Positions 1 through 64,000 of a stretch of 64,000 nt of DNA are shown piece by piece. How positions within the stretch are numbered: the stretch's first letter is position 1; every line of letters starts with the position of its first letter. Under the pieces are notes generated by a model, which did not search any database, was not told the origin of the DNA, and was given only the letters and a program-made list of their open reading frames with translations. The DNA is taken from NCBI GenBank assembly GCA_964489445.1, contig CAZAYU010000003.1, positions 65,172 through 129,171 on the forward strand, written 5' to 3'. A program made the translations under genes and the position numbers. Origin of the DNA: an uncultured Planctomycetia bacterium. GTDB lineage: Bacteria; Omnitrophota; Gorgyraeia; Duberdicusellales; 4484-171.

Positions 1-83
1 GTTTCGGGAGGTCAAAAGAATTTATCGGCAGCCTAAAGAAGTTCTAAGCAAGGTAAAGTATATTTTAAGTAAATAAAAAATAT

Positions 84-1616
84 ATGAAAGTTACTTTTGT
101 GTATCCTGATTTAATTGGAAGTGCTAACTATGGAGGAATATCTTATTTAGGCATAGCTTCTTTGTCTAGTGTTTTAAAAAAAGAAGGATACAATGTGTCT
201 CTACTCCATGTTACGCAGCCACTTAAAAAAAATAAATTAATAAAAATATTAGAAGACGAAAAGACCGATCTTGTTGCGTTTTCTTCAACTACTCAAATGT
301 TTGGGTTTGTCCAACAATGGTCTGCGTGGATAAAAGAAGAAACAAACAAAATACCTCTAATCGTTGGCGGAATTCATCCCACCCTTTATCCTCATCAAAC
401 CCTAAAAGACAGTTGCGTTGACTTGTGTTGTATTGGTGAAGGAGAAGGAGCAATAGTAGAGGTTTGTCAGGCGCTTCAAGAAAAAACAGATGTTTCTGAA
501 ATTTCTAATCTTTGTGGTGTGTGGGAAGGGAAAACATTCTTCAACCCGCCTCGACCGCTTATTGCGAACTTAGATGATTTGCCATTTCCAGACCGTAAAA
601 TATTTAATTATCAAAAATTAGTGGATGGACGGGAAAACACGGCATTTTTTATGGCATCTCGAGGGTGTCCTTATGATTGTTCTTATTGTTGTAATCGGGC
701 TCTAAAGCTGGCTAGCAAAAATTGTAATAACTGGGTAAGATTTAGAAGTGTCGACAATGTTATTCAAGAAGTGCAACTAGAGACAAAAAATAATCCGCGT
801 ATAAAACGTATTGTTTTTTATGATGACATACTTGCTTTACGAAAAAGCTGGTTTTCTGAATTTACTAAAATGTATGCAAAAAATATTGGAATGCCTTTTA
901 GATGTAATATGCGTGCGGATATTTTAGCCAAAAAAGGAATGGCTTCTTTACTTAAGTCAGCAGGATGTTGGAACGTAGTAATTGGCTTGGAAAGTGGCAG
1001 TGATACAGTTAGGAGTAAAATACTTAAAAAAAATATCTCTGACGAACAAATAATTAAAGCAGGAAAAGAGTGTAAAATAGCAGGCATGGGATTATCAACT
1101 TATAATATGCTAGGCATTCCGGGTGAAGATTTTTCAGACATTCTCAAAACTGTAAAACTAAACGCAAAGATAAACGCTAACTTTATGTATGCTTCTATCT
1201 ACTATCCGTTTTCAAATACTGATTTATACGAAGTTTGTCGGAAAAAGAAAATGTTAACTGGAAGGACAGCAATTGACTATGTGGAAGAAACAGTATTAAA
1301 TTTTAATAAGAAAGAACGGGCAAGAATTATTTTTGTCCGGAACCATTTTCGTTTTCTGGTTAATAGCTATCGATTAATATCGAAGCTATCGGCAAAAAAG
1401 GAAAAGTATGTTCACAATATATTTGAAAAAGTTTTATATTCACACTTAACATCGTGGATGGTGTTTATTCCGGCTAACTGGATTTTTAAAAAAGTACGAC
1501 ATAGTCGTTTGTTATCGGTGATTGTTACAAGTATTAAAGCAGCTGCTCAACGAAGAAGGCAACGTGTTTTAGCCAGGAAAATCATTTCTAATGGTATGAA
1601 TATGAGGAACAGTTAA
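84..1616 (+). CDS. B12-binding radical SAM protein (class B rSAM, methyltransferase-like)
   Basis: N-terminal B12-binding-like domain, then CxxxCxxC (RGCPYDCSYCC) radical SAM core. First gene of the polysaccharide operon. Confidence 0.8.
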   Translation: MKVTFVYPDLIGSANYGGISYLGIASLSSVLKKEGYNVSLLHVTQPLKKNKLIKILEDEKTDLVAFSSTTQMFGFVQQWSAWIKEETNKIPLIVGGIHPTLYPHQTLKDSCVDLCCIGEGEGAIVEVCQALQEKTDVSEISNLCGVWEGKTFFNPPRPLIANLDDLPFPDRKIFNYQKLVDGRENTAFFMASRGCPYDCSYCCNRALKLASKNCNNWVRFRSVDNVIQEVQLETKNNPRIKRIVFYDDILALRKSWFSEFTKMYAKNIGMPFRCNMRADILAKKGMASLLKSAGCWNVVIGLESGSDTVRSKILKKNISDEQIIKAGKECKIAGMGLSTYNMLGIPGEDFSDILKTVKLNAKINANFMYASIYYPFSNTDLYEVCRKKKMLTGRTAIDYVEETVLNFNKKERARIIFVRNHFRFLVNSYRLISKLSAKKEKYVHNIFEKVLYSHLTSWMVFIPANWIFKKVRHSRLLSVIVTSIKAAAQRRRQRVLARKIISNGMNMRNS

Positions 1617-1629
1617 ATAAGACAAAGTA

Positions 1630-2862
1630 ATGATATATTCCATTAAAAAAAGCATTATAAAAGTTTTTTTTGTGATGTCCGGGATAGCTTTGTTCCATCT
1701 TGCAAATACGTTTATTTTAGCGAGAAGCCTTTCTATGGGGCAGATGGGTTTATTCCGAATTGTTTTAACTGTTGGTGAATTCATTTTTGTTGTTAGTCTA
1801 TTAGGCATAGATGCTTCATTTATTCGTTTTTTTTCTCGATATTCTCCTTCTCTTTATAGATGGAAGAGATATGTGTGTATGGCGATTGGTCTATCTGCAC
1901 TTTTGGCTTGTGGGTTAGTACTTATAGCCGGTAAATTTTATGAGTTTACTCCGCTAGTGGTTAGCGCGGTGGTTATAGCTGTGGTGTTAAGTATTACAAA
2001 CAGAGCGTTTAACTCTTTTCTTAGAGCGCAAAAATATTTTGGACAAGCTACATTCTTGGAAAGATCCAGTGTTTTAGTTTTTTTTGGCTTACTAATAATT
2101 CTTTTTGCTGTAAAAAAACTTACATTTAACAGTGCGCTTTTTTCTTATCTTTTTGCTGCTGCGGTTGCTGTTTTTTGGATTATTCGGATAAGCACGAGGA
2201 AAATTAAGTCTGGCAAGAAGGCTCTTCCATCAAGCATTTTTAAAGAAGGGTTAATATTTTTCGGAATTCTAGTCACAATAACAATAATGCTTAACGCTAA
2301 CCAGCTATTTATTGCTAAAATGGTTTCCTATGAAAGCTTGGCGGTTTACACTGTTACGCTTTCAATAATGAGGGTTTTTGAGTTGGCCGTTAATGCCTTG
2401 TATTATGTGTTTGTTCCCTCGCTTAACAATGATAAACCTATCGAAACCGGAAAAATATTTGCTTTTTTAGTAACTATTGGATTATTAATCGGAAGTTTCT
2501 ATTTTGTAGCCGGGAAGTCAATGATCCACTTTTTATTCCAAGGGAAGTATGATCAAGGGGCTGAATTGATTCCGTTTTTTGTAGGTATTGGTATTTGCCG
2601 AATGCTTTATATTTTTCCGGCTAGCATAGCTGGAGGCCGGGCTTCAAAAAAGTCGCTAAGGCGGTTTTTTTATGCTAATTGTTTAGCTGCAATTTTTGGG
2701 ATAATTTTGAATTATTTTTTTATTTTAAGAATGGGCATTAAAGGTGCTGCCCTTGCCACAATGTATACTTGGATGCTAGCCGCAATTTTTAGCTGTCTTG
2801 CGGTTAAAAAAGAGTTATTCTCTGGGGTGGTGGGGCGCTTAAAAACCGAGCACGATAAATAA
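1630..2862 (+). CDS. polysaccharide flippase, Wzx-like (MOP superfamily) polytopic membrane protein
   Basis: 410 aa with about 10–12 predicted TM helices. Located in the glycan locus next to a Wzy polymerase. Confidence 0.6.
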   Translation: MIYSIKKSIIKVFFVMSGIALFHLANTFILARSLSMGQMGLFRIVLTVGEFIFVVSLLGIDASFIRFFSRYSPSLYRWKRYVCMAIGLSALLACGLVLIAGKFYEFTPLVVSAVVIAVVLSITNRAFNSFLRAQKYFGQATFLERSSVLVFFGLLIILFAVKKLTFNSALFSYLFAAAVAVFWIIRISTRKIKSGKKALPSSIFKEGLIFFGILVTITIMLNANQLFIAKMVSYESLAVYTVTLSIMRVFELAVNALYYVFVPSLNNDKPIETGKIFAFLVTIGLLIGSFYFVAGKSMIHFLFQGKYDQGAELIPFFVGIGICRMLYIFPASIAGGRASKKSLRRFFYANCLAAIFGIILNYFFILRMGIKGAALATMYTWMLAAIFSCLAVKKELFSGVVGRLKTEHDK

Positions 2863-2943
2863 AATATTTTGTTTTTAACCTAAAGAACAATATTCTATAG
2901 GCGTAAAGTTGAAAAGGCGAAAGAAAGTGGAGAAGCTAATATT

Positions 2944-3684
2944 ATGTTACCAGGGTCTCATTCAGACATAAGATATCATTTCTTTGTTAAATTTCTAAAA
3001 AAAGAGTATTCGGAAAATCCTTTAGTTTTGGAAGTGGGTTCAGGTCCTGTAGGGATTAGTCATTATTGGAAAGGGAAAGTAGTTGGTCTGGATATTGACG
3101 TTCAGAAAAAGAAGAGTAAAAACCTTTTATTAGTAAAAGGAACAGCAATCCAGCTACCGTTTAGAGATAAGGAATTCGATTGCACGATAGCGATAGATTT
3201 CTTAGAACATATACCTCAAGGGTGCAGGAAAAAAGCTGTTTTAGAAATGATCCGAGTGACAAAGAAAGATATTGTTGTTGGAGTTCCCTGCGGGGATAAA
3301 GCAATAGAATGGGAAAACAAGGCTAGAAAAGTGTATGAAAAAAAAATAAATGAATGGAAGAGGGAAAATTTAATCAGAGCATCTTTAGTAAAACAAAGAG
3401 GGGTGTTTTTGATCGAACATGAAAATATGGGGTTGCCTTCCGAACAGTGGCTCTTAAAAATGGTTGAAGAAGCTGCTCAGGAAAGCACAGGGACTTTTAA
3501 TATTAAAGTCTCGGACAATGAAAGTCTTTGGGTTTGGTATTTTTATCTTTTAGCCGAGTTGAAGTATAATTATTTTCGTTGGCTAGCCACAGCGGCATTA
3601 ACCATGGCTATACATCCTTTTTTAAGAAAGATAAAATGGGCAGGATGTTATCGTAAAATTTTTACAATAAGAAGGGAAAAGTGA
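2944..3684 (+). CDS. class I SAM-dependent methyltransferase
   Basis: Motif I 'LEVGSGPVGIS' and an 'LDID' acidic motif, with a Methyltransf_11/25-like layout. Confidence 0.7.
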   Translation: MLPGSHSDIRYHFFVKFLKKEYSENPLVLEVGSGPVGISHYWKGKVVGLDIDVQKKKSKNLLLVKGTAIQLPFRDKEFDCTIAIDFLEHIPQGCRKKAVLEMIRVTKKDIVVGVPCGDKAIEWENKARKVYEKKINEWKRENLIRASLVKQRGVFLIEHENMGLPSEQWLLKMVEEAAQESTGTFNIKVSDNESLWVWYFYLLAELKYNYFRWLATAALTMAIHPFLRKIKWAGCYRKIFTIRREK

Positions 3685-4697
3685 CAAGAAATATTTTTTT
3701 ATCGATAGTTATCCCAGTAAAGAATGAAGAGGTAAATATAGGCAGATGCCTAACATCAGTAATAAATTGTATAAAGGACATGCAACAGGTAGAGGTTATA
3801 GTTGTAGATGCCTGTTCGCAAGATGGTACAGTAGAGCAGGCCTTAAAATTTCCGGTAAATATTATTCAGCTGGAATCATTTTGGACGCATACAGCTTCAG
3901 CAGGTAGGTATTTAGGATGTTTAAATACCTACGGAAAATATCTTTTTTTCATTGATGCGGATACGACACTTGAGTTGGAATTTTTAGAAAAAGCATTAGA
4001 ATTTTTGGAAAAAAATCCAGATAGTGGAGGAATTGCTGGTTTAGACCGGGAGATATATTTTGAGGGAAAAAAACAAGTAGGGCAAAGCGCAAACATCCAT
4101 AAAAGAGATTTGCAGGTAACCAAAGAGGTAGAGTATTTAGGAGCAGCAGCTTTATTTCGGCGAAAAGCCTTGGAAGAAGTGATGTATTTTAATCCGTATC
4201 TTTATTCACAGGAAGAACTAGACGTAGGACAGCGACTGAAAAAAAATGGGTGGAAACTGTATTCTTTTCCTCGTCCGATGAGTATTCACCGCACACATTC
4301 TCCTGAAGGGATAGAAATTTTTAGAAAACAAATAAAAAATAATCGATTTACAGGAGTTGGGCAGTTGATTCGTTTGTCATTCAGTAATGGTTTATTTTGG
4401 GGCAATATTTGGAGGTTCAAAAAGTTTTTTCTTTTTTTAGTCTTGGCGGTGAGCATGATTTTAGCTTTTGTTGTATTTTTGTTTAGCGGAAACAAACAAA
4501 TTATAGTTAGTGAGTGTAGTGTAGTGGCCATTGTGTATTTTTATTTAGTATTTAAAAAGCAAAGTTTAAAAAAAGCAGCAATTAGTTTTAGTAAGTGGAT
4601 TGTTGTTATTATGAACGTAGGTAAAGGGTTGGTAAGGTGTCCCCAAAATATTCACAGCTATCCACAAAATGTTAAAGTCATTCGAAAAGGAAATTAG
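3681..4697 (+). CDS. glycosyltransferase family 2
   Basis: N-terminal 'SIVIPVKNEE' and a 'FIDADT' DxD motif. C-terminal TM helices. GTGA overlap with the upstream gene. Confidence 0.75.
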   Translation: MTRNIFLSIVIPVKNEEVNIGRCLTSVINCIKDMQQVEVIVVDACSQDGTVEQALKFPVNIIQLESFWTHTASAGRYLGCLNTYGKYLFFIDADTTLELEFLEKALEFLEKNPDSGGIAGLDREIYFEGKKQVGQSANIHKRDLQVTKEVEYLGAAALFRRKALEEVMYFNPYLYSQEELDVGQRLKKNGWKLYSFPRPMSIHRTHSPEGIEIFRKQIKNNRFTGVGQLIRLSFSNGLFWGNIWRFKKFFLFLVLAVSMILAFVVFLFSGNKQIIVSECSVVAIVYFYLVFKKQSLKKAAISFSKWIVVIMNVGKGLVRCPQNIHSYPQNVKVIRKGN

Positions 4698-4698
4698 C

Positions 4699-6045
4699 AT
4701 GAATGTTGCTTTTGTTTGTACCGGAGAATTCGAGCCGTTTTTTTATGAGTGTGTTATTAAAAATAATTACGGCGTAGGCATCAATCCTTTTTATGTAGCG
4801 TTTTTTGCCGATACACGTGCGGCAGTAAAAAAAATTAAAAAAGAAATGTATCCTAAAGTCATAAGTTTCAATCAATACCTAAAAAAAGATTATTCAGATT
4901 GTCTGTTAGAGAAGGAAGAGCTAGAAGATGTAGTTTATTATGATTCTCTACGGCGGAGTTTTGGAAAAAATACAGAGATTAAACGACAGTTAATAAATAA
5001 AGCTGTGTACTATGAATACTTTTTCCGTAAGTTTTACTCCGATAATCATATTGAGGCGGTAGTGGTTTGGAACTATTTTCCGGTGACGGTTAATGTTGCT
5101 TGGCGAGTGGCAAAAAAATTAAAAATAAAAACCATTTTTTTTGAAAACGGGCCGCTTTCCAACACGCTAATGATTGATTCCCAAGGAGTTAATTTCCAAA
5201 GTTCTTTGGCGTTACGCAAGAAAGAGTTTTTTGAAAATCAAAAACTACCACCAAAGGGATGGAAGAAATATCTACAGAATTATCCGCAAAAAAGAACGGA
5301 GGCATACAAAAAGAATAGAGGGATCATGAATCCACTGCTTAAATTTTACTATGCTTTGTTAATGCGTAATAAAAAATACCGTAGAATATTTCCAGAATTA
5401 ACGGATGATAATATCCGGAAGTCGTTATGGAAAAAAATGTTTTCAAGAATTATAATATCAAAAAAAATTAAGCTACCCAAGAAATTTGTGTTTATTCCAT
5501 TTCAATATTCACACGATACACAAGTGCTAGTTAATTCTCCGTTTGTTGCCAATATGGAAGCGTTTTTAGATTCTTGTTATTCGGCTTTAAAAGAAGTAGA
5601 TTCCTGTTGTCGAATAGTAGTTAAAGAGCATCCTGATGATTTTTGTCGAAAAAGCTATAAAAAGCTAAGAAAAAAATATCCTGATGTTGTTTGGTTAGCA
5701 AAGTACGATATCCAAGAGCTAATAAGAAAATCCCAAGCAGTAATTACTATTAATTCTTCTGTAGGTATTGCGGCTTTGGTTGAGGAGAAGCCAGTTATTA
5801 CATTGGGGAAAAGTTTTTATAATATTGATGGTGTAGTGTATTATTCTCCAAATTTGCCTGAGCTAAGAAAAAGTATGAAGAAAGTGTTAAGCGGGGTAAT
5901 TAATAAACCGTTGATTAATAGATTTCTTTATTATTTAAGATTTGAATATTTAGCAGAAGGTAATCCACGTTATTGCACGGTAGAAAGCTTAGCGGGGGCA
6001 TGCAGAAAATTAGAAAAAATACTAATGGAGAAAAATAATGAATAA
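4699..6045 (+). CDS. putative capsule polysaccharide biosynthesis protein (Capsule_synth / KpsS-KpsC-like)
   Basis: Resembles the KpsS/KpsC-like family in its 'HPDD' and 'NSSVGIAAL..KPVITLG' segments, recalled from memory. The ATG at 4699 has an AAGGAAA RBS and lies just after the upstream stop; the track ORF starts at 4669. Confidence 0.4.
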   Translation: MNVAFVCTGEFEPFFYECVIKNNYGVGINPFYVAFFADTRAAVKKIKKEMYPKVISFNQYLKKDYSDCLLEKEELEDVVYYDSLRRSFGKNTEIKRQLINKAVYYEYFFRKFYSDNHIEAVVVWNYFPVTVNVAWRVAKKLKIKTIFFENGPLSNTLMIDSQGVNFQSSLALRKKEFFENQKLPPKGWKKYLQNYPQKRTEAYKKNRGIMNPLLKFYYALLMRNKKYRRIFPELTDDNIRKSLWKKMFSRIIISKKIKLPKKFVFIPFQYSHDTQVLVNSPFVANMEAFLDSCYSALKEVDSCCRIVVKEHPDDFCRKSYKKLRKKYPDVVWLAKYDIQELIRKSQAVITINSSVGIAALVEEKPVITLGKSFYNIDGVVYYSPNLPELRKSMKKVLSGVINKPLINRFLYYLRFEYLAEGNPRYCTVESLAGACRKLEKILMEKNNE

Positions 6046-7447
6046 AAAAATAATTTCTATGTTAGCTATTTGCGGGTTATTGGCAATTTGTGTGTCATTG
6101 TTTTCTTATTATCGGCAGGCGTATTACTTATTATTTTTTGGGATTTTGGGATCTAGCGCGTTTATAGTAAAAAAAGGAAAGATTACTATTTATGATTGGT
6201 TAATTGTACTAGTAGTAACCATACCGCTACACACATTACGAATAGGAGGGCAAACGCATTTTTTGCGGTTAACGGAAGTTGCATTTATTCCATTTTTCTT
6301 TTCTTATCTTATTAAAAAAAGAAATGATGCCGAGTCTTTTAAAATACGGAAAGAGTTTTTCTGGATATTTGCATTTTTAATCGTAAATATTTTAGCGATT
6401 TCTAAATCATTGTATCCTTTGGTTAGTATTAAAAAAGTGGCTATCCTGGGATATCTAATATTATTTTGTTATTTAGTGAGTGATATGTTTAAAACAATAA
6501 AAAAAGAAGAGTTAGTAATTAAAGCGATGATTGGTATATCCGCCTGTTCGGCAGTATTGGCGGTGTTTCAGTCATTTTTGCCTCAGCTGCATATTTTATC
6601 CACTAAGGCTTTGACTGTGATAGGTGGAATTACTATTTACCGTGCTTCTGCTGGGTGGAAAGACCCAAACTACTACGCTCTTTATTTGGGGATGAATGCG
6701 GCGCTTTGTTTATCTTTTCTAGTTTCGTCAAGAATTAAAAAAACAACTTTTTTACGAGTTTGTTTTTTTCTACAAATAGCCGGAATTATCGCCACTTTTT
6801 CTAGGATGGGTATTCTTTGCTTTATTTTTGTGTTGGTTTACATGATGTTTTCGTATAATAAACGAAAATTAGGTTGGATAATGTTAATTATAATGATGCT
6901 AAGTGGAGTGGGCATAGTGAGCTCTATTGAGAAAATTTATGAAAAATATCCACTTGCTCAAGCGTATATTTTTCGGCAACCGAAACTAGAAACATTGCAA
7001 CAATATCCACGGTTAATTTTAGTTCATCGATGGGATGCGTTTAGGGCTAATTGGAAAATGTTTTTAGATAATCCTTTTTTGGGTGTTGGTCCGTTTATGG
7101 CTATGGATAATTATGCTGAATATAGGCCGAAAGATGCGTTATGGTATACACGAGAAATGCTTGATTCGCATAATCAATATCTTCAGTTGCTTGCTGAAAA
7201 AGGAATATTTGGGTTTTTATTTTTTATTGGGTTTATTTTTTTAGTTTGGAAGAGATTAAGTAAATATATTGGGCAGAAAAAAGGGCCACAAGCTGAGGCA
7301 ATTGCTATTGGGTTAAGAGGAAGCTTGTTCGTTTACTTGGTGGCATGTTTGGTGGCTCAGACTACGCATGAAGTACAATTTTGGTTGGTTGTCGGTTTAT
7401 CGCTAGCATTATTTAATATTGGTGACGAGAAAATTAATGAGCAGTAA
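6038..7447 (+). CDS. O-antigen polymerase/ligase family protein (Wzy)
   Basis: Polytopic membrane protein with a Wzy_C signature '...HNQYLQLLAEKGIFGF'. Confidence 0.78.
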   Translation: MNKKIISMLAICGLLAICVSLFSYYRQAYYLLFFGILGSSAFIVKKGKITIYDWLIVLVVTIPLHTLRIGGQTHFLRLTEVAFIPFFFSYLIKKRNDAESFKIRKEFFWIFAFLIVNILAISKSLYPLVSIKKVAILGYLILFCYLVSDMFKTIKKEELVIKAMIGISACSAVLAVFQSFLPQLHILSTKALTVIGGITIYRASAGWKDPNYYALYLGMNAALCLSFLVSSRIKKTTFLRVCFFLQIAGIIATFSRMGILCFIFVLVYMMFSYNKRKLGWIMLIIMMLSGVGIVSSIEKIYEKYPLAQAYIFRQPKLETLQQYPRLILVHRWDAFRANWKMFLDNPFLGVGPFMAMDNYAEYRPKDALWYTREMLDSHNQYLQLLAEKGIFGFLFFIGFIFLVWKRLSKYIGQKKGPQAEAIAIGLRGSLFVYLVACLVAQTTHEVQFWLVVGLSLALFNIGDEKINEQ

Positions 7448-8591
7448 AAAAATAATATTTTTAGAGCAGTATTCTAAAGTAAGTGGTGGACAAAAAGTAT
7501 TGCTATCGGTTATTTCCGGATTGAATAAAGATTGTTATTCTCCCTTGGTTATTCTACCGGATAAGGGAGAGTTATTTGTAACTTTAAAAGAGGCAGACAT
7601 CGATGTTCAGATTCTGCCGATGGGATATTATTCTGTGGGCAAAAAAAAATTAGTGGACGTGGTAAGGTATTCTTTTCGATTGCCTTTTTTAATTTTTTTC
7701 CTTAACCAAATTATTAAGAAGGAGAAAGCGAATTTAGTTTATGCCAATGGAGCAAGAACCTTTATTTGGGGGGTTGTAGCTTGCACTCTAACTAAAACTC
7801 CGATGGTTTGGCATCTGCACAGTATTTTTTATACTAAAGCTGTAAAATGGGCGTGTATTTATTTTGGAAAGATGTGTGTTGTGAAAAAGATTATTGCGGT
7901 TTCTGATTCTGTGCGTAGGCCTTTGGCAGCGCTAGGAGAAAAAATAGAAATAATTTACAATGGAATTGATGTTAAGCATTTTTGTTCTTTATCCAGAGAT
8001 AGAGAACAGAGTTGCAAAAGAAGAAAGCTATTAATTATTGCTGGGGGGTTATTGATAGAATGGAAAAACCAAGAAGATCTAATTAAAGCTGCTGGTGTGT
8101 TTATTAAAAAAAGTAATATTCCCGTTGAATTTTTGATTGTTGGAGGCCCCCTATATAAAACCCAGGAGGGAGAAGGTTATCAGCGGAGGCTTAAGAAGCT
8201 AACCATGAGTTTGGGTTTAGAGAACGATATTATTTTTACTGGCCATATAAAGAAAATGACTGATATTTTGCAGAGGGCAGATATCTTGGTGATTACTTCT
8301 AAAATGCCAGACCCTTGCCCGTTGCTTATGCTAGAGGCCATGGCAAGCGGCTTGGCTGTGATCTCGACTAACTTTGGTGGTCCTGCTGAAATAATAGAAG
8401 ATGGGCAAGACGGGCTCCTATACTTGTCTGGTAATTACCAGCAGTTAGCTGAAAAGCTTATCTATTTAGCAAAAAAAAGCAACCGGATAAAAGAAATAGG
8501 AAAAGCAGCACGACAGAAGATTGAGAAGCAATATAGCCAAATAATATTTATAAACAAAGTAAACAAAGTACTTAATTCTCTTTTTTTATGA
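7437..8591 (+). CDS. glycosyltransferase family 4 (GT-B)
   Basis: C-terminal 'EAMASGLAVISTNFGGPAEIIEDGQDGLL' (EX7E-type motif). The ATG at 7437 is preferred over the TTG at 7419. Confidence 0.8.
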   Translation: MSSKKIIFLEQYSKVSGGQKVLLSVISGLNKDCYSPLVILPDKGELFVTLKEADIDVQILPMGYYSVGKKKLVDVVRYSFRLPFLIFFLNQIIKKEKANLVYANGARTFIWGVVACTLTKTPMVWHLHSIFYTKAVKWACIYFGKMCVVKKIIAVSDSVRRPLAALGEKIEIIYNGIDVKHFCSLSRDREQSCKRRKLLIIAGGLLIEWKNQEDLIKAAGVFIKKSNIPVEFLIVGGPLYKTQEGEGYQRRLKKLTMSLGLENDIIFTGHIKKMTDILQRADILVITSKMPDPCPLLMLEAMASGLAVISTNFGGPAEIIEDGQDGLLYLSGNYQQLAEKLIYLAKKSNRIKEIGKAARQKIEKQYSQIIFINKVNKVLNSLFL

Positions 8592-10036
8592 ATGTTTTAT
8601 TTTTAAACCCACCATTTTTTGATAATTTTTCTCGCTCTCAAAGAAGTCCAGCAGTAACAAAAAGTGGAACATTGTATTACCCGATTTGGCTTAGCCTTGC
8701 GGCAGGGGTATTGATGAAAGAGGGTTTTAACGTTTGTTTGGTTGATGCGGTTGCGCAAAGAATAAATAATAAAAATTTAATAAAAAAAATAAAAGAATTT
8801 AATCCAAAACTATTAGTTGTGGATACGTCTACGCCGAGTATTTATAACGATATTAATATTGCTGCAGAGTGTAAAAAGAATGTTCCCAACTGCTTTGTGG
8901 TCTTAGTTGGTCCACACGTTTCTGTTTTGGCAGAGGAGACCCTAGAGAATAACATGGAAATAGATGCTTTAGCGAGAGGAGAGTATGACTATACAATACG
9001 TGATTTAGCGGTGGTAATAAAGAAACGAAAAATGCTAGAGAGTGTTGAGGGTTTAAGTTTTAGGCGCGGAATGAAAATTATTCATAATCCTCAACGCTCG
9101 AAGATTCAGAATTTGGATGCTCTTCCGTTTGTTAGCCGTGTGTATAAACAATTTCTAGATGTGAAGAAATATTTTTTTGCTGCAGCTAATTATCCGGAAG
9201 TTCAAATATTCACGGCACGAGGGTGCCCGTTTAATTGTTTCTTTTGCGTTTATCCACAAGTAATGCATGGTAATGCTTATAGGGTCAGAAGTCCAGATAA
9301 TGTGGTAGAAGAATTTGATTTTATTGCTCGTAATTTTCCTAGTGTTAAAGAAGTAGTTATTGAGGATGATACCTTTACTGTTGATCAGCGTAGAGTGGAA
9401 TCTATTTGTGATAAACTCATCAAGAAAAAGAATAGGTTGTTTTGGAATGCTAACGTTCGAGCAGATTTGGACATTGGCCTAATGCGAAAGATGAAAGAGG
9501 CAGGGTGCAGATTGGTAATAACTGGGTTTGAGAGTGGGGAACAAAAAATCTTAAATAATATTGGAAAAGGAATAACAATTGAGCAATCAGAAGAATTTTT
9601 TCAAAATGCCCGAAAAGCAAAGCTATTAGTACACGCTGCGTTAATGGCTGGAAATCCTGGAGAAGATAAAAAAACGCTAGAAAAAACTTTTTCTTTGGCT
9701 AAAAAAGGGTTTCCGGATACTGTGCAATTTTTTCCGTTAATTGTTTATCCAGGAACAAAAGCGTTTCAATGGGCACAAAAGAATAATTTTCTCAAAACTG
9801 TTGATTACCAACAATGGGTAACAAAAGAAGGGCTTCACAATTGCTTGGTTGATTTACCGGATATTTCTGCGCAAGATATGGTTAATTGGTGCAATGATAG
9901 CCGGAGGAAGTATTACTTAAATTTAAAGTATATTTTTTACAAAATATTTCAGATGGTACGTTATCCTCGAGAGATTAAACGTACAGTGAAAGCAGGGTTA
10001 AAATTTAGCAAACATCTCTTAACATTTAAAAAATGA
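8588..10036 (+). CDS. B12-binding radical SAM protein (second paralog)
   Basis: B12-binding-like N-terminal domain, then 'ARGCPFNCFFCVYP' CxxxCxxC. ATGA overlap with the GT4 stop. Confidence 0.8.
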   Translation: MNVLFLNPPFFDNFSRSQRSPAVTKSGTLYYPIWLSLAAGVLMKEGFNVCLVDAVAQRINNKNLIKKIKEFNPKLLVVDTSTPSIYNDINIAAECKKNVPNCFVVLVGPHVSVLAEETLENNMEIDALARGEYDYTIRDLAVVIKKRKMLESVEGLSFRRGMKIIHNPQRSKIQNLDALPFVSRVYKQFLDVKKYFFAAANYPEVQIFTARGCPFNCFFCVYPQVMHGNAYRVRSPDNVVEEFDFIARNFPSVKEVVIEDDTFTVDQRRVESICDKLIKKKNRLFWNANVRADLDIGLMRKMKEAGCRLVITGFESGEQKILNNIGKGITIEQSEEFFQNARKAKLLVHAALMAGNPGEDKKTLEKTFSLAKKGFPDTVQFFPLIVYPGTKAFQWAQKNNFLKTVDYQQWVTKEGLHNCLVDLPDISAQDMVNWCNDSRRKYYLNLKYIFYKIFQMVRYPREIKRTVKAGLKFSKHLLTFKK

Positions 10037-11181
10037 ATAGTCTCTTTATTTTTTGGACGTCTTTGCTGTTAATAAGTTATGTCTATGGAGGGTATCTAGG
10101 GCTAAGTATTTTTTTAGGATGGTTATTTTCGAAGCCGGTTAAACAGGAAGATATATTCCCAAAGATTACCTTATTAATAGCGGCATTTAATGAACAAGGA
10201 GTTATTAAGGAAAAGCTAGACAATTCTTTAAAGCTAGATTATCCCGAAGATAAGATAGAAATAGTAGTTTGTTCGGAGTCTAGCGATCAAACGAACAAGA
10301 TAGTTAGCGAGTATGCATCGTGCGGGGTTAAGCTTTTTTCTTATCAAAAAAGACAAGGGAAAAGCGCAATGATCTATAAAACTATATCTAAAATTTCTGG
10401 AGAAATAATAGTATTTTCGGATGCGAATGCCATATATGAAGAGGATGCGCTAAAAAAAATAAGCAGGAATTTTACTGAAAAAAACATTGGGGCGGTGGTA
10501 GGTAGACTAAACATTATTAATCCGGAAGAGTCAGCGGTTAGCCAAGGGGAATCGCTATACAAAAAATATGAAGCGTTGCTACGCAAAAGCAATTCTCAAA
10601 TGAGATCGGTGCTAGGTGTTGACGGGTCAATGTTTGCGATCCGGAGAAGCGTCTATCTTCCGATAAGTGCAGACAGAGGCGATGACTTTGAATTAGCAGT
10701 AAGGATTTTAATTAAAGGTTTTGGCGTTGTGTTTGAGCCGGAAGCGATATCGTATGAGAAAGGTTCTGTTCGCGAATTTTCGGAAGTTAAAAGAAAAGTT
10801 AGGATTGTTTCTTGGTTTTTAAAAAGTTCGTTTATTTTACTTAAAGAAATGGTAGTTTCTTTTAAGGGAAAATTAATCTTTCAGCTGATTTCTCATAAAA
10901 TATTGAGGTGGTTTTCTCCGTTTTTCTTTATTTCTTTACTGGTATCGTCTTTTTTTCTTCAAAGAATTAATTTTTTTTATGGAGCAGCGTTCTATAGCCA
11001 GATTATTTTTTATTTATTCGGTTTGGTTGGTTGGGGGTTGTCTGGAAAAACTAACAGAAAAATCCCTGGCATCTTAAAGATCCCTGTATATTTTTTAGTA
11101 TTTAACTATGCTTTTATCGTCGGAGTATTCCAAGGGTTATTTAGGAAGCAGAAACCATTTTGGGAAACGTCTCAACGGTAG
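10033..11181 (+). CDS. membrane glycosyltransferase family 2
   Basis: N-terminal TM helix, a GT2 catalytic core ('IVFSDANA', D..D) and C-terminal TM helices. ATGA start overlap. Confidence 0.7.
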   Translation: MNSLFIFWTSLLLISYVYGGYLGLSIFLGWLFSKPVKQEDIFPKITLLIAAFNEQGVIKEKLDNSLKLDYPEDKIEIVVCSESSDQTNKIVSEYASCGVKLFSYQKRQGKSAMIYKTISKISGEIIVFSDANAIYEEDALKKISRNFTEKNIGAVVGRLNIINPEESAVSQGESLYKKYEALLRKSNSQMRSVLGVDGSMFAIRRSVYLPISADRGDDFELAVRILIKGFGVVFEPEAISYEKGSVREFSEVKRKVRIVSWFLKSSFILLKEMVVSFKGKLIFQLISHKILRWFSPFFFISLLVSSFFLQRINFFYGAAFYSQIIFYLFGLVGWGLSGKTNRKIPGILKIPVYFLVFNYAFIVGVFQGLFRKQKPFWETSQR

Positions 11182-11896
11182 CAGCGGGAGAAAAAAAAAT
11201 TTTAGGGAGAATAGTTCTAATAATTATTTTAAAATCAAACCAAAGTGACCAACGCTTAATATAAAAAATATCACACAAAACCCTTTTCTTAATGGCCATG
11301 TTACTTCCTCGGTATCCATTTATTTGGGCCCACCCAGTCAATCCAGGCTTAATCCTGTGGCGGAATTCGTATTCAGCGATAGATTTTTTAAATTTATTTA
11401 CAAAGTAAGGTCTTTCTGGGCGAGGCCCCACTAAGCTCATGTCTCTTTTTAGGATGTTGATCAGCTGAGGTAATTCGTCCAAATGAGAAGTACGTAACAA
11501 CTGGCCAATTCTTGTGCATTGCGAATTATCTTCGCTGGGCCACATTGGGCCAGAGCAATTTTCGCTATTTTCTGGCATAGTTCGAAACTTATATATCCAA
11601 AAAGAGCTTCCATTTTCCTTACATCTTTTTTGACGGTAGAATATTTTTCCGGGGTAGTTTATTTTTATCATTAAAGAGATTAAAATAAATAGAGGGGAGA
11701 GAAAAAACAGGCCGACAGCAGAGAGGATAATATCTATTGTTGGTTTTATGAATTTGTAAGAAAAGCCGTCGATGCTTCTGCGCGTTGTCTGGCAATTTTT
11801 CGGTTTTATCTTTGACAGACAGAAAGTAGGAGGGGAAGATTTACGAACAGATGAATATTGATCTTCGGATATTGAGTTGTATTTACAGTTTTTCAT
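11141..11896 (-). CDS. initiating sugar-phosphate transferase (bacterial sugar transferase, PglC/WbaP C-terminal-domain type)
   Basis: PF02397-type motifs 'SLVGPRPERPYFV' and 'KPGLTGWAQING'. One N-terminal membrane helix. Confidence 0.8.
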   Translation of the reverse strand: MKNCKYNSISEDQYSSVRKSSPPTFCLSKIKPKNCQTTRRSIDGFSYKFIKPTIDIILSAVGLFFLSPLFILISLMIKINYPGKIFYRQKRCKENGSSFWIYKFRTMPENSENCSGPMWPSEDNSQCTRIGQLLRTSHLDELPQLINILKRDMSLVGPRPERPYFVNKFKKSIAEYEFRHRIKPGLTGWAQINGYRGSNMAIKKRVLCDIFYIKRWSLWFDFKIIIRTILPKIFFSPAATVETFPKMVSAS

Positions 11897-11928
11897 TTAA
11901 AAATAATACTTAACTGGTGCTAAATAGA

Positions 11929-13620
11929 TTATACTTTTGAAAGGCGAGAGCAGCATTGCATAAGATAATCCTTGTCTCTCGGCTTTATTCTCGTGAATTT
12001 TATTCCAGAGTTAAATGGTCCTCGACCATTTTCCAGCAAAGAAACCTCGTGAGACCAGATTACTTTACCCTTAGCTATTATCGAGGTTCCGTTAATAGCT
12101 TGTATTTCTAAATTAAGAATATCTTTCGTGTTCGGCTTATGCTCGCTACTAAAGCTTAATCCGGAATTACTAAAGTTAAGGCTAAAAGCTTGATATTTAA
12201 TATAAGGTTCTTTTAAGTGACTATATATTATATCAGTGGATAAAGGAAATCGTAAATTGTTTCTTAATTCTTTTCTCTGTTTATTTTTCTTAGCTGATCG
12301 AGGACTATCAGGTAAACTTATTGCAAAGGAACAACCTAAAGCAAAACCGGCAAAGAGCCCTAAAAGCATGTTCAGTGGAAGGTTTGGTCTTAAGGGATGC
12401 AAAGGTATTTGCGGTGGATCAATAATTTTAATTTTTGATGTATTGTTTATTCGGGAAATCAAAATTTGTAAATTAATTTTTTTACTCAAGAGGTCTTCGT
12501 AGATTCTCCTTTGGATGCTAAGATTGCTTAACATGCTAGATAATTTTGGTTGACTGGCGAGAGTCTTTTTGAGAGTTTTTGCGTAATTGTCATTTGATTC
12601 GGAAAGCACTTTTCGTTTGCTCTCTAGTGATTTTTTTTCTAAGCTGTATGATTCAATTTCGGAATCAATTATTTTAGTTTTTTCGTTTTCCAGTGTATTT
12701 TCTATCTCACGGATATTTTTGTAGGCGTTGATTACTTCTGGATGAAAAGAGGTATATTCGGTTGTAAGATTAGACAGAGAAATTTCTGCTGCTTGCAGCT
12801 TAGATTGAAGATTGTTAATTGTTTGGTTATTTGTAATAAATGGAAGTGATAAACTATTGATGCCGCTGGTAGCCAACTCTTTGCTTACCGCAGCCGCCTT
12901 AGTATTAACTTTTTGGATTTCAGAATCAACATCAATTAAGGATGAATCAAAACTAGCAAATCTTTTTAAATTAAGCACTATCTCTGTTTCTGGCAAGATA
13001 AATACCCCTTCTTTCTTTATGTACTCTTCAAGTTCTTTTTCAGCCTCAAGAATGGTGTTCAGCGTTGATTGCATAGTGCTGTCGATTGCCAAAAAAGAAT
13101 TATTAAGGGATATTTCTTGAGCAGTATTTATTGAATTGCTATAAGCAGAAATTAACGCAGTAGACAAAGATTTTGCTAGTGAGGGATCGGTATTCTCTAT
13201 TTTTAATTCTAAGATATTAGTTTTGTTTATTGGCACAGAAGATATGGTTTTTTGGAGGCGCTCTATATCGATAAAGTCTTTATCGCTTTGTTCTAGCAAA
13301 CGGGATGCAAGAATCTTGCTTTCTAGCGCTTTAGAAATGTTTGTTCTGCTTTTAATTATTTCTGCTTGGTCTTGTAAGAATTCTTCATTTTTTTTGTACG
13401 AAGGGGTGGTTTCTGAAGGGTTAAGGCTTTCTTCTTTTAGCATTATTTTACTATTTGTCTGATAAACAGGTTTGATGAGTAGCGTAGAAATAAAAACAAC
13501 GGAAAGGGTAGTAAATGTAAGTATAAATACTATACCCTTTTTTTCCCATAGTATTTGCCCGGCAGTCTTGGGAGAGGTTTTCATTTCAAGTAATGTTAAA
13601 TCGTTATTTGTTGGTTCCAT
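11929..13620 (-). CDS. polysaccharide co-polymerase (Wzz/PCP) with C-terminal PilZ domain, no tyrosine-kinase domain
   Basis: N-terminal Wzz-like TM segment, a long coiled-coil periplasmic region, then a second TM. The cytoplasmic tail has PilZ motifs RNNLRFP (RxxxR) and NFSNSG ((D/N)xSxxG). Confidence 0.7.
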   Translation of the reverse strand: MEPTNNDLTLLEMKTSPKTAGQILWEKKGIVFILTFTTLSVVFISTLLIKPVYQTNSKIMLKEESLNPSETTPSYKKNEEFLQDQAEIIKSRTNISKALESKILASRLLEQSDKDFIDIERLQKTISSVPINKTNILELKIENTDPSLAKSLSTALISAYSNSINTAQEISLNNSFLAIDSTMQSTLNTILEAEKELEEYIKKEGVFILPETEIVLNLKRFASFDSSLIDVDSEIQKVNTKAAAVSKELATSGINSLSLPFITNNQTINNLQSKLQAAEISLSNLTTEYTSFHPEVINAYKNIREIENTLENEKTKIIDSEIESYSLEKKSLESKRKVLSESNDNYAKTLKKTLASQPKLSSMLSNLSIQRRIYEDLLSKKINLQILISRINNTSKIKIIDPPQIPLHPLRPNLPLNMLLGLFAGFALGCSFAISLPDSPRSAKKNKQRKELRNNLRFPLSTDIIYSHLKEPYIKYQAFSLNFSNSGLSFSSEHKPNTKDILNLEIQAINGTSIIAKGKVIWSHEVSLLENGRGPFNSGIKFTRIKPRDKDYLMQCCSRLSKV

Positions 13621-13628
13621 ATTAGTAT

Positions 13629-14417
13629 TTATTCTGAATCCGCTAAATTTTCAATCGCTTCTACGTGACGATAGTTTATATAGGTATCAGCAAGTGGTTT
13701 TATGTTATCGTTAAAAAAAGATAAAAAATCTTTTATTTTCCCGACAAATTTTTTAGGAACAAAAACTATATCCCCTGCTTTTAGCGGGATATCTTCCTTG
13801 AGGTCTCCCTTTGATATAACATTTAAAAGGTTAGCAGACAGTATTTTTGGGCTATCCGAGTAAGCTTTACGGATAACCAGCACACTTCTTAAATGCGCAA
13901 ATTCTTTATACCCTTCAGCTGTAGCTAAGGCTTCCAGGACAGTTAATGGTCGGGACATTCTGTATATTCCTGGACGTTTTACTTCTCCTAGTATTAGAAT
14001 TCGTTGACTGCCAAAACCACTGACAATAATGGACACTTGAGGATCTTTTATATATTTGGCTAATCTTAAAGAAACCTCGTTTTTTAATTGTTCCGGCAGC
14101 ATATCTACTGCTTTGATTTCTCCGGCAAGAGGAAGAGACAGCCAGCCATCAGGGCGAATAGTGACTTCCTTGTTCAAATCTTCATTGCGCCAAACAGATA
14201 CTTCAATTTTATCTCCAACTCCTAAAATATATTGGGCGTTATCAAATTCTGCTCCAAAAGAAGGATTCACTAGTAAAGAAAGAAAACAAGTAAGTAGAAG
14301 CAGAGTAAATTTCAAATAAAATCTTGCTAAGTAATGATTAGTGTAAAGAGTAGACGTATTGCTTAAGTTACTACTATCCAAGTGTTTACAAATATATTTT
14401 TTGTTTGTATGAGTCAT
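13629..14417 (-). CDS. polysaccharide export outer-membrane protein (Wza/OPX: Poly_export + SLBB)
   Basis: Signal peptide, then 'YILGVGDKIEVSVWRNEDL...IRPDGWLSLPLAGEIKA' Poly_export motifs. The track ORF runs to 14684 and overlaps the tRNA, so it was trimmed to the in-frame ATG at 14417. The true start is uncertain. Confidence 0.7.
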   Translation of the reverse strand: MTHTNKKYICKHLDSSNLSNTSTLYTNHYLARFYLKFTLLLLTCFLSLLVNPSFGAEFDNAQYILGVGDKIEVSVWRNEDLNKEVTIRPDGWLSLPLAGEIKAVDMLPEQLKNEVSLRLAKYIKDPQVSIIVSGFGSQRILILGEVKRPGIYRMSRPLTVLEALATAEGYKEFAHLRSVLVIRKAYSDSPKILSANLLNVISKGDLKEDIPLKAGDIVFVPKKFVGKIKDFLSFFNDNIKPLADTYINYRHVEAIENLADSE

Positions 14418-14647
14418 AATAGTGTTATTTTCCTCGAAAAAGCTTATCATTGAATATACCATATTGCTGGAGGAATAGTCAATGTAGATAGCAATAAGTT
14501 TTGTAAACGTTTCCATCAAAAAGGCCTTATTGATGGCAGATTTCTTATCAGCGTGTATTTTTTCTTGGGTATTTTTAGAGAAAATGGTATAATTAGTCCC
14601 AATATTAGCGCTATTGATTAAAGCAGAAAGCGAATATTCTCTGAAAT

Positions 14648-14721
14648 GGCGGTGTAGCTCAGCCTGGCAGAGCAAACGGCTCATACCCGTTATGTCGGTG
14701 GTTCAAGTCCACTCGCCGCCA
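14648..14721 (+). tRNA. tRNA-Met (anticodon CAT; elongator Met or Ile2-lysidine type, not initiator)
   Basis: 74-nt cloverleaf folded by hand. Acceptor stem GGCGGTG/CGCCGCC, D-arm GCTC/GAGC, anticodon stem AACGG/CCGTT with loop CTCATAC, T-arm GGTGG-TTCAAGT-CCACT. CCA is not encoded. Confidence 0.85.
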
Positions 14722-14832
14722 TTTATATTGTTAATCTAAGGCAGCGAGAAATAGACAAAAGCATTTCTTTAAGACTTAGCTTCTTGGATACAATAGCCTT
14801 CGGCAATCTCGACTGTGCCGAGATATTGTATA

Positions 14833-14851
14833 CAAGTCCACTCGCCGCCAT
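14833..14851 (+). repeat. 19-bp direct repeat of the tRNA-Met 3' end (att-like scar)
   Basis: 'caagtccactcgccgccat' is identical to 14704–14722 and lies 111 bp downstream of the tRNA. Confidence 0.6.
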
Positions 14852-14936
14852 AAAATAAAAAAATAAATAGCCACTAAGCTAAAATCATTTTCTATTATTG
14901 TAAATAAGTGATTATATTTTTTTATTCTATTCATTT

Positions 14937-15788
14937 ATGAGTAATAAAAATAAAATGAATGATGATCCTACTGCTTCTTTGGTAATGAAATGGGCGGAGC
15001 AGCTATATCTAAAAGGAGCTGCTCAACGTTTTATGAAAAGTATTGATTTATCAGCAGGAAATGATATCTACGAAAAATGCGCCAAAGTGTGCAAGTGGTA
15101 TCAGCAGGTTATTATAAATCGAAAATATTTAATAAAACAGTTAATAGAGAAAGAATTTAAGTATAGCGATCCGGTGCAACTAATTATTTGTGGATCGGGA
15201 AAGACGCCTTTGGCTTTAGAATTGCTTGAGGAGTATGAGGATAATATCTATCGTGTATTTGAACTGGATAAGCATTGTCTGCGGGAGAAAAAAGAAATCT
15301 ATAAAGCTGTAGCCCCGGAGTTAGTTAAAAAAATAAGGTTCATAAAACTGGATATAATCACAGAGAATGTATTGAACATTTTAAGGAAACCTAAGAATGA
15401 ATTTCAAGAGAAGGCAAAAACAATTATTCTCTTGGAAGGGGTAAGTTATTATCTTGCAAAAAAAGAGTTAAGAAAAATCATTCAATGTTTTTCTGGTGCA
15501 AGCCAAAAGAGCGTTTTTATTATTGAGTATCTTTTGCCTCAACATTGCATTAATATTCAAAGACGTAAGATTGTTTCGGAAATATTCAACACGGTTAAAC
15601 AAAGCTTAATGATCAAAGACCTAACATGCTATACACATTGTGAATTGAGGGATACTTTCAAACAGTTTAAAGGTACTTTAAAAGGGCACTATTCAATGAG
15701 ATATATGGAGCAGCAAAGGTTAGGAAAGAATATATATTTTAATACCAACCAAAGCTGGTGGATTGAAATTGTTTGCGGTGATTGTTAG
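14937..15788 (+). CDS. hypothetical protein, possible LCM-family (leucine carboxyl / TcmP-like) SAM-dependent O-methyltransferase
   Basis: Weak resemblance to the LCM family in 'LIICGSGKTPLALEL' and 'LLEGVSYYL'. Confidence 0.4.
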   Translation: MSNKNKMNDDPTASLVMKWAEQLYLKGAAQRFMKSIDLSAGNDIYEKCAKVCKWYQQVIINRKYLIKQLIEKEFKYSDPVQLIICGSGKTPLALELLEEYEDNIYRVFELDKHCLREKKEIYKAVAPELVKKIRFIKLDIITENVLNILRKPKNEFQEKAKTIILLEGVSYYLAKKELRKIIQCFSGASQKSVFIIEYLLPQHCINIQRRKIVSEIFNTVKQSLMIKDLTCYTHCELRDTFKQFKGTLKGHYSMRYMEQQRLGKNIYFNTNQSWWIEIVCGDC

Positions 15789-15892
15789 AATTAAAAGATT
15801 TGATGCAAATGTTTGGTGCAGGAAGTGGCACAGGCGTTTATTTTTTTAATCTTTGTGATATACTATTTTCAAGAAAGAGAAGGAGAAATATT

Positions 15893-16159
15893 ATGAAGTG
15901 TCCCAAATGTGATAGTGAAAAATTAATAAAAGGTAAAGTATTTAACCAAGTAGATTATATTTCTCCGGAAGCTTTTTTTCGTCCCAAAGAATTAAAACCG
16001 TTTTCATTGTTCGGGATACATGCCCGGATTAACAAAAATGATTTCTTAGCGTGTACGCAATGCGGGCATCTTTGGGCAGACGTAGATCCTCAGAAGCTGG
16101 TCAGAGTGATAAAGGAAAATTGTCAAAGTAACACAAAAAAGCGTTTAGGCATAGATTAA
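15893..16159 (+). CDS. zinc-ribbon domain protein
   Basis: CPKC...CTQC four-Cys ribbon. An AGGAG RBS sits 7 nt before the ATG at 15893, preceded by a TATACT −10-like box. The track ORF from 15782 is probably over-extended. Confidence 0.55.
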   Translation: MKCPKCDSEKLIKGKVFNQVDYISPEAFFRPKELKPFSLFGIHARINKNDFLACTQCGHLWADVDPQKLVRVIKENCQSNTKKRLGID

Positions 16160-16243
16160 AGTTTTAAAATAGCATAAAGAATCGCAAGCAATAGGCGATT
16201 GGCGAAAATCGTGAAAGTATTGTTTAGAAGGCAGATTTAAAAA

Positions 16244-16447
16244 GTGGTTATGGAGTGTCAAAAAGAAGAAAATAAAAAAAGGTGTAATTGCAGCTATGAG
16301 CCTTGTTCTCGTAAAGGTGTTTGCTGCGAATGCGTTAGCTATCATTTGAAAATGAAACAAATTCCTGCTTGCTTTTTCCCGGATAATGTTGAAAAAGAAT
16401 ACGATCGGTCAATAGAAAATTTTATTAGAACTTATCAGAAAAAATAA
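16244..16447 (+). CDS. small Cys-rich protein (8 Cys in 33 residues), unknown function
   Basis: [22 protein letters not shown]. No recognisable family. Confidence 0.35.
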
Positions 16448-16589
16448 AGCTTTCAAGTATTGGTTTACCCGCCTTACCTTATTTCAAGATGGTTTTTAAA
16501 AAAACAGGAAGTGATAAGATTTTTGTTGGTAAGTGTATGGTGGATTAGTAAATCTTTAATAAGCGCGTTTAGGAAAAAAGAGGTGGCAT

Positions 16590-16862
16590 ATGGAAATAGT
16601 GATTAAGAAACTTAGTAAAAGTGAACTAGATAACCTAGGTGTGGGAAAATGGCCAATCTGGGAAAAAGAAAAAGGTAGTTTTAATTGGCACTATGCAAAA
16701 CAGGAAACTTGTTATTTTTTAGAAGGAAAGGCAGAGATAGAAATTTCCGGCAGCGCTAAAGTAAAGATTCAAAAAGGTGATTTAGTGGTCTTCCCCGCAA
16801 ACTTAAGTTGCCTGTGGCATATACAAGATAAAGTAAAGAAGCACTACAAGTTTGAGAAATGA
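16590..16862 (+). CDS. cupin domain protein (DUF861/cupin_3-like)
   Basis: 'WHYAKQETCYFLEGKAEI...GDLVVFPANLSCLWHI' two-motif cupin fold. GAGGTGG RBS. Confidence 0.65.
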   Translation: MEIVIKKLSKSELDNLGVGKWPIWEKEKGSFNWHYAKQETCYFLEGKAEIEISGSAKVKIQKGDLVVFPANLSCLWHIQDKVKKHYKFEK

Positions 16863-16872
16863 ACTTAAAAAA

Positions 16873-17034
16873 CTATTCTTTATGAGTTTTATTTTGCTTT
16901 TTTAAGAAATGTTTTGCTAACTGGGTTAATGGCTCACAGGGCGAATCTTTATCTAAGTGATTTTTCACCTTTTTTTTCGCTTTTTTAATTTTTCGTCTGT
17001 GAATTTTTTTTAGTTCGCTTTTTGGTCTTCCCAT
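16873..17034 (-). CDS. small highly basic protein (53 aa; MGRPKSELKKIHRRKIKKAKKKVKNHLDK...), not in the ORF track
   Basis: AGGAGA RBS 6 nt upstream of the ATG at 17034, with a clean stop at 16873–16875. Lys/Arg-rich like ribosome- or nucleic-acid-binding small proteins. Confidence 0.35.
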   Translation of the reverse strand: MGRPKSELKKIHRRKIKKAKKKVKNHLDKDSPCEPLTQLAKHFLKKQNKTHKE

Positions 17035-17295
17035 ATATTCTCCTAGTATCGGGTTTAATAAAATATCATCTGTAAAGATTATTAGTGTAATTAGGTTTTT
17101 GTCAAGCCATTTCTTGTTAGTTCTTTTGCAATCTCTCTAAAAACAAGGGCAGGGTATAAAATAATAACCCACAAAAATATTGCGAACTAGCCCATGAATG
17201 ATATAATTAATGCGACATTTTGTTTGTGGCATCTAAGAAAAAGGGCTTAATGGAAAAGGCAATTAGCAAGCACTTAAAATGAGGATTAGGTAAGT

Positions 17296-17745
17296 ATGGG
17301 TAACTTTTGGGGGGAGCTTTCACGAAATAAGACATTTTGGGTTGTTATTTTAAGCGGAGTTTTTGCTCAGGTAATAAAAATAGTCTTAGGGGCAATAAAA
17401 GAAAGAAGGTTTAATTTTTATTGGCTGCTGGGAACCGGAGGAATGCCATCATCGCATAGCGCAGCAGTGACTTCTTTTGCTATTTGTATGGGAAAAGAGT
17501 ATGGATTTTATTCACCGTTGTTTGCGCTGGGAACATTATTTGCTTTAATTACCATGTTTGATGCACAAACCTGGAGGCGTTCAATTGGCTTTCAGGCGAA
17601 AGTGTTGAATAGGATAGTGGAAGATTTACAGGAAAGGAAAAAAATAAAAGAAGACCGGCTGAAAGAATTAGTTGGGCATACTCCAGTAGAAGTTCTTTTA
17701 GGAGCATTACTGGGGGCAGCAATTACGTTTTTGTTTTATCCTTGA
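17296..17745 (+). CDS. divergent PAP2 / acid-phosphatase-vanadium-haloperoxidase-related membrane protein (YuiD/DUF212 family)
   Basis: 'MPSSHSAAVTSFA...FDAQTWRRSIG' hallmark of the DUF212 family. Confidence 0.75.
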   Translation: MGNFWGELSRNKTFWVVILSGVFAQVIKIVLGAIKERRFNFYWLLGTGGMPSSHSAAVTSFAICMGKEYGFYSPLFALGTLFALITMFDAQTWRRSIGFQAKVLNRIVEDLQERKKIKEDRLKELVGHTPVEVLLGALLGAAITFLFYP

Positions 17746-17773
17746 AGGTAATTATTTAAAACCAGGGAGAGTT

Positions 17774-18601
17774 ATGAAAAGGAATCAAATCTTTATTCTT
17801 TTAGGGGCAATACTTTTTGTGGTTTTAATCGCAGTGGGATTGTTGCCGAAAAATGAAAAAAAAGAAAAAGAAATTTTTATAAAATTGTCTACTAAAGAAG
17901 CAGAAATTGCTTTTGACAATGGCGAGCTTATTAAATCAAAACAATTGTATCAAAAAGCGATTGAGGAGGAACAGGATTTAGAAAACTTAAAAAAGATGCA
18001 AAAGGCTATCCAAGATATAAATATGGAAATTATTTTTTCTTCCTGTATTGACGAATGTAGCAAAATGTACGTTGTAAAACCCAATGATTTTTTAGGGAGA
18101 ATTGCTAAACGATTTGGCACAACTGTAGGATTAATTAAAAAATCTAATGGTTTAAAGTCAGATATTATTCGTCCAGGGCAAAAACTAAAAATTAGTATTT
18201 GTAAGTTTTCGATTTTAGTAGATAAATCGCAAAATTTATTGTTCTTAAAAAGCAACGAAGAAATACTTAAAACTTACCTTGTATCTACCGGAAAAGACAA
18301 CACCACTCCAATAGGGACATTTAAAATAAATCGAAATAAACTTAAAAACCCTACATGGCATAAAACAGGTGCAATTATTCCTCCGGATAGCCCGGATAAT
18401 ATTCTAGGGTCAAGGTGGATGGGAATTTCTGGAATAGATAGCAATGGAGCAGAAATTGTTGGCTACGGAATACATGGGACTACTAAACCTAAAGAATTGG
18501 GACAGCAAGTTACTTTAGGTTGTGTTCGAATGGAAAATAAAGATGTTGAGGAGTTGTTTGATATTATTCCGATAGGAGCAGAGGTTGTTATTATTGATTA
18601 A
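17774..18601 (+). CDS. L,D-transpeptidase with LysM domain
   Basis: LysM 'YVVKPNDFLGRIAKRFGTTVGLIKKSNGL', then a YkuD catalytic domain 'GIHGT...TLGCVRM' (His/Cys). Confidence 0.8.
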   Translation: MKRNQIFILLGAILFVVLIAVGLLPKNEKKEKEIFIKLSTKEAEIAFDNGELIKSKQLYQKAIEEEQDLENLKKMQKAIQDINMEIIFSSCIDECSKMYVVKPNDFLGRIAKRFGTTVGLIKKSNGLKSDIIRPGQKLKISICKFSILVDKSQNLLFLKSNEEILKTYLVSTGKDNTTPIGTFKINRNKLKNPTWHKTGAIIPPDSPDNILGSRWMGISGIDSNGAEIVGYGIHGTTKPKELGQQVTLGCVRMENKDVEELFDIIPIGAEVVIID

Positions 18602-18638
18602 AATGTAAAAAATAATTACCAAAAAATTAGAGGACATA

Positions 18639-19619
18639 ATGAAACAAGTTTGGGATTTTGAGAAACCGATAATTGAGCTTACAAATAAGATAGAAGGATT
18701 GAAGAAATTTTCTTTAGACAAGAAAATAAATCTTTCTCTGGAAGTAAGTAATTTAGAAGAGAAATTAAAAATACTTAAAAAAGAAATTTATTCTAGCTTA
18801 ACTCCTTGGCAAAAAGTGCAAATTTCCCGTCATTCTAATCGGCCAACTACATTAGATTATATCAAATTAATAATGACTGATTTTGTTCCTTTGGCTGGAG
18901 ATAGGCTTTACGGGGAAGATAAAGCCCTGGTTTGTGGTTTTGCTATGTTAGAAGGGCAAAAAATTGTTGTTGTAGGACATCAAAAAGGAAAAGACACTAA
19001 AGAAAATATTAAGCGTAATTTTGGTTGTGCTCATCCTGAAGGTTATCGAAAAGCAATGCGTATTATGAGGCTGGGGCAACGATTTAAATTACCAGTAATT
19101 TGCTTAATTGATACTCCAGGAGCTTATCCGGGGGTAGGCGCTGAAGAAAGAGGACAGGCTCAAGCAATTGCTGAGAATATTCGAGATATGTTTTCTTTAC
19201 GAACACCAATAGTAGTTACTGTGATTGGTGAAGGAGGAAGCGGAGGCGCACTGGGTGTTGGTGTAGGTGACAAGGTGCTCATCTTGGAGTATGCTTATTA
19301 CTCAGTAATTTCTCCCGAAGGGTGTGCGGCAATATTATGGAAAGATGCTGGAAAAAGAGAAGAAGCTGCTCGAGTGTTAAAATTAACAGCGCCGGACCTC
19401 TTGCAACTAGGGATTGTAGATGAAATTATTACGGAAGCAGAAGGAGGAGCCCATTGGGGACATCAGCAGACAGCGAATAATTTGAAAAAAGCTTTAGTAA
19501 CAAGATTAAACGAACTTTCCCAATTTTCTTTAGATGAGTTATTGAATAGACGCTATCAACGGTATAGAAAAATGGGGTCATTTAGTGAAATCCTTCCCGG
19601 TTCTGCTCTAAAAGAATAA
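18639..19619 (+). CDS. accA: acetyl-CoA carboxylase carboxyltransferase subunit alpha
   Basis: Full-length AccA: 'LDFEKPI' start, 'GFAMLEGQKIVVVGHQKG', 'IDTPGAYPGVGAEERGQA'. Confidence 0.9.
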   Translation: MKQVWDFEKPIIELTNKIEGLKKFSLDKKINLSLEVSNLEEKLKILKKEIYSSLTPWQKVQISRHSNRPTTLDYIKLIMTDFVPLAGDRLYGEDKALVCGFAMLEGQKIVVVGHQKGKDTKENIKRNFGCAHPEGYRKAMRIMRLGQRFKLPVICLIDTPGAYPGVGAEERGQAQAIAENIRDMFSLRTPIVVTVIGEGGSGGALGVGVGDKVLILEYAYYSVISPEGCAAILWKDAGKREEAARVLKLTAPDLLQLGIVDEIITEAEGGAHWGHQQTANNLKKALVTRLNELSQFSLDELLNRRYQRYRKMGSFSEILPGSALKE

Positions 19620-19625
19620 AAAAGG

Positions 19626-20168
19626 ATGCGTATCCAAAAACTGATAATTTTAGGAATCCTTAAGGAAGGGCCAAGGCACGGATACGAGATCAAAAAAATA
19701 ATCAATACCAAATTAGGAGTGTTTACTTCTCTTGACAACAAGTCAATATACTACCCGCTAAAGATCATGGAAAAGGGAGGGTTTATCAAGCGAAAAACCA
19801 TTCAAAATCCAGGAAGTTTATTGAGGTATGAGTATTCGATTACACCCCAAGGGGAAAAGGAATTTCTATCTCTCGCGATGAAGGCTTTACTTTCTCAGAA
19901 AAGGCCGTTTATTGACATTGATATTCCTTTATATTTTTTACCTTGCTTAGGCAAAAAAGAAGTTTTAGCTAGATTACGCTTACGGAAAAGATTTCTAGAG
20001 AAGGTTAAGCTGTGGCTAGAAGAAAATATAAATACAGCCAGTAAGTTTCCTGAACATCAACAGCTTCTTTTAAAACATCATTTAAATTTGGCAAGTGTAG
20101 AAGAACGCTTTGTTGACGAAATCATTACAATTGTCAAAAATCAACAACAATCAAAGATAAGTAGTTAA
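19626..20168 (+). CDS. PadR family transcriptional regulator
   Basis: 'ILGILKEGPRHGYEIKKII...SIYYPLKIMEKGGFI' PadR winged-helix signature. Confidence 0.75.
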   Translation: MRIQKLIILGILKEGPRHGYEIKKIINTKLGVFTSLDNKSIYYPLKIMEKGGFIKRKTIQNPGSLLRYEYSITPQGEKEFLSLAMKALLSQKRPFIDIDIPLYFLPCLGKKEVLARLRLRKRFLEKVKLWLEENINTASKFPEHQQLLLKHHLNLASVEERFVDEIITIVKNQQQSKISS

Positions 20169-20270
20169 CACAGCCCGTTAAGATGTTGGGGCCTAGGCAC
20201 TTAAGAATTACTATCCATGTTGAAAAAGATCGTTATAAATGGTAATCTTTTATTGGGGGGCAAATGTAAA

Positions 20271-20669
20271 ATGGCTCAAAATAAATGCCGATTAGGAAAA
20301 AAACTTCCTAAATATTTTCGAGGGTTTACGTTAATTGAAGTAATGATTTCTGTTGCTATTTTAACAGTAGTTGTTACTAGCTTGCTAATGTCTATAGTGT
20401 CTTGTGTGATGTTAAACCAGGCTAGCAGCAATTTAATAGTTGCCGCTAGCGATGCGCAAGATATCTTAGAGGATATAAAGAGCCTGCCAAACATTTATAA
20501 CGATATAGATAGTTATTTGCCACCAGGACTAAATAGTTTAACTAATGAAACGGTTAGTGTTAATGTCCTTCAAGTAAGCGAAGGATTAAAAGAGGTAACA
20601 GTTAATGTTGAGTGGGTGGATAAACAAAGGCAAAATAGTTTTCTGTTAACAACAAGGATTAACCGATAG
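20271..20669 (+). CDS. type IV minor pilin / pseudopilin (prepilin-type N-terminal methylation domain)
   Basis: 'RG|FTLIEVMISVAIL' class III signal with Glu+5. ATG at 20271 with a GGGGGG RBS; the track ORF starts at 20217. Confidence 0.65.
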   Translation: MAQNKCRLGKKLPKYFRGFTLIEVMISVAILTVVVTSLLMSIVSCVMLNQASSNLIVAASDAQDILEDIKSLPNIYNDIDSYLPPGLNSLTNETVSVNVLQVSEGLKEVTVNVEWVDKQRQNSFLLTTRINR

Positions 20670-20670
20670 C

Positions 20671-21273
20671 ATGAAAAGCGTTAATAAGAATAAAAAAAAA
20701 TATCGGATAAGGCGCACCAAAAGCTTAACTCTTGTTGAAACTTTGTTGGCGGTTTCAATTTTTATGGTCGTTCTTATGGGGTTTATGGCTAGCTTGAGTT
20801 TAGGCGAGGTATTCTTTCCTTTAAACTCAGCTAATGTAGATATGAGATCAAATGTTAGAGTAGCTATAAATTGGATTGTAAAAGATGCCAGACAGGCAGT
20901 AAATTGGGATATTGCCAATAATAATCCAGGAAGTTCTCATCTTAAGTTTCGTCGAGTCAACGGGTTAAACATTGACACAGGAGAATATTTACTGGATGAA
21001 GATTATATTGAGTACAATTATGATGCCAGTTCTTTTAAAATTGTTCGGAATTTAGTCAATTCTGAGGGAAATATTATCCGCTCTTGGGAATTTAATAATA
21101 TTAACCAAGCGCCTTTTTATACTCAACATAATGAAGAAGTTCAAGAATTTAATGAGAATTCATTTAGGGACAACGGAAAATTAATTGTGATAATCTCGGG
21201 GCAAAAAGAAATTAGAGGAGAAATGAACGCAGATTTTTCTCTAAGATCGGATGTAAAGGTGAGAAATGAATAA
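20671..21273 (+). CDS. minor pilin-like protein (non-canonical prepilin N-terminus)
   Basis: 'KSLTLVETLLAVSIFMVVL' hydrophobic pilin-like helix with Glu+5-like spacing but no Gly at −1. Confidence 0.45.
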   Translation: MKSVNKNKKKYRIRRTKSLTLVETLLAVSIFMVVLMGFMASLSLGEVFFPLNSANVDMRSNVRVAINWIVKDARQAVNWDIANNNPGSSHLKFRRVNGLNIDTGEYLLDEDYIEYNYDASSFKIVRNLVNSEGNIIRSWEFNNINQAPFYTQHNEEVQEFNENSFRDNGKLIVIISGQKEIRGEMNADFSLRSDVKVRNE

Positions 21274-22126
21274 AAAAGGATTTGCTTTAGTTGTAAGCTT
21301 GCTTACAGTATTGGCACTAAGTATTTTACTGGCCGGATTTTTTTTAAAAAGTATAAATGAAAAACATCTTGCTGAGAGATATGCTAATAGCATAAAAGCT
21401 TTTTGGTTGGCCGAAGCTGGAATTGCTGAAGGGATAAACAATTTACCTGGTAATGTTTCTAACTGTTTACAAGATGGATATTGCTATAGTGTTTTAGTTG
21501 TAAAGTTATCCGATGAGTACTACCAAATAAATTCGATAGGCACGGTTTCTTTGGCTTCTGGTGAGAAAGCAGAAAAAGAATTACAAGTAATTGTAAAAGT
21601 AAACCGTCCAGATTCTTCTAATTTTTCGCACGCAATAGAAACAACCGGCGAGCTACAAACGAGAGGAAGAGCGTACACGATTAACGGCACAATCAACGAG
21701 GAAGCTGCTTTAAATTTTGCTGATTTATTTGAATGTAGCAAAGAGGAGATGGAGTCAGCAGCTACTTACCTCTACGATGATGTTTTGCCAGAGCCAATTA
21801 ATGGAATAACGTGGGTGAATACAACTGATGGCAATGAATTAACAGTTGCTGGAAATATACAGGGTAGCGGAATTTTAGTTATTGCTGGCGACGTACACTT
21901 TTCCGGAACAATTGATATTGATGGTATAGTATATGTTATTGGAAAGCTAAGAATGTCTGGAACACCAACAATCAATGGAGCAATATTAGCTGAAAGCCAA
22001 GCGGAGGTTGATACTAGAATAGTCGGGCACGTTACTATTAATTATAATCCCGATACAATCAGTAGCGCTTTAATTTCTTTACAGGGGATGTCGTCAGAAG
22101 TTGTTTCTTGGCAAGAGGCCGAATAA
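21266..22126 (+). CDS. PilX-like type IV minor pilin
   Basis: 'KKGFALVVSLLTVLALSILL' PilX_N-type N-terminus. Confidence 0.5.
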   Translation: MNKKGFALVVSLLTVLALSILLAGFFLKSINEKHLAERYANSIKAFWLAEAGIAEGINNLPGNVSNCLQDGYCYSVLVVKLSDEYYQINSIGTVSLASGEKAEKELQVIVKVNRPDSSNFSHAIETTGELQTRGRAYTINGTINEEAALNFADLFECSKEEMESAATYLYDDVLPEPINGITWVNTTDGNELTVAGNIQGSGILVIAGDVHFSGTIDIDGIVYVIGKLRMSGTPTINGAILAESQAEVDTRIVGHVTINYNPDTISSALISLQGMSSEVVSWQEAE

Positions 22127-22311
22127 GTGAATGCAGGATGATTGTTTAATAAATTTTGTCCAACCCAGAAAGAGTTAATTTAAAAAAGACCGGCAATTGA
22201 CACTGATTATAAAAGATGATACCATTTATTAATGCAATATCTTAAAATTGCTTGATAGCCATAGGCTTACAATAACAATATTTCTTTATAATTTAAAAGG
22301 GAAGGGGAAAA

Positions 22312-23625
22312 ATGAATAAAAATAATTCTTTATCCAATCTAAGCTTAAAGCGAAGAATGTGGATTGCTATCTCATTAATCACTGTGCTTCCTTTGATTAT
22401 TTTTTTCTATTATGTCTATGGTTATGACATTTCCTTTTGGGCTACAGCAATTTTGGGGACAATTGTTTTTTTGGGTTGGTGGATAGTGTTTGAAGTATTT
22501 TCTTCCATTGTGGGCATGTGTACTCGTTCTCGCATTGCCTTGGGAAGAATTGGCGAAGAGGTTCCTTCAGCTTCTGATGAAGTGCAAAATTTAGAGAGTA
22601 TTATCAACTTGCTTTCCGATAAAGTTAAAGATAGTTTTAGCCAGCTAAAAGATTTTACCCGAATGACTGGAGAATTAAATAAAGAAGTGTCAAAAAAGGT
22701 GCTTATACTTTCCACGGTTCTCCAAGCTAATGACCTATTTTCAAAAGAGACTCCTGCTGAAGAAGTTATAAAATTTCTTGCTAATCACCTAAAAGAGTTA
22801 ATGGAAAACAAAGTTTGTTTTTGTAGTTTAAAAGAAAGTCTTCTTGAAGGGTTGAGAGTGGTTGCTTGCGAAGGGATTTCTTCTGCCAAAGTTAAAGAGT
22901 TTGGAGAAGGAAAGGATAGTGAAATACCGCGAATAGGCAAGATAATAGTAGTGGATAACTACAGTAAACCAGCTAAATATTTATCTTGGGCGAAAGAATT
23001 AGGTCTTAATAATTTAGCTATTTCTCCCATAATTTCTAGAGGGCAAATTGTAGGCATTGTAGGTATTGGGAATAAAAAAGATAACTTTTCTTTCGGAAAA
23101 GATGATCTAGATGTTTTAAATCTGTTTAGTCAAAATGTCACTTTAATTTGGGAGCACCAACGCCTTTCTTCTAAAATTGAAGAGCTGGAGGTATTAGATC
23201 ATTTAACTGGATTGTACAATGAAAAAATGATTAGTAAGAGATTGGATGAAGAAATCAAAAGGGCTACCGCCTACCAGCGTCCTTGTGGTTTTATTTCGGT
23301 TAAAGTTGTAAATTATAAAGATTTCCAAAAAAAATCAGGACAAATTGAAGCTGAAAGAAATCTAAAAATAATAGCCAAGAATCTGAAGAAATGCTTAAGA
23401 CCGATTGATATGGGCGGAAGAATATCTCCGGATGCGCTAGGAGCTATCTTGATAGAAAAAAATAAACGGCAGTCTCAAGAAATAGCTAGTAGCCTAGACA
23501 GTCTGTTAAAGAAGGGGTGTTCTGAAGAAATTGAATTATTGTTTTCTGTTGCAGAAAGCCCCATTGATGGAATTTCTGCAACAGAGCTGTTATCGTTCGT
23601 TCGGAAGCAGAAAAAAAATAAATAA
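22312..23625 (+). CDS. membrane signalling protein: 2 TM + GAF + degenerate GGDEF (GGRIS) with an RxxD I-site-like motif
   Basis: Two N-terminal TM helices and a GAF-like middle. The C-terminal 'DHLTGLYNE...LRPIDMGGRISPDALGAILIE' is a GGDEF fold with a dead active site and a retained RPID motif. Confidence 0.6.
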   Translation: MNKNNSLSNLSLKRRMWIAISLITVLPLIIFFYYVYGYDISFWATAILGTIVFLGWWIVFEVFSSIVGMCTRSRIALGRIGEEVPSASDEVQNLESIINLLSDKVKDSFSQLKDFTRMTGELNKEVSKKVLILSTVLQANDLFSKETPAEEVIKFLANHLKELMENKVCFCSLKESLLEGLRVVACEGISSAKVKEFGEGKDSEIPRIGKIIVVDNYSKPAKYLSWAKELGLNNLAISPIISRGQIVGIVGIGNKKDNFSFGKDDLDVLNLFSQNVTLIWEHQRLSSKIEELEVLDHLTGLYNEKMISKRLDEEIKRATAYQRPCGFISVKVVNYKDFQKKSGQIEAERNLKIIAKNLKKCLRPIDMGGRISPDALGAILIEKNKRQSQEIASSLDSLLKKGCSEEIELLFSVAESPIDGISATELLSFVRKQKKNK

Positions 23626-23628
23626 AAA

Positions 23629-24066
23629 ATGGAACCTAAAAGAAAAATTACTAAATTTCTAGGAGAGATTTTAGTAGAGAGGGGAGTCATTAACAATGCT
23701 CAGTTAAAAAAAGCTTTAGAAACCCAGAAACATGGAGAGGGGCTCATTGGAGAAGTAATTGTTGAGCTGGGATTTGCTAAAGAGGATGATATTGCTCATT
23801 GTTTGTCTTTGCAGTTTGGCTACCCTTATCTTCCTCTAGAAAACTATGAAATATCAGCAGAAATTGTAAAAATTATACCGCGCAAGGTTTGTGAATACTA
23901 TTGTTTGATTCCTATAGACAAAATAGGAGGAACGCTAACAATTGCTATGTCAAATCCTTTAAATGTGCAAGCGGTCGAAGATTTAGAAGATGTTGCTGAG
24001 TGTGATATCCAAATATTTGTGAGTACTCCTTCCGGAATCCGTAGCAGTATTAAAAAATTCTATTAA
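23629..24066 (+). CDS. stand-alone T2SSE_N / MshEN domain protein (putative c-di-GMP receptor)
   Basis: 'FLGEILVERGVINNAQLKKALETQ' matches the 24-residue MshEN motif RLGxxLxxxGxIxxxQLxxALxxQ. The rest is a GspE_N fold. 145 aa. Confidence 0.65.
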   Translation: MEPKRKITKFLGEILVERGVINNAQLKKALETQKHGEGLIGEVIVELGFAKEDDIAHCLSLQFGYPYLPLENYEISAEIVKIIPRKVCEYYCLIPIDKIGGTLTIAMSNPLNVQAVEDLEDVAECDIQIFVSTPSGIRSSIKKFY

Positions 24067-24068
24067 AA

Positions 24069-25808
24069 ATGAACAAGAACGAACATAGTTCACTTAATAA
24101 TAGTGAAACATCATTAAGAGGGTTTTCTGGATATCTATTAAAAAAAGGAGCTTTGTCTAAAGAGGAACTAGAAAGAGCCCTGACTACGCAAAAAAGAGAA
24201 AGAGAGTCTTTAGTAGGAATCATAGTTAAAATGGGATTTATCAAGGAAGAAATATTGCTAAATCTTCTTTCTGGCTATCTTTCTGTCCCGCCGGTTAGAG
24301 TTTTGAATTTAGATATCCCTAAGCAGATTTTAGGGTTGGTTCCTGAGAAAATTGCTCGCGCCTATCAAGTATTACCGGTAGGAATAATTGGCAATACATT
24401 AACCCTAGCCATGGGAGATCCATTAAATGTTTTAGCGATTGATGATATTAAAAAAATTACTAAGTGCGAAGTTAATCCGATAATTGCTCCTTTTTCTCAA
24501 ATTGCAAAAGCTATTTCTAATAACTATGCGCATGCGCCTACGGAAACAATAGAAGAAATAATTAAGGATCAGTCAGTCGATGCGTTAACTATAATTAAAG
24601 AAGGAAAGAGAGGTGTTTCTCAGGAAGAGATCTTTCGTTCAACCAAAGAAGCTCCGGTAATTAAGTTTACTAATGCTTTTCTTAGAAGAGCGGTTCATGA
24701 TAAAACATCGGACATTTTAATTGAGCCGCTAGAGAATACAAGTAGAGTGAGGTTAAGAATAGACGGTATACTAAGAGAGTTGGAGACTTTTTCTAAAAAA
24801 ATGCATCCGTTTATAGTGTCACGAATAAAAGTGCTATGTAATCTAAATATTGCTGAGCATCGCCTTCCTCAGGAAGGACGATTTCGCAGCAGAATTCTTG
24901 ATAGGGATGTAGACTTCAGAGTGTCCATATTACCTTCTAGCTTAGGAGAAAAAGTAGCGATAAGAATTCTAGACAAAACAGCTGCTATCTTAAACCTTGA
25001 TTTTTTAGGGTACGAAGATGATGTATTAAAAAAAATTAAACAGGATAGCTTAAAGGCTCATGGTTTGCTTCTTGCTTGTGGCCCTACTGGAGCAGGAAAA
25101 ACAACGGCTTTGTATTCGGTAATAAATCATATTTATAGTTCAGAAAAAAATATTGTTACAGTAGAGGATCCGATAGAATATCAGCTAAGAGGAATCAACC
25201 AAGTAAGCATTAATCCGGCTATTGGATTAACATTTGCTTCCGGGTTAAGATCAATATTAAGGCAGGATCCGGACATTGTAATGATTGGGGAAATTAGAGA
25301 TAAAGAAACTTCTGGGATGGCTATTAAGGCGGCTTTAACTGGTCATTTAGTTTTATCTACCTTACATACAACCACTAGCGCTGGTTCTGTTACTCGGTTG
25401 GTAAATATGGATATTGAACCTTTTTTACTTTCTTCGACGCTGTTAGGAGTTCTTGCCCAGAGATTGGTTAGAGTATTATGTCCAAAATGCAAAGAAAAAA
25501 GTAATTTAGCTGATGAGACAAGAAAAAAGTATTCACTAGAAAATAAAATTGTTATTTATAAACCAAAAGGGTGTAGTTTTTGTCAGAACATCGGATATAA
25601 AGGGAGGGTGGCTTTAAGCGAATATTTACAGATTTCTCCCTCAATCAAAAAATTAATTAACTCTTGCGTTTCAGAGGGGATTATAAAGAAAGAAGCACGC
25701 ATCGAAGGCATGCGTACTTTGCGAGAAGACGGCATTATAAAGGTAGAGAAAGGTCTAACAACGTTAGAAGAAGTAGTGAGAGTAACTGCAGCAGATGAAG
25801 ATCTATAG
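24069..25808 (+). CDS. type IV pilus assembly ATPase (PilB/GspE/MshE family) with N-terminal MshEN motif
   Basis: N-terminal 'FSGYLLKKGALSKEELERALTTQ' MshEN-type motif. Walker A GPTGAGKTT, Asp/His boxes, and a tetracysteine CPKC...CSFC. Confidence 0.9.
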   Translation: MNKNEHSSLNNSETSLRGFSGYLLKKGALSKEELERALTTQKRERESLVGIIVKMGFIKEEILLNLLSGYLSVPPVRVLNLDIPKQILGLVPEKIARAYQVLPVGIIGNTLTLAMGDPLNVLAIDDIKKITKCEVNPIIAPFSQIAKAISNNYAHAPTETIEEIIKDQSVDALTIIKEGKRGVSQEEIFRSTKEAPVIKFTNAFLRRAVHDKTSDILIEPLENTSRVRLRIDGILRELETFSKKMHPFIVSRIKVLCNLNIAEHRLPQEGRFRSRILDRDVDFRVSILPSSLGEKVAIRILDKTAAILNLDFLGYEDDVLKKIKQDSLKAHGLLLACGPTGAGKTTALYSVINHIYSSEKNIVTVEDPIEYQLRGINQVSINPAIGLTFASGLRSILRQDPDIVMIGEIRDKETSGMAIKAALTGHLVLSTLHTTTSAGSVTRLVNMDIEPFLLSSTLLGVLAQRLVRVLCPKCKEKSNLADETRKKYSLENKIVIYKPKGCSFCQNIGYKGRVALSEYLQISPSIKKLINSCVSEGIIKKEARIEGMRTLREDGIIKVEKGLTTLEEVVRVTAADEDL

Positions 25809-25869
25809 ATCTTAAAAACAAATAATGTAGTCCTGAGAAGATTAAATTTTTTAAATAAAAAGAAGCAAT

Positions 25870-27573
25870 ATGTCAATTAAAGAAAAAATAATAAACTATA
25901 TTCAGCAGAATAAGGAAATAGACAAAAAAGTTCTTCTAGAGATTACTAAAAGCGCCAATGATTATAACGCTCTTAAAAGTGCGTTGGTTAGTAATAAGTT
26001 TATCGACGAGGAAGAATTGCTGTTATTTTTTTCTCGAGAATTAAAGATCCCTTTTTTGGATTTAAAGAAGTATAGAATTCCTGCTGAGAATAAAAATTTA
26101 TTTTCTCAAGAGATTGCTTTTAAATATGCAGTGGTTCCTATTTGCAAAATAGGAACAGTGCTTACACTGGCTATTTCTGATCCCTTAGATGTTATTGCTT
26201 GTGATGATATTAAAATTATTACTGGTGTGGATAAAGTAGATTTAGTGCTTTCTCGTAAGGAGGATATTCTTAAATCATTGAAGGTATTGCATGGAATTAC
26301 CGAAGAAATATCCAATGTTTTGGAAGAAGATTCCTTCGAAGAAGAACTAAGCGAAACCAGCGATGGCAATGATAATTTAGAGGATCTAATAAGTGAGAGT
26401 AAACATCCTCCAATTGTTCGAGCGATTGACATGATTATCTATAGCGCTTTAAAAAAGAGGGCTTCGGATATTCATATTGAGCCTTACGAAGATAAATTGT
26501 TAGTGCGTTACAGGGTTGATGGAGTACTTAGTGATGAATTTAGTTTTCCGAAAAAAAATCAACGAGCGGTAATTGCGCGAATAAAAATAATTTCTTCTTT
26601 AGATATCACGGACTCTCGTCTTCCTCAGGATGGAAGATTTAAGGTGAGGTTTGAGAATAGAGAGATTGATTTCAGAGTTTCTACACTTCCTACTCATTTT
26701 GGAGAAAAATTTGTTTTAAGAGTTTTAGACAAAGATAGCTTGTCTGCAGGATTAAAAAATTTAGGATTTTCTTCCCAACCTTTAAAATTATTTTCCGAAG
26801 CAGTAAAAGCACCTTTTGGGATTATTTTAGTTACTGGTCCGACGGGAAGCGGAAAATCGACTACTCTTTATTCAATTATCAAGAAAATTAATTCTCCGGA
26901 TAAAAATATTATTACCATTGAAGATCCGGTTGAGTATCGTTTAGAAGGGATAACCCAAATTCAGGTTAATGCAGACATCGGATTAACTTTTTCTGCAGGT
27001 TTGCACTCAGTGTTGCGTCAATCTCCAGATATTATTATGGTTGGAGAAATTAGAGATTCAGAAACAGCAGATATTGCGATTAAAGCATCCCTAACAGGAG
27101 AAGTTATTTTGTCTACCTTGCATACAAATAGTGCTGTAGGTGCAATTACTCGGTTGAGAGAAATGGGCACAGAAGCATTTCTTCTAGGGTCTTCATTGGT
27201 AGCGCTTACTGCACAAAGACTAGCTAGAAAATTGTGCCCTAAGTGTAAAGAAAAGTATAAAATGGACCGCGGTCTACTCAAGAGAATGAAATTAGAGTCT
27301 TTATTAAAAGACAAAGAAGAAAATTATTTTTATCGCTCCAAAGGATGTTCTTTTTGTGGACATAGTGGATATTATGGAAGAATTGCTATCTTAGAAGTTA
27401 TTTTACTCGATGATAAAATAAGAGAAATGGTAGCGGGAAGAAAATCAGAAGAAGAAATTATTAAATATGCTAAAAAATTTAGGTCTTTTAATTCTTTGCA
27501 AAATGACGGGTTGCTAAAGTGTGTCGACGGAATAACTTCGATAGAAGAAATTATCAGGGTAACTACTGAATAA
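25870..27573 (+). CDS. second PilB/GspE-family secretion ATPase paralog
   Basis: GspE_N-like N-terminus, Walker A GPTGSGKST, tetracysteine CPKC...CSFC. Full-length PilB-type, not PilT-type. Confidence 0.9.
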   Translation: MSIKEKIINYIQQNKEIDKKVLLEITKSANDYNALKSALVSNKFIDEEELLLFFSRELKIPFLDLKKYRIPAENKNLFSQEIAFKYAVVPICKIGTVLTLAISDPLDVIACDDIKIITGVDKVDLVLSRKEDILKSLKVLHGITEEISNVLEEDSFEEELSETSDGNDNLEDLISESKHPPIVRAIDMIIYSALKKRASDIHIEPYEDKLLVRYRVDGVLSDEFSFPKKNQRAVIARIKIISSLDITDSRLPQDGRFKVRFENREIDFRVSTLPTHFGEKFVLRVLDKDSLSAGLKNLGFSSQPLKLFSEAVKAPFGIILVTGPTGSGKSTTLYSIIKKINSPDKNIITIEDPVEYRLEGITQIQVNADIGLTFSAGLHSVLRQSPDIIMVGEIRDSETADIAIKASLTGEVILSTLHTNSAVGAITRLREMGTEAFLLGSSLVALTAQRLARKLCPKCKEKYKMDRGLLKRMKLESLLKDKEENYFYRSKGCSFCGHSGYYGRIAILEVILLDDKIREMVAGRKSEEEIIKYAKKFRSFNSLQNDGLLKCVDGITSIEEIIRVTTE

Positions 27574-27603
27574 AGATTGATGGTAAGACGAGATGCGTAG
27601 AAT

Positions 27604-28818
27604 ATGAAATTATTTTATTATACAGTTAAGGACAAAGCAGGAAAAGTATTAAAGGGGTCAATAGAGGCAGAAACAGATAGCGCCCTAGTTTCCCATTTTC
27701 ATGATGAAGGATGTATAGTTTTTTCAATTAAGGAAATAAAAAATCAGAAGAGGAAAATAGTAAAAGGAAAAGTTAAAACCGAAGACTTGGTAATATTTTC
27801 TAGGCAATTTACCACATTGATTGAAAGCAGCATTCCCGTGGTAGAAGCCTTAGGCATTCTCAAAGAACAAGTTGAAAATGTCTATTTTAAAAGTGTTATC
27901 GAGTTAGTTCTAAAAGATGTCAAAGAAGGGGCAAGCCTTTCATCTGCCTTAGGAAAACACAAAAAAGTATTTCCCGATATTTATTTAAGTATGGTTAAGG
28001 CCGCTGAGGTATCAGGCAGCCTAGCAGAAATCTTAGATAGAGTGTCTGTTTATCTAGAAAAAAGTAATGCGTTAGCAAAGAAAGTAATGTCTGCTTTTTA
28101 TTATCCAATTGTTATTGTTATTATGGCAATTACGATAACTTCTTTTTTGATGTTTAAAGTTATTCCTACATTTAAAGGTATCTATGATTCTTTAGGAGGA
28201 GCGTTACCTTTGCCTACACAAATACTCATTAATATTACTGATAGTCTAACTCGTAAAGAATCTATTGTAATAATTTTGGTTCTATTAATTGGAGGGTTTT
28301 TTGGTTTTAAAAAATATATTAGTACCTCTAGTGGGCGAAGAAGATATGACCGGATTATTTTAAAAATTCCAGTTTTCGGTGATTTGTTAAAAAAGATAGC
28401 TATTGCTAAATTTTCTCGAACATTTGCTACTTTAGTAAAAAGTGGAGTGTCAATAGTTAAATGTTTAGAAATTGTAGCAAATACTTCAGGAAATAAAGTA
28501 ATTGAAGATGCGGTTTTGGAATCTAAAAAGTCTATTCAAAATGGAGAGACAATATCTGCTCCTTTAGAAAAAACAGGGGTGTTTCCTCCCATGGTGACCC
28601 GGATGATCTCTGTAGGAGAAAAAAGTGGGCGTCTCGAGCACATGCTATCTAAGGTCGCTCAATTTTATGAAGAACAAACAGATGCTATGGTTGCAGGTTT
28701 AAGTAGTTTAATAGAGCCGATAATAATAGCTTTTCTGGGAATAGTAGTGGGAGGAATAGTTGTTTCTTTATTTCTACCGATATTAAAAATAACTCAACAA
28801 ATAGGGGGTATGGGGTAA
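27604..28818 (+). CDS. type IV pilus inner-membrane platform protein PilC/GspF
   Basis: Two T2SSF repeats and 3 TM helices, ~400 aa. Confidence 0.9.
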   Translation: MKLFYYTVKDKAGKVLKGSIEAETDSALVSHFHDEGCIVFSIKEIKNQKRKIVKGKVKTEDLVIFSRQFTTLIESSIPVVEALGILKEQVENVYFKSVIELVLKDVKEGASLSSALGKHKKVFPDIYLSMVKAAEVSGSLAEILDRVSVYLEKSNALAKKVMSAFYYPIVIVIMAITITSFLMFKVIPTFKGIYDSLGGALPLPTQILINITDSLTRKESIVIILVLLIGGFFGFKKYISTSSGRRRYDRIILKIPVFGDLLKKIAIAKFSRTFATLVKSGVSIVKCLEIVANTSGNKVIEDAVLESKKSIQNGETISAPLEKTGVFPPMVTRMISVGEKSGRLEHMLSKVAQFYEEQTDAMVAGLSSLIEPIIIAFLGIVVGGIVVSLFLPILKITQQIGGMG

Positions 28819-28853
28819 AACGATTATTTTGCTAGTGTAGAGACGAGAGAGCG

Positions 28854-28882
28854 TTGACAGAGGTATCTAGATATGTTATATC
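28854..28882 (+). promoter_or_regulatory. sigma70-like promoter (TTGACA–N16/17–TTATAT) upstream of the major pilin gene
   Basis: Consensus −35 and a near-consensus −10, about 110 nt upstream of the ATG at 28991. Confidence 0.45.
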
Positions 28883-28990
28883 TTAATGTAGATAGATTAT
28901 TCTTTATATATATTATTATACCAACAGAACAGGTTTTTAAAAAAGGAGGTAAATAAACAAAAAACCTGGCTCTAAAAAAGGAGGAAAAAA

Positions 28991-29416
28991 ATGAGAAAAG
29001 GTTTTACTTTAGTCGAAATCATGATCGTTGTTGCAATAATTGCATTATTGGCAGTAATTGCTATTCCTGGACTTTTAAGAATGAGAGTTAACGCTAACGA
29101 AGCTAATGCGCAGGCAACTTTGAGGACTATTTCTACCGCATGTGAAAGCTACGCAGCTGCTAATAGCGGAAATTACCCAGCTAATGTTACCACTGTTCTA
29201 TACGGAGCCAATCCTAAGTATTTAAATGAAGATTATACCTTAGCCGCAAACAATCCACGCCAAGGATACACATTTGCGTGTGGGACCATGTCTACAGCAG
29301 GGTATACTTGCACAGCAAAGCCCACTAGTTGCACAACAACAGGGACAAAGAGTTTTACAGTGACAACTGGAGGAAGTTTAGCTACCGATTCTAGCTGTAC
29401 AGCTTCTGGTTCTTAG
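28991..29416 (+). CDS. type IV pilin (major pilin candidate)
   Basis: 'MRKG|FTLVEIMIVVAIIALLAVIAIP' class III signal. GGAGG RBS. Strong promoter and terminator flank it. Confidence 0.85.
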   Translation: MRKGFTLVEIMIVVAIIALLAVIAIPGLLRMRVNANEANAQATLRTISTACESYAAANSGNYPANVTTVLYGANPKYLNEDYTLAANNPRQGYTFACGTMSTAGYTCTAKPTSCTTTGTKSFTVTTGGSLATDSSCTASGS

Positions 29417-29443
29417 AAGAGGAACCTTCCGATGTGATAATAG

Positions 29444-29477
29444 GCCGCCTTTTGGTAAACAAAAGGCGGTTTTTTTA
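29444..29477 (+). terminator. rho-independent terminator after the pilin gene
   Basis: GGCCGCCTTTTG-gtaaa-CAAAAGGCGG stem (about 11 bp) followed by a T7 run. Confidence 0.65.
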
Positions 29478-29487
29478 TTTTTGGTTC

Positions 29488-29516
29488 ATTGACAAAGATA
29501 TGTAAGTATATTAATA
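29488..29516 (+). promoter_or_regulatory. sigma70-like promoter (TTGACA–N17–TAATAT) for the second pilin gene
   Basis: Consensus −35 immediately after the terminator. Confidence 0.4.
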
Positions 29517-29663
29517 TACCTATATTACATATTTTTATGAAATATGACTACTCACATTTTACCAGAAGAGAAATGGAAGGACTGGTTTACGAAGCTTAAC
29601 TTTTTAATGCTTAGTTATTATTATTTAATATAAGTAGTAATAACTCAACCAAAAGGAGGAGCC

Positions 29664-30122
29664 ATGTTTTTTATGGTTAGCAAAACTAAACAGAAACAAG
29701 GATTTACTATTGTTGAGCTTATGGTTACCATAGGCATTGTTATGATTCTTGCTCTTTTAGCCATTCCTCATGTTTGGCGAGTGAGAGTCAACTCTAATGA
29801 ATCTGTAGCTGTGTCGAATATAACTTCCTTGAATAGTGTATTACAATTATATTATATTAATAATAATATCTTTCCGGAAAGCCTGTCAATGCTTACTCCT
29901 CCGCAAGCCAACCCTGGATATATAGACCAGGAATTAGCCAGTGGGTCTAAGTCAGGGTATAATCTTGAGTATTCTTATACAGACGGATCTCATTTTTACA
30001 TTAATGCTAATCCCCAATCTTTAGGGCGGACAGGCAATAATTATTTTTATATAGATGAAACTGGTGTAGTAAGAAGTAATTCAGAAGAAGAGGCAGGTGT
30101 CAATGATTCCCCACTTAGATAG
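29664..30122 (+). CDS. type IV pilin paralog
   Basis: 'KQG|FTIVELMVTIGIVMILALLAIP'. GGAGGAG RBS. Confidence 0.8.
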   Translation: MFFMVSKTKQKQGFTIVELMVTIGIVMILALLAIPHVWRVRVNSNESVAVSNITSLNSVLQLYYINNNIFPESLSMLTPPQANPGYIDQELASGSKSGYNLEYSYTDGSHFYINANPQSLGRTGNNYFYIDETGVVRSNSEEEAGVNDSPLR

Positions 30123-31113
30123 AATATCTCAATTAAGCCATATGTTTAGTTTTAAAGAAAACGATTTTGTGGGCATCAACATTGGAAGTTATTACCTCAA
30201 AGGATTAGCTGTTCAAAAAGGAGAAATAGTCAATTGGTTTTTAGAACGAAATAATGGGCTTGCTCAGACCATCAAAAAGATATGGGATGAAAAAAAAATT
30301 CCCATTAAAAGGGCCAAGCTGTCTGTAAAGGGATCTTCTTGTTTAGTTCGTTGCTTTCCGTTTCCAAAAATGGAAAAGAAAAAACAAAGACAGGCTTTAT
30401 TTTATGAGATGAGTAAATTTATTCCTTTTTCTTCGGCTGATGTTTATTTTGATTTTTTTAATTTGCAAGATATTAGCTCTAAAGAAGAGTTAATTCTTTT
30501 AGCTGTGGCAAAAAAAGAATTTATCAATAGTATCTTAGAGGCTTTTGATAAAAACAATATTTCCGTTTCACAGATAAGCCTAGATAGTATTTGTTTACTA
30601 AATCTTTTTTTAAGCGTTTATAAAACTGATAAAGAAGAAAATGCGGCGATCTTAGATTTAGGATATGATTATTCAACGTTGTCAATCGTACATAAGGGAA
30701 CTCCTTTTTTAATTAGAGATGTAAAATTCAGTACCAAAGAAATTCTACAAATTGTTTCTCGAGTTAAAGATTTTTCTATAGAAGATGCAAATAAATGGAT
30801 TAACTCTTTAAAGGATAAAAGCGAATTTTTTAAATTAGTCGGTGATACTATTTCTCGTTTTTGTCAAGAGATGAAGAGCTCTTTTGATTATTTTGAAGTG
30901 AACAAAGGTGAGCATATTGATAAATTATACTTGAGTGGTGGTTTAGTTTCGGTAGAGGGAATTGAAAACATATTTTTCGAATCTTTAGACATCAAAACAG
31001 ATATTTTAAATATAGTTCCTTCGGACAAAAAGAGTTTACTTAGTAATTTTTTAAACAAGCAACAATTTTTTTTAAAAAATGATTTTACGACTGTTTTTGG
31101 ATTAGTCTCTTAA
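30097..31113 (+). CDS. type IV pilus assembly protein PilM (actin-like ATPase)
   Basis: Size, the 'INIGSYYLKG' N-terminal phosphate loop-like motif, and position before PilN/O/P/Q. Confidence 0.75.
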   Translation: MSMIPHLDRISQLSHMFSFKENDFVGINIGSYYLKGLAVQKGEIVNWFLERNNGLAQTIKKIWDEKKIPIKRAKLSVKGSSCLVRCFPFPKMEKKKQRQALFYEMSKFIPFSSADVYFDFFNLQDISSKEELILLAVAKKEFINSILEAFDKNNISVSQISLDSICLLNLFLSVYKTDKEENAAILDLGYDYSTLSIVHKGTPFLIRDVKFSTKEILQIVSRVKDFSIEDANKWINSLKDKSEFFKLVGDTISRFCQEMKSSFDYFEVNKGEHIDKLYLSGGLVSVEGIENIFFESLDIKTDILNIVPSDKKSLLSNFLNKQQFFLKNDFTTVFGLVS

Positions 31114-31135
31114 GCAATTTTAAAAAATATAAATA

Positions 31136-31699
31136 GTGAAGAGAATAGAAATAGATTTAAATCCCAAGAAAAAGCACACATTAAGTGAAGATTTTCAAAA
31201 AATTGTTGTGTTTGCTCCGTTAGCCATTCTGCTGGCAGCTGTTATTTTTATTTTACTGATAATTTTGCAGGTAGTTGTAGTTCAAAAACAAGCTAAATTA
31301 GGTGGGGTTAGAAAACAAGAAGAAATCTGGAGTGAAAAGGCTAGCATTGTTCAAGCTATTAGAACAGATATATTTGAATTAGAAAAAGAAAAGAATATCC
31401 TTCAAGGAGTAATTGTTTCTGAGGATGAAGTTGCAAAAATTTTAAATGATGTTTTCTTGTCAATACCTAAAAATATCTGGCTTGAGCAGTTTAATCTTGA
31501 TGAACAATCTATTAGTCTATCTGGCTGCGTTGTAAGATGGAAAGAAGATCCTTTGGGCTCTTTGGAGAAATTTATTAATTCTTTGAGAAAAAAGAAATAT
31601 TTCTCTCTAAAGTTTAAAAAGGTACATATTAAGGATTCGAAGAAGGTGAATTTTAGTGGGACTGAAGTACTAAAGTTTGATATCGAATGCAAAAAATAA
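31136..31699 (+). CDS. PilN-like bitopic membrane protein
   Basis: Single N-terminal TM and a coiled-coil. Gene order. Confidence 0.55.
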   Translation: MKRIEIDLNPKKKHTLSEDFQKIVVFAPLAILLAAVIFILLIILQVVVVQKQAKLGGVRKQEEIWSEKASIVQAIRTDIFELEKEKNILQGVIVSEDEVAKILNDVFLSIPKNIWLEQFNLDEQSISLSGCVVRWKEDPLGSLEKFINSLRKKKYFSLKFKKVHIKDSKKVNFSGTEVLKFDIECKK

Positions 31700-32229
31700 A
31701 TTTTCACAAACAAACAATTATTTTTTTAATTATCGTTTTGTTTTTGGTGGTTGGGTTTTTGGTATTTCTGCCTTGGAGAATTGGGGCAATATTGGATCTG
31801 AATAAGAAAATAGCACAATCCACCGGCAACCTAAACACGGTTAAATCCAGCTGGGCTTTAAAAGATAGTTATTTGAACACAAAGAATAATATTAAAATAG
31901 AGATTGAAAAAGTGCGAATGAAAATTATTTCTTTAGAAGAAGATACTAAAGTGTATTCTTTTATCTCTGCTGGTAGTAAAAGTTTTAATATAAATATTCA
32001 TTCTTTATCTCCGGAAAAGCTCCAGGATTATGCCTTAACTAATTCAGGCGACTTTAAGTATTTACCGATTCAGATTAAAGCTGAAGGAGGGTTTCATAGT
32101 TTGATTGGATTTTTGAATTATCTCCAAAACAGCAAGTATCTTTTCGGGGTAAAGCAGCTAAGTATAAGTAGCAAGTATCCCCTTAATGAAATAAATATGA
32201 CAATATGTTGCTTAATAGAAAAAAAATAA
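31687..32229 (+). CDS. PilO-like bitopic membrane protein
   Basis: Single TM then coiled-coil. Gene order. Confidence 0.5.
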   Translation: MQKINFHKQTIIFLIIVLFLVVGFLVFLPWRIGAILDLNKKIAQSTGNLNTVKSSWALKDSYLNTKNNIKIEIEKVRMKIISLEEDTKVYSFISAGSKSFNINIHSLSPEKLQDYALTNSGDFKYLPIQIKAEGGFHSLIGFLNYLQNSKYLFGVKQLSISSKYPLNEINMTICCLIEKK

Positions 32230-32540
32230 TTTTTATTTTTGTTGGAATTATTATTTTATTTTTTTCTGCTGTTGTCAATTATGCAGAAGAAGAGCGTGAT
32301 CCATTTCTACCACTGGTTAATAAAAATGGGTTAGTGTTAATACCTACGGAAGTTGATGTTGGAGGGTTACAATTGGGAGGAATAATTTATTCGGAAGAAT
32401 CTCCAGTTGCGATTATTAACCAAGAAGTATTAAAACGAGAAGAAGTGATAGAGGGATATGAAATTATGGCAATAAATGAAAAAGAAGTTATTTTAAAGAA
32501 AGGAAATGATGAGTTTATCTTAAAACTGGAGGATGAATGA
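32205..32540 (+). CDS. PilP-like protein
   Basis: N-terminal TM, an 'EERDPF' motif and a C-terminal beta-domain. Confidence 0.5.
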   Translation: MLLNRKKIIFIFVGIIILFFSAVVNYAEEERDPFLPLVNKNGLVLIPTEVDVGGLQLGGIIYSEESPVAIINQEVLKREEVIEGYEIMAINEKEVILKKGNDEFILKLEDE

Positions 32541-34132
32541 AGAGAAGGAATAATAAAAAAGAAAAACAAAGAAAGGAAGAATATTTCCCGGTGTTTTTCA
32601 AAGGAAAGAATATAGCAGTCTTCGGTAAAAGAATATTGTTTATTTTATGCTTGTTATTTGCTTTTTGCTGTTGCGCGGCACCTCTAATTTATGCTCAGCA
32701 AGAGGTAATTTCAGTTATAAAATTTAAAGATGTGGGTATTAAAGTAGTTCTTCAATCAATTGCCGCTAAGGCGGAAAAAGATGGTGAGAAAGTCAATATT
32801 ATTGTTAGTCCCAATGTTGAGGGGCTAGTTACTGTCAAGTTAGAAAACATAAGTTGGCAGGAAGCCTTAGATGGCATAGTCGGAGCCTATAACTATGATT
32901 ATAAATGGATCGGAAATAATGTCATTCTGGTGGGAACGTTAGAAGAAATAAAAGATAAAGAGTTACGGGAACGTGAAATGCATGAAATAGAAGTTCCCCG
33001 AACAAAAGTATTTAAGTTAAGCTATCTTGATGCTAATGACGCAAAAAAGACGATAGAACCTTTATTGTCTGCAGTAGGGAGAATTTCGGTTTTAGAAGCA
33101 ACTGGGCAGGCTGGATGGGAATTTGGGACAGATGTTACTAAGCGGACACGCTCCAAAGAAGGTAAGATTTCTCGAACAAAAACTTTAGTTGTCTCTGACG
33201 TTTCCTCTACTTTAAAAGATATTGCCTTGCTTTTAGAAGAAATAGATATTAGACCTCAACAGATTTTAATAAAAGCTAGGATTATGGAGGTGAGTAATGA
33301 TTTTTTGAAGGATTTTGGATTTAGTTGGGGAACGGGCAGTGATGGTGCATCTCAGTCTACTTTACGGTTTCAGGAGATAGATAATAATGGGCGGAAAACA
33401 GTTGCTGGGCATATGTTAAACAGTGTTACTCCGAATATTTGGAATCCTTTAGAGGGAACGGCGTTTACACCATCTACTGCAGGGTTGCAACTTGCTTTTC
33501 AAAAGTTAACTGGGCAGCAGTTCGAAGTAATTTTAAGTGCTGTAGAGGAAGATGCTAACACGAATACTCTGTCTGCGCCGACAATTGTTACCTTAAATAA
33601 TCAGGAAGCTTCCATTCTTGTCGGGGAAAAATATCCGATTATAAAAACAGATACTAGTACGGAAACTAGTCGGATTGTCGGCGGATCATTAGAAGAGTAT
33701 AAAGATATTGGAATACAGTTGAATGTTGTTCCTCAGATTTGTGGTAAAAACAGTGAATTCATAAACATGATTGTTCATCCTGCAGTTACGTCGGAATCTG
33801 GAACGGTAAGCGTTAAAGCAGATAGCGATACAGTTCTTGTATCATATCCGATCATTGCTTCTCGCGAGGCAGAAACTCAAGTATTAGTTAAAGATGGAGA
33901 AACAATTGTTATCGGAGGGTTAATGAAGGATGTCAAGTCAAAAGAGGAAATTGGGATTCCATTTTTAAGCAGAATTCCTGTTCTCGGATGGTTATTTAAG
34001 CGTTCTACAGAGGATACACTTAAAATGGATTTATTAATTTTTATTACCGCTAAAATAATTGAGCCCGGAGAAATAATTTCCCAGGAAATTGTAAAAACAA
34101 AACAAGTTACTAATCAATTTAAAGGTAAGTAA
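32537..34132 (+). CDS. type IV pilus secretin PilQ
   Basis: C-terminal secretin domain 'TLNNQEASILVGEKYP...GIPFLSRIPVLGWLF' with N0/N1-like domains upstream. Confidence 0.85.
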   Translation: MKRRNNKKEKQRKEEYFPVFFKGKNIAVFGKRILFILCLLFAFCCCAAPLIYAQQEVISVIKFKDVGIKVVLQSIAAKAEKDGEKVNIIVSPNVEGLVTVKLENISWQEALDGIVGAYNYDYKWIGNNVILVGTLEEIKDKELREREMHEIEVPRTKVFKLSYLDANDAKKTIEPLLSAVGRISVLEATGQAGWEFGTDVTKRTRSKEGKISRTKTLVVSDVSSTLKDIALLLEEIDIRPQQILIKARIMEVSNDFLKDFGFSWGTGSDGASQSTLRFQEIDNNGRKTVAGHMLNSVTPNIWNPLEGTAFTPSTAGLQLAFQKLTGQQFEVILSAVEEDANTNTLSAPTIVTLNNQEASILVGEKYPIIKTDTSTETSRIVGGSLEEYKDIGIQLNVVPQICGKNSEFINMIVHPAVTSESGTVSVKADSDTVLVSYPIIASREAETQVLVKDGETIVIGGLMKDVKSKEEIGIPFLSRIPVLGWLFKRSTEDTLKMDLLIFITAKIIEPGEIISQEIVKTKQVTNQFKGK

Positions 34133-34136
34133 AGGT

Positions 34137-34934
34137 ATGTATTTTGAGCTTTATGGTCTAAAAAAAGCGCCATTTAATATTACTTCTGACCCGGAAGTTT
34201 TTTATGAAAGTTCTTCTCACCGGGAAGCATTAGCTGCTCTTATTTATGGAATAGAAGAAAAAAAAGGGATAATTCTGGTTACCGGTGAAGTGGGAACAGG
34301 AAAAACAACTCTTTGCAAAACTCTTCTTCACAGACTTAATCCCCGAATAAAAACCTCATTAATACTTAATCCTTACTTTAGTGAAGTGCAATTATTACAG
34401 GCGATTGTAGAAGATTTTGGTTTAAAAGCTGAGAAGAAAAATCGTTTAGAGATGGTTAAAAAACTAAATGCTTTTTTAGTTGAAGTAAGCCTTGAAGGAG
34501 GAGGGGCAGTGTTAATTATTGATGAAGCTCAGAATTTGACTAATCGCCAATTAGAGCAAGTTCGTCTCCTATCTAATTTAGAGACTTCTCATGATAAATT
34601 GCTGCAAATTATCATTGCTGGACAGCCGGAATTAATAAAAAAACTCAGTAGCTTTGATTTACGACAAATCCGCCAAAGAATATCAATAAAACATCGGCTT
34701 TCTCCGCTAAGTGAAGAAGAAGTAAAAGGATATGTTCGGTTTAGGCTAGAGAGTGCAGGTGGCGACGGAATTAATATTGTACCGGAAGGGTATAAAGTTA
34801 TCTATGAGTTTTCTAAAGGTATCCCTCGCTTAATTAACATATTGTGTGATCGTGCGTTGTTATGTGGATTTGTTAAAGAGAAAAAAACTTTTGATCGAGA
34901 AATATTTAAAGCTTGCGTTGAAGACCTTAAATAA
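34137..34934 (+). CDS. ExeA/GspA/MshM-like AAA ATPase
   Basis: 'LVTGEVGTGKTTLCKTLL' Walker A (AAA_22) and 'LIIDEAQNL' Walker B. Short form without a peptidoglycan-binding domain. Confidence 0.8.
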   Translation: MYFELYGLKKAPFNITSDPEVFYESSSHREALAALIYGIEEKKGIILVTGEVGTGKTTLCKTLLHRLNPRIKTSLILNPYFSEVQLLQAIVEDFGLKAEKKNRLEMVKKLNAFLVEVSLEGGGAVLIIDEAQNLTNRQLEQVRLLSNLETSHDKLLQIIIAGQPELIKKLSSFDLRQIRQRISIKHRLSPLSEEEVKGYVRFRLESAGGDGINIVPEGYKVIYEFSKGIPRLINILCDRALLCGFVKEKKTFDREIFKACVEDLK

Positions 34935-34953
34935 AAGAACAACAATAAAATAA

Positions 34954-35421
34954 ATGAGTATTATATATGAAGCCCTAAAAAAAGTAGAGAAGAACCAAGG
35001 TCTTAGGGAGAATAAAAAAAATACTGACGAAAAAGAAATTTTTAAAAGTAAAACTAGCAAAAATAGGTTTTTTTCAGGAAAGATAATTATTTTTATTTTT
35101 GTGGGGATATTGGTGTGTTTAGGATTAATCTTGAATTTAACAGGCAGAAAAGATAATCTCGAGATGATGGCAAATAAAACAACGGAAAAAATAGAAATTG
35201 TTTCCCAACAAGTGGAACAATATCCGGAAATCGTACCTGGTGTGTATGCTCTTGAAGGAGTTGTCCAGGACGGAGAAAATTCATTTGTGGTGGTTAACGG
35301 AAAAATACTAAAGATGTTTGACAAGATAGACGACTTTACAGTAAATAGAATTAGCGGAAATGAAGTAGAGTTGCTAAACCTTAAAGATAATAGTAAGCTA
35401 ATCCTTTCTCTTTCTTTTTAA
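34954..35421 (+). CDS. GspB/ExeB-like bitopic protein
   Basis: N-terminal 'SIIYEALKKVEK' resembles the GspB 'SYIL.AL.KAE' start. One TM helix. Confidence 0.4.
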   Translation: MSIIYEALKKVEKNQGLRENKKNTDEKEIFKSKTSKNRFFSGKIIIFIFVGILVCLGLILNLTGRKDNLEMMANKTTEKIEIVSQQVEQYPEIVPGVYALEGVVQDGENSFVVVNGKILKMFDKIDDFTVNRISGNEVELLNLKDNSKLILSLSF

Positions 35422-35440
35422 TAGAATCCTCTAAGTAATT

Positions 35441-38065
35441 TTAACCCAAGAACGCTTTAATGTGTAGCTCGTCAGAGGTGAGGATGACTGCTTTATTGAT
35501 GAGGCATTTTCCTTGCTTGGTTGGCAACAGCTTATTATTAAGAGTTATTTTTTTCATTTTGTAAATCTTTTTCTGATTGACAGATTTAATAAAAGAAACT
35601 TTTATTCTACGATTGTGCAAATGTCCAGAGAACTCAATACTGTCTTTGAAAAAAAACGAGTGATCAAGCTTTGGTTCAATAAGCAAATTTCCCATAAAAA
35701 ATTTAAAACCCAAAGTCTCTTCAATTAATGTGTAAACGAACCAGCTAGCAGATCCAGTTAGGTAGGAGTACAATCCTTTACCTTCATTGTTGAAGTATTC
35801 AGGGATTACTGGATAAATATTAGCTTTATCAGATATACACATTTTATATATTGAGAGTAAAACATAACAAGCTTCTTTAATTAGATAGTTTTTATATAAT
35901 GAATTAGAAAGCATAACTGACATATGGTTAAATATTGCACCGTTTTCTTTATCACCATAAGAGAAAGCGAAAGCTCTTCCTAGGTCGAGATAAATATTTT
36001 GAAAATTTGTATTAAGCCGAAAGCCTCCTAATGTTTTATCTTTTAAATATTTGCTTACTGAAGAGTATATTTTTTTGGCTTGTTTTTTTGATACTCCTTT
36101 GCTCATTAAAGCAAATACTTGGGAAGGAAGCATAATCTTTGGTTTATTTTTTAGAATGCCTTCAACACGTTTTCCATGGTTATCATAATAACCATTAAAG
36201 AATCCGTGTTTAATCCATTCTTGTTTTTTCAACAAAGAAAAAAGATGGCTGCTCATTTGTCTGAGTTTAGAAATTAAATCTTGAGAGCTAATCTCTATTT
36301 TAGTGCCGCTTAAAGGATAAATTGTAGATAAATATTGTTTCAAACGTTTTTGATTTTTCCGGTAATTTGTGTATTCCAAGCAAAGATCCATCTTTCCTAA
36401 AAGGAAAGTTAATTCCTTAGCCAATTCTATTGTTTTTTTGTTTTTCGTTAGCTGATCTATAAAAAAACAAATGTCATTTAAATTGTGAGCGTACATAAAG
36501 CTAAATGTTACACTTTCGCCATTAGTGCTAGCCATATCTAAACCATCATTCCAGTCAGCATTTTCCAGACGGATAATATTATGTTTACCTACGTTAAAGA
36601 AAGCAGTTAAGTGCTGGATTAAAAGGTGTTCTAAGACAGTACCTTTGTATATTTTTTTAGTTTTAGTGCGCAGAAGATAGTCTTGGCTACAGAATTTAGT
36701 GGTTTTTTCTTGAGCGCGCATTACCAAGTGATCTTGGAAATAAGGAAGCTGGTCGGTGAGGATGTTTATGTCTCCGGTTTTATGGATGTATGAGCGTAAA
36801 GTAAGATAAGGCCAAATACCGTGGTCTATCCATACCCGGGGAATGCTATTGCGGTCGGAAATAAATTTTCCTTCTTTTGTGATTATTGTAGCGTTTGTGC
36901 CATCTATTCTTATTCCGGAGAAACTTTTTAAAATCAATTTTTTTGCTTTTAATGGTTCAGTTAACAATAGGGATAAAACATCTTGCCATAAATCTCTCCA
37001 TCCACGCCCTCCCTTTCCGTAATCAAAATGTGGTAAGAAAGAGCAACCAAACAATTTTCTTAAAACTGGTTGTAATTTTACCCAGCGTAGCCAATTGTTT
37101 AATGTTTTTTGCTTAAAATCAAAATTAATATTTTCCATTCGGCGAGTCCAGTATTTTTTTGTTTCTTCTAATTTGTTGTTTATTTTTAGGGGAGAGTCTA
37201 ACTGGCTGAAGATGGATTGTATTTTTTTCCCATTATCTGAATCAATTCCTGTGATGATCGAGTATTGTATTTCTTGGTTTTTCTTTAATGTTTTTTGAGA
37301 AAAACGAAAGGACGCGATAGTTTCCTTTCCGTTAAATTGGCTATTATTTTTATTGATAGGATGGATATTTCCAGTTATCGCTTCTGGTTGGATTAAATCT
37401 CCAGAACCACAGAAGTAATCAAGCGTGGGAAATTGGCCCAAAGGAGGTAGTTTATTTCCTTCAAACCCGATGGTGTAGTATACGGTCTTATTTAGTGTAT
37501 GTCCTTTTTCGTTAAAAATGATTGTGGGCTTGAGATTTATTCCGTATTTCGTGATTCGGATTCTATTTAATAAGCTGCTAACATGTCGGTGATCTCTTAT
37601 GTTTTTTTCGCTTCTTCCGTAAAGAGGCATAAATGAAGTAGGAATAATACTTATCGGTTTTCTTTTTTTATTTCTTATTGTTACTTTTGTAATTTCTACT
37701 GGTAAATCAAAAGGAACAAAATTTAAAATTTCTACCTGTAAGGCTGAAAAGTTCTTCGTAATCTTATGATACAGAAAACCTGCTTCTAATTTATCATCGG
37801 CCGGATATGATAAACGGATTATTTTTTTTGGTGATTTTATCCCTATGAAAAAGTCACGGCGACAGAGCAAGTTTGTGTTTAAATCAACCATACTTACGGG
37901 AGGTGTAAGGAAATGGTCATTATCTGCTTTAATATCTCCGGCAAGATTTGGACTTATTGAGCAGAGCAATTTTCCGTGTTGATCGGTAAGCGGAAAATAA
38001 AGGCCACGGTTTTGTGGGTTCTTTACAGTGAATGTCCCTTGGTTATCAATAAATTTATAGAGCAT
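35441..38065 (-). CDS. large six-hairpin glycosidase-fold protein, GH94/GT36-like glycoside phosphorylase candidate
   Basis: 874 aa. The 'GGRGWRDLWQD' and 'ENADWNDGLD' segments resemble the GH94 catalytic region, recalled from memory and not searched. Confidence 0.35.
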   Translation of the reverse strand: MLYKFIDNQGTFTVKNPQNRGLYFPLTDQHGKLLCSISPNLAGDIKADNDHFLTPPVSMVDLNTNLLCRRDFFIGIKSPKKIIRLSYPADDKLEAGFLYHKITKNFSALQVEILNFVPFDLPVEITKVTIRNKKRKPISIIPTSFMPLYGRSEKNIRDHRHVSSLLNRIRITKYGINLKPTIIFNEKGHTLNKTVYYTIGFEGNKLPPLGQFPTLDYFCGSGDLIQPEAITGNIHPINKNNSQFNGKETIASFRFSQKTLKKNQEIQYSIITGIDSDNGKKIQSIFSQLDSPLKINNKLEETKKYWTRRMENINFDFKQKTLNNWLRWVKLQPVLRKLFGCSFLPHFDYGKGGRGWRDLWQDVLSLLLTEPLKAKKLILKSFSGIRIDGTNATIITKEGKFISDRNSIPRVWIDHGIWPYLTLRSYIHKTGDINILTDQLPYFQDHLVMRAQEKTTKFCSQDYLLRTKTKKIYKGTVLEHLLIQHLTAFFNVGKHNIIRLENADWNDGLDMASTNGESVTFSFMYAHNLNDICFFIDQLTKNKKTIELAKELTFLLGKMDLCLEYTNYRKNQKRLKQYLSTIYPLSGTKIEISSQDLISKLRQMSSHLFSLLKKQEWIKHGFFNGYYDNHGKRVEGILKNKPKIMLPSQVFALMSKGVSKKQAKKIYSSVSKYLKDKTLGGFRLNTNFQNIYLDLGRAFAFSYGDKENGAIFNHMSVMLSNSLYKNYLIKEACYVLLSIYKMCISDKANIYPVIPEYFNNEGKGLYSYLTGSASWFVYTLIEETLGFKFFMGNLLIEPKLDHSFFFKDSIEFSGHLHNRRIKVSFIKSVNQKKIYKMKKITLNNKLLPTKQGKCLINKAVILTSDELHIKAFLG

Positions 38066-38508
38066 TAAGAGATATCCTTATTTTGCTTAGTATTGGTGTT
38101 GAATGTTTTGTATTTATCAAGATTAGCTATTGCGCCTTTGATTTCTGTTAATTGTTTAGATAATGTGTTTATCCTGTACTCAATAGAGTTAAGAATCCAA
38201 AATTGAAAATGCTCAACCTTCATTTGTTTATTAATCATCCAGATAATTTTTATTGAAACTAGCAATAATCCAATTTCGATGGAGAATAAAGGGGGCAAAG
38301 GGATATTTATTTTCAATATATGTCGCAGTGTATCGATAATGAATAAAATGGAAACTGTCAGCAAAAAACAAATGTTGAGCAGTTTATCGCTTTTTTTTAA
38401 AGCTTTGCCTCCGATGGACCCAATAACATTTTTAATTTTTTCTTTTTCTTGGCGGAACTGTTTTAGTTCTTCCTGGAGTATTTTGATTTCTGCGTCATGG
38501 ACAGGCAT
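38065..38508 (-). CDS. hypothetical membrane protein (N-terminal coiled-coil, 2 TM)
   Basis: Translationally coupled to the downstream 874-aa gene. No known domain. Confidence 0.45.
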   Translation of the reverse strand: MPVHDAEIKILQEELKQFRQEKEKIKNVIGSIGGKALKKSDKLLNICFLLTVSILFIIDTLRHILKINIPLPPLFSIEIGLLLVSIKIIWMINKQMKVEHFQFWILNSIEYRINTLSKQLTEIKGAIANLDKYKTFNTNTKQNKDIS

Positions 38509-38727
38509 AAGTAAATTCTATCTATTTGGTTAAGGTTGTATTTATAGCAAGAGAAGAATGTTCTTACAATACTCTTTTAAAATAGCATACTTTTTAATCT
38601 ACAGCAATGTTAATTTATGTGCTGGTGAATAATTAAATGATAGATTTTTAATGATAAGTTGATATAATTCTAATCAGGATGTAAAACAAGGAATTAATAA
38701 AGTAAATTGTTAAGCGATTTATCCATT

Positions 38728-39858
38728 ATGAAAAAGATTGTTTGTATCTTAACATTATGTGTTATTTGTTTTTTCGGATATTGTCGGGAAAAGCCACAGG
38801 TAACCTTTTTTTATTCACCCCATTGTAAATCTTGTCTGGAAGTAAAAGCAGAAATTTTAAATTTAGTTAAAGAACAGTATAAAGGCATTTTTCAGTGGAA
38901 AGAGCTAAATACTTTCGGCAATCCGGATAATTTAAGTTTACTCACTTCGGTGAGTGCTCAATTTAATAAGAAAAAAGCATTGGTTCCTGCCATTTTAGCC
39001 GGTGATATGTTGCTAGTTGGCAAGCAGGAGATCAAAGATGATATTGGAGAAACTCTGGAAGATCTTTTAATAAGCAGTAATAAACCATTTAATTTTTCAC
39101 GGATAAAATTGCTAGATGTGTTTAACAGGATGTCTGTATTTGCAATTATTGGTAGCGGCTTAGCCGACGGCATTAATCCTTGTGCTTTTGCGGTGATTAT
39201 TTTTTTTATATCGTTTCTTTCTGCGTATGGGTATCGGAAAAAAGAGATTATCTGTATAGGCACAGCTTATTGTTTAGCAGTATTTATAACGTATTTTTTA
39301 ATTGGTTTAGGATTTTTCAAATTTCTTTATTTATTAGGAGGGGCCTATTCAGTTATTAAAGTTTTTTATTACTTTGTTGCTGGATTCTGTTTTTTAATGG
39401 CCTTGGGGTCTTTGTATGATTATTATAGGTTCAAGAAAACAAAAAGTTCCCAAGGTTTTATATTGCAATTACCAAAATTTATTAAGAAGAAGATTAATCT
39501 AATCATTGGTTCAAATTTACGCCAGAGAAGAGAAAAAAGCGCTATTAGGCTTATAGCTATATCTTTTATTGTCGGAGTGACAGTTTCTTTATTAGAAGCA
39601 GTATGTACGGGCCAAGTATATGTACCGGTAATTGTGTTTATTCTTAAAAATACAAGTTTAAAACTAAAAGCATTTATTTATCTGGCGGTTTATAATCTGA
39701 TGTTTATTTTTCCTTTAGTTATTATTTTTTTATTTTCTTTATTCGGAGTAAAATCAAAAAAATTTAATGATTTTCTAAAACATAATGTGGGGAAAATAAA
39801 AATTATTATGGCACTAGTTTTCCTTATTTTAGGTGTTTTTATCCTGTATTTAGGATAA
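38728..39858 (+). CDS. thioredoxin-like domain fused to DsbD/CcdA-family transmembrane disulfide reductase
   Basis: Signal/lipobox-like 'FFGYC', periplasmic CxxC 'SPHCKSC', then a membrane core with 'DGINPCAF' and 'AVCTGQVYVP' conserved Cys. ATG at 38728 preferred over TTG at 38707. Confidence 0.65.
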   Translation: MKKIVCILTLCVICFFGYCREKPQVTFFYSPHCKSCLEVKAEILNLVKEQYKGIFQWKELNTFGNPDNLSLLTSVSAQFNKKKALVPAILAGDMLLVGKQEIKDDIGETLEDLLISSNKPFNFSRIKLLDVFNRMSVFAIIGSGLADGINPCAFAVIIFFISFLSAYGYRKKEIICIGTAYCLAVFITYFLIGLGFFKFLYLLGGAYSVIKVFYYFVAGFCFLMALGSLYDYYRFKKTKSSQGFILQLPKFIKKKINLIIGSNLRQRREKSAIRLIAISFIVGVTVSLLEAVCTGQVYVPVIVFILKNTSLKLKAFIYLAVYNLMFIFPLVIIFLFSLFGVKSKKFNDFLKHNVGKIKIIMALVFLILGVFILYLG

Positions 39859-39909
39859 GGTGATATGATTTATTATTGTGTTTACTTGCTAAACGAAAAA
39901 ATCTAATTT

Positions 39910-41196
39910 ATGAGCTTACCTTATCTTGTTTTTTCAGACAAACAAGGAAAAATTTATCAGCATCCGTATTTACGAATGGCTATCTCTAGCCTGAACTTAC
40001 CAGGATTGCCCAATAAACAAGAATTAATCAAAGTTCCCAAGGGGAGCAGTTTTCTTTATCTTCCCGGGAGAATTCCTTTAGGGTATAATCTTCAGACTGA
40101 AAATTTTGAGTTTGTTAGAGAGTTTAAGAAAAAAAAAGTATTTGCATTAGCTGCCTTTCCGATTCCTGCTTACTTGAGATTGTGTCATCCTGCGGCTGTT
40201 GTTTTGAGTAAGAAGGTGTTGCCTCTTTGGGCATATACAGCATGCGGTTTATTGGGCAACGATTTATATATTACTGCTACGCGTGTTGATCCTCGCGTAA
40301 GACAAAGTCCGCGTTTTTATAATTTTAAACAAATAAACCGTAAGGTTATTCATTTTCTAAAGAAATATCCGGATAATAGGCTCTACAAGCATCTTGCTAA
40401 TTGTGCCCTTAATTATAATTGTTTGGCTGCAAAAAATTTGTTTTTAGAAAGATGGGAAGCGCCATTGCCAGTAGCTCAAATGTGTAATGCTGATTGCCTA
40501 GGGTGCATTAGCTATCAAAAAGCAGGGTGTATCGCCTCTCATAAGCGAATAGCATTTCAACCTAAAAGCAAGGAAGTTGTAGAGGTTATGAATCATCATC
40601 TTACAGTTGCCAGAGAGGCAATTGTAAGCTTTGGTCAGGGGTGTGAAGGTGAGCCGTTATTGGAAGAAAAATTAATTTCTCAATCAGTAATTAACGTGAG
40701 AAAAAAGAATAGCCGGGGGACGATTAACATTAATACTAATGCCAGCATTCCGAAAAAGATTAAGCTTCTTTGTTCTGCCGGGGTAGATTCTTTTCGGGTG
40801 AGCTTAAATAGTCCCAGCGAAAAATTTTATAATCTTTATTTCAATCCTAAAAATTATAAATTTAAAGATGTTGTGAAGTCAATAGCAATAGCCAAACGAC
40901 ACAATAAATTTGTTGCAATTAATTTATTTATGTTTCCCGGATTTTCCGACTCTGATCAACAGATTAACAGTTTAAAAAAATTCATAAAAAATAATGGCAT
41001 TGATATGATTCAATGGCGTAATCTCAATATTGATCCTGTTTATTATTTGGAAAAAATGAACTTAAAAAATGTCAGGCCTTTGGGGATGTTGTTTCTTCTG
41101 GAGGAAATAAAAAAATATTTTCCTTTGCTTAAAACAGGATATTTTAATATTCCCCGCGAAGAGTTTAAGAGTTTAAAGAAATATCAAAGTTATTAA
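39910..41196 (+). CDS. radical SAM protein with ~190-aa N-terminal domain of unknown function
   Basis: 'CNADCLGC' CxxxCxxC and a 'FGQGCEGEPLL' glycine-rich SAM motif. Extra Cys clusters (CALNYNC) suggest a possible auxiliary cluster. Confidence 0.65.
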   Translation: MSLPYLVFSDKQGKIYQHPYLRMAISSLNLPGLPNKQELIKVPKGSSFLYLPGRIPLGYNLQTENFEFVREFKKKKVFALAAFPIPAYLRLCHPAAVVLSKKVLPLWAYTACGLLGNDLYITATRVDPRVRQSPRFYNFKQINRKVIHFLKKYPDNRLYKHLANCALNYNCLAAKNLFLERWEAPLPVAQMCNADCLGCISYQKAGCIASHKRIAFQPKSKEVVEVMNHHLTVAREAIVSFGQGCEGEPLLEEKLISQSVINVRKKNSRGTININTNASIPKKIKLLCSAGVDSFRVSLNSPSEKFYNLYFNPKNYKFKDVVKSIAIAKRHNKFVAINLFMFPGFSDSDQQINSLKKFIKNNGIDMIQWRNLNIDPVYYLEKMNLKNVRPLGMLFLLEEIKKYFPLLKTGYFNIPREEFKSLKKYQSY

Positions 41197-41210
41197 TTAA
41201 ATTGTAAATA

Positions 41211-42200
41211 ATGAAGGCAATAGCATTAATATCTGGAGGGTTGGATAGTTTTTTAGCCCTTTATTCTATGCTTCAACAAGGAGTGGAGGCTGTAGGGGTG
41301 TATTTTTTAACTCCGGTTTCTAAACCCGAAAGGCTAGATATTCAAAAATCTGCGATTAAGAATATAATGAAAAAAATGGGTGTTAAATTAAAGATAAAAA
41401 ACATGGGAGTAGAATATTTACAAATGATAAAAGTTCCGAAATACGGATACGGGAGAAATATGAATCCTTGCATCGATTGCAAAATTTTAATGCTAAAATC
41501 AGCGAAAAGAATAATGGATGAAGAGAATGCGCAATTTGTAGTTACCGGTGAAGTTCTAGGCCAGCGACCGATGTCTCAACATCGGCAGGCATTAAAAATC
41601 ATTGAAAGAGAAAGCGGGCTATCAAGAATTTTACTGCGTCCTTTATCAGCAAAACTTTTAGAGGTAACATCGCCTGAAGAAAAAGGATGGGTAGAAAGGG
41701 ATAAGCTATTGTCTATAGACGGGAGATCGCGGAAAATACAGATAAAGTTGGCACAAGAAGCAGGAATTGAAGGGTATTCTCAGCCGGCAGGAGGCTGCTT
41801 GCTTACGGATACTAATTTTTCAAAAAAGGTTAATGATCTTTGGAAGTATAACCAATATAGCATTAAGGACGTTCACAGCTTAAAAGTCGGGAGACATTTT
41901 CGGATAAGTCATGATTTTAAAGTAATTGTTGGCAGGAATGAAAAAGAAAATGATTTTTTGCTTAAATTAGCGGGAAGAGATGATTTTATATTTGAAATTA
42001 AGGATTATCCTTCTCCTTTAGGCCTGGGAAGAGGAAAACTGGATAAACAGAAAGCAAAGATAGCCTCTGAGATAATCGTAAGCTATAGTAGCTTAAAAAT
42101 AAAAGCACGAGTAACTTTTGGGAAAGTAAAAGATGAGCAAGAAGAGACTATTTACGTAAATAATATTAATAAAGGACGCCTAAGTAAATTAATGGTATAA
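41211..42200 (+). CDS. ThiI-like PP-loop ATPase (tRNA sulfurtransferase / thiamine family) lacking THUMP and rhodanese domains
   Basis: 'LISGGLDSFLA' PP-loop and 'NPCIDCKILMLK...VVTGEVLGQRPMSQ' ThiI signature. C-terminal ~130-aa extension with 'PAGGCLLTD'. Confidence 0.6.
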   Translation: MKAIALISGGLDSFLALYSMLQQGVEAVGVYFLTPVSKPERLDIQKSAIKNIMKKMGVKLKIKNMGVEYLQMIKVPKYGYGRNMNPCIDCKILMLKSAKRIMDEENAQFVVTGEVLGQRPMSQHRQALKIIERESGLSRILLRPLSAKLLEVTSPEEKGWVERDKLLSIDGRSRKIQIKLAQEAGIEGYSQPAGGCLLTDTNFSKKVNDLWKYNQYSIKDVHSLKVGRHFRISHDFKVIVGRNEKENDFLLKLAGRDDFIFEIKDYPSPLGLGRGKLDKQKAKIASEIIVSYSSLKIKARVTFGKVKDEQEETIYVNNINKGRLSKLMV

Positions 42201-42319
42201 TGCATGGAAAATTGTTAGCTTGTGACTAGCAGTAAAACATGGCGCGCAGAGAGAAAGGCCAAGATAAGATTAAGAAAAAGGGTAAAAGAAACAATATTTA
42301 CAATTAAGCAATTAATTAA

Positions 42320-43231
42320 ATGAAAATATTTGATAATATCACTCAATTAACGGGAAGTACTCCTTTAGTCCGGCTTAATAAAATTAATAAAGGAGCTAAT
42401 GCTAATTTATTAGTCAAATTAGAATTTTTTAATCCTTATTCAAGCGTTAAAGATAGAATTGGCGTAGCGATGATTATTGATGCTGAGGAGAGAGGATTAA
42501 TTAATAAAAATGTTACTTTTGTTGAGCCGACCAGTGGTAATACTGGCATAGCGCTTGCTTTTGTGTGTGCCCAGAGAAATTATAAATTAATTTTAACAAT
42601 GCCTGAGAATATGTCTATTGAAAGAAGACGCTTATTGTCAGCCCTTGGTGCGAAAATAATTCTAACTCCCAAAGAGCAAGGGATGGAAGGAGCGATAAAC
42701 AAAGCAGAAGATATTGTTCGGCAAACAGCTGATGCCTGTATGCTTAAACAGTTTACTAATCGGGTTAACCCTAAAACACACAAGGAAACTACAGCATTAG
42801 AAATTTGGAATGACACGGAAGGAAGTGTAGATATTGTTGTTGCTGGAGTAGGAACCGGGGGCACAATCACTGGAATAGCCGAAACAATAAAAAAGAGAAA
42901 ACCACAGTTTAAAGTAATAGCAGTAGAACCTAAAGAATCTGCTGTTCTTTCTGGAAAAAAAAAAGGGTTACATAAAATCCAGGGTATTGGAGCAGGGTTT
43001 ATTCCAGATGTTCTAAATAAAAATTTGATTGATGAGATAGTTTGTGTAGAATACATCGATGCAGTAAGAGTTGTTGATGAGTTGGCCAAAAAAGAAGGAA
43101 TTCTAGTTGGACCTTCTGGAGGAGCAGCAGTCTGGGCAGCATTAAATATTGCCAGAAGAGTAGAAAATGAAAATAAATTGATAGTAGTGATTATTCCGGA
43201 TAGCGGTGAACGCTATCTTTCATTGAATTAG
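42320..43231 (+). CDS. cysK: cysteine synthase (O-acetylserine sulfhydrylase, PLP-dependent)
   Basis: 'PLVRLN...SVKDRIG' Lys-PLP motif and '[12 protein letters not shown]'; full length. Confidence 0.9.
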
Positions 43232-43255
43232 GAATACATAAGAAAGGAGAAGGAA

Positions 43256-44026
43256 ATGTTAGAAGAGACTATAATCTCACAAGCGATTATTGATTCTTAC
43301 CAAAAGAAATTAGTAAGTATATTGGATGTTGATGTAGCAATTGTTGGTGCAGGACCTTCAGGGCTAGTAGCTGCTTTTTATTTAGCAAAAAATAAAAAGA
43401 AAGTTGTTGTTTTTGAGAAAAAGCTTTCCATAGGCGGAGGAATGTGGGGCGGAGGAATGATGTTTAATGAAATTGTTGTGCAAAAAGAAGCACATAAGAT
43501 ATTGAATGAGTTTTCTATAAATATGAGAAAGTATAAAGATGAGTATTATCTAGCTTCTTCTGTAGAAGCAGTTTGTTCTTTAGGTTTTCATGCTGCTCAA
43601 GCAGGGGCAACAATTATTAACGGAGTTTTAGCAGAAGATGTTATGGTCAAGAATAAGAAAGTCTGCGGGCTGGTAATCAATTGGTCAGCAGTAAACGCTG
43701 CGGGCCTTCATGTTGACCCTTTGACAATTAAAGCGAAAATAGTAGTAGATTCTAGCGGGCATCCTTGCGAAGTGATGAAAGTTGTGGAACGAAAGTCAGG
43801 ACTTAGACTGAACACGAAAACAGGGAAGATATTAGGTGAAAAATCGATGTGGGCGGATAAAGCAGAAAAAACAGTAGTCGGAAATACTAAAGAAGTTTGT
43901 CCTGGCCTTTATGCCTGTGGAATGGCTGCCAATGCGGTATTTGGAGCTCCGCGGATGGGTCCAATTTTTGGCGGAATGATTATTTCTGGTAAAAAAGTAG
44001 CTGAGCTAATTAGCCAGAGAATATAA
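43256..44026 (+). CDS. thi4: Thi4-family thiazole synthase (archaeal-type, sulfide-dependent class likely)
   Basis: '[17 protein letters not shown]' FAD/NAD fold and '[16 protein letters not shown]' Thi4 signature. Confidence 0.85.
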
Positions 44027-44102
44027 AAAAGATAGAATAGCTGATACCCTAATAAAAAATAATAGAAAAGGTATTTAATAGAGTTGCGGGGAGGATAAAC
44101 AA

Positions 44103-45275
44103 ATGGCAAAAACAATTGAGCAAATAAATGCGAAGATAAGGAGTGGAAAAGTAGTAGTACTTACAGCCGAAGAAGTAAAGTCTATGGCTAAGAAGAAAAG
44201 TATTAAACAGATCGCTAAACAAGTCGATGTGGTTACAACTGCCACATTTGGCCCGATGTGTTCTTCCGGTGCTTATTTTAACATTAGTCAGGTTAGGCCT
44301 AAAATCAAATTAGGAGGAGATAAAGTTTTGCTCAACGAGGTAGAATCTTATGCCGGATTTGCTGCGGCGGATATTTTTGTTGGTGCTACAGCGCTACCAG
44401 CTCATGATCCGCGCAATAAAGTGTATCCCGGAGCTTTTAAGTATGGAGGAGGACATGTTATTGAGGATTTAGTAAGTGGAAAGAATATTAAATTAAAAGC
44501 AAAAGCTTATGGAACTGATTGTTATCCGAATACAGGAATTGAAACACTTATTAATATCAATGATTTGCGTCAAGCTACCCTTTTCAATATTCGGAATATG
44601 TATCAAAATTATAATGTTGCTACTAATCTTTCAAATAAAATGATTTATACGTACATGGGAGCCTTGCGGCCTCAGATGGGGAATGCAAATTATTGTAGTG
44701 CTGGGCAGCTTTCTCCGTTATTGAATGACCCTTTGTATCGAACTATTGGTATTGGAAGTAGAATCTTTTTAGGTGGGACTATTGGTTATGTTTCTTGGTG
44801 GGGCACTCAGCACAATCCTAATGTAAAAAAAACAAAAGAAAAGGTTCCCTTGTCTCCCGCAGGAACAGCGGCAGTTATCGGAGACCTAAAGCAGATGAAA
44901 TCCGATTGGCTAAGAGGAACAAGCTTTCGTGGGTACGGAGCGACATTAAGCGTGGGTATTGGAGTGCCAATACCGTTGCTTAATGAACAGATAACGAAAA
45001 GTGCACTAATTACCGATAATAAAATTTTTACTCAAGTGGTAGATTATAGCAAAGCGTATCCTCAGGGCACAGGAGAAACTATTGGCAAGGTTAGCTATGA
45101 GGAATTAAAAACGGGTAAGGTGAAAATATTAGGCAAAAAAGTTCCAACTGCGAGTATTTCTAGCTATTTTAAGGCCCGAGAAATTTGTACTATTCTTAAA
45201 AATTGGATCAATAAAGATAAGTTTTATTTAAGCAAGCCGGTGGCTCCTTTTCCGGGGTCTGAGCCAGTATTCTAA
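44103..45275 (+). CDS. COG1900/DUF39 homocysteine biosynthesis protein (MA1821-like)
   Basis: 'VVTTATFGPMCSSGAYFN' and 'GGGHVIEDLVSG' conserved DUF39 blocks. Followed by a NIL-ferredoxin gene. Confidence 0.7.
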   Translation: MAKTIEQINAKIRSGKVVVLTAEEVKSMAKKKSIKQIAKQVDVVTTATFGPMCSSGAYFNISQVRPKIKLGGDKVLLNEVESYAGFAAADIFVGATALPAHDPRNKVYPGAFKYGGGHVIEDLVSGKNIKLKAKAYGTDCYPNTGIETLININDLRQATLFNIRNMYQNYNVATNLSNKMIYTYMGALRPQMGNANYCSAGQLSPLLNDPLYRTIGIGSRIFLGGTIGYVSWWGTQHNPNVKKTKEKVPLSPAGTAAVIGDLKQMKSDWLRGTSFRGYGATLSVGIGVPIPLLNEQITKSALITDNKIFTQVVDYSKAYPQGTGETIGKVSYEELKTGKVKILGKKVPTASISSYFKAREICTILKNWINKDKFYLSKPVAPFPGSEPVF

Positions 45276-45296
45276 TTTGCTACACTGAATAAAAAG

Positions 45297-45713
45297 GTGG
45301 TTTTTATGTATTCAAACAAAGTGGTATTATGTTTTCCTTCTAGCTTGGTGGATAAGTCAATAATTTATAAGTTATCCAAAGATTATGATTTAGAGTTTAA
45401 TATTCTAAAAGCCCTAGTTAATCCCAGAGAAGAAGGGGTAATGGTTTTAGAGCTAAAAGGAGATAAAAAGGAGTACGATAGAGCGATTACTTATCTTAAA
45501 GAAACAAAAGTAAAAGTACAGATTCTGTCAAATGATGTTGTCTGCGATAAAAATAAATGTGTGCATTGTGGCCTTTGCGTATCAGTGTGTCCGGTGGATG
45601 CGTTTAAAGTAGATTCTAGTACAAGAGAAGTTATTTTTCAGAAACAAAAGTGTATTGCCTGCGGGATATGTGTGAATATTTGCCCGTACAATGCAATGTC
45701 TATAAAATTTTAG
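45297..45713 (+). CDS. NIL domain + 2x[4Fe-4S] ferredoxin (MA1822-like)
   Basis: NIL-like N-terminal domain, then CVHCGLCVSVCP and CIACGICVNICP. Confidence 0.8.
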   Translation: MVFMYSNKVVLCFPSSLVDKSIIYKLSKDYDLEFNILKALVNPREEGVMVLELKGDKKEYDRAITYLKETKVKVQILSNDVVCDKNKCVHCGLCVSVCPVDAFKVDSSTREVIFQKQKCIACGICVNICPYNAMSIKF

Positions 45714-45763
45714 TAAAACATGTAGATAGATTTAAAAACTGCGCTATTAATCCAACCTTATAA

Positions 45764-47515
45764 TTGTTTGCAGAACACAAAAACTCATCTAACATCCGAC
45801 AGCTAATTGTATATTTAATTTCAGTAGGATTATTGTTTTACGTGTTTACTTCGTACGCAGAAAGTATTAATTTAGAGCCAATTACTATTCAAAAAGGACA
45901 CTTTGATCTTAATAGAGAGATTGTTGCTGAAGATGTGCCCTGCTTTTCTCCGGAAGAAATAATTGATTATTCATCAAGTATCAACTTGTGCCAACGTGCT
46001 CCATTTGGCGTGCAACAGGATGTATCTTTGAGGGGGTCGGGCTTTGAGGATGTCTTGGTTGACCTGGAAGGGATAAAGATGAATAATCCGCAAACTGGAC
46101 ATTATAGTTTAGAATTACCGCTAACTAGTGCGGATTTAGATAGTGTTGAACTATTCAATAATGCTCAAAGAGTTAATTTTCAAATCAAAGAGCCAGAAGG
46201 AAAAGGTGGTCTTTTTAAAACTACTTTTGGAGAGCACTCTTTGTGGGGTGAGCTTTTATCTTTTAATTTTTTGTTAAATGATGTAAAGAATCGCTTATCA
46301 ATAGAGCATAATTCGTCTTCTGGTGCAAGACAGGATACGGATTTTAATAACTATAAATTTTCTTTTCATTCGCTATGGATGAGAGATATTAATAAAATAG
46401 AATTTTTCTTTGGCTCAGCTGAGAAGAAATTTGGAGCTGATAGTTTTTATTCGGAGAGCTATTCACAAGAAGAAGAACGTACATCACAAAGATTTTTTTT
46501 ATTTAAAACAGCTACGGAAACTGATGATGTAAAATGGGAGAATACGTTTTATTTTAAAAGGCATAGTGATAAGTTTATTTTAAACCGGCACGATCCTTCA
46601 TTTTATACTAATTTTCATACTACTTATGTCTACGGGGTAAAAAGTAAATTAAATTTTTATAGCGATTGGTTTTGCTCTTTAGGCTTAGAAGAAGAAAAGA
46701 TAACAAGCACTAATCTTAATAGTCATCAGCGTTTTAAAAAAGGATTATGTTTAGGGATAGATGAGAAAAGGATAGGTGATTTTTTTATTAAATTTCAAGC
46801 AGGAGCTGATAATTACGGACAATGGGATAATCTTTATCAAGGAGAATCAAAAATAGGTTATTTTATTAAAGATAATTTGAAAGTGCATTTTTCAGTTGAT
46901 CGAATTTGGCGTGTTCCCTCATTTACTGAATTATACTATACCTCTCCGGTTAATAATGGAAACGAGAGCCTTAAGGCTCAGAAAACAAATAATTTTGAAA
47001 CGGGAGTTAATTTTTCTCAAGATAGTTATCAACTGCTTTTAAATTTATTTTTTCGCGATCAAGAGAGTACTATTGATTGGGTCAAAGAAATGTTATTTGA
47101 TCCTTGGCAGGCAGAAAATATTGGTAGCTTACAAGTTTATGGATTTGATTTTTATGCAGAAAATCGATTTCCGGATTTTTGGTTAGAAAGAATAAGTATT
47201 GGATATACATATTTAGATTTTGGCAGAAAGAACAAGTATGATTTCTCCAAGAGTGTGTTTGAATATAACCGACATAAGCTGGTCAATAGCATTTATTTTA
47301 ATGTAAAAGAATTTAAAATAAATGTTATTACTAAATTTTGTAATCCGGTAGATAGAGCTAGCTATGTTGTTTCTGACTTAAAAGTGGAAAAGAAGTTTCA
47401 TAATTTTACAATTAGTTTGGAAGGAATGAATATTTTTAATCAAGATTATCAAGAGATGAAGGGAGTAGAAAGCGCAGGAAGATGGTATAAAATCAGCGTT
47501 GCCTACACCTTTTAA
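45764..47515 (+). CDS. outer-membrane beta-barrel protein with TonB-dependent-receptor plug-like domain
   Basis: Signal peptide and 'LRGSG...VLVDLEGIKMNNPQTG' plug motif. Alternating amphipathic beta strands. C-terminal ...AYTF. Short for a TBDT. Confidence 0.55.
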   Translation: MFAEHKNSSNIRQLIVYLISVGLLFYVFTSYAESINLEPITIQKGHFDLNREIVAEDVPCFSPEEIIDYSSSINLCQRAPFGVQQDVSLRGSGFEDVLVDLEGIKMNNPQTGHYSLELPLTSADLDSVELFNNAQRVNFQIKEPEGKGGLFKTTFGEHSLWGELLSFNFLLNDVKNRLSIEHNSSSGARQDTDFNNYKFSFHSLWMRDINKIEFFFGSAEKKFGADSFYSESYSQEEERTSQRFFLFKTATETDDVKWENTFYFKRHSDKFILNRHDPSFYTNFHTTYVYGVKSKLNFYSDWFCSLGLEEEKITSTNLNSHQRFKKGLCLGIDEKRIGDFFIKFQAGADNYGQWDNLYQGESKIGYFIKDNLKVHFSVDRIWRVPSFTELYYTSPVNNGNESLKAQKTNNFETGVNFSQDSYQLLLNLFFRDQESTIDWVKEMLFDPWQAENIGSLQVYGFDFYAENRFPDFWLERISIGYTYLDFGRKNKYDFSKSVFEYNRHKLVNSIYFNVKEFKINVITKFCNPVDRASYVVSDLKVEKKFHNFTISLEGMNIFNQDYQEMKGVESAGRWYKISVAYTF

Positions 47516-47547
47516 ATCGCTGTAATCTTTCCTAAAATCACCGAAAA

Positions 47548-48549
47548 TCATTCTCTAAATAAAGAACTGCCATCACAAGCAGCAGTATTTAAATAATTGA
47601 ATCCTTCTCGACAGGAAGAAAATAGTAATCCCATATTTTCCGCAGATTGTTTAACCTCGATAATTAATCTTTTTCTAATATCTTCCGGAAGGTAGTTGTG
47701 AGGCCATTCGTTTTTGTTGGTTTTTAAATAAAGTCTTTGCCATAAGGTCCGGTGCTCTGGGAATGCAGATATCATGTTTCGGAAATTATCCGGTTTAATT
47801 TTATAGGTAGAAGTAATTATTTGTTTTGCTCCGGATTGTTTTAATTTATTTACTATATTTTGAATAGAAGTTGTGTTCAGAGGATAAATTAACGGATCAA
47901 GCCTTACGGCTACAGGAAGATGAGATGAAAGCTTTTCAATAGTTTTCAATCTTTCTTCGGGGGTAGGGGCAAAAGGTTCAAGCTTCTTGGATAAATTTTT
48001 ATCTAGTGTAGTTAAAGAGATGCAAACTACAACTTTTTTTAAATTTTTTAAAATTGGTAAGTCTTTCAAAATAAGATTTGATTTTGTTACAATGTTTATG
48101 CGGAAGGAATAAGTGGTAAACAGCTCTAAAGCACTTCTGGTAAGATGCATTGTTTTTTCTAATGGAAGATAAGGGTCGGAAGAGTTAGCGATAGCAATAG
48201 TTGAGTCTTGTGGAATTTTCTTAATTTCTTTATTTAGCCTTACCAAAAAGTCTTTTTTACTTCGGGGTTGAGAAAAATTGCGAATATAAGAGGACGCGTA
48301 ACAGTAAAAACATCCATGTCCACAACCAGTATAGGGAGAAAGGCTGTATTTTTCTGGACAAGTGCATAAATTATTTTTCCACGGGTCGAAATGGGTAATT
48401 AAGCTCATATGGGTTATATTGTAGGTAATTGGCCTGAGAGAGTCAATCAGAAATATGTTAATTTTATTCGATGTAACAGTAAACTCCAAATATCGAAAAT
48501 TGGTTGATTTATCTATCTCATTTGCGCCTAAGAGTGTGTAAGCAGACAA
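47548..48549 (-). CDS. radical SAM DNA-repair-photolyase-like protein (SplB/COG1533 family)
   Basis: 'SPYTGCGHGCFYCYAS' COG1533 signature. Confidence 0.7.
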   Translation of the reverse strand: MSAYTLLGANEIDKSTNFRYLEFTVTSNKINIFLIDSLRPITYNITHMSLITHFDPWKNNLCTCPEKYSLSPYTGCGHGCFYCYASSYIRNFSQPRSKKDFLVRLNKEIKKIPQDSTIAIANSSDPYLPLEKTMHLTRSALELFTTYSFRINIVTKSNLILKDLPILKNLKKVVVCISLTTLDKNLSKKLEPFAPTPEERLKTIEKLSSHLPVAVRLDPLIYPLNTTSIQNIVNKLKQSGAKQIITSTYKIKPDNFRNMISAFPEHRTLWQRLYLKTNKNEWPHNYLPEDIRKRLIIEVKQSAENMGLLFSSCREGFNYLNTAACDGSSLFRE

Positions 48550-48608
48550 CTAGTTAGCTCTTTCTTAATTACCAGAGGCATGCTATAATATTATAAATAT
48601 ACTAGAGT

Positions 48609-50231
48609 ATGAGTTATAGCAAAAATTATTCATTTAAAGCAGTTATTTTTGATTTAGACGGAGTAGTTACCAAAACCGCTCTTGTGCATGCAGCAGCATG
48701 GAAAGAGGCTTTTGATGAATATTTACATTTAAGACAGACAAGAGATAAAGAGCCTTTTTGTGAATTTACTCATCAGAATGATTATCTTCCTTATGTTGAT
48801 GGTAAACCACGCTATAAAGGAGTAAAAAGCTTTTTGGAGTCAAGAGGTATTAATATTCCTTACGGAGAACCCACTGATTCACAGGATACCGAGAGTATTT
48901 GCGGTATAGGAAACAAAAAGAATGCAAAGTTTTGTCAAGTCTTAAGAGCTAAAGGGGTTGAAGTTTATCCTTCAACTATCCAGCTAATAAAATCTTTAGA
49001 AAGCGCAGGGGTAAAAATAGGAGTAGCTTCTTCTTCAAAAAACTGTAAAGAAATTTTAGAGGTTGCCAATATCGAAGATTTTTTTAAAACGAGAGTGGAT
49101 GGTGTAGTTTCTGTTGAGTTAGGCCTTAAAGGAAAGCCCGAAGGAGATATTTTTACAACAGCAGCTTTTAACCTTGGAGTTGTGCCGTCTGAGTCAGTAG
49201 TTGTTGAGGATGCATCTTCAGGTGTGGCTGCTGGCAGAAATGGTGGTTTCGGATTAGTTATTGGCTTAGCTAGAGAGAATAATCAGAAGGAATTACTTGA
49301 GAATGGAGCTGATTTAGTAGCTACAGATTTAGCAGAAATAAATTTAGCGTTAATTGAACAATGGTTTCATAAAAAACCGAAAGATTTATTCCAGAATTGG
49401 GATAAAGAAAGCAAAGAAATAGAATCGTTAGAAGGCAAAGAAAAAGAAACAGAAGTAATTATTAATCCTTTTTATTTAAACAGCGGGAAGTCTCATCTTT
49501 TTAGTGGCAGAAAGATAGTTTTTTTTCTAGATTATGATGGAACTTTAACACCGATAGTCTCACGTCCGGAGCTAGCAGTGATTTCTAAAGATATGCAAGA
49601 CATCATAAAAGAATTATCTAAAAAATATACTACTGCAATTGTAAGTGGGAGAATGAGGGAAGACGTTGAGAAGCTTGTTGGTATTCCGGGATTAGTTTAT
49701 GCTGGAAGTCATGGGTTTGATATTAAAGGTCCGCAAGTTTCAATGGTTGAACCTCAGGCGGAGAAGACTATACCACTAGTTTCTAAGATAACCGAAAGGC
49801 TCAAAAAAGAATTGTCTACTATCGAGGGAGTGATAATAGAGGAGAAAAAGTTTAGCATGGCGGTGCATTATCGCTTAGCTAGCGAAAAAGAAGTTTCCGG
49901 AATAAAATTATTAGTCCAAGAATTAATTCAAGAAAATAAAAGTTTACGATTAATGGAAGGAAAAAAAGTTTTTGAAATTCTTCCAGCTATAGATTGGAAC
50001 AAAGGCAAAGCAGTAAGGTGGATTATGCAGTCAATAAATATAAAGTGGGATTGTTCATCAGTAGTTTATATTGGTGATGACACGACAGATGAAGATGCAT
50101 TTAGAATAGTTAAGAGCAGAGGAACTGGAATTTTAGTTTCTTCTGTTAGTAAAGCATCAGCAGCTGATTTTTTATTAACATCACCGAAAGAGGTTAAAAA
50201 ATTATTTGAAAGAATCATCAACCATGACTAA
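48609..50231 (+). CDS. bifunctional beta-phosphoglucomutase-like HAD hydrolase / trehalose-6-phosphate phosphatase
   Basis: N-terminal 'FDLDGVVTKTALVHAAAWK...GVASSSKN...VEDASSGVAAG' beta-PGM motifs. C-terminal 'FFLDYDGTLTPIV...GDDTTDEDAF' OtsB-type motifs. Confidence 0.75.
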   Translation: MSYSKNYSFKAVIFDLDGVVTKTALVHAAAWKEAFDEYLHLRQTRDKEPFCEFTHQNDYLPYVDGKPRYKGVKSFLESRGINIPYGEPTDSQDTESICGIGNKKNAKFCQVLRAKGVEVYPSTIQLIKSLESAGVKIGVASSSKNCKEILEVANIEDFFKTRVDGVVSVELGLKGKPEGDIFTTAAFNLGVVPSESVVVEDASSGVAAGRNGGFGLVIGLARENNQKELLENGADLVATDLAEINLALIEQWFHKKPKDLFQNWDKESKEIESLEGKEKETEVIINPFYLNSGKSHLFSGRKIVFFLDYDGTLTPIVSRPELAVISKDMQDIIKELSKKYTTAIVSGRMREDVEKLVGIPGLVYAGSHGFDIKGPQVSMVEPQAEKTIPLVSKITERLKKELSTIEGVIIEEKKFSMAVHYRLASEKEVSGIKLLVQELIQENKSLRLMEGKKVFEILPAIDWNKGKAVRWIMQSINIKWDCSSVVYIGDDTTDEDAFRIVKSRGTGILVSSVSKASAADFLLTSPKEVKKLFERIINHD

Positions 50232-52656
50232 AACTAATATTAGTAGGAAAGCTTCTCCATGGGCGATAGTTTACGAACAATTTAATCCTGCCGAAGAAAA
50301 TTTAAGAGAATCTTTATGTACTTTGGGGAATGGGTACTTTGGCACGCGGGGAGCAATATCGGAATCTGTTGCTTCTAAAATTCATTATCCAGGGACATAT
50401 CTTGCCGGTTTGTATAATCGTTTAATAACCAATGTAGCGGGAAAAAGAGTTACTAATGAAGATTTAGTAAATTGCCCTAATTGGGTTTTTTTAACGTTTA
50501 AGATTGGAGACGGTGAGTGGTTTCTTCCAACAGCTAGTAAAATTTTATCTTTTCATCAAAAGCTAGACATGAGAAGAGGAGTTTTGACTAGGAAGATTCG
50601 TTTTCAAAACAAAAAAAAGCAAAGAACCTTTGTAGAAACTAACAGAATTGTCCACATGGCAAATCATCATTGTGCTGCTTTAGAGTACACAATAATTCCG
50701 GAGAATTATAACGAATGGATTACTGTTCGAACGATGTTAGACGGAACAGTGCTGAACACTGGTGTAGAGCGGTATAAACAACTTAATTCTAAGCATTGGA
50801 AATCTGTCTCTTTAGGAAGCTTTGAACGAAATGGTATTTTTCTATCAATGAAGACTAGCCAATCACGGGTAGAACTTTGCGAGGCGGCAAAAATACGTAT
50901 TTTCACTAACGATAAAGAAATTAAACCAGTGATTCGGCATTTAATGAAAGGTAAGGAAAGAATCGGACAGGAGTTTAAATTTTTTGCTCGTGAACGGCGT
51001 TCGTATACTATTGAAAAAATTGTTTCACTCTACACATCTAAAGATGAAGTAGGAGGTAATCTTCTTTCTTTAGCTAAAAAGGCGCTAAAGAAACCGCAAA
51101 GGTATCATACTCTTTTAAAATCGCATCAGAAAGCCTGGGAAGATTTATGGGATAAATTTGATATTAAAGTTGAAGGGCACTCTTTTTCACAAAGGGCCTT
51201 AAGGTTCCATATTTTTCATCTTTTGCAAACAGCATCTTTACATCGGATTTATGTTGATGCTGGCCTTCCGGCACGTGGTTTGCATGGAGAAGCTTACCGC
51301 GGGCATATATTTTGGGATGAGCTTTTTGCGATACCTTCTTATAATATTCATTATCCAGAAATATCTAAAGCGCTATTGATATATCGATATAAACGGCTAG
51401 CAAAAGCCTGGGAATATGCAAAAAAAGAAGGTTATCAAGGAGCGATGTTTCCTTGGCAAAGCGGGTCTTCCGGCAAAGAGGAAACTCAAGTTGTTCATTT
51501 AAATCCATTATCTGGACAATGGGGGCCGGATAATAGTCGAAAACAAAGACATATTTCTTTTGCGATTGTTTACAATGTCTGGGAATACTGGAGAGTTACT
51601 GGAGATTTTGCGTTTTTGATTCGTTATGGTGGAGAAATGATTTTGTCTATTGCTCGTTTTTGGACTAGTTTGGTTAAATATGATCCTTCAGACGGCCGGT
51701 ATCATACTCGTGGTGTAATGGGCCCCGATGAATTCCATGAGAAAATTCCTGGGTCACTTCGCTCAGGATTAAAAGACAATGCCTACACTAATTTAATGAT
51801 AGTTTGGACTCTTTTAAAAGCCCAAGAAATAATAAAGATTCTTCCGGAAGGACGAAAGAAGCGAATTATGAAGAAGATAAAACTGGAGCAGAAGGAATTT
51901 TATCGGTGGAGTGATATTATTCATAAAATGGCGTTAGTAGTAAATGCAGACAGTGTAATCAGCCAGTTTGCCGGGTATTTTAAATTAAAAGAGTTAGATT
52001 GGAAAGGATATAGAGAAGAATATGGCGATATTCAGCGCTTAGACAGGATACTAAAAGCGGAAGGAAAATCTCCAGATAACTATAAAGTTTCTAAGCAGGC
52101 AGATGTGCTAATGATGTTTTATCTTTTACCTATTTCAGAGATAAAAGATATTTTTCAAAGATTAGGTTATAAATTTTGTGAAGATACTTTAAGGAAAAAT
52201 TATAATTATTATGTCAAAAGAACTTCTCATGGGTCATCCTTAAGCAGGGTAGTTACTTGTTTTTTAGCACAATCTTTAAATAAACCGAAAGAAGCATGGC
52301 AAAACTTCTTAGATGTTTTAAACTCTGATATTAATGATGTTCAGGGAGGAACAACAGGAGAGGGAATTCATATTGGAGTTATGGGTGGGTCTATAGATAT
52401 TGTAACAAGAGGATTTGCTGGTCTAAAGATGATTAGGGATAAAATAAAGCTCGACCCTAAGTTGCCGAAAAGCTGGCGAAACCTAAAATTTAAATTTATT
52501 TATAAAGGAACTTGGATTTCAGTATCTTTAAGCCGTTATCAAGCAGGAGTGATAGAACAAGGGCAAGTTGCTGTTCCAGTAGAAATTAACGGGAAAATAT
52601 ATTATCCACTTTTAGGAAAAAAATTAAAAGTTTCTCTAAAAAAAAGGAAAGGATAG
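50224..52656 (+). CDS. glycoside hydrolase family 65 disaccharide phosphorylase (trehalose / trehalose-6-P / kojibiose / maltose phosphorylase family)
   Basis: N-terminal beta-sandwich. Catalytic (alpha/alpha)6 domain with 'YRGHIFWDELFAIP' and 'MFPWQSGSSGKEET' GH65 blocks. The ATG at 50224 overlaps the upstream stop by 8 nt. Confidence 0.85.
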   Translation: MTKTNISRKASPWAIVYEQFNPAEENLRESLCTLGNGYFGTRGAISESVASKIHYPGTYLAGLYNRLITNVAGKRVTNEDLVNCPNWVFLTFKIGDGEWFLPTASKILSFHQKLDMRRGVLTRKIRFQNKKKQRTFVETNRIVHMANHHCAALEYTIIPENYNEWITVRTMLDGTVLNTGVERYKQLNSKHWKSVSLGSFERNGIFLSMKTSQSRVELCEAAKIRIFTNDKEIKPVIRHLMKGKERIGQEFKFFARERRSYTIEKIVSLYTSKDEVGGNLLSLAKKALKKPQRYHTLLKSHQKAWEDLWDKFDIKVEGHSFSQRALRFHIFHLLQTASLHRIYVDAGLPARGLHGEAYRGHIFWDELFAIPSYNIHYPEISKALLIYRYKRLAKAWEYAKKEGYQGAMFPWQSGSSGKEETQVVHLNPLSGQWGPDNSRKQRHISFAIVYNVWEYWRVTGDFAFLIRYGGEMILSIARFWTSLVKYDPSDGRYHTRGVMGPDEFHEKIPGSLRSGLKDNAYTNLMIVWTLLKAQEIIKILPEGRKKRIMKKIKLEQKEFYRWSDIIHKMALVVNADSVISQFAGYFKLKELDWKGYREEYGDIQRLDRILKAEGKSPDNYKVSKQADVLMMFYLLPISEIKDIFQRLGYKFCEDTLRKNYNYYVKRTSHGSSLSRVVTCFLAQSLNKPKEAWQNFLDVLNSDINDVQGGTTGEGIHIGVMGGSIDIVTRGFAGLKMIRDKIKLDPKLPKSWRNLKFKFIYKGTWISVSLSRYQAGVIEQGQVAVPVEINGKIYYPLLGKKLKVSLKKRKG

Positions 52657-52886
52657 CAATATTGGGCTGTGCTATTACAAAGCAGTAGAAGCTATTTTGA
52701 GTAACCTCCCCTGTTGATTAAAATATACTAAAATCCTTGCCAATCAACTAATATTATGGTAAATTCCTTCTATATTCAACCAGCTTTCTAAAAAGCTGAG
52801 CAGATTTTATTAAAAACTAAATAATAAGGAAAAAGTCTTTTTAGAAAGTACAGGTTAAGAATAATATTAATTAAGGAGTATGCATA

Positions 52887-54761
52887 ATGAATAATAATTA
52901 TCTTGATTTACTACGAAATAAGATTGATCCAGAAAATTTAGAGAAGATTACTTGTTTAAATAATGCAGAAGTAGTCGAATTTATTGGAGAATATTTAGAG
53001 CTTTGTAATCCAAAGTCAGTGTTTGTAAGGACAGACTCGCCAGAAGATAGTCGCTATATTAGAGAACAATCTTGCGTCTTGGAAGAGGAAAGGAAGTTAA
53101 ATTTTAAAGGGCAAACTATTCATTTTGATGGTTATCTTGATCAAGCCAGGGATAAAAAAAATACTCGCTATCTTATTCCTCAAGAATCAAAGTTTGGTAA
53201 ATATTTAAACAGTGTTAACAAGCAAAAAGGTATTGCCGAGATTAAAGATATACTAAAGAATTGTATGGTGGATAAACAAATGCTAATTTGTTTTTTTTGT
53301 TTAGGGCCATTAGATTCTCCTTTTTCGATTTTAGCAGTGCAGATCACAGATTCTTTTTACGTTGCTCATTCCGAGGATATTTTGTATCGCTCGGGGTATG
53401 AGCAGTTTAAAAAGAGGGGGGGAGATTTTTTTAAGTTTGTGCATAGCGCCGGTGAATTAGAAAACTGTGTAAGTAAAAATGTGGATAAGCGTAGAGTGTA
53501 TATTGATTTAGAAAATAATTTAGTGTATAGCACGAATACTCAGTACGCGGGTAATACAGTGGGTCTTAAAAAACTTGCTTTGCGTTTAGCAATTAAAAAA
53601 GCTTATCGTGAAGGTTGGCTTGCTGAACATATGTTTTTAATGGGAGTAAAAGACTTAGATAACAATAAAGCTTATTTTTGTGGGGCTTATCCAAGCATGT
53701 GTGGAAAAACATCCACAGCGATGCTTTCAGGTGAATCAATAGTCGGAGACGACATTGCTTACTTAAGAGTGATAAATGGGAAAATGATGGCGGTTAATGT
53801 AGAAAGAGGTATTTTTGGGATAATTAAAGGTATTAACCGGAAAGACGATGAAGTTATCTTTAAATCATTAGAAGAAGAAGAAGAAGTTATTTTTTCCAAT
53901 ATTTTAGTGGACGATGGTGACCCTTCTTGGATTGGAAAAGGGGGTTCTGTTTCCCATAAAGGAGTTAATTATTCTGGTGAGTGGTTTCCCGGAAAAACCG
54001 ATCAGGAAGGCAATGAAATACCGCTTTCTCATAAAAATGCCCGATATACAATCCGTTTAAGTGAGTTAGATAATGTTGATAGTAACTTAGAGAATCCTCA
54101 AGGAGTAAATATAAAAGGAATTATTTATGGTGGGAGAGATTCAGACACCTCTGTTCCTGTAGAACAGGCATTATCATGGAGTCAGGGGATTATTACCAAA
54201 GCCGCCAGTTTAGAATCAGAGACAACAGCTGCTACTTTAGGACAAGAGGGGGTAAGGGTTTTTAATCCTATGTCGAATATTGATTTTTTATCCATTTTAT
54301 TGGGAGAATATATCGAAGCCAATTTAAAGCTTGAAAAATTATTAAAAGATGTTCCGCTAATATTCTCAGCCAACTATTTTTTAAAAGGTAAAAAAGGTGA
54401 GTTCTTAAATGGTATGCAGGACAAGAAAATATGGATTAAGTGGATTAGGCTGAGAGCAGATAACCGGCTAGAAGCTTTGCTTACTCCTACAGGTCTAATT
54501 CCTTGCTATGATGATTTAAAGTATTTGTTTCAGAAAGTTCTGGATAAAGATTATTCAAAAGATGAATACATTGAACAGTTTACGTTAAGGATACCGGAGA
54601 ATTTGGACAAAATAGAAAGAATAATTAATATTTATAAAAAATTAGAAAAAATACCAGAAATTCTATTTACTGAATTAGAAAATCAACGTAATCGATTAAC
54701 TAAATGCCAAGATCAATTTGGAAAATACGTTTTTCCAGATAAATTTGGAAAACAGGAATAA
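52887..54761 (+). CDS. pckG: phosphoenolpyruvate carboxykinase (GTP)
   Basis: 'FCGAYPSMCGKTSTAML' kinase-1a P-loop of GTP-PEPCK; full length. Confidence 0.9.
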   Translation: MNNNYLDLLRNKIDPENLEKITCLNNAEVVEFIGEYLELCNPKSVFVRTDSPEDSRYIREQSCVLEEERKLNFKGQTIHFDGYLDQARDKKNTRYLIPQESKFGKYLNSVNKQKGIAEIKDILKNCMVDKQMLICFFCLGPLDSPFSILAVQITDSFYVAHSEDILYRSGYEQFKKRGGDFFKFVHSAGELENCVSKNVDKRRVYIDLENNLVYSTNTQYAGNTVGLKKLALRLAIKKAYREGWLAEHMFLMGVKDLDNNKAYFCGAYPSMCGKTSTAMLSGESIVGDDIAYLRVINGKMMAVNVERGIFGIIKGINRKDDEVIFKSLEEEEEVIFSNILVDDGDPSWIGKGGSVSHKGVNYSGEWFPGKTDQEGNEIPLSHKNARYTIRLSELDNVDSNLENPQGVNIKGIIYGGRDSDTSVPVEQALSWSQGIITKAASLESETTAATLGQEGVRVFNPMSNIDFLSILLGEYIEANLKLEKLLKDVPLIFSANYFLKGKKGEFLNGMQDKKIWIKWIRLRADNRLEALLTPTGLIPCYDDLKYLFQKVLDKDYSKDEYIEQFTLRIPENLDKIERIINIYKKLEKIPEILFTELENQRNRLTKCQDQFGKYVFPDKFGKQE

Positions 54762-54763
54762 CT

Positions 54764-55636
54764 ATGGCTCTTGAAGGATTAAAAATATTTAAAAAGGGAA
54801 AGGTTCGTGACGTGTATGATTTAGACGAGCAGTTGCTAATGGTAGCTACTGACCGTATTTCTTGTTTTGATGTTATCTTGCCTACTTTGATTCCGGACAA
54901 AGGTAGAATATTAACTCAAACATCGTTGTTTTGGTTTTCTTATTTAGATGAGTTAGTGGAAAATCATCTTATCTGTGCGGACACAAAGAAATTACCCGTT
55001 TCCTTACAAAAGTTTAGTGAAGATTTACAAGGAAGATTTATGATCACTAAAAAATGTGATGTTGTTCCGTTTGAGTGTGTGGTTAGAGGCTATTTGGCTG
55101 GTTCGGGGCAGAAAGAGTATCAGAAATCACAAAGTGTTTGTGGTATTGATTTGCCTTCAGGGTTAGGAGAATCAGCGAAACTGCCCCAGGTAATATTTAC
55201 GCCTGCTACTAAAGCAGAATCTGGCCATGATGAAAATGTAAGTTTTAAATATATGAAAAGTGTAATTGGTGAAGATTTAGCAGAAAAGCTAAGAAAATTA
55301 AGTATTGATATTTACAGCAAAGCTTCTGCATATGCAGAACAAAAAGGGGTAATTATTGCTGATACAAAATTTGAATTTGGCACATTAAATGGTAAAATTA
55401 TACTAATTGATGAGGTGCTAACACCAGATTCTTCTCGTTTTTGGCCTCAAGATGCTTTTGTTGAAGGAAAATCTCAAGCAAGCTTTGATAAACAATTTGT
55501 TCGTGATTATTTAGAAACCCTTGATTGGGGCAAAACTGCACCAGCTCCGGAATTACCAGAGGAGATAGTTAGTAAAACAAAAGATAAATATAAGCAAATT
55601 TACAAAATGCTTGTTGGCAAGCAATTCAATAGTTAA
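54764..55636 (+). CDS. purC: phosphoribosylaminoimidazole-succinocarboxamide synthase
   Basis: 'GKVRDVYDL...LLMVATDRISCFDVIL' SAICAR synthetase signature. Confidence 0.9.
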   Translation: MALEGLKIFKKGKVRDVYDLDEQLLMVATDRISCFDVILPTLIPDKGRILTQTSLFWFSYLDELVENHLICADTKKLPVSLQKFSEDLQGRFMITKKCDVVPFECVVRGYLAGSGQKEYQKSQSVCGIDLPSGLGESAKLPQVIFTPATKAESGHDENVSFKYMKSVIGEDLAEKLRKLSIDIYSKASAYAEQKGVIIADTKFEFGTLNGKIILIDEVLTPDSSRFWPQDAFVEGKSQASFDKQFVRDYLETLDWGKTAPAPELPEEIVSKTKDKYKQIYKMLVGKQFNS

Positions 55637-55671
55637 AAGATAGAATATTATATAACCAAGAGCTAATTATC

Positions 55672-56463
55672 ATGAAAATAATAGTATGTATTAAACAAGT
55701 TCCGGATACAACAGATGTAAAAATAAATCCAGAGACAAATACCTTAATCAGAGAAGGCGTCGAGTCAATAATCAATCCTTTTGATATGTATGCTTTGGAG
55801 GAAGCGCTAAAACTTAAAGAACGTTTTGGTGGAGAAGCTATAGCAATTACTATGGGGCCTCCGCAAGCTGGACAAGTGTTAAAAGAAGCAATCTCTTTAG
55901 GAATTGATTCAGTGATTCATCTTTCTGATCGAGTGTTTGCTGGTTCTGATACCTGGGCTACTGGTTTAATTCTAGCTAAGGCTATTGAAAAAATAAATGA
56001 CTATGATTTAGTTATTTGCGGAAAACAGGCCTCTGATGGGGATACTGCTCAAGTTGGGCCAGGAATTGCTACACATCTTAATTTACCACAAGCTACTTAT
56101 GTGCGTAGGATAGATACAATCCATATGGATACTTCTCCCAAGATAATTGTTGTAGAAAGGCTTCTAGAAGAAGGCTATGAATTAGTCGAGCTGCAATTTC
56201 CGGCGCTTATTACTGTAGTTAAGGAAATTAATGAGCCACGCTTACCTTCTTTACGGGGTAAGATGAAAGCCCGAAAAGCAGAAATAATTACTTGGAGTAA
56301 TAATGATTTAAATATATCAGAAAAAGAAATCGGTCTTAATGGCTCGCCAACGCAGGTAGTTAAAATTTTTACTCCACCTCAGAAAGAAGGGGGCAAAATC
56401 TTTGAAGGTGAAGCATGCGAAGCTGTTAGCCAACTAGTTGAAGAGATTAAAGAAATTTTGTAG
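55672..56463 (+). CDS. etfB: electron transfer flavoprotein beta subunit
   Basis: 'MKIIVCIKQVPD' typical EtfB/FixA start; full-length match. Confidence 0.9.
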   Translation: MKIIVCIKQVPDTTDVKINPETNTLIREGVESIINPFDMYALEEALKLKERFGGEAIAITMGPPQAGQVLKEAISLGIDSVIHLSDRVFAGSDTWATGLILAKAIEKINDYDLVICGKQASDGDTAQVGPGIATHLNLPQATYVRRIDTIHMDTSPKIIVVERLLEEGYELVELQFPALITVVKEINEPRLPSLRGKMKARKAEIITWSNNDLNISEKEIGLNGSPTQVVKIFTPPQKEGGKIFEGEACEAVSQLVEEIKEIL

Positions 56464-56503
56464 TTGTTTATTGTTATGTTGATAAATATAAATTAAGGAA
56501 AGA

Positions 56504-57694
56504 ATGGCTGGGATTAAGATAATAAAAGATAAATGTGTAGGGTGCAGCTTGTGTGTTTCTGCTTGCCCGCAAGGTGCTATTCGCCTAGAAGATAAAAAAG
56601 TAATTATTGACTTAGATAAGTGTAATTTTTGTGCAGCTTGTATAAGCAGCTGTAACTTTAAAGCTATCGAAATTACGCGTGATGAATTTTCTAAGCAAGA
56701 CATTTCACAATATAAAGGAGTTTGGGTTTTTGCCGAACAAAGAGAAGGAGTTATCGCAAGTGTAGTGTATGAATTATTAAATAAAGCAAAAGAGCTGGCC
56801 AAAGATTTAGACACTTATGTTGGTGTGGTTTTATTAGGAGAAAATATTGAAGATAGAACAAAAGAGCTAATCCAACGAGGGGCTGATAAAGTATTTGTAG
56901 GTAGCTCAACTGTTTTTAAACATTATATCGCTGAAAATTACACAAAGGCGATAGTGAGCTTGATTAATAAATATAAACCAGAAATATTTTTAGCCGGAGC
57001 GACTACAACCGGAAGAAGCTTGGTGTCCAGGATTGCTGTTAACTTATATACTGGTTTAACTGCTGATTGTACAGGATTAGATATCGACAAGCAAAAAAAA
57101 ATATTAGTGCAAACTCGTCCTGCTTTTGGCGGGAATATAATGGCCCAGATAATTTGCCCTAATTATCGTCCGCAGATGGCTACAGTTAGGCATAAAGTGA
57201 TGCCGGAAGCAGAGATTGATATTAGTCGAAAAGGTGAAATTATAAAAGAAATATTCAGTGATGATCTTGAAGATAAAAGAATTAAATTCTTAGATTTTAT
57301 TAAAGAGGCAGCAGCTAATGTAAATCTATCAGAAGCAGATATTATTGTTTCCGGTGGAAGAGGGTTACAAGATCCGAAAAACTTTAAATTAATTGAAGAG
57401 TTAGCTTCTAGTTTAGGTGCGGCTGTTGGTTCATCACGTGCTTGCGTTGATGCTGGGTGGATTCCTTATTCGCACCAGGTAGGACAAACCGGAAGAACAG
57501 TTTGCCCGAAAATGTATATTGCCTGTGGTATTTCCGGGCAAATTCAGCATTTAGTGGGTATGCAATCTTCCAAAACAATCATTGCGATTAATAAAGATCC
57601 GGAAGCTCCAATATTCAAAGTAGCTAATTATGGAATTGTCGGTGATTTATTTGAAATTATTCCTTTGTTAATTAAAAAGATAAAACAGCGATGA
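56504..57694 (+). CDS. etfA: electron transfer flavoprotein alpha subunit with N-terminal 2x[4Fe-4S] ferredoxin domain (FixB-type)
   Basis: CVGCSLCVSACP and CNFCAACISSC, then the EtfA FAD domain 'SGQIQHLVGM'. Confidence 0.9.
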   Translation: MAGIKIIKDKCVGCSLCVSACPQGAIRLEDKKVIIDLDKCNFCAACISSCNFKAIEITRDEFSKQDISQYKGVWVFAEQREGVIASVVYELLNKAKELAKDLDTYVGVVLLGENIEDRTKELIQRGADKVFVGSSTVFKHYIAENYTKAIVSLINKYKPEIFLAGATTTGRSLVSRIAVNLYTGLTADCTGLDIDKQKKILVQTRPAFGGNIMAQIICPNYRPQMATVRHKVMPEAEIDISRKGEIIKEIFSDDLEDKRIKFLDFIKEAAANVNLSEADIIVSGGRGLQDPKNFKLIEELASSLGAAVGSSRACVDAGWIPYSHQVGQTGRTVCPKMYIACGISGQIQHLVGMQSSKTIIAINKDPEAPIFKVANYGIVGDLFEIIPLLIKKIKQR

Positions 57695-57776
57695 TTACTG
57701 GTAAGAAAGATATAAATAGTTTAAATCAAATATCTGTTTTTATTTTGCGATTATCTGCATTTAACAAATTAAAATT

Positions 57777-60700
57777 GTGTATTTAAAAGAGTTAGAAATA
57801 TTCGGATTTAAGTCCTTCCCAGAAAAAACTTCTTTAAAATTTGAGTCAGGTGTTACTGCGGTAGTTGGGCCCAACGGCTGTGGAAAATCAAATGTTTTCG
57901 ATGCTGTTAAATGGGCTCTAGGAGAACAAAGCCCCAAGTCTTTAAGAGGCACTAAAATGGAAGATATTATTTTTAACGGAACACAAAATCAGGCTCCTTT
58001 AAACTATGCCGAAGTAGCATTAATCTTTGATAACGAGGATAAGTATTTACCGATAGATTATAAGGAGGTAGCTGTTTCCCGGCGCCTTTATCGGTCCGGT
58101 GAAAGCCAGTATTTTATTAACAAAAGTCCGGTAAGGTTAAAAGATGTTCAGGAATTATTTATGGGCACTGGAATTGGTGAATCAACATATTCTTTTGTTG
58201 AGCAAGGGAAAATTGAGATTTTTTTAAGCTATAAACCAGAAGATAAACGATTAATATTTGATGAGGCTAGCGGCATAGTAAAATATAAAGAAAGAAAAAA
58301 AGAGGCCCTAAGAAGGCTTAATGATGCGGAAGAAAATTTATTACGCCTGGAAGATATTCTGTCGGAAGTAAGAAGGCAGATTCGATATTTAGAGCGGCAA
58401 GTGGATAAAGCACAAAAATATAAACAAGTTAAAGAAAAATTGTTGGAAGTAGAGAAAAAAGTTGCAGCTATTCAATTTAAAAAATTAGAGGGAAAAATTA
58501 ATAGCTTGCTAGATGAGCTGAACGCTTTTAAAAGCCAAGAAGAAAATAAAACCGGACAGCTTAGACAGGTGAGTGGTAGCCAAGAGGAAATGGTCGAAAG
58601 TGAAAAACAATTAAGAGAAAAGCTAGAAAGAACTAATACGATTATTGTCTCTCTGCAAGCGCAGATGGAAAGCTTTAATACCCATATTGGAGTAAATCGT
58701 CAGAGAGTTAGCGAATTAGAAGAAAGAAATGTCAACTTAGAGGCTTCTAAATTACAGAATAGCCAGCGGCTGGAATTTCAAGATAAAAGGAATCAAGAAG
58801 AAGGAATGCGCATTGAAGCAATAGGCGAAGAGATTAAAAGTTTAAGCGAAGACATTGAAAAGATAAGTCTGGAAAAAAATCAGCTGCAACAAAGAATAGA
58901 GGAGGCTAAACAGGGAGGCGGAAGAGAAAAGGAAAAGATACTAGACTTAGAAAATAAAAAATCTCAGACGCACAATACACTTATTGAAATTCAAGCTCGT
59001 AGCTCTTCTTTAATCAACAGAAAAAAACGTCTTCTTCTTGATCGGGGGAGATTGGAGTCTTTAGTGGTAGAAAATAAGGAGAAATTTGATGTTACCTCTG
59101 GGAGGTTTTCTAAAGCCAAAGAGGAATTATCTGATTCAGAAAGTAAACGCCAAGGATTAGCTAATCGAGAAAAAGAGATTACGTTGGATTCAGAAAATTT
59201 CCGATCGAAAACAGTAGAAAAAGAAAAAGAATTACTCGAGCTAAACACTACATATGAATTTTTAAAAGATTTGCGTATTAAGTATGAAACTTTTTCAGTT
59301 CAAAGGAAAGTTACGATTATTTTTGATGAAGAACCAAAAGATATAAATAAAATGGTTGCTTCCCTGCAAGGCGCCGAATTTGTCAAAGAAGGAGGCAGAT
59401 ATAAGGCGCAAATAGAGGCAAAAGTAGTTTCGTTTAAAGAAAAAGAATTAGAAGAAAGAATGGATGTTGTTAAGAAAGAGATAGATGATGCAAAAAATAG
59501 GTTTCAGCAATTACATAACGAAAAAGAAGAATTAGTTAAGCTGCTTTCTGCAGAGAACGTTCTGCTAGAAGAAAAAAAACGGACCCTACAAGAAGAAATG
59601 CAAGAGAGAGACAGCTTAGCTAAAGAGAATTTACGCTTAGAAGAAGAAGTTGGATTATTGAAAGAGGAAGAAAAAAATGTTGCCGAAGAAATAGCCGAAG
59701 CAACTAGTCAGCATGACAGGGTAAATAATGAGCTAAGTTTTCATGAACAGGATTTAGATAGTGCCAAACAAAGTTTATCTGGAAGCCAAAGTGTTACTTC
59801 TAAATCCTCAGAAAGAATTAATGAAATTGAAATTACCACGACCCGTGGGTTGACGCAAATAGAAGCTCTTGCCAAAGAAAAACAAACTCTAACTTTAAAT
59901 ATAACTGTTTTTGAAGAAGAAGTAAAAAATATTCAAGATTCTTTACAACAAATTGCTCAAGAAAATGAAGAAAATCTTAGACGTTCGTTATCTTTTACTC
60001 AGCAGATAGAAGAGCTGGAGCTTAAGTTTAAGCAGGGGGAATCTAAAATTAATGAGCAGACAGAGGTAAGGAAATCAACAGAAGAAGAGTCAGCTAAGTT
60101 AGTGCAAATAATAGAGGATACAAAAAAGTCGATACAAGTTTTAGAGAATGAGAATCAAAAGATAAAGACAGATGCGTACAATAAGAAACTAGAGATTCAA
60201 AGCTTAGAATACGAAAAAGAAAAGATAATTGATTATTTAAAGCAGGTTTATGAGATTGAGTTTAACCCAACGCAGCAAGAAGAAGCTTTAGAAAGTATCG
60301 AAATGCTTACTGAAGAGAAGGAAAAATTACAGAAAAAAGTAAAGTCTTTAGGAGAGGTCAATTTGGTGGCGATTGAAGAATTTGAAGAATTAAAAGGGCG
60401 CGACGATTTTATGGAGAGCCAGAAACAGGATTTAGTCACTTCCAAGGAAAATCTAAAGAAAGCAATTCAAAAGATTAATCGTACTTCTCGAGAAATTTTT
60501 TTAGAAGTGTTTAGGAAGATTGAAGTAGAATTTAAGAAAAATTTTAAGTTTTTATTTAACGGAGGAAGGGCAAATCTAATCTTAGTAGATGAAAACAATA
60601 TTTTAGAATCAGGGGTAGAAATTGAAGTTCAGCCTCCCGGCAAAAAGCTTCAGAACGTTTCTTTGCTTTCCGGAGGAGAAAAAGCTTTAACCGCCATTGC

Positions 60701-60971
60701 TTTAATCTTTGCTATTTTTCAAGTTCGACCTTCCCCGTTGTGTGTTTTAGACGAAATTGATGCTCCTCTAGATGAAGCTAATGTTGATAGGTTTAATCAT
60801 CTGTTAAAGGAATTTGCTGCTTCTTCCCAGTTTATTGTGATTACACACAATAAAAAAACGATGAGCAGTGCTGATGTTTTGTATGGTGTGACCATGCAGG
60901 AAAGAGGAATATCAAAATTAGTTTCTGTCAAATTCGCTGATGAAACTACCCCCGCCAAAGTTAATTCATAA
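57777..60971 (+). CDS. smc: chromosome segregation protein SMC
   Basis: 'LEIFGFKSF' and Walker A GPNGCGKSN. Long coiled coils, a hinge, and a C-terminal 'LSGGEKALTAIALIFA' signature plus a D-loop. GTG start. Confidence 0.9.
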   Translation: MYLKELEIFGFKSFPEKTSLKFESGVTAVVGPNGCGKSNVFDAVKWALGEQSPKSLRGTKMEDIIFNGTQNQAPLNYAEVALIFDNEDKYLPIDYKEVAVSRRLYRSGESQYFINKSPVRLKDVQELFMGTGIGESTYSFVEQGKIEIFLSYKPEDKRLIFDEASGIVKYKERKKEALRRLNDAEENLLRLEDILSEVRRQIRYLERQVDKAQKYKQVKEKLLEVEKKVAAIQFKKLEGKINSLLDELNAFKSQEENKTGQLRQVSGSQEEMVESEKQLREKLERTNTIIVSLQAQMESFNTHIGVNRQRVSELEERNVNLEASKLQNSQRLEFQDKRNQEEGMRIEAIGEEIKSLSEDIEKISLEKNQLQQRIEEAKQGGGREKEKILDLENKKSQTHNTLIEIQARSSSLINRKKRLLLDRGRLESLVVENKEKFDVTSGRFSKAKEELSDSESKRQGLANREKEITLDSENFRSKTVEKEKELLELNTTYEFLKDLRIKYETFSVQRKVTIIFDEEPKDINKMVASLQGAEFVKEGGRYKAQIEAKVVSFKEKELEERMDVVKKEIDDAKNRFQQLHNEKEELVKLLSAENVLLEEKKRTLQEEMQERDSLAKENLRLEEEVGLLKEEEKNVAEEIAEATSQHDRVNNELSFHEQDLDSAKQSLSGSQSVTSKSSERINEIEITTTRGLTQIEALAKEKQTLTLNITVFEEEVKNIQDSLQQIAQENEENLRRSLSFTQQIEELELKFKQGESKINEQTEVRKSTEEESAKLVQIIEDTKKSIQVLENENQKIKTDAYNKKLEIQSLEYEKEKIIDYLKQVYEIEFNPTQQEEALESIEMLTEEKEKLQKKVKSLGEVNLVAIEEFEELKGRDDFMESQKQDLVTSKENLKKAIQKINRTSREIFLEVFRKIEVEFKKNFKFLFNGGRANLILVDENNILESGVEIEVQPPGKKLQNVSLLSGGEKALTAIALIFAIFQVRPSPLCVLDEIDAPLDEANVDRFNHLLKEFAASSQFIVITHNKKTMSSADVLYGVTMQERGISKLVSVKFADETTPAKVNS

Positions 60972-61021
60972 GGAAAAAGGTTTAGATTAAGACTTAGCTG
61001 CTAAAGGTGAAACTTCAAAAA

Positions 61022-62173
61022 TTAGGCGAGGATTATTCTATTTTTTCCTTCTTTTTTTGCTCTATACAGAGCTTTATCTGCTTTTTTAATAAGTGGATAT
61101 TTTTCCAATGAATCTTTTGGGAAGGAAGCAACGCCGATACTTATTGTAAATTTACTTCCAGAAATATTTTTTTGTTCTATAGAGCGGCGAATTCTTTCTC
61201 CTAAAAGAAATGCTTCTTGCTTGTTATTTCCGGGTAAGATAATTGAAAATTCTTCTCCTCCATAACGGCATAAAATATCAATTTTGCGGCAATTACGTTT
61301 GAGGCGCTTACTTAACCCTTTTAAAGCGTTATCGCCTTGGATATGTCCGTGAGAGTCGTTAAATTTTTTGAAATCATCAATATCAATCATCATTATTGAA
61401 AGCGGTAATTTTGCTGATTCAGCTTTTAATAATTCTTCATCTAATCTATATTGGAAATAGCCATAATTCCAAAGGCTGGTTAGTGAATCAGTGTGAGATC
61501 TAACTAAAGTGTGTTCAAAACTTTGAGAGTTTTCAATAGCTCCGCGTGCTTGCTCAATAAACATATCGAATATTTTTATATCATCCTTAGCTAGTGGTTT
61601 TTTAGTGAAATAATTATCAACAACAATTACTCCGGCCGGCTCATTTTTAATTGTTAAAGGGTGAATTAAAAATTCTCCTAAGTTAAGCTTTTTAACAAGT
61701 AAATCGTTTCTCATTTTTTTAGCTCGACTTTTTTTAATCCAGCATGTTTGGTTTTCTTCTAAAGTGTCAAATATTAGACCACTTGTTTTATCCAGAGGAA
61801 AAGATAATGAGCGGATAAAGTCTAAAAATTTTGGACGGATTTCACTACACTTAATGTGATGATAATTTTTAATTAAACTGTGTAAATCCTTTTTTTCTTG
61901 TTCAATATGCTTCCAGATAGTTAGTGCTTCTTTATTATCCATTGCTCCGATTCCCATAAATCCGGTAATTTTTTTTCCTTTTTTATCTACTAAAAATATA
62001 CTGGCCCGATTAAATCCTAATCCTCCGTGAGCAGTTAATCCAGTTAAGATTATGTATGTTATTTCGTCAAGACGTAAAGTAGTACGCATTAATTTAGTAA
62101 GTTCATAGAAGACAGAAAGCTGGGACCGAACTTTTTTTAGTTCTTCTTGAAGGGTCTTTGAATGTTGTTTCAT
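61022..62173 (-). CDS. GAF-domain diguanylate cyclase (active GGDEF: RYGGEEF)
   Basis: GAF-like N-terminal half. An 'RYGGEEFSIILPG' active site and an RxxD I-site are present. Confidence 0.85.
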   Translation of the reverse strand: MKQHSKTLQEELKKVRSQLSVFYELTKLMRTTLRLDEITYIILTGLTAHGGLGFNRASIFLVDKKGKKITGFMGIGAMDNKEALTIWKHIEQEKKDLHSLIKNYHHIKCSEIRPKFLDFIRSLSFPLDKTSGLIFDTLEENQTCWIKKSRAKKMRNDLLVKKLNLGEFLIHPLTIKNEPAGVIVVDNYFTKKPLAKDDIKIFDMFIEQARGAIENSQSFEHTLVRSHTDSLTSLWNYGYFQYRLDEELLKAESAKLPLSIMMIDIDDFKKFNDSHGHIQGDNALKGLSKRLKRNCRKIDILCRYGGEEFSIILPGNNKQEAFLLGERIRRSIEQKNISGSKFTISIGVASFPKDSLEKYPLIKKADKALYRAKKEGKNRIILA

Positions 62174-62399
62174 CTAAATTCTTAAATAACATATTTATCT
62201 TCAAAAGTCAATTGTTTTCGCTTTGTAGCATCATCATAATAAGTAAACGCTTTCAAAGCCAGCTCTAAATACCCTTATAATCTAATATTTAATATGCTAC
62301 ATTTATATGGTATCCATCCTAACGGGTAGGTTGGAAAATCTTAATAAAATCAATGGTTTTGAGAGGGGATTGCCTAGTTTAAGGCAATTTGTCTGACTA

Positions 62400-64000
62400 A
62401 TGCTTCTTTATTTAACAAAAAAAAGAGCCAGTGCGTCTTCTAGGGCAATCATTATTTTTGTATTAATTGCCTTTATTGTTGCTACTTTTGCGGTTCATTT
62501 TCCCAAGAAAACCTATGCTTCAGCGCTTCCTTATATGCCTGCTCCTACTAAACTTATCGATATTAGTGCACACATTAATTTTCCGCTGTTAAGGGGTTTG
62601 CAGGTTAATCCCAAAGAGCCGTTTAAGTTCGATTTTATTATTGAAGAAGGTGACAAACCAATTAAAGAAGAAGAGTTTAAAAAAGAGTCTTCAAAGATAA
62701 TTAAATATTTTTTATCCTCACTAACAATTCCCGAAGAAGATTTATGGGTTAATTTATCGCCTTACGAACAAGATGAAGTTGCTCCTCTTGAATTAGGAAA
62801 GACAGAGATGGGGAAAGATTTATTAGGTGAAGATTATGTTTTGAAGCAACTTCTTGCTTCGTTAACCTACCCGGAGAGCCCTCTGGGGAAGCGCTTTTGG
62901 AAGCGCGTCTATCAGAGGGCTCATATTATTTTTGGCACAGCGAATATTCCGATAAATACGTTTAATAAGATCTGGATTGTGCCGGAGAAAGCAGTAGTTT
63001 ATGAAGAATCTGGCAAAGCTTTTATTGGTGAGGCGCGTCTTAAAGTAATGATGGAGGAAGATTATTTAGCGCTAAAAAACAATCTGAATAATTCCGAAAT
63101 TAAAACAGATAAGTTAAATGAAAATGAAGTAAAGGATATTAATAATTTTTCTTCACAAATTATGAAGGAAATGGTCCTTCCGGTGATTGAGGAAGAAATT
63201 AATCAGGGAGAAAATTTTGCTTATTTGCGCCAAATTTATTATTCATTGATTTTGGCATTGTGGTTTAAGAAGAAGTTGAAAGAGTCGATAGGCGATAGTC
63301 AACAGACTGCGAGTGGGCATGTTTTAGAGAGAATATATGTGGATAAGAAAAAAATAAAAGGAGTAGACGTAGATGACAAACAAATCAAGGAAAAAATATA
63401 CAATCAGTATTTAGAGGCCTATAAAAAAGGTGTCTATAATTATATAAAGCGCGATTACGATGCTCCTTCGCAAAAGTATATCCAAAGAAGGTATTATTCC
63501 GGAGGAATGGATTTAAGAGAATTATCAAGCTCAGTACTGGTGAGGAAACCTTTCCCTTTAAACTTTTCTGAATTAATCAGTGGTTTATCATTATCCAAAG
63601 CAGAAACTGAACTATCTCCTAAATTAGAGAATCAAGATGACTTAGGTCGAGAGAAACAGAAGAAAGTATCTTCTTCGGCGGTGACACAAAATGAAGAAAG
63701 GAATCGTAAATTAAGTATTTTGGCAGAAACAAAAAAACATACCCTTCATGAAGAAACTATAGCATTGTTAGACTCTATTCGGGAAATATTGAAGGGGTTT
63801 AATAGCAAAGGTTCTACGGCAGAAACTAAGGCGGTAAAGGAAGCCAGTCAAAGAACTAAGCTTCCGCAAGGAATGTTTAAGGGTGCACGATACGATGAGA
63901 ATTTAGATGTTGTTTATATCATCCACGAACTCTGGGAAAAATATATTGGTAAAAAAATAGGAGGAGAAAATATTTCTGGCATAAATATTGTTCCAGATAA
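62400..64000 (+). CDS. hypothetical secreted or membrane-anchored protein, 3' partial (runs off window; not in ORF track)
   Basis: ATG at 62400 preceded by an in-frame TGA. Open frame of 533 codons to the window end. N-terminal hydrophobic segment 'AIIIFVLIAFIVATFAV'. No recognised domain. Confidence 0.5.
   Translation, partial: MLLYLTKKRASASSRAIIIFVLIAFIVATFAVHFPKKTYASALPYMPAPTKLIDISAHINFPLLRGLQVNPKEPFKFDFIIEEGDKPIKEEEFKKESSKIIKYFLSSLTIPEEDLWVNLSPYEQDEVAPLELGKTEMGKDLLGEDYVLKQLLASLTYPESPLGKRFWKRVYQRAHIIFGTANIPINTFNKIWIVPEKAVVYEESGKAFIGEARLKVMMEEDYLALKNNLNNSEIKTDKLNENEVKDINNFSSQIMKEMVLPVIEEEINQGENFAYLRQIYYSLILALWFKKKLKESIGDSQQTASGHVLERIYVDKKKIKGVDVDDKQIKEKIYNQYLEAYKKGVYNYIKRDYDAPSQKYIQRRYYSGGMDLRELSSSVLVRKPFPLNFSELISGLSLSKAETELSPKLENQDDLGREKQKKVSSSAVTQNEERNRKLSILAETKKHTLHEETIALLDSIREILKGFNSKGSTAETKAVKEASQRTKLPQGMFKGARYDENLDVVYIIHELWEKYIGKKIGGENISGINIVPD

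Follow-up and report, generated by a model that had tools for sequence, protein, structure and literature searches.

Putative B12-domain radical SAM enzymes paired with glycosyltransferases in a probable Wzx/Wzy-type polysaccharide locus of an Omnitrophota-like bacterium

The presence of radical SAM genes with a B12-binding domain among polysaccharide genes raises the question of what such enzymes do to the glycan, and whether its sugars are C-methylated. We addressed it in the first part of the window, the whole stretch of 64,000 nucleotides that was analysed. An earlier note on this DNA had placed two such genes in a Wzx/Wzy operon and deduced from them an unusually modified, for example C-methylated, repeat unit. 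We propose that an Omnitrophota-like bacterium makes a surface polysaccharide, similar to a capsule or EPS, by a Wzx/Wzy-type pathway encoded at positions 1-14684, and that the radical SAM enzymes would tailor its lipid-linked sugars; we give this explanation as a whole a probability of roughly 0.6.

The coordinates of the open reading frames described earlier proved exact (Table 1). The plus-strand operon starts some 1.4 kb before the window and is tightly packed, with every gap being 95 nt or shorter. It converges with a minus-strand operon encoding the PGT, the PCP-PilZ protein and the Wza-like OPX protein, the 3' ends of the PGT and GT2b genes overlapping by 41 nt. Overlapping start and stop codons had been reported for the operon. 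Those of the ATGA type, 4 nt long, were confirmed between the GT4 stop and the rSAM-B start and between the rSAM-B stop and the GT2b start, while the remaining ones hinge on the choice of the longest open reading frame (gene-caller starts: GT2a 3780, Wzy 6059, GT4 7437). The longest-frame start of the OPX gene overlaps a tRNA-Met (14647-14722), and one gene call has a shorter product of 296 aa.

Table 1 Genes of the polysaccharide locus, with positions in the window and supporting profile matches.
Feature	Position	Strand	Evidence or remark
3' end of rSAM-0, a third radical SAM gene with a B12 domain (stop codon and the 24 codons before it)	1..76	+	494 aa; first gene of the operon
rSAM-A, B12-binding-domain radical SAM, 510 aa	84..1616	+	Pfam B12-binding and Radical_SAM
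Candidate Wzx/MOP-type flippase, multi-pass membrane protein	1630..2862	+	Pfam Polysacc_synt 3e-6, sub-threshold
Class I SAM-dependent methyltransferase	2944..3684	+	Pfam Methyltransf_11 6.1e-9
GT2a, family 2 glycosyltransferase, C-terminal membrane segments	3681..4697	+	Pfam Glycos_transf_2 4.9e-25
KpsS/KpsC-family (Capsule_synth) protein	4669..6045	+	Pfam Capsule_synth 1.9e-29
Wzy_C-family polymerase or ligase, multi-pass membrane	6038..7447	+	Pfam Wzy_C 7.8e-23, hydrophobic segments
GT4 glycosyltransferase	7419..8591	+	Pfam Glycos_transf_1 6e-32, Glyco_transf_4 7.3e-16
rSAM-B, HpnJ-like B12-binding-domain radical SAM, 482 aa	8588..10036	+	Pfam, NCBIfam HpnJ
GT2b, membrane-anchored GT2	10033..11181	+	Pfam Glyco_tranf_2_3 2.2e-21
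Small polyprenyl-phosphate glycosylphosphotransferase (PGT, Bac_transf), initiating enzyme	11141..11896	-	Pfam Bac_transf 5.8e-62, NCBIfam EPS_sugtrans 270 bits
Polysaccharide co-polymerase (PCP; Wzz/GNVR), C-terminal PilZ domain	11929..13620	-	Pfam GNVR 3.1e-8, PilZ 1.6e-7, Wzz 1.8e-6
Outer-membrane polysaccharide export protein (OPX, Wza-like)	13629..14684	-	Pfam Poly_export 2.2e-21, SLBB domains

Profile searches recovered the Wzy_C, GT2, GT4 and class I methyltransferase genes attributed to the operon. The Wzx assignment is the weakest among its gene calls, as the candidate, with about ten hydrophobic segments, reaches 27.3 bits against Polysacc_synt, just below the cut-off of 28.2. The class I methyltransferase is probably a sugar O-methyltransferase; its top NCBIfam match, a weak one at 40 bits, is MftM, the mycofactocin oligosaccharide methyltransferase. 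GT2a has hydrophobic segments at residues 243-292, and GT2b has one N-terminal and at least two C-terminal ones. The Capsule_synth protein is a distant relative of the capsule beta-Kdo transferases (94.7 bits with NCBIfam KpsS, whose cut-off is 600). Pfam and the gene calls revealed no epimerase, dehydratase, aminotransferase or nucleotidyltransferase among the operon genes, and Pfam no lipid-synthesis genes within the operon.

Both radical SAM proteins described earlier, rSAM-A and rSAM-B, indeed combine B12-binding and Radical_SAM domains, positive by Pfam profile search, with a CxxxCxxC motif. Their number, however, is three rather than two. The additional gene, rSAM-0, ends 7 nt ahead of the rSAM-A ATG; positions 2-76 translate as FREVKRIYRQPKEVLSKVKYILSK followed by the stop codon, matching the C-terminus of L039:8509-9993, and the remainder lies upstream of the window, preceded by a gap of about 170 nt and a DUF192 gene. 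The full-length protein has both domains (Pfam B12-binding 2.2e-19, Radical_SAM 7.8e-31), and its top NCBIfam matches, HpnJ (218 bits), BchE (193) and ApyD (192), all fall under their cut-offs. In rSAM-A, the B12-binding domain spans residues 22-127 (7.8e-21; 74.6 bits, cut-off 32.1) and the Radical_SAM domain residues 192-359 (3.4e-17), with the cluster motif CPYDCSYC at residues 195-202 (window 666-689). It also carries a VGGIH motif, of the common GGxH form, where rSAM-B has VGPH. Because its best NCBIfam matches are HpnJ (130 bits), BchE (121) and PhpK (114), rSAM-A is left without a family assignment. By its place in a neighbour-joining tree, where its family is monophyletic in 100/100 bootstraps, it is a separate, uncharacterised family, and homologs of 40-51% identity occur within Wzx/Wzy clusters of Omnitrophota, Scalindua and Syntrophobacteraceae. 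The three proteins are paralogs with pairwise identities of 23-28%.

rSAM-B (Pfam B12-binding 1.9e-14, 54 bits; Radical_SAM 1.8e-19; motif CPFNCFFC at residues 213-220, window 9224-9247) has HpnJ as by far its nearest curated family. Residues 1-477 align colinearly with positions 1-467 of the HpnJ model TIGR03471 at 398.5 bits, the second-nearest family, BchE, reaches 177 bits, and identity to an annotated HpnJ is 34% over the full length. Because the score is far under the HpnJ cut-off of 577.6, we regard rSAM-B as a distinct subfamily; for comparison, a true HpnJ scores 843.9, and values of 376-453 were obtained for the rSAM-B orthologs of Desulfobacterales, Patescibacteria and Lawsonia. In the tree, the rSAM-B family is monophyletic (97/100 bootstraps) and joins HpnJ and two intermediate sequences in a clade (100/100) apart from BchE, Sden_1168-like proteins, rSAM-A and rSAM-0. 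Its alignment across phyla has 64% mean column identity with invariant cluster cysteines. rSAM-B is a member of a widespread, uncharacterised family, sister to the hopanoid enzyme HpnJ.

Given this kinship, rSAM-B might perform HpnJ-type chemistry: by rearrangement or ring contraction, a hexosamine attached to a lipid or glycan would become a carbocyclic cyclitol with an ether-like, glycosidase-resistant bond. For HpnJ, contraction of the sugar ring in BHT-glucosamine has been proposed rather than demonstrated in vitro (PMC9204698). GT2 adjacency recurs across the clade, including the intermediate sequences L006 and L016, and hpnJ and hpnI adjoin in the same gene order as rSAM-B and GT2 in Burkholderia sp. 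PAMC 26561. However, GT2b has no specific similarity to HpnI (E = 1.1) and an HpnK-like deacetylase is absent from the locus, so the analogy is confined to the radical SAM side and the gene order. Class B enzymes at about 34% identity also often differ in the reaction they catalyse, and we consider this reading unlikely.

All B12-domain radical SAM enzymes of the operon could instead be class B methylases, which would use methylcobalamin to methylate unactivated sugar carbons, so that the repeat unit carries C-methyl branches. Among cobalamin-dependent radical SAM enzymes that have been characterised, most are methylases, with GenK, GenD1 and MoeK5 acting as sugar C-methylases, and MoeK5 and Fom3 share the sequence similarity network cluster of HpnJ (review, PMC9204698). 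PF02310 scores above its gathering score in all three proteins, and the middle radical SAM protein of other Omnitrophota loci is nearest to the Sden_1168 methyltransferase family (339-345 bits). On the other hand, no methylase model reached its cut-off for rSAM-0, rSAM-A or rSAM-B in a comparison with NCBIfam models that included PhpK, HpnR, Sden_1168 and KedN5 and left out GenK, Fom3, MoeK5 and HpnP. For rSAM-B, these four models gave 134, 119, 112 and 79 bits, below its top two families, HpnJ and BchE, which are non-methylases. By these scores rSAM-B is not recognisable as a methylase, and we know of no sequence signature that discriminates methylases from non-methylases. C-methylation had been deduced from class membership alone and, with the nearest families and the nearest structure of rSAM-B (AprD4, below) being non-methylases, is not supported as stated; the methylase reading is possible but tentative. 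The earlier note had held that clustering with non-methylating families unrelated to glycans would count against it; rSAM-B does group with non-methylating enzymes, but the HpnJ family acts on a glycoside.

The AF2 model of rSAM-B (pLDDT 90.5) has AprD4 as its closest solved structure (E 1.3e-24), with a TM score of 0.74-0.81 that partly reflects similar chain length. AprD4 is also the top PDB sequence match of rSAM-A and rSAM-B (1.8e-13 and 1.6e-12). This enzyme is a sugar 1,2-diol dehydratase that works on a pseudodisaccharide without binding cobalamin (2026 review, PMC12931638). The N-terminal Rossmann domains might then lack cobalamin. The proteins would be radical dehydratases like AprD4, or radical SAM enzymes of another B12-independent kind, and yield deoxy or keto sugars. 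The sequence match is, however, confined to the radical SAM half, starting at residue 159 of rSAM-A and 193 of rSAM-B and at positions 165-178 of the NCBIfam AprD4 model, whereas the N-terminal domains align with HpnJ, BchE, PhpK, HpnR, BzaD and PF02310. We find this reading improbable, even though the part of cobalamin in rSAM-B stays putative because its best structural match does without it.

The association of radical SAM genes with a Wzx/Wzy-type glycan pathway is conserved well beyond the window genome. The same gene order recurs on independently assembled contigs (ENA ERZ2731xxxx, JGI 3300023233; the two proteins are found on 18 and 16 contigs) and is therefore not the assembly artefact that had been considered. 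Two other Omnitrophota MAGs are syntenic and share the downstream DUF212, LysM-YkuD and AccA genes. Orthologs of rSAM-B, 47-60% identical, are present in six or more phyla and also in Lawsonia intracellularis. A GT2 gene (Pfam) lies directly downstream of them in 52 of 78 loci and directly upstream in 18 of 74; it adjoins on the same strand in 52 of the 64 loci evaluable on both sides and is present in all 24 that extend 5 kb or more to either side. GT2b is the conserved partner of rSAM-B: the orthologs that follow those of rSAM-B share 54% identity with it in L001 and L002, and 33% in L005 and L044. Likewise, L001 and L002 have a GT2a homolog (37% identity) immediately after that of rSAM-A. 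A PGT gene comes after the rSAM-B/GT2 pair in L005, L042 and L044, but within 3 kb downstream in only 11 of 39 loci. We verified a GT2::Bac_transf (GT2::PGT) fusion directly downstream of the rSAM-B ortholog in L080, with further candidates in L116 and L119, and found a minimal PilZ/rSAM-B/GT2/PGT module in a Desulfobacterales genome. Neither the conserved radical SAM-GT2 pairing nor the third radical SAM gene figured in the earlier note.

These arrangements bear on whether the radical SAM enzymes are mere neighbours of the glycan genes and modify membrane lipids, for example by methylating or cyclising alkyl chains. Their relatives do include B12 radical SAM enzymes that modify lipids: HpnR, HpnP, the ladderane protein, GrsA/B and Gmm, a MoeK5-like GMGT methylase. 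Yet the genes are interleaved and translationally coupled with glycosyltransferase genes, GT2 adjacency is kept across phyla and the operon has no lipid-synthesis genes, which leaves this reading very improbable.

Alternatively, the enzymes could act before transfer, on nucleotide-activated sugars, and supply a novel donor to the adjoining GT2. The rSAM-B orthologs of Patescibacteria (L043) and of Lawsonia plasmid 1 (L045) are surrounded by SIS, GHMP-kinase and NTP-transferase/HAD genes, apparently a heptose nucleotide pathway, and in Azospirillum a B12-domain radical SAM gene adjoins genes for a GDP-L-fucose synthase, a kinase and a NUDIX hydrolase. Fom3, moreover, has a CMP-linked substrate. 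Nucleotide-sugar genes are nevertheless lacking both from the operon in the window and from the minimal module of Desulfobacterales, and the closest linkage is to membrane GT2 and PGT, up to GT2::PGT fusions; action before transfer is doubtful. Since the operon holds no nucleotide-sugar pathway gene, sugar diversity would rather arise by post-transfer tailoring.

Domain content, gene order, family placement and the conserved radical SAM-GT2 pairing are observed. From them we derive the preferred reading, radical tailoring of lipid-linked sugars, in which it is inferred what the enzymes act on and where, by which reaction and whether with cobalamin; we found no earlier description. The small PGT would prime undecaprenyl phosphate and the membrane-bound GT2b would add the next sugar. 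rSAM-B, its gene translationally coupled to that of GT2b, would then functionalise the lipid-linked sugar at an unactivated C-H, by means of a 5'-deoxyadenosyl radical, on the cytoplasmic face of the membrane. Parallels, either characterised or proposed, are offered by HpnJ, which takes the HpnI product, and by MoeK5, whose substrate is a lipid-linked sugar. As for the reaction, C-methylation comes somewhat short of an even chance, an HpnJ-type skeletal rearrangement or ring contraction is clearly less likely, dehydration, deoxygenation or another reaction slightly less so again, and action on a non-glycan substrate least of all. Because the radical SAM-glycan association is conserved beyond the window genome, a tailored, non-standard sugar is a reasonable expectation, and an unusual sugar that need not be C-methylated is plausible in the product.

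rSAM-A, linked to GT2a, together with rSAM-0 and the class I methyltransferase, may tailor further residues, and GT4, GT2a and the KpsS-like enzyme would extend the unit before it is flipped by Wzx and polymerised by Wzy. Finally, export would proceed through the PCP-PilZ and OPX proteins, possibly under c-di-GMP control. These two proteins match the NCBIfam models pepcterm_ChnLen (87.6 bits) and pepcterm_export (139.7 bits), respectively.

Two B12-binding radical SAM enzymes within a Wzx/Wzy operon had been proposed for this region in the earlier note, an unusually modified repeat unit, for example with C-methylated or otherwise alkylated sugars, being the implied product. Both genes, rSAM-A and rSAM-B, were recovered at exactly the coordinates it had given, and all four of their matches to the B12-binding (PF02310, cut-off 32.1 bits) and Radical_SAM profiles exceed the gathering scores. 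The cluster motif of rSAM-A, CPYDCSYC, occupies residues 195-202 (window 666-689) and that of rSAM-B, CPFNCFFC, residues 213-220 (window 9224-9247); the CxxxCxxC cysteines for the [4Fe-4S] cluster are invariant across 32 rSAM-B orthologs. A third gene of this type, rSAM-0, is the first of the operon and is truncated by the window edge, the window itself beginning inside the operon. It was seen on contigs encoding the same proteins (L039:8509-9993), with a DUF192 gene 5' of it after a gap of ~170 nt. Its stop lies 7 nt 5' of the ATG at 84, and the codons of its final 24 residues fall in window 2-76. Pairwise identity among the three proteins is merely 23-28%, and none of them reaches the cut-off of any curated NCBIfam family. 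All three carry the sequence hallmarks of class B radical SAM enzymes and are members of different subfamilies.

Features of the glycan locus and of other genes in the window
Feature	Position	Strand	Matches and remarks
rSAM-0, B12-domain radical SAM	1-76 (3' part)	+	494 aa; B12-binding 69.9 bits; PF04055 7.8e-31
rSAM-A, B12-domain radical SAM	84-1616	+	510 aa; Pfam B12-binding 7.8e-21, 74.6 bits, then Radical_SAM 3.4e-17
Wzx-like multi-pass protein		+	between rSAM-A and rSAM-B; Polysacc_synt 27.3 bits (cut-off 28.2); ~10 hydrophobic segments; no NCBIfam match
Class I methyltransferase		+	after Wzx-like gene; Methyltransf_11; best NCBIfam match weak, sugar O-methyltransferase MftM
GT2a, glycosyltransferase	3681-4697	+	after methyltransferase; GT2
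KpsS-like protein		+	after GT2a; Capsule_synth
Wzy-type protein		+	after KpsS-like gene; Wzy_C 7.8e-23, 81.3 bits (cut-off 31.7)
GT4, glycosyltransferase		+	directly before rSAM-B
rSAM-B, B12-domain radical SAM	8588-10036	+	482 aa; Pfam B12-binding 1.9e-14, 54.0 bits; Radical_SAM 1.8e-19
GT2b, second GT2	10033-11181	+	after rSAM-B
PGT, small phosphoglycosyltransferase	11141-11896	-	Bac_transf 5.8e-62; TIGR03025 270 bits
PCP	11929-13620	-	Wzz, GNVR and C-terminal PilZ (1.6e-7) domains in one protein
OPX, outer-membrane exporter	13629-14684	-	Poly_export and SLBB domains
tRNA-Met	14647-14722	+	
SAM-dependent methyltransferase	14937-15788		LCM/TIGR00027 type
Diguanylate cyclase	22312-23625	+	GAF-GGDEF
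Type IV pilus or T2SS-like cluster	24069-34132, 35441-38065		
383-aa protein	38707-39858		no family match
Further radical SAM protein	39910-41196	+	428 aa
ThiI/NFACT-R_2 protein	41211-42200		

Intergenic gaps on the plus strand are at most 95 nt throughout the operon, and the minus-strand PGT, PCP and OPX genes converge on it. Of the overlapping start and stop codons described in the earlier note, the 4-nt ones (ATGA) between GT4 and rSAM-B and between rSAM-B and GT2b hold, while the others hinge on the choice of the longest ORF. Proteins corresponding to rSAM-A and rSAM-B were found on 18 and 16 contigs, respectively. As the identical gene order was read on many independently assembled contigs (ENA and JGI), the co-operonic arrangement is not an assembly artefact. 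The convergent 3' ends of GT2b and PGT overlap by 41 nt (window 11141-11181), and the tRNA-Met gene overlaps the 5' end of the longest OPX ORF; since one gene call has a 296-aa product, the true OPX start is probably further downstream. This tRNA was the only hit of the tRNA and Rfam scans, which returned no riboswitch, including the cobalamin riboswitch, at the gathering threshold. Counts in a promoter and terminator scan of 1-15200 were at or below shuffled expectation. An LCM-type methyltransferase gene lies just past the export genes.

The locus resembles group 1 capsule and PEP-CTERM EPS loci in its PGT, Wzy_C protein, GT2 and GT4 enzymes, PCP (Wzz/GNVR) and OPX (Poly_export/SLBB), and the NCBIfam models nearest to its components are those of XrtA/PEP-CTERM EPS systems; no exosortase was seen in the window. 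The Wzy_C protein may act as the polymerase, in a family that includes ligases too. Unlike Wzx/Wzy capsule and EPS loci, the locus holds three B12-domain radical SAM genes and no nucleotide-sugar pathway genes among the operon genes, its Wzx match is sub-threshold, and its PCP ends in PilZ rather than in the tyrosine-kinase partner domain. The PilZ domain of the PCP, the diguanylate cyclase gene ~9 kb away and a stand-alone PilZ gene directly 5' of an rSAM-B ortholog in a Desulfobacterales genome (L042:9530-9901) together suggest c-di-GMP control of export.

To place the three proteins, we compared them with NCBIfam models and placed 35 sequences in a neighbour-joining tree (465 columns, 100 bootstraps). 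Along its entire length, rSAM-B matched the TIGR03471 model of HpnJ (positions 1-467 of 472), with 398.5 bits, followed by BchE (177), PhpK (134), ApyD (123) and HpnR (119 bits). The equivalog cut-off of HpnJ is 577.6 bits, which the Mycetohabitans HpnJ used as a positive control passed with 843.9 and which rSAM-B, rSAM-0 (218.3) and rSAM-A (130.1 bits) all missed. Orthologs of rSAM-B from Desulfobacterales, Patescibacteria and Lawsonia scored 376-453 bits on the same model, and rSAM-B shares 34% identity with Mycetohabitans HpnJ over 480 aligned positions. In the tree, the rSAM-B family (97/100 bootstraps) and HpnJ (100/100) were each monophyletic and formed, with two intermediate sequences, a clade (100/100) standing apart from BchE, Sden_1168-like proteins, rSAM-A and rSAM-0. 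The scores and the tree therefore indicate that rSAM-B belongs to a distinct sister subfamily of HpnJ and is not itself an HpnJ. The rSAM-A family was monophyletic (100/100), with best scores of 130 bits for HpnJ and 121 for BchE and no close curated relative in NCBIfam. The best scores of rSAM-0, for HpnJ (218), BchE (193) and ApyD (192 bits), reached no family.

Among methylases, the comparison covered HpnR, PhpK, KedN5, Sden_1168, RiPP C-methyltransferases and Trp 2-C-methyltransferase. rSAM-B missed the cut-offs of PhpK (133.6 against 600 bits), HpnR (118.7 against 650), Sden_1168 (112.2 against 575) and KedN5 (79.3 against 700), as well as that of rSAM_ocin_1 (96.1 against 282), and the methylase models score below HpnJ for this protein. 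Scores of rSAM-A on the methylase models were lower than those of rSAM-B.

rSAM-B was modelled with AlphaFold2 on the basis of 32 orthologs; the model had a pLDDT of 90.5, a pTM of 0.90 and an N-terminal beta/alpha domain. Its best Foldseek match in the PDB was AprD4 (6fd2; E 1.3e-24, TM 0.74-0.81, 19% identity in the structural alignment), a radical SAM 1,2-diol dehydratase of apramycin biosynthesis that acts on a sugar, paromamine, and is close in size to rSAM-A and rSAM-B. It was followed by the cobalamin enzymes TsrM, OxsB, QCMT/MgmA, CysS and TokK (E 1e-16 to 1e-23) and then by MiaB and RimO. AprD4 was also the top PDB sequence match for both rSAM-A and rSAM-B, a likeness confined to their radical SAM halves. 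Since AprD4 binds no cobalamin despite its Rossmann-related domain (2026 review, PMC12931638), a Pfam B12-binding match is no proof of B12 use. The N-terminal domains of rSAM-A and rSAM-B align with PF02310, HpnJ, BchE, PhpK, HpnR and BzaD, which favours genuine B12 domains; rSAM-B has VGPH where a GGxH motif is common. The enzymes may depend on cobalamin.

The nearest homologs of rSAM-A and rSAM-B are mostly in Omnitrophota, and all close relatives are from metagenome-assembled genomes (MAGs); in two Omnitrophota MAGs the locus is syntenic and followed by the same DUF212, LysM-YkuD and AccA genes, which makes an Omnitrophota origin of the window the most likely. rSAM-B has orthologs, 47-60% identical to it, in Omnitrophota, Scalinduaceae (Planctomycetota), Fermentibacteraceae, Patescibacteria, Marinimicrobia, Desulfobacterales and other Thermodesulfobacteriota; the ortholog WP_011527283.1, on plasmid 1 of Lawsonia intracellularis, is 47% identical, and this pig pathogen is the sole cultured carrier among those found. 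Mean column identity in the 32-ortholog alignment was 64%.

We examined the neighbourhoods of ~85 rSAM-B loci (80 metagenome loci plus genome loci). By Pfam, the gene directly 3' of the ortholog encodes a GT2 in 52 of 78 loci, 25 of which also match the GT21 model, and the 5' neighbour is a GT2 in 18, another radical SAM protein in 11 and a GT4 in 10 of 74. A local recount with a domain-trimmed, single-round profile gave an adjacent same-strand GT2 in 52 of the 64 loci evaluable on both sides; in the 24 loci whose flanks reached 5 kb or more in both directions, a GT2 was never missing. In 11 of 39 loci a PGT gene starts no more than 3 kb 3' of the ortholog, orthologs of GT2b co-occur with those of rSAM-B on many contigs, and the Desulfobacterales genome CP070769.1 shows a minimal module, PilZ / rSAM-B / GT2 / PGT. 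Directly 3' of one ortholog, GT2 and PGT are joined in a Pfam-verified GT2::Bac_transf fusion (L080:2818-4452). Further candidate fusions lie directly 3' (L116:2405-4018, L119:1629-2895) or upstream on the opposite strand (L087:6197-7858, L102:1370-3031); in such fusions the GT2 is N-terminal and the Bac_transf phosphoglycosyltransferase C-terminal. The rSAM-B/GT2 module occurs in Omnitrophota, Patescibacteria, Desulfobacterota (including L. intracellularis), Marinimicrobia, Fermentibacterota and anammox Planctomycetota. GT2 genes also adjoin the two intermediate sequences of the tree, and Burkholderia sp. PAMC 26561 has the order hpnJ-hpnI; with GT2 neighbours across orthologs, intermediates and hpnJ, the coupling looks common to the entire HpnJ-like clade. 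The partner GT2s differ across it, GT2b being nearest to PgaC/NodC-type membrane GT2s.

Other neighbours were rarer. DUF362 proteins, sometimes with Fer4 domains, are encoded 5' of rSAM-B orthologs in 8 of 74 loci, and LPG_synthase_TM proteins in 2; the latter also flank hpnIJK in Mycetohabitans and Burkholderia (L046, L129). The orthologs of Lawsonia plasmid 1 (NC_008012.1) and of a Patescibacteria locus lie amid GT2-DUF2304 pairs, the former with five class I methyltransferases and another radical SAM protein besides, the latter with four B12-domain radical SAM genes.

rSAM-B and HpnJ share a two-domain architecture with a C-terminal helical region, and each adjoins a membrane GT2 gene (GT2b and hpnI). 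A homologous HpnI/HpnJ pair was nevertheless rejected on the glycosyltransferase side: BLASTP of GT2b against HpnI was not significant (E = 1.1), and GT2b scored 18.5 bits on the HpnI model against a cut-off of 310. The locus has no HpnK-like deacetylase gene, and the association of HpnJ with hpnI and hpnK is thus reduced here to one common feature, the adjoining GT2 gene. A preprint reports that HpnJ annotations are confined to genomes with SHC and HpnH; neither these nor other hopanoid genes were present among the genes scanned, which make up part of the 64-kb window. HpnJ belongs to the hopanoid hpnIJK module, whereas rSAM-B lies in a Wzx/Wzy polysaccharide locus and in lineages such as Patescibacteria and Omnitrophota. 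Judged by score and by HpnI/HpnK context, rSAM-B is related to HpnJ, and may work like it, yet falls outside that family.

For lack of nucleotide-sugar genes in the operon, rare residues would have to arise once the sugars have been transferred. In the most economical account of such post-transfer tailoring, PGT would prime the polyprenyl carrier, GT2b would add the next sugar and rSAM-B would modify this sugar by radical chemistry while it is lipid-linked; other residues would be tailored by rSAM-A, rSAM-0 and the class I methyltransferase, and Wzx, Wzy, the PilZ-bearing PCP and OPX would complete assembly and export. The main rival on the substrate is that rSAM-B acts on nucleotide sugars. 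SIS, GHMP-kinase and NTP-transferase/HAD genes, with the look of a heptose-nucleotide pathway, flank the Patescibacteria (L043) and Lawsonia (L045) orthologs and speak for it; the gene content of the present operon speaks for tailoring after transfer. A substrate other than a glycan seems improbable.

Signals on the type of reaction diverge: HpnJ and BchE are non-methylases, Fom3 and MoeK5 are methylases (PMC9204698), and AprD4 is a sugar dehydratase. Sequence cannot decide between them. We give C-methylation by rSAM-B, in line with the product implied earlier, a probability of about 40%. MoeK5 and Fom3 have been placed with HpnJ in a sequence similarity network, and MoeK5 methylates a lipid-linked sugar (PMC9204698). 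The C-methyltransferases MoeK5, GenK and Fom3 have the same domain architecture as the radical SAM proteins of this locus, and their substrates are sugars or small polar molecules on a lipid or nucleotide handle; they belong to antibiotic pathways, whereas the genes studied here lie in a Wzx/Wzy polysaccharide locus. An HpnJ-type rearrangement, to which the family placement points, is a less likely second; the HpnJ reaction itself has been proposed, not demonstrated (2022 review, PMC9204698). Dehydration, as in AprD4, or another reaction is a little less likely still. A far-reaching and rather improbable version would make rSAM-B and its GT2, often with a PGT that is sometimes fused, an unrecognised phylum-spanning module. 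It would perform an HpnJ-type carbon-skeleton rearrangement on the sugar added to a polyprenyl-linked primer, so that surface glycans would carry a carbocyclic or otherwise C-C-rearranged residue close to their reducing end; hopanoid HpnJ would then have branched off, as a specialised form, from an ancestral family of glycan-tailoring enzymes.

Homologs of rSAM-A also occur among glycan genes. Those of Scalindua japonica (L127) and a Syntrophobacteraceae MAG (L128) lie in a shared block of Wzy, rSAM/SPASM, Wzx, GT4, GT2, rSAM-A, GT4, rSAM/SPASM, PMT, GT2, GH26, B12-rSAM and GT2 genes, and two Omnitrophota MAGs have a GT2a-like gene 3' of the rSAM-A homolog. The block spans ~17 kb in near-identical order across two phyla, with three B12-domain and two SPASM radical SAM genes, a PMT-type GT-C and GH26. 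A more distant B12-domain radical SAM protein (27% identity, HpnJ 171 bits) on plasmid AZO_p6 of Azospirillum lipoferum 4B lies between GDP-L-fucose synthase and kinase/NUDIX genes, adjoining a large glycosyltransferase, another glycan-type context in a cultured bacterium.

Known roles of class B radical SAM enzymes lie in the biosynthesis of antibiotics, cofactors, lipids and RiPPs. Full-text searches turned up no relevant paper on such enzymes in connection with Wzy, EPS, O-antigen or Lawsonia, and two reviews of the enzyme class (PMC9204698 among them) do not mention polysaccharides. What is new, going by these searches, is that class B radical SAM enzymes, HpnJ-like and others, occur as conserved, GT2-coupled parts of Wzx/Wzy glycan loci. 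They recur in surface-glycan loci of many anaerobic and uncultured lineages, and one such family, among many class B families that are uncharacterised, shows tight coupling to GT2 and is the nearest relative of HpnJ. The finding is real and widespread; the step to unusual sugars is one that we infer. Should these enzymes C-methylate lipid-linked sugars or rearrange their rings, the surface glycans of these lineages would contain residues unpredictable from glycosyltransferase content, which standard composition analysis may overlook and which would bear on phage/host recognition, glycosidase resistance and biomarker chemistry. The three-gene Desulfobacterales module and the 27-kb Lawsonia plasmid offer small test systems for HpnJ-like chemistry.

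Elsewhere in the window, the type IV pilus or T2SS-like cluster comprises two T2SSE ATPases with MshEN domains, T2SSF, PilM and a secretin, and a GH94-family phosphorylase is encoded on the minus strand. The further radical SAM protein has a 187-aa N-terminal region without a Pfam match, and its sole family matches, to MoaA and a TatD-linked radical SAM family, are weak; its gene lies between those of the 383-aa protein and the ThiI/NFACT-R_2 protein.

Follow-up and report, generated by a model that had tools for sequence, protein, structure and literature searches.

Synthase-dependent systems (BcsA, Alg44, PelD) are the textbook cases in which c-di-GMP acts directly on polysaccharide secretion. 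A gene from an uncultivated Omnitrophota bacterium may place such control inside the Wzx/Wzy pathway, for which post-translational regulation is still incompletely understood according to a 2025 paper (PMC12802240). The gene (11929..13620, minus strand; 563 aa plus stop, ATG start in the ORF list) lies in a 64-kb stretch of DNA, hereafter the window, and had been predicted to encode a Wzz-type polysaccharide co-polymerase (PCP) carrying a PilZ domain. A full-text literature search found no description of this architecture, in agreement with the view in the original prediction that it is uncharacterised.

Domain organisation of PCP-PilZ

The product, here called PCP-PilZ, is confirmed as a member of the PCP superfamily. 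All three of its Pfam matches exceeded the family cut-offs: Wzz (PF02706; aa 23-99, 28.6 bits versus 25.5), GNVR (PF13807; aa 364-434, 33.9 bits versus 27.7), and PilZ (PF07238; aa 452-557, 32.0 bits versus 22.5, E 1.6e-7). The Wzz N-terminal domain (13324..13554, minus strand) includes TM1 (nt 13474-13536, minus strand; about aa 29-49 by hydropathy, within an AlphaFold2 helix at 20-47). The periplasmic helical PCP domain (12382..13467, minus strand; about aa 52-413) was modelled as long helices with pLDDT 80-92. TM2 (about aa 416-436 by hydropathy) closes the GNVR/Pro-Gly-rich segment (12313..12531, minus strand; aa 364-436) and is followed by a basic cytoplasmic linker of low pLDDT (12268..12312, minus strand; aa 437-451, PDSPRSAKKNKQRKE). 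Hydropathy and the structural model therefore agree on the predicted arrangement, with two TM helices around a large alpha-helical periplasmic domain, basic residues after TM2, and both termini in the cytoplasm.

Foldseek searches with the full-length model gave Wzc, KpsE, Wzz, and WzzE as best matches (E down to 1.5e-10, probability 1.0). The GNVR/TM2 region aligned with residues 380-447 of Wzc (7nhr), and P406, N417, and G425 were invariant in the alignment of PCP-PilZ homologues. Members of the PCP superfamily assemble into rings that set chain length and govern export, and PCP-PilZ would putatively do the same. PCP-1 (Wzz) proteins have very short cytoplasmic termini and an O-antigen context without an OPX gene; PCP-PilZ has a folded cytoplasmic tail of 127 aa and its gene adjoins an OPX gene, placing it outside PCP-1.

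The basic tail contains the PilZ domain (11950..12267, minus strand), which covers profile positions 2-100 of 102. Its model (pLDDT 82.7; 87-96 over the PilZ part) shows a barrel of six beta-strands (99-181 in model numbering) and, at the C-terminus, a helix (183-198). The best 43 PDB matches of this model were PilZ domains, many of them solved with c-di-GMP bound, and a profile match to MotI/YpfA (5vx6) was also obtained. Of the checks proposed for the fusion, the two profile searches (PilZ and Wzz) and the search for a barrel in the predicted tail all came out in its favour.

In PilZ domains that bind c-di-GMP, some 20-30 residues separate an RxxxR motif from a (D/N)xSxxG motif. In PCP-PilZ these are R453-N-N-L-R457 (12250..12264, minus strand) and N482-F-S-N-S-G487 (12160..12177, minus strand), separated by 24 residues, so the spacing originally described as correct is borne out. 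In the window protein, Leu takes the place of the leading Arg in the longer RRxxxR form of the motif; LRxxxR also occurs in its closest relative, and most of the family has the fuller RRxxxR. The substitution might lower affinity or change stoichiometry.

A survey of homologues, which had been suggested alongside the prediction, showed that the tail and both motifs persist across the family. Pfam PilZ was matched by 18 of 20 members (best E 8.3e-17). Among the 19 tail-bearing sequences, which span 20-70% identity, both Arg of RxxxR (R453, R457) and G487 were invariant and position 482 was always D or N; the motif Ser (S484 position) was present in 17, with Gly in the other two (P0028, P0141). 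Conservation was similar in the PilZ region (28.6%) and the periplasmic domain (27.5%), and the linker was the least conserved region (mean pairwise identity 16%, variable length). Retention of the motifs in every tail while the linker drifts is the pattern expected of a maintained binding site. A chance match of the motifs was rejected on the profile match, the fold, and this conservation. Judging from sequence, the tail probably binds c-di-GMP.

An identical protein is present on 14 public contigs from several sources, and clustering at 50% identity places the same architecture in about 17 clusters. We therefore rejected the idea that the fusion arose as an artefact of assembly or of a frameshift.

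Absence of a nearby kinase and possible origin of the tail

Like the kinase of Wzc, the putative regulatory domain of PCP-PilZ directly follows TM2. Given the alignment of GNVR/TM2 with Wzc, the PilZ domain starts exactly where the Wzc kinase starts. The kinase itself was absent, as had been claimed: PCP-PilZ has no Walker A motif and no Pfam P-loop family, its tail has four Tyr, scattered rather than clustered at the C-terminus (the last 15 residues contain none), and an HMM built from the kinase domain only, which gave 79 positive-control matches, scored 0.9 bits on this ORF. The same HMM found no BY-kinase in the 64-kb window or in loci L001-L013, with the search in seven related loci covering up to 10 kb of flank. 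Nor did a Pfam scan of window ORFs of at least 120 aa reveal a Wzb or other phosphatase family, and no Wzb was found in the related loci, consistent with the earlier statement that neither Wzb nor Wzc lies nearby. PCP-PilZ accordingly lacks the BY-kinase and Tyr cluster of PCP-2a (Wzc-type) proteins, and the regions searched contained neither their cognate Wzb nor the adjoining BY-kinase gene of PCP-2b or split systems (CapA-CapB, EpsF-EpsG, PEP-CTERM). The search covered 64 kb of this genome, and other parts of it could encode a BY-kinase or phosphatase.

That the kinase module had been replaced by PilZ is true of position and topology, not of evolution. When only the PCP core is compared, the proteins with a PilZ group in a single clade whose sister group is a mix of kinase-fused and kinase-less PCPs, and the nearest relatives include 59 kinase-less short PCPs. 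The best NCBIfam matches of the core were pepcterm_ChnLen (TIGR03007, 87.6 bits) and EpsF (TIGR03017, 61 bits), far under their equivalog cut-offs of 279 and 423, and PEP-CTERM or EpsF equivalog identity was rejected on this basis. Both profiles are confined to the PCP core and end shortly after TM2, so the PilZ tail is covered by neither. With the mixed sister group and profiles that end near TM2, a PCP with a short tail may have acquired the PilZ. One orthologue from the same locus type (L013, GCA_043826625.1) ends 9 aa after TM2 with no PilZ remnant found, indicating that in at least one lineage the PCP can function without the tail.

The three homologues located in named genomes all belong to Candidatus Omnitrophota; these genomes were retrieved by searching a 4-sequence subfamily alignment against genome contigs. 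A genome-contig search with another 4-sequence alignment found no relatives.

Gene neighbourhood

PCP-PilZ is encoded in a conserved Wzx/Wzy-type locus comprising a short OPX, PCP-PilZ, a small phosphoglycosyl transferase (PGT), convergent glycosyltransferases (GTs), two B12-radical-SAM (rSAM) proteins, Wzy, and Wzx. Upstream of PCP-PilZ, at a distance of 8 nt, lies the OPX gene (13629..14417, minus strand; 262 aa, Poly_export 76 bits plus SLBB). Its longest ORF (to 14684) runs into tRNA-Met (14647-14722), making the shorter version the sensible call. The neighbour had been named Wza; its OPX identity and coordinates held, and the assignment to the Wza type did not. Wza-type OPX proteins have, besides a PES domain, additional SLBB domains (D2, D3), and they end in a helix that spans the outer membrane (D4). 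The window protein is a short OPX with PES and one SLBB; at 262 aa it compares with 359-394 aa in solved Wza chains, and it aligned to Wza residues 54-232 only. It also aligned to the short OPXs 7xfd and 9n9a and to PslD, and its NCBIfam matches were pepcterm_export and EpsY.

The PGT gene (11141..11896, minus strand; Bac_transf 208.8 bits, EPS_sugtrans 270 bits) lies 32 nt downstream of PCP-PilZ and is met by a convergent biosynthesis operon (84..11181, plus strand) that encodes, by Pfam, B12-rSAM, Wzx-like, methyltransferase, GT2, Capsule_synth, Wzy, GT4, B12-rSAM, and GT2 proteins. The Wzx-like flippase (1630-2862, plus strand) scored 27.3 bits for Polysacc_synt, slightly under the cut-off of 28.2, and Wzy (6038-7447, plus strand) matched Wzy_C. 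The same convergent gene set adjoins PCP-PilZ in L001, L007/L008, L009, L011, and L012; overall, the order OPX-PCP/PilZ-PGT with convergent GT, rSAM, Wzy, and Wzx genes recurs in six independent loci. In one MAG (L010), the PCP-PilZ gene lies away from EPS genes.

A candidate diguanylate cyclase is encoded at 61022..62173 (minus strand; GGDEF 147.9 bits), with an intact GGEEF at aa 305 and an RxxD I-site (RKID) upstream, and is a possible source of the c-di-GMP signal. MshEN proteins are also encoded in the window.

Candidate mechanism and alternatives

The closest scaffold among known systems is that of Wzc (PCP-2a; Escherichia coli K30), the best structural match of the full-length model. 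Wzc shares with PCP-PilZ the N-in/C-in topology, two TM helices, a helical periplasmic domain, and the GNVR/Pro-Gly segment at TM2, as well as an OPX partner within a Wzx/Wzy locus (Wza-Wzc complexes 9r62-9r6b). However, sequence identity is below 25%, and Wzc has a P-loop BY-kinase where PCP-PilZ has a PilZ beta-barrel without Walker motif, Tyr cluster, or Wzb. Alg44 is the closest functional analogue, the resemblance being in function only. A TM helix links its cytoplasmic PilZ (RxxxR, DxSxxG; 4rt0, among the top Foldseek matches of the tail) with a helical domain in the periplasm, which forms the bridge to the exporter in the outer membrane, and polymer production needs c-di-GMP. Alg44, however, has an N-terminal PilZ, one TM helix, and an HlyD-like/MFP domain, and works with the synthase Alg8 in a synthase-dependent pathway, whereas in PCP-PilZ the PilZ is C-terminal, the PCP has two TM helices, and the pathway is of the Wzx/Wzy type, with PGT, flippase, and Wzy. 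In BcsA (4hg6 and 4p00, likewise among the top matches), PilZ also follows the last TM helix, with an RxxxR linker tethered to the membrane domain, but it gates a glycosyltransferase site within the same polypeptide, and PCP-PilZ has no catalytic domain. Kinase-less or split PCPs (pepcterm_ChnLen, EpsF, Myxococcus xanthus EpsV, Pseudomonas aeruginosa PslE/PslD) share the short OPX partner; PslE (PslE/PslD, 9v6l and 9v75) aligned with PCP-PilZ over TM2 only, and no PilZ was part of any of these matches.

On these grounds, we consider PCP-PilZ to be probably a c-di-GMP-gated PCP of a Wzx/Wzy exopolysaccharide pathway, with an Alg44/BcsA-like PilZ in the kinase position of a Wzc-like scaffold. 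The PCP ring would couple Wzy polymerisation to export via the adjoining short OPX, and a ligand-competent PilZ domain would be tethered to TM2 by the short basic linker that ends in RxxxR. Rising c-di-GMP, for which the GGEEF cyclase encoded in the window is one possible source, would clamp this linker to the barrel of the PilZ domain in the manner of BcsA, YcgR, and Alg44. The clamped linker would then fix the geometry of TM2, the cytoplasmic ring, or both, switching on polymerisation and export, so that c-di-GMP binding would take the role of the Wzc tyrosine phosphorylation cycle. Control of the oligomer by the tail, and activation as the direction of regulation, are both presumed in this scheme.

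An unlikely alternative, though the strongest of those considered, is that the c-di-GMP-bound tail recruits or activates a partner at the cytoplasmic face, most plausibly the PGT, so that the signal would act on initiation and not on polymerisation or export. The PGT gene lies directly 3' of PCP-PilZ in the window and in all the loci that share its convergent gene set, and in the Myxococcus EPS pathway the initiating PGT is activated post-translationally by a small signalling protein (PMC12802240). Yet OPX-PCP-PGT adjacency is widespread in EPS loci whatever their regulation, and the tail-less orthologue likewise has a PGT after it. It is less probable still that the PilZ fold serves without c-di-GMP, with a role in structure or oligomerisation or as a protein adaptor, like the type IV pilus PilZ proteins. 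The missing first Arg of RRxxxR and the modest Pfam score fit such a role, and non-binding PilZ domains exist, with tetrameric Xanthomonas PilZ (3ph1, 3rqa) among the weaker Foldseek matches; set against this, both ligand-contacting motifs have been kept in every tail despite the drift of the linker, and the top structural matches are ligand-bound PilZ domains.

We regard as similarly improbable a separate BY-kinase, encoded elsewhere, that drives the PCP as in split PCP-2b/PEP-CTERM systems, leaving PilZ as an extra input layer. The best NCBIfam matches, pepcterm_ChnLen and EpsF, are chain-length determinants that pair with separate kinases; kinase-less short PCPs are numerous among the nearest relatives, and the search covered 64 kb of the genome. 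Split kinases are, however, normally encoded directly beside their PCP, and no adjoining kinase was found in the window or the seven related loci. In split systems, moreover, a short C-terminal PCP tail docks onto the kinase and activates it, a position filled here by a folded 110-aa domain.

The location of PilZ at the Wzc kinase position suggests that regulation acts on the state of the PCP ring at its cytoplasmic face, where different sensors can be installed in the course of evolution, and that PilZ in place of a kinase is an undescribed way of switching the common Wzx/Wzy export pathway. We see even prospects for the broader reading that PCP-PilZ represents a new PCP class in which binding of a second messenger, instead of a tyrosine phosphorylation cycle, sets the assembly or activity state of the ring. 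It would then be the first switch within a Wzx/Wzy core through which c-di-GMP acts directly and post-translationally, and an invention specific to the Omnitrophota lineage. In Caulobacter holdfast synthesis, the c-di-GMP-binding glycosyltransferase HfsJ reportedly also provides direct signal input to Wzx/Wzy machinery. Like PCP-PilZ, Myxococcus EpsW-EpsZ brings a signal directly to this machinery rather than to transcription (PMC12802240). In EpsW-EpsZ and HfsJ, however, the input acts on a PGT or glycosyltransferase via separate proteins, whereas in PCP-PilZ the sensor is fused to the co-polymerase. This fusion would allow the role of the PCP-2 cytoplasmic domain to be tested with a simple ligand rather than a phosphorylation cycle, and a modular c-di-GMP-switchable PCP could serve the engineering of polysaccharide production. 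The phylum Omnitrophota is widespread and uncultivated; its members are very small, and some are predators or depend on hosts. PCP-PilZ offers a handle on the control of their surface polymers, and its switch is possibly linked to attachment to host or prey cells.

Domain architecture and predicted fold

The minus-strand ORF at 11929-13620 encodes a 563-aa member of the polysaccharide co-polymerase (PCP) superfamily with a bona fide PilZ domain (PCP-PilZ). The predicted two-TM PCP topology was borne out, with hydropathy placing the helices at about aa 29-49 and 416-436, and with Wzz (aa 23-99, 28.6 bits) and GNVR (aa 364-434, 33.9 bits) domains both above the curated Pfam cut-offs. The tail, proposed to be a c-di-GMP receptor, matches PilZ (PF07238) at aa 452-557 (32.0 bits, cut-off 22.5, E 1.6e-7; profile positions 2-100 of 102) and carries both signatures expected of it, RNNLR at aa 453-457 (RxxxR) and NFSNSG at aa 482-487 ((D/N)xSxxG). 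Since the stretch past TM2 is strongly basic (PDSPRSAKKNKQRKELRNNLR), the tail is predicted to be cytoplasmic, as in Wzc. It has no Walker A motif and only four, scattered tyrosines, in line with the reported absence of kinase features.

In a full-length AF2 model (shallow alignment, mean pLDDT 68) the periplasmic helical domain was well predicted, and the best PDB match was Wzc, followed by KpsE, Wzz, and WzzE (E down to 1.5e-10). A second model, of aa 365-563 with an alignment of 19 sequences, reached a pLDDT of 82.7 overall and 87-96 across the PilZ part, which comprises the six strands and C-terminal helix of the anticipated PilZ beta-barrel. The best 43 PDB Foldseek matches of this model were all PilZ domains, namely those of MotI/DgrA, YcgR, BcsA, Alg44, VCA0042, PP4397, MapZ, MrkH, and PA0012, and many of these structures contain c-di-GMP. 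When a sequence profile of the family tails was compared with the PDB, the GNVR/TM2 part aligned with Wzc residues 380-447 and the tail with the PilZ domain of Bacillus subtilis YpfA/MotI (E 2.6e-4); PilZ therefore starts exactly where the Wzc kinase starts. PCP-PilZ failed the defining tests of the PCP-2a, PCP-2b, PCP-1, and Alg44 types. By analogy, Alg44 would be closest in its working, being likewise a PilZ-bearing co-polymerase, whereas the window protein has a Wzc-like scaffold and belongs to the Wzx/Wzy pathway.

Conservation and origin of the fusion

A word-indexed search recovered the same architecture in only four proteins (100, 70, 38, and 36% identity), the remaining matches all being Wzc-like at no more than 25% identity. 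Exhaustive HMMER searching across 1.84 billion cluster representatives yielded 21,818 PCP-like matches, and in only some 17 clusters does the alignment extend over the tail. Homologues with the same fusion were recovered in this way. Pfam detected PilZ in 18 of 20 aligned family sequences (best E 8.3e-17), GNVR in 19, and Wzz in 15. Across 19 tails, R453, R457, G487, and G539 are invariant and the first position of (D/N)xSxxG is always D or N; its Ser is present in 17, with Gly in P0028 and P0141. Most members carry a fuller RRxxxR; the motif reads LRxxxR in the window protein and in the relative closest to it. Sequence pairs are on average 28.6% identical in PilZ, 27.5% in the periplasmic domain, and 15.9% in the linker, so PilZ is conserved to the same degree as the PCP core.

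When 152 sequences were placed in a neighbour-joining tree by their PCP cores only, without bootstrapping, all 15 PilZ-bearing proteins fell in one clade, and by this sequence grouping the fusion looks to have arisen once. The original prediction that PilZ replaced the kinase holds by position; as to descent, the sister group mixes kinase-fused (n = 48) and short PCPs (n = 19), a pattern as compatible with loss of a kinase in favour of PilZ as with gain of PilZ by a short-tailed PCP. The three GTDB genomes carrying the fusion are all Candidatus Omnitrophota, and the best named matches of the window AccA (71-79% identity) came only from Omnitrophota or Omnitrophica MAGs, which assigns the window to an Omnitrophota genome. 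A full-text literature search, with subscription papers incompletely covered, found no description of the fusion, in agreement with the claim that it is uncharacterised; the architecture is real, conserved, and so far undescribed.

Polysaccharide locus and its variants

On the minus strand, a short outer-membrane polysaccharide export protein (OPX; 13629-14417), PCP-PilZ, and a small phosphoglycosyl transferase (PGT; 11141-11896) form an operon that converges with a plus-strand biosynthesis operon encoding, in order, a B12-radical-SAM enzyme, a Wzx-like flippase, a methyltransferase, a GT2, a Capsule_synth protein, Wzy, a GT4, a second B12-radical-SAM enzyme, and a second GT2. PCP-PilZ has this set of genes around it in the related loci L001, L007/L008, L009, L011, and L012 too, where the enzymes are 40-60% identical and PCP-PilZ only 22-38%; in L002 and L006 an OPX lies directly upstream of it. 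The two B12-binding radical SAM genes (84-1616 and 8588-10036, both +) are conserved in L001, L007, L009, L011, L012, and L013, a hint that the sugars may be modified in an unusual way, possibly by C-methylation. The Capsule_synth (KpsC/KpsS-like) protein (4669-6045, +) sits inside this Wzx/Wzy-type cluster; proteins of this family ordinarily go with ABC-transporter-dependent capsules.

An OPX does adjoin PCP-PilZ, but the protein originally named Wza is not a canonical one: it has 262 aa, aligns only with Wza residues 54-232, resembles short OPXs (7xfd, 9n9a) and PslD, and lacks an equivalent of the Wza outer-membrane helix. A separate outer-membrane beta-barrel is believed to serve as partner of short OPXs (PMC12802240), and none was found near the OPX gene. 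The longest OPX ORF (13629-14684, -) was rejected because tRNA-Met (CAT; 14647-14722, +) overlaps its 5' part; the real start must be downstream, and 14417 gives 262 aa.

A tail-less orthologue of 435 aa (L013, 2164-3471; GCA_043826625.1, JBDRPW010000054.1) terminates 9 residues past TM2 in the same locus type (OPX-PCP-PGT//GT2-rSAM-GT4-Wzy), and the 159 bp between PCP and PGT retain no trace of PilZ, indicating that the tail is a regulatory add-on, dispensable for PCP function as such. In an Omnitrophota MAG (L010, JAHJHC010000061.1), the fusion gene (10001-11737) lies away from EPS genes, with no OPX, PGT, or GT gene adjoining; it is flanked by genes for large secreted proteins (a 1036-aa LTD-domain and a 596-aa Ig-like protein), beyond which are a PilM-PilN fusion and then a secretin. 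Both cases temper the reading of a c-di-GMP-gated co-polymerase. An intein-containing ribonucleotide reductase is encoded upstream in L010.

Proposed c-di-GMP control and alternative readings

PCP-PilZ is probably a c-di-GMP-gated co-polymerase, the best-supported reading, in which ligand binding, control of oligomerisation, and the direction of regulation are inferred. Its RxxxR lies at the end of a basic linker of 15-35 residues attached to TM2, and in solved PilZ proteins (BcsA, YcgR, Alg44) this linker folds around the ligand and changes the orientation of the domain beside it. Binding of c-di-GMP by the RxxxR linker would lock TM2 and the cytoplasmic side of the PCP ring in place and thereby switch polymerisation and export. 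It is unlikely that PilZ instead targets the PGT encoded next to it. We give little credence to a purely structural PilZ that does not bind c-di-GMP, set beside the motif conservation across the tails.

A kinase elsewhere in the genome might still control the PCP, with PilZ as an extra input, which also seems improbable. A BY-kinase HMM of the kinase domain only (built from 46 Wzc-type sequences; 79 positive controls found) gave nothing above noise in six-frame ORFs of the window or L001-L013, and Pfam found no Wzb/CpsB-kind phosphatase among window ORFs of at least 120 aa, upholding the claim that neither Wzb nor Wzc lies nearby.

The window also encodes a candidate diguanylate cyclase (61022-62173, -; GGDEF 147.9 bits, intact GGEEF, RxxD I-site), a GAF protein with a degenerate GGDEF domain (22312-23625, +), and three MshEN-domain proteins, which together indicate that c-di-GMP signalling is present in the organism; PilZ genes were noted earlier in Omnitrophota (bioRxiv 10.1101/2023.11.21.568195). 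The GAF and MshEN proteins, one of the latter stand-alone (145 aa, 23629-24066, +), belong to a cluster (20217-34934, +) resembling those for pili or type II secretion, with pseudopilins, PilM, a secretin, and two T2SSE ATPases with MshEN; the cluster may form another surface system under c-di-GMP control. In L009, two ComFB-domain proteins, one CheR-fused, and a free-standing PilZ protein are encoded at 2298-5470, a few kilobases upstream of the locus that contains PCP-PilZ; recent work describes ComFB as a cyclic dinucleotide receptor.

Sugar-phosphorolysis genes unrelated to PCP-PilZ lie at 35441-38065 (-) and 48609-52656 (+), encoding a GH94-family glycan phosphorylase-like protein, a HAD/trehalose-phosphatase fusion, and a GH65 phosphorylase. 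GC content is 30-37%, the plus strand carries nearly all genes, and each 2-kb bin of 1-64000 shows positive GC skew (0.09-0.29) regardless of gene strand, a pattern consistent with a single replichore.

Follow-up and report, generated by a model that had tools for sequence, protein, structure and literature searches.

Two tandem PilB-type motors and a stand-alone MshEN protein in a predicted type IVa-like pilus locus of Candidatus Omnitrophota

We analyzed a 64-kb stretch of DNA (64,000 nucleotides, hereafter the window) and found that the gene set at 20217-35421 is predicted to form a complete type IV pilus machine of Candidatus Omnitrophota. Judged from its sequence, the locus is unusual in having two adjacent assembly motors and in carrying the c-di-GMP sensor on a small separate protein, not on a motor. 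We consider it probable that the locus is a phylum-conserved type IVa-like pilus biogenesis cluster with trans-acting c-di-GMP receptors. Omnitrophota have already been scored as encoding type IVa pili (T4aP) (Seymour et al. 2023, PMC10066038), and no description of the present arrangement, conserved across the phylum, was found in the literature searched.

Results

The ORFs of the window were annotated against Pfam and NCBIfam models. The results confirmed the contiguous, co-directional pilus locus of the preliminary description: 17 ORFs, all on the + strand, to which all locus coordinates below refer. A misassembly of two loci could be ruled out because the independent ENA, JGI and Logan assemblies show an identical gene order. 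This order was also kept in L006, L008, L009, L098 and L099 (PilB1 58-70% identical), and MshEN-PilB1-PilB2 was found in all Omnitrophota loci of this type examined. The top 120 PilB1 homologs bearing a name were all Omnitrophica/Omnitrophota. Directly upstream of the pilins lies a gene for a PadR-family protein (19626..20168, + strand; Pfam PadR 44.8 bits), and the arrangement AccA-PadR-pilins recurred in L008, L009, L098 and L099; this synteny makes the PadR protein a possible regulator of the locus.

The locus begins with minor pilin 1 (20217..20669), a PilV/GspI-like protein with an N_methyl match (33.8 bits at aa 33-56) and the cleavage-site-like motif FRG/FTLIE, whose true start may be the internal Met19. 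Pilin-like protein 2 (20671..21273) has a non-canonical N-terminus (S/LTLVE) and a hydrophobic helix with E5, and the large, GspK/PilX-like protein 3 (21266..22126; G/FALVV) lacks E5. Neither matched a Pfam or NCBIfam family; orthologs of protein 2 were present in L009, and those of protein 3 (286-546 aa) occupied the same position in L006, L009, L098 and L099. The candidate major pilin PilA1 (28991..29416; N_methyl 29.3 bits) has a four-residue leader (MRKG/FTLVE), and the second pilin, PilA2 (29664..30122; N_methyl 27.6 bits; leader ...KQKQG/FTIVE), also gave a sub-threshold T2SSG match (17.9 bits). Promoter-like sites, the first two of them consensus matches only, precede the dGGDEF-MshEN-PilB1-PilB2-PilC block (TTGACA-17-TG-TACCAT, 22197..22225), pilA1 (TTGACA-17-TATATC, 28854..28882) and pilA2 (TTGACA-17-TAATAT, 29489..29517). 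Three of the six TTGACA hexamers on the + strand of the locus fell within its 743 nt of intergenic gaps (P = 0.002), and a strong intrinsic-terminator-like hairpin with a 13-bp stem and a T-run (29442..29472) follows pilA1.

PilB1 (24069..25808; T2SSE 417 bits) and PilB2 (25870..27573; T2SSE 444 bits) both contain an N-terminal MshEN/T2SSE_N domain, a Walker A motif and a tetracysteine (CPKC...CSFC), in agreement with their earlier description as full-length PilB-type assembly ATPases; PilB2 has the full PilB architecture (N1D, N2D, CTD and tetracysteine). PilB1 scored 561 bits with TIGR02538 and 570 with TIGR02533, and PilB2 scored 580 with TIGR02538, while pilT_fam gave 167 and 172 bits, respectively, against a cutoff of 319. 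Compared with solved PDB structures, both ATPases matched PilB at about 450 bits (454 for PilB1) and PilT at about 100-116 bits. In the neighbor-joining (NJ) tree, both lay outside the PilT clade (100% bootstrap); the Omnitrophota PilB2 proteins formed a clade of their own (80% bootstrap). PilB1 and PilB2 were 40% identical overall and 45% in the core; each core was more similar to PilBs or GspEs from other phyla than to its tandem partner, and its identity to GspE references (51-52%) was on a par with that to T4aP PilBs. By these criteria, the tandem genes are predicted to encode old paralogous hexameric assembly ATPases of the PilB type with intact catalytic motifs.

The window was reported earlier to contain neither a PilT nor a prepilin peptidase, and our searches bear this out. 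Within the 64 kb, tblastn with ATPase cores revealed neither a PilT nor a third T2SSE ATPase, tblastn with Acinetobacter baumannii PilD found nothing, and no window ORF matched Peptidase_A24. The absence of PilT from the window is not its absence from the lineage: elsewhere in Omnitrophota, the genome L014 has a PilT-clade gene immediately before its MshEN gene, and a second pilus locus, L019, contains a further one. Of about 70 loci sampled outside Omnitrophota, roughly 30 had the order PilB-PilT-PilC; Omnitrophota have PilB2 in the middle slot.

The gene at 23629..24066, already noticed in the preliminary description as that of a stand-alone MshEN domain protein, encodes a 145-aa, PilB N1D-like protein with MshEN as its sole domain and two intact 24-residue c-di-GMP motifs (NF053729 59.2 bits, cutoff 38). 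Full-length alignments were obtained to the Geobacter PilB N1D (94 bits), to the GSPII domains of PilF and to Vibrio cholerae MshE-N (5HTL, 63 bits). The motif residues were invariant across 24 orthologs, 22 of which had two tandem copies, and over 100 clusters of proteins near 145 aa in length shared 65-90% identity. The invariant residues correspond to the ligand contacts reported by Wang et al. 2016; motif position 1 is F or L in both copies, versus R/K/P/N in the published relaxed motif.

The motor itself gave a different result. PilB1 had been described as carrying an N-terminal MshEN motif, but its c-di-GMP motif is degenerate: the score with NF053729 was 36.5 bits, below the cutoff, the essential Gly at position 3 is replaced in both halves, and the relaxed published motif was matched by none of 22 orthologs. 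An intact motif was thus found in 22/24 stand-alone MshEN orthologs, 0/22 PilB1 orthologs and 0/10 PilB2 orthologs, PilB2 too having a Pfam MshEN domain. Both motors appear to have lost the canonical c-di-GMP-binding motif, which is kept on the protein encoded immediately upstream; residual binding by PilB1, just under the cutoff, may be conceivable. The stand-alone gene, which L013 and L024 have in duplicate, ends 2 nt upstream of pilB1, in another reading frame and with its own start and stop. The PilB1 orthologs of L029 and L033 begin at the equivalent of residue 196-200 of the window PilB1 and so have no N1D; in both cases the gene directly follows a stand-alone MshEN gene. This arrangement in two lineages suggests that the small protein is a regulatory domain of PilB that acts in trans.

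The membrane-anchored protein at 22312..23625 has two TM helices, a GAF domain (GAF_2 29.7 bits) and a GGDEF domain (58 bits) whose active site is dead (SPDAL), consistent with its first reading as a degenerate-GGDEF (dGGDEF) membrane protein. RPID lies five residues upstream, and among 29 orthologs D366 was invariant and R363 at least 90% conserved, while the GGDEF position was not conserved. The AF2 model (pLDDT 76.8) resembled GAF-linked cyclases, and PelD was not among its top 50 structural matches. Because a dead active site is combined with a conserved RxxD I-site, the protein is probably a c-di-GMP receptor, not a cyclase. About half of the examined Omnitrophota loci (L006, L013, L014, L024, L029 and L033) lack its gene, so that it counts as an accessory part. 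Elsewhere in the window, an intact GGEEF cyclase is encoded at 61022-62173.

Sequence and comparison place the envelope-spanning parts (pilins, PilC, PilM/N/O, a small PilP-position protein and the PilQ secretin) within the locus. The platform protein PilC (27604..28818) matched T2SSF twice (204 bits), and scored 381 bits with the PilC model NF052607 and 368 bits with GspF, both below cutoff. The four genes before the secretin had been named PilM, PilN, PilO and PilP. The actin-like, cytoplasmic PilM (30142..31113) matched PilM_2 (81 bits; TIGR01175 101 bits, cutoff 133), and probably starts at 30142, as called in L001, rather than at 30097. The PilN-like bitopic protein (31136..31699; one TM helix) stayed sub-threshold (PF05137 20.9 bits, cutoff 22.8). 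The names PilO and PilP had no significant family match in the window. The bitopic PilO-position protein (31687..32229) is assigned by position and its TM helix, with weak PF04350 PilO matches in its L009 and L098 orthologs; the 111-aa PilP-position protein (32205..32540) is MshK/GspB-C-like and not a canonical PilP (T2SSB 18.8 bits, sub-threshold), and matched the ORF that takes the MshK place in the Legionella MSHA locus (E 4e-7). The PilQ-type secretin (32537..34132; Secretin 153.6 bits) scored 252 bits with TIGR02515 PilQ, 225 with GspD and 128 with MshL, each below its own cutoff.

After the secretin, an ExeA/MshM-like ATPase followed by a GspB-like protein had been proposed, and both assignments held. 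The AAA ATPase (34137..34934; AAA_22 96.5 bits) lacks a peptidoglycan-binding domain; its best NCBIfam model was the XrtA/PEP-CTERM-associated ATPase (TIGR03015 287.5 bits, cutoff 324.5), and it was 43% identical to the N-domain of a 571-aa Aeromonas ORF read as ExeA and scored 183 bits with the Legionella AAA ATPase encoded in the MshM position. The 155-aa bitopic protein (34954..35421) consists of an N-terminal helix (MSIIYEALKK), a TM helix and a C-domain of PilP/GspB/GspC-HR fold, which resembles that of the 111-aa protein (E 2e-4). Its family has about 211 representatives with S2, A7 and L8 invariant; in Pfam, 26 of 40 members matched CdsD_C and 2 of 40 T2SSB. The AF2 model of the C-domain (pLDDT above 95) gave PilP (2LC4/2Y4Y), Dickeya GspB (4WFW, rmsd 1.8 A) and GspC-HR (3OSS) as top Foldseek matches, at weak E-values (0.03-0.07). 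BLASTP of the 155-aa protein against the Aeromonas ORF read as ExeB was not significant. An AAA ATPase and a 157-aa protein also follow the secretin in L099.

Discussion

The secretin score favoring PilQ, the separate PilM and the NJ placement of the ATPases argue for a T4aP-like core that is neither MSHA nor T2SS, with MSHA/T2SS likeness limited to the secretin module, where the small PilP-position protein, the AAA ATPase and the GspB-fold protein resemble accessory parts of those systems. The preliminary description had instead proposed an MSHA/T2SS-T4aP hybrid linked to c-di-GMP; in such a machine, PilB1 itself would be an MshE-like c-di-GMP-sensing motor. Several observations fit that reading: both PilBs match Pfam MshEN, PilB1 is barely under the motif cutoff, core identity to GspE references equals that to T4aP PilBs, and the order PilM-N-O, small protein, secretin, AAA ATPase mirrors Legionella MshI-J-K-L-M, with sequence matches at the MshK and MshM positions. 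We nevertheless consider it unlikely, since the PilB1 motif has lost its position-3 Gly in both halves and in all 22 orthologs fails the relaxed pattern, the secretin scores 128 bits with MshL against 252 with PilQ, MshN, GspC, GspL and GspM are absent, PilM, PilN and PilO have no match to the Legionella MshI/MshJ-position ORFs, and the ATPases do not lie beside a bona fide Legionella MshE or beside the GspE references in the NJ tree, whose deep nodes are weakly supported.

The presence of two motors also raises the idea of one filament per PilB, with PilA1 forming a long pilus and PilA2 a T2SS-like short endopilus or second pilus on a common platform and secretin. Separate promoter-like sites with a terminator between the two pilin genes, the weak T2SSG match of PilA2, the near-equal distance of both ATPases to GspE and PilB, and the usual system specificity of extension ATPases (review PMC11656802) are in its favor. 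It is about as doubtful as the hybrid, given the single PilC, PilMNO set and secretin, the lack of T2SS-specific parts, and the adjoining pilin genes of L009, L013 and L024, which have both PilBs and only one pilin gene, or some other number. A take-over of the antagonist or retraction role by PilB2, suggested by its position in the PilT slot between PilB and PilC and by a window without PilT, is more improbable still: PilB2 has full PilB architecture and groups with PilBs, the fully supported PilT clade excludes it, and Omnitrophota have PilT-clade genes, once directly beside this locus type. We strongly disfavor, as scarcely credible, the view that the stand-alone MshEN gene is functionless, a piece of pilB left to decay after a duplication or frameshift. 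Its product equals a PilB N1D in length and the gene lies 2 nt before pilB1, but the invariant ligand contacts, the family of over 100 clusters, its own frame, start and stop, its duplication in two loci and its role as the sole N1D available to PilB1 in L029 and L033 all speak against decay.

For the type IVa-like cluster with trans-acting receptors, we propose that c-di-GMP, for example from the GGEEF cyclase, would be read by the MshEN and dGGDEF proteins. By docking on PilB1, and possibly also on PilB2 or the PilM/PilC platform, the small MshEN protein may serve as a detachable N-domain with a regulatory role, and would then license or tune pilus extension. PilB1 and PilB2 might share work in the manner of PilB and TfpB of Acinetobacter baylyi; for example, the priming motor could be distinct from the processive one, or a c-di-GMP-gated motor could work beside a constitutive one. 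As with ExeA/ExeB, the AAA ATPase and the GspB-fold protein could aid in assembling or placing the secretin, with the GspB-fold domain contacting the secretin N0 domain, and the retraction ATPase and prepilin peptidase would come from elsewhere in the genome.

With the type IVa pilus of Pseudomonas, Myxococcus and Thermus, the Omnitrophota cluster has in common class III signal pilins, a PilB-type ATPase, PilC, a separate PilM, bitopic PilN/O-position proteins and a PilQ-type secretin. It differs in its two tandem PilBs, in the absence of PilT and PilD from the cluster, in lacking a canonical PilP (PF04351), and in adding an ExeA/MshM-family ATPase, a GspB-fold protein and embedded c-di-GMP receptor genes. 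Two extension motors serving one T4aP are known from A. baylyi PilB and TfpB (review PMC11656802), a likeness in that two full-length PilB-family ATPases accompany a single machine. However, the window ATPases are not TfpB orthologs (NF053534 425/436 bits, cutoff 850), and the Omnitrophota motor genes are adjacent throughout the phylum, their cooperation being conjectural.

V. cholerae MshE and the PilBs of Myxococcus xanthus and Clostridium perfringens couple the same 53-residue tandem-motif domain to a PilB-type motor, and Thermus thermophilus PilF, with three GSPII domains, likewise has extra N1D-type domains with one motor. In Omnitrophota, by contrast, the intact motif is on a separate polypeptide, the motor N-domains have lost it, and some lineages have a motor devoid of any N-domain. 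A dead c-di-GMP-turnover domain as receptor beside an envelope machine is also found in Xanthomonas PilB-PilZ-FimX and Pseudomonas PelD, but the Omnitrophota locus lacks an EAL or PilZ adaptor. PelD and the dGGDEF protein both combine a membrane anchor, a GAF domain and a degenerate GGDEF that keeps its RxxD, yet they are not close in structure or sequence, and the best matches of the dGGDEF protein are active GAF- or PHY-linked cyclases, which points to parallel derivation. Finally, like ExeA/ExeB (GspA/GspB) of the Aeromonas/Vibrio T2SS and MshM of MSHA, the locus encodes an AAA_22 ATPase, here without a transmembrane segment or peptidoglycan-binding domain and closest to an XrtA/PEP-CTERM-associated model. 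Its bitopic partner, although not significantly similar in sequence to the presumed ExeB ORF of Aeromonas, resembles ExeB in its MSxxxxALxK N-terminus, TM helix, GspB/PilP-fold C-domain and a location right after the secretin gene.

Gene content and conservation of the pilus locus

Domain annotation of the ORFs with Pfam and NCBIfam showed that the gene inventory in the preliminary description was essentially correct. The window has a low GC content (~34%), and the pilus locus (20217-35421) comprises 17 ORFs, all co-directional, with short or overlapping junctions and three larger gaps of 185, 172, and 247 nt. The first ORF is an N_methyl pilin (Pfam/NCBIfam). ORFs 2 and 3 match no family and have pilin-like N-termini, S|LTLVE and G|FALVV, the latter without E5. 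They are followed by a GAF + GGDEF protein with two TM helices (ORF 4), an MshEN domain standing alone (ORF 5, 145 aa), and two T2SSE ATPases of 579 and 567 aa, PilB1 and PilB2, each with an N-terminal MshEN/T2SSE_N domain (ORFs 6-7). PilC and two pilins (ORFs 8-10) precede PilM, a sub-threshold PilN, and two small bitopic proteins (ORFs 11-14), and the locus ends with the secretin, an AAA_22 ATPase, and a 155-aa bitopic protein (ORFs 15-17). Gene order was identical on independent ENA, JGI, and Logan assemblies. Because the order recurs in this way, a misassembly of two loci is ruled out, and the locus is contiguous, as first described.

We then considered its distribution. Among the best 120 PilB1 homologs, the named ones were all from Candidatus Omnitrophica/Omnitrophota MAGs. 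Genomes with a PilB1 58-70% identical share the order DUF212-YkuD-AccA-(PadR), minor pilins, (degenerate GGDEF protein), MshEN, PilB1, PilB2, usually continued by PilC, pilins, and PilMNOPQ. One Omnitrophota contig (L099) carries the whole locus again, including the secretin, a 265-aa AAA ATPase, a 157-aa protein, and a divergent GH94 gene. In the window, the GH94-family glycoside phosphorylase gene (35441-38065, - strand) is convergent on the end of the pilus locus; this synteny is kept in L099 (21108-21704, - strand), where PilB1 is 70% identical. T4aP genes are reported from nearly all Omnitrophota, and PilB, PilT, and c-di-GMP are unmentioned in the text of that report (Seymour et al. 2023, PMC10066038), as they are in a 2026 preprint on complete Omnitrophota genomes (bioRxiv 10.64898/2026.06.07.730766). 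No description of this pilus cluster variant was found in the literature searched. These results identify the locus as a T4aP-type machine with lineage-specific features.

The c-di-GMP motif lies in the stand-alone MshEN protein

The MshEN site consists of two 24-residue motifs with a 5-residue joiner, and the relaxed search pattern makes Gly obligatory at position 3 (Wang et al. 2016). The stand-alone protein (23629-24066, + strand) reads FLGEILVERGVINNAQLKKALETQ, then KHGEG, then LIGEVIVELGFAKEDDIAHCLSLQ, that is, both 24-residue motifs with the 5-residue spacer, and it scored 59.2 bits against NF053729 (cutoff 38). Motif position 1 departs from R/K/P/N. When this position was left free, two tandem motif copies were found in 22 of 24 stand-alone orthologs, and the residues invariant across the 24 were exactly the LG...G...L...L..Q positions of both motifs. 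The protein, described from the start as a stand-alone MshEN domain, has the sequence features that define the MshEN c-di-GMP receptor motif and is a predicted binder. Two Omnitrophota loci (L013, 13913-14368; L024, 13917-14390) have a second stand-alone MshEN gene, also with both motif copies, between PilB2 and PilC.

The motors gave a different result. An N-terminal MshEN motif had been assigned to the first PilB, and this assignment did not hold: Ser and Val replace the two Gly-3 residues in PilB1 (24069-25808, + strand), the NF053729 score is 36.5 bits against the cutoff of 38, and the motif matched 0 of 22 PilB1 orthologs. It likewise matched 0 of 10 orthologs of PilB2 (25870-27573, + strand).

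The stand-alone family comprises >100 clusters of ~145 aa at 65-90% identity. Among the 120 members listed, every named one came from Omnitrophota, and the annotations were 'hypothetical protein' or, at JGI, 'PilB'. The protein aligns end to end with the PilB N-terminal domain (N1D) of solved PilBs and with PilF GSPII domains. It scored up to 113 bits against PilB N1Ds of other phyla versus 82 bits against the N1D of its neighbour. In two Omnitrophota lineages (L029 and L033), the PilB1 ortholog has no N1D: its start corresponds to residue 196-200, and it lies directly 3' of a stand-alone MshEN gene. From this fused-versus-split pattern, we infer that the small MshEN protein acts in trans on the motor, on which it would dock. 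MshEN-domain genes of 926, 316, and 147 aa also occur directly upstream of PilB outside Omnitrophota, in Hydrogenedentales, Chthoniobacterales, and one unclassified MAG (L015, 298-3078; L016, 9011-9961; L017, 765-1208), and their PilB groups near Omnitrophota PilB1.

A degenerate GGDEF protein and other c-di-GMP-related genes

The product of 22312-23625 had been described as a GAF/degenerate-GGDEF membrane protein, and this was borne out by its TM helices, its active site, and the variability of the GGDEF position in 29 orthologs. The protein reads RPID-MGGRI-SPDAL, with SPDAL as the active site and RPID exactly five residues upstream of it, and the metal-binding DxD...ND region is altered too. 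D366 is invariant in the 29 orthologs, and R363 is conserved in at least 90%. On these residues, the protein is a candidate receptor of the PelD type, with an inactive GG(D/E)EF and a kept RxxD I-site. The family is ~435 aa long, and the named members among the 120 listed were all from Omnitrophota. About 100 of the listed proteins are called 'diguanylate cyclase' wherever the source gives a name, an annotation that is probably wrong. The gene is missing in about half of the Omnitrophota loci examined. An AF2 model (pLDDT 76.8) resembles GAF- or PHY-linked cyclases. Homology specific to PelD was rejected, as PelD was absent from the PDB sequence matches and from the top 50 Foldseek matches.

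Elsewhere in the window, 61022-62173 (- strand) encodes a GAF-like + GGDEF protein with an intact RYGGEEF, DIDDFK, and an RKID I-site. Its product is likely an active diguanylate cyclase and could feed the receptors of the pilus locus. A large polysaccharide locus (1-14684) lies ~5 kb upstream of the pilus locus and encodes B12-radical SAM, flippase, glycosyltransferase, Wzy_C, Bac_transf, Wzz-PilZ, and Poly_export proteins. Its polysaccharide co-polymerase (Wzz + GNVR; 11929-13620, - strand) carries a C-terminal PilZ domain (32 bits), so exopolysaccharide export in the window also looks c-di-GMP-controlled.

Two assembly-type ATPases of old divergence

PilB1 and PilB2 matched T2SSE with 417 and 444 bits, and PilC matched T2SSF with 204 bits; the NCBIfam equivalog cutoffs for PilB and PilC were not reached by these three proteins. 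Walker A, Walker B, the His box, and the CPKC...CSFC tetracysteine are present in both ATPases. They are full-length assembly-type enzymes with an N-terminal domain, as proposed. Against solved structures, both scored ~450 bits with Geobacter/Myxococcus PilB, ~400 with GspE cores, and ~100-116 with PilT. The pilT_fam model of NCBIfam gave 167 and 172 bits (cutoff 319). We built a neighbor-joining (NJ) tree from 134 ATPases, a set made up of sequences from 80 loci across phyla and of annotated references (A. baumannii PilB, E. coli GspE, P. aeruginosa XcpR, and a Legionella MshE-position ATPase). The cross-phylum contigs came from a search with the PilB1 alignment, which returned an arbitrary sample with a best listed match of 52% identity rather than close orthologs; this sample served the phylogeny and the context statistics. 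A PilT clade with 100% bootstrap left out PilB1 and PilB2, so neither ATPase groups with PilT/PilU. The 64 kb contain neither PilT nor PilD, in agreement with the preliminary description: a third T2SSE ATPase was not found there, nor was a prepilin peptidase. PilD was absent from all Omnitrophota loci retrieved, and tblastn found it in 13 loci of other phyla. PilT-clade genes were detected in two Omnitrophota loci: one immediately precedes the MshEN gene of L014, and the other belongs to L019, a second pilus locus.

The origin of the pair was less clear in the tree. Omnitrophota PilB2 orthologs formed a clade (80% bootstrap), and the bootstrap values for PilB1 monophyly (31%) and PilB1/PilB2 sisterhood (26%) do not separate sister paralogs from a separate origin. 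PilB1 and PilB2 share 40% identity overall and 45% across 327 aligned core columns, and the core of each is 50-54% identical to PilBs/GspEs of other phyla. Since each is closer to those proteins than to its neighbour, the duplication is old. The order PilB-PilT-PilC occurs in ~30 of ~70 sampled non-Omnitrophota loci, and PilB2 fills the PilT slot in Omnitrophota. Planctomycetota/Verrucomicrobiota loci with PilB-PilT-PilB-PilC and a Lentisphaeria locus with PilB-PilB-PilC were also seen (L051, L081, L088, and L058). The full-length PilB pairs of Verrucomicrobiota/Planctomycetota/Lentisphaerota fall in clades apart from the Omnitrophota pair, and PilB motors in pairs may be common across PVC-related phyla.

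Alignment proteins, secretin, and accessory pair

Among the alignment proteins, PilM_2 scored 81 bits, above its cutoff, and PilN 20.9 bits (cutoff 22.8). PilO gave no match in the window and a weak match in orthologs, and the PilP family gave no match. The 111-aa protein at the PilP position (32205-32540) had a weak T2SSB match and an E-value of 4e-7 to the ORF at the MshK position of our MSHA reference, a locus on a Legionella adelaidensis plasmid. The secretin (32537-34132) matched Pfam Secretin with 153.6 bits, above the cutoff. Its specific models were all below cutoff, TIGR02515 PilQ being the best (252 bits, cutoff 284), ahead of GspD (225, cutoff 351) and MshL (128, cutoff 250).

The two genes after the secretin had been taken for an ExeA/GspB pair. 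The AAA ATPase (34137-34934, 265 aa) scored 96.5 bits with AAA_22 and about 287 bits with TIGR03015 (cutoff about 324), and its best NCBIfam match was the XrtA/PEP-CTERM EPS-associated ATPase. It is 43% identical to the N-domain of a 571-aa Aeromonas ORF read as ExeA and scored 183 bits against the AAA ATPase at the MshM position of the Legionella locus. On its sequence, we place it in the ExeA/MshM/XrtA-associated ATPase family. No TM segment and no PG_binding match were found in its 265 aa; whereas ExeA combines AAA, TM, and a periplasmic peptidoglycan-binding domain, the window ATPase has the AAA domain only. In the 155-aa protein (34954-35421), the N-terminal MS...AL is invariant, there is one TM helix, and the C-domain was modelled with confidence (pLDDT >95). 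The best fold matches of this domain were PilP, Dickeya GspB, and the GspC HR domain bound to GspD N0, with weak E-values of 0.03-0.07; Dickeya GspB (4WFW) ranked second (rmsd 1.8 A, probability 1.0, E 0.04). Pfam T2SSB was found in only 2 of 40 family members, and BLASTP gave no significant similarity to the Aeromonas ORF read as ExeB. Because of the weak fold E-values and this BLASTP result, 'GspB-like' holds only for architecture and fold. The accessory pair at the secretin is MSHA/T2SS-style, and it would act at the secretin.

The wider proposal of an MSHA/T2SS-T4aP hybrid was retained only for this secretin side. The parts that resemble MSHA components are the MshM-like ATPase and the MshK-like small protein. 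MshN was not found, and there was no similarity to the ORFs at the MshI/MshJ positions of the Legionella locus. An MshE-type motor with an intact c-di-GMP N-domain was not found, as both PilBs fail the motif. The MshE reference belongs to the GspE/PulE family of ATPases and comes from the MshE position of a locus with a secretin annotated as MshL; PilB1 and PilB2 are not adjacent to it in the NJ tree, with a core identity of 43-45%. An Aeromonas caviae 'plasmid' match (H5) was rejected as MshE, being a tapB gene interrupted by an insertion. None of the T2SS models reached its cutoff (GspE 570/563 bits, cutoff 630; GspF 368, cutoff 424; GspD 225), and GspC/L/M gave no matches.

Transcription signals and neighbouring genes

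Overall counts of sigma-70-like promoters and of terminators were no higher than in shuffles. The + strand of the locus has six perfect TTGACA hexamers, and three of them fall in the intergenic gaps, which total 743 nt (P = 0.002). An A/T-rich hexamer follows each of the three at 17 nt, and the sites precede the degenerate GGDEF gene, pilA1 (28991-29416), and pilA2 (29664-30122). This placement was the only enriched feature, and the promoter proposed for each pilin corresponds to one of these promoter-like sites. A terminator with a 13-bp stem lies 3' of pilA1, and a sigma-54 site was not found upstream of this gene.

The longest ORF of the Poly_export gene (13629-14684, - strand) overlaps at its 5' end, by ~38 nt, with the only tRNA, Met (CAT) (14647-14722, + strand), and the true start of this gene is probably further downstream. 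At its 3' end, the window breaks off within an ORF (62.4 kb to 64000, + strand) that is at least 534 aa long; Omnitrophota are known for giant ORFs. A 'symbiotic' F-type ATPase has been reported beside many Omnitrophota T4aP loci (PMC10066038) and was not found in the window. Three Omnitrophota loci (L008, 16723-19326; L009, 15417-17963; L098, 15356-17905) have an STT3/PglB-type oligosaccharyltransferase gene (~850 aa) between the pilin genes and PilM, which suggests pilin glycosylation by an N-OST-type enzyme; this gene is absent from the window.

Comparison with known systems

Our results suggest that a free N1D-like protein has taken over c-di-GMP sensing from the motor, in many members together with a degenerate GGDEF receptor. 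What the PilB N1D/MshEN does is described as poorly understood (PMC11656802), and an N1D that exists as a separate, highly conserved protein, the sole N1D in some members, is a natural separation-of-function experiment. The two motors may divide their labour. A bolder and rather unlikely reading is that the PilB N-domain is naturally split, with the c-di-GMP-loaded 145-aa MshEN protein as a shared, exchangeable N1D that chooses which PilB engages the single PilC/PilM platform, possibly docked on the membrane-anchored degenerate GGDEF protein. If true, the choice of motor would be switched by a second messenger, and no switch of this kind has been described for type IV pili. Omnitrophota are uncultured, ultra-small, and thought to attach to or prey on other cells, with type IV pili as the proposed contact organelle (PMC10066038). 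Two assembly motors and trans-acting c-di-GMP receptors in such a cluster offer concrete targets for heterologous biochemistry.

The degenerate GGDEF protein shares with PelD a membrane anchor, a GAF domain, a dead GGDEF, and an I-site and would work in a similar way, but by its sequence matches and model it is not a PelD relative. TfpB orthology of PilB1 and PilB2 was rejected (NF053534, 425 and 436 bits, cutoff 850). The closest precedent for dual PilB motors is the PilB/TfpB pair of A. baylyi (PMC11656802), from which the window ATPases differ in not being TfpB orthologs.
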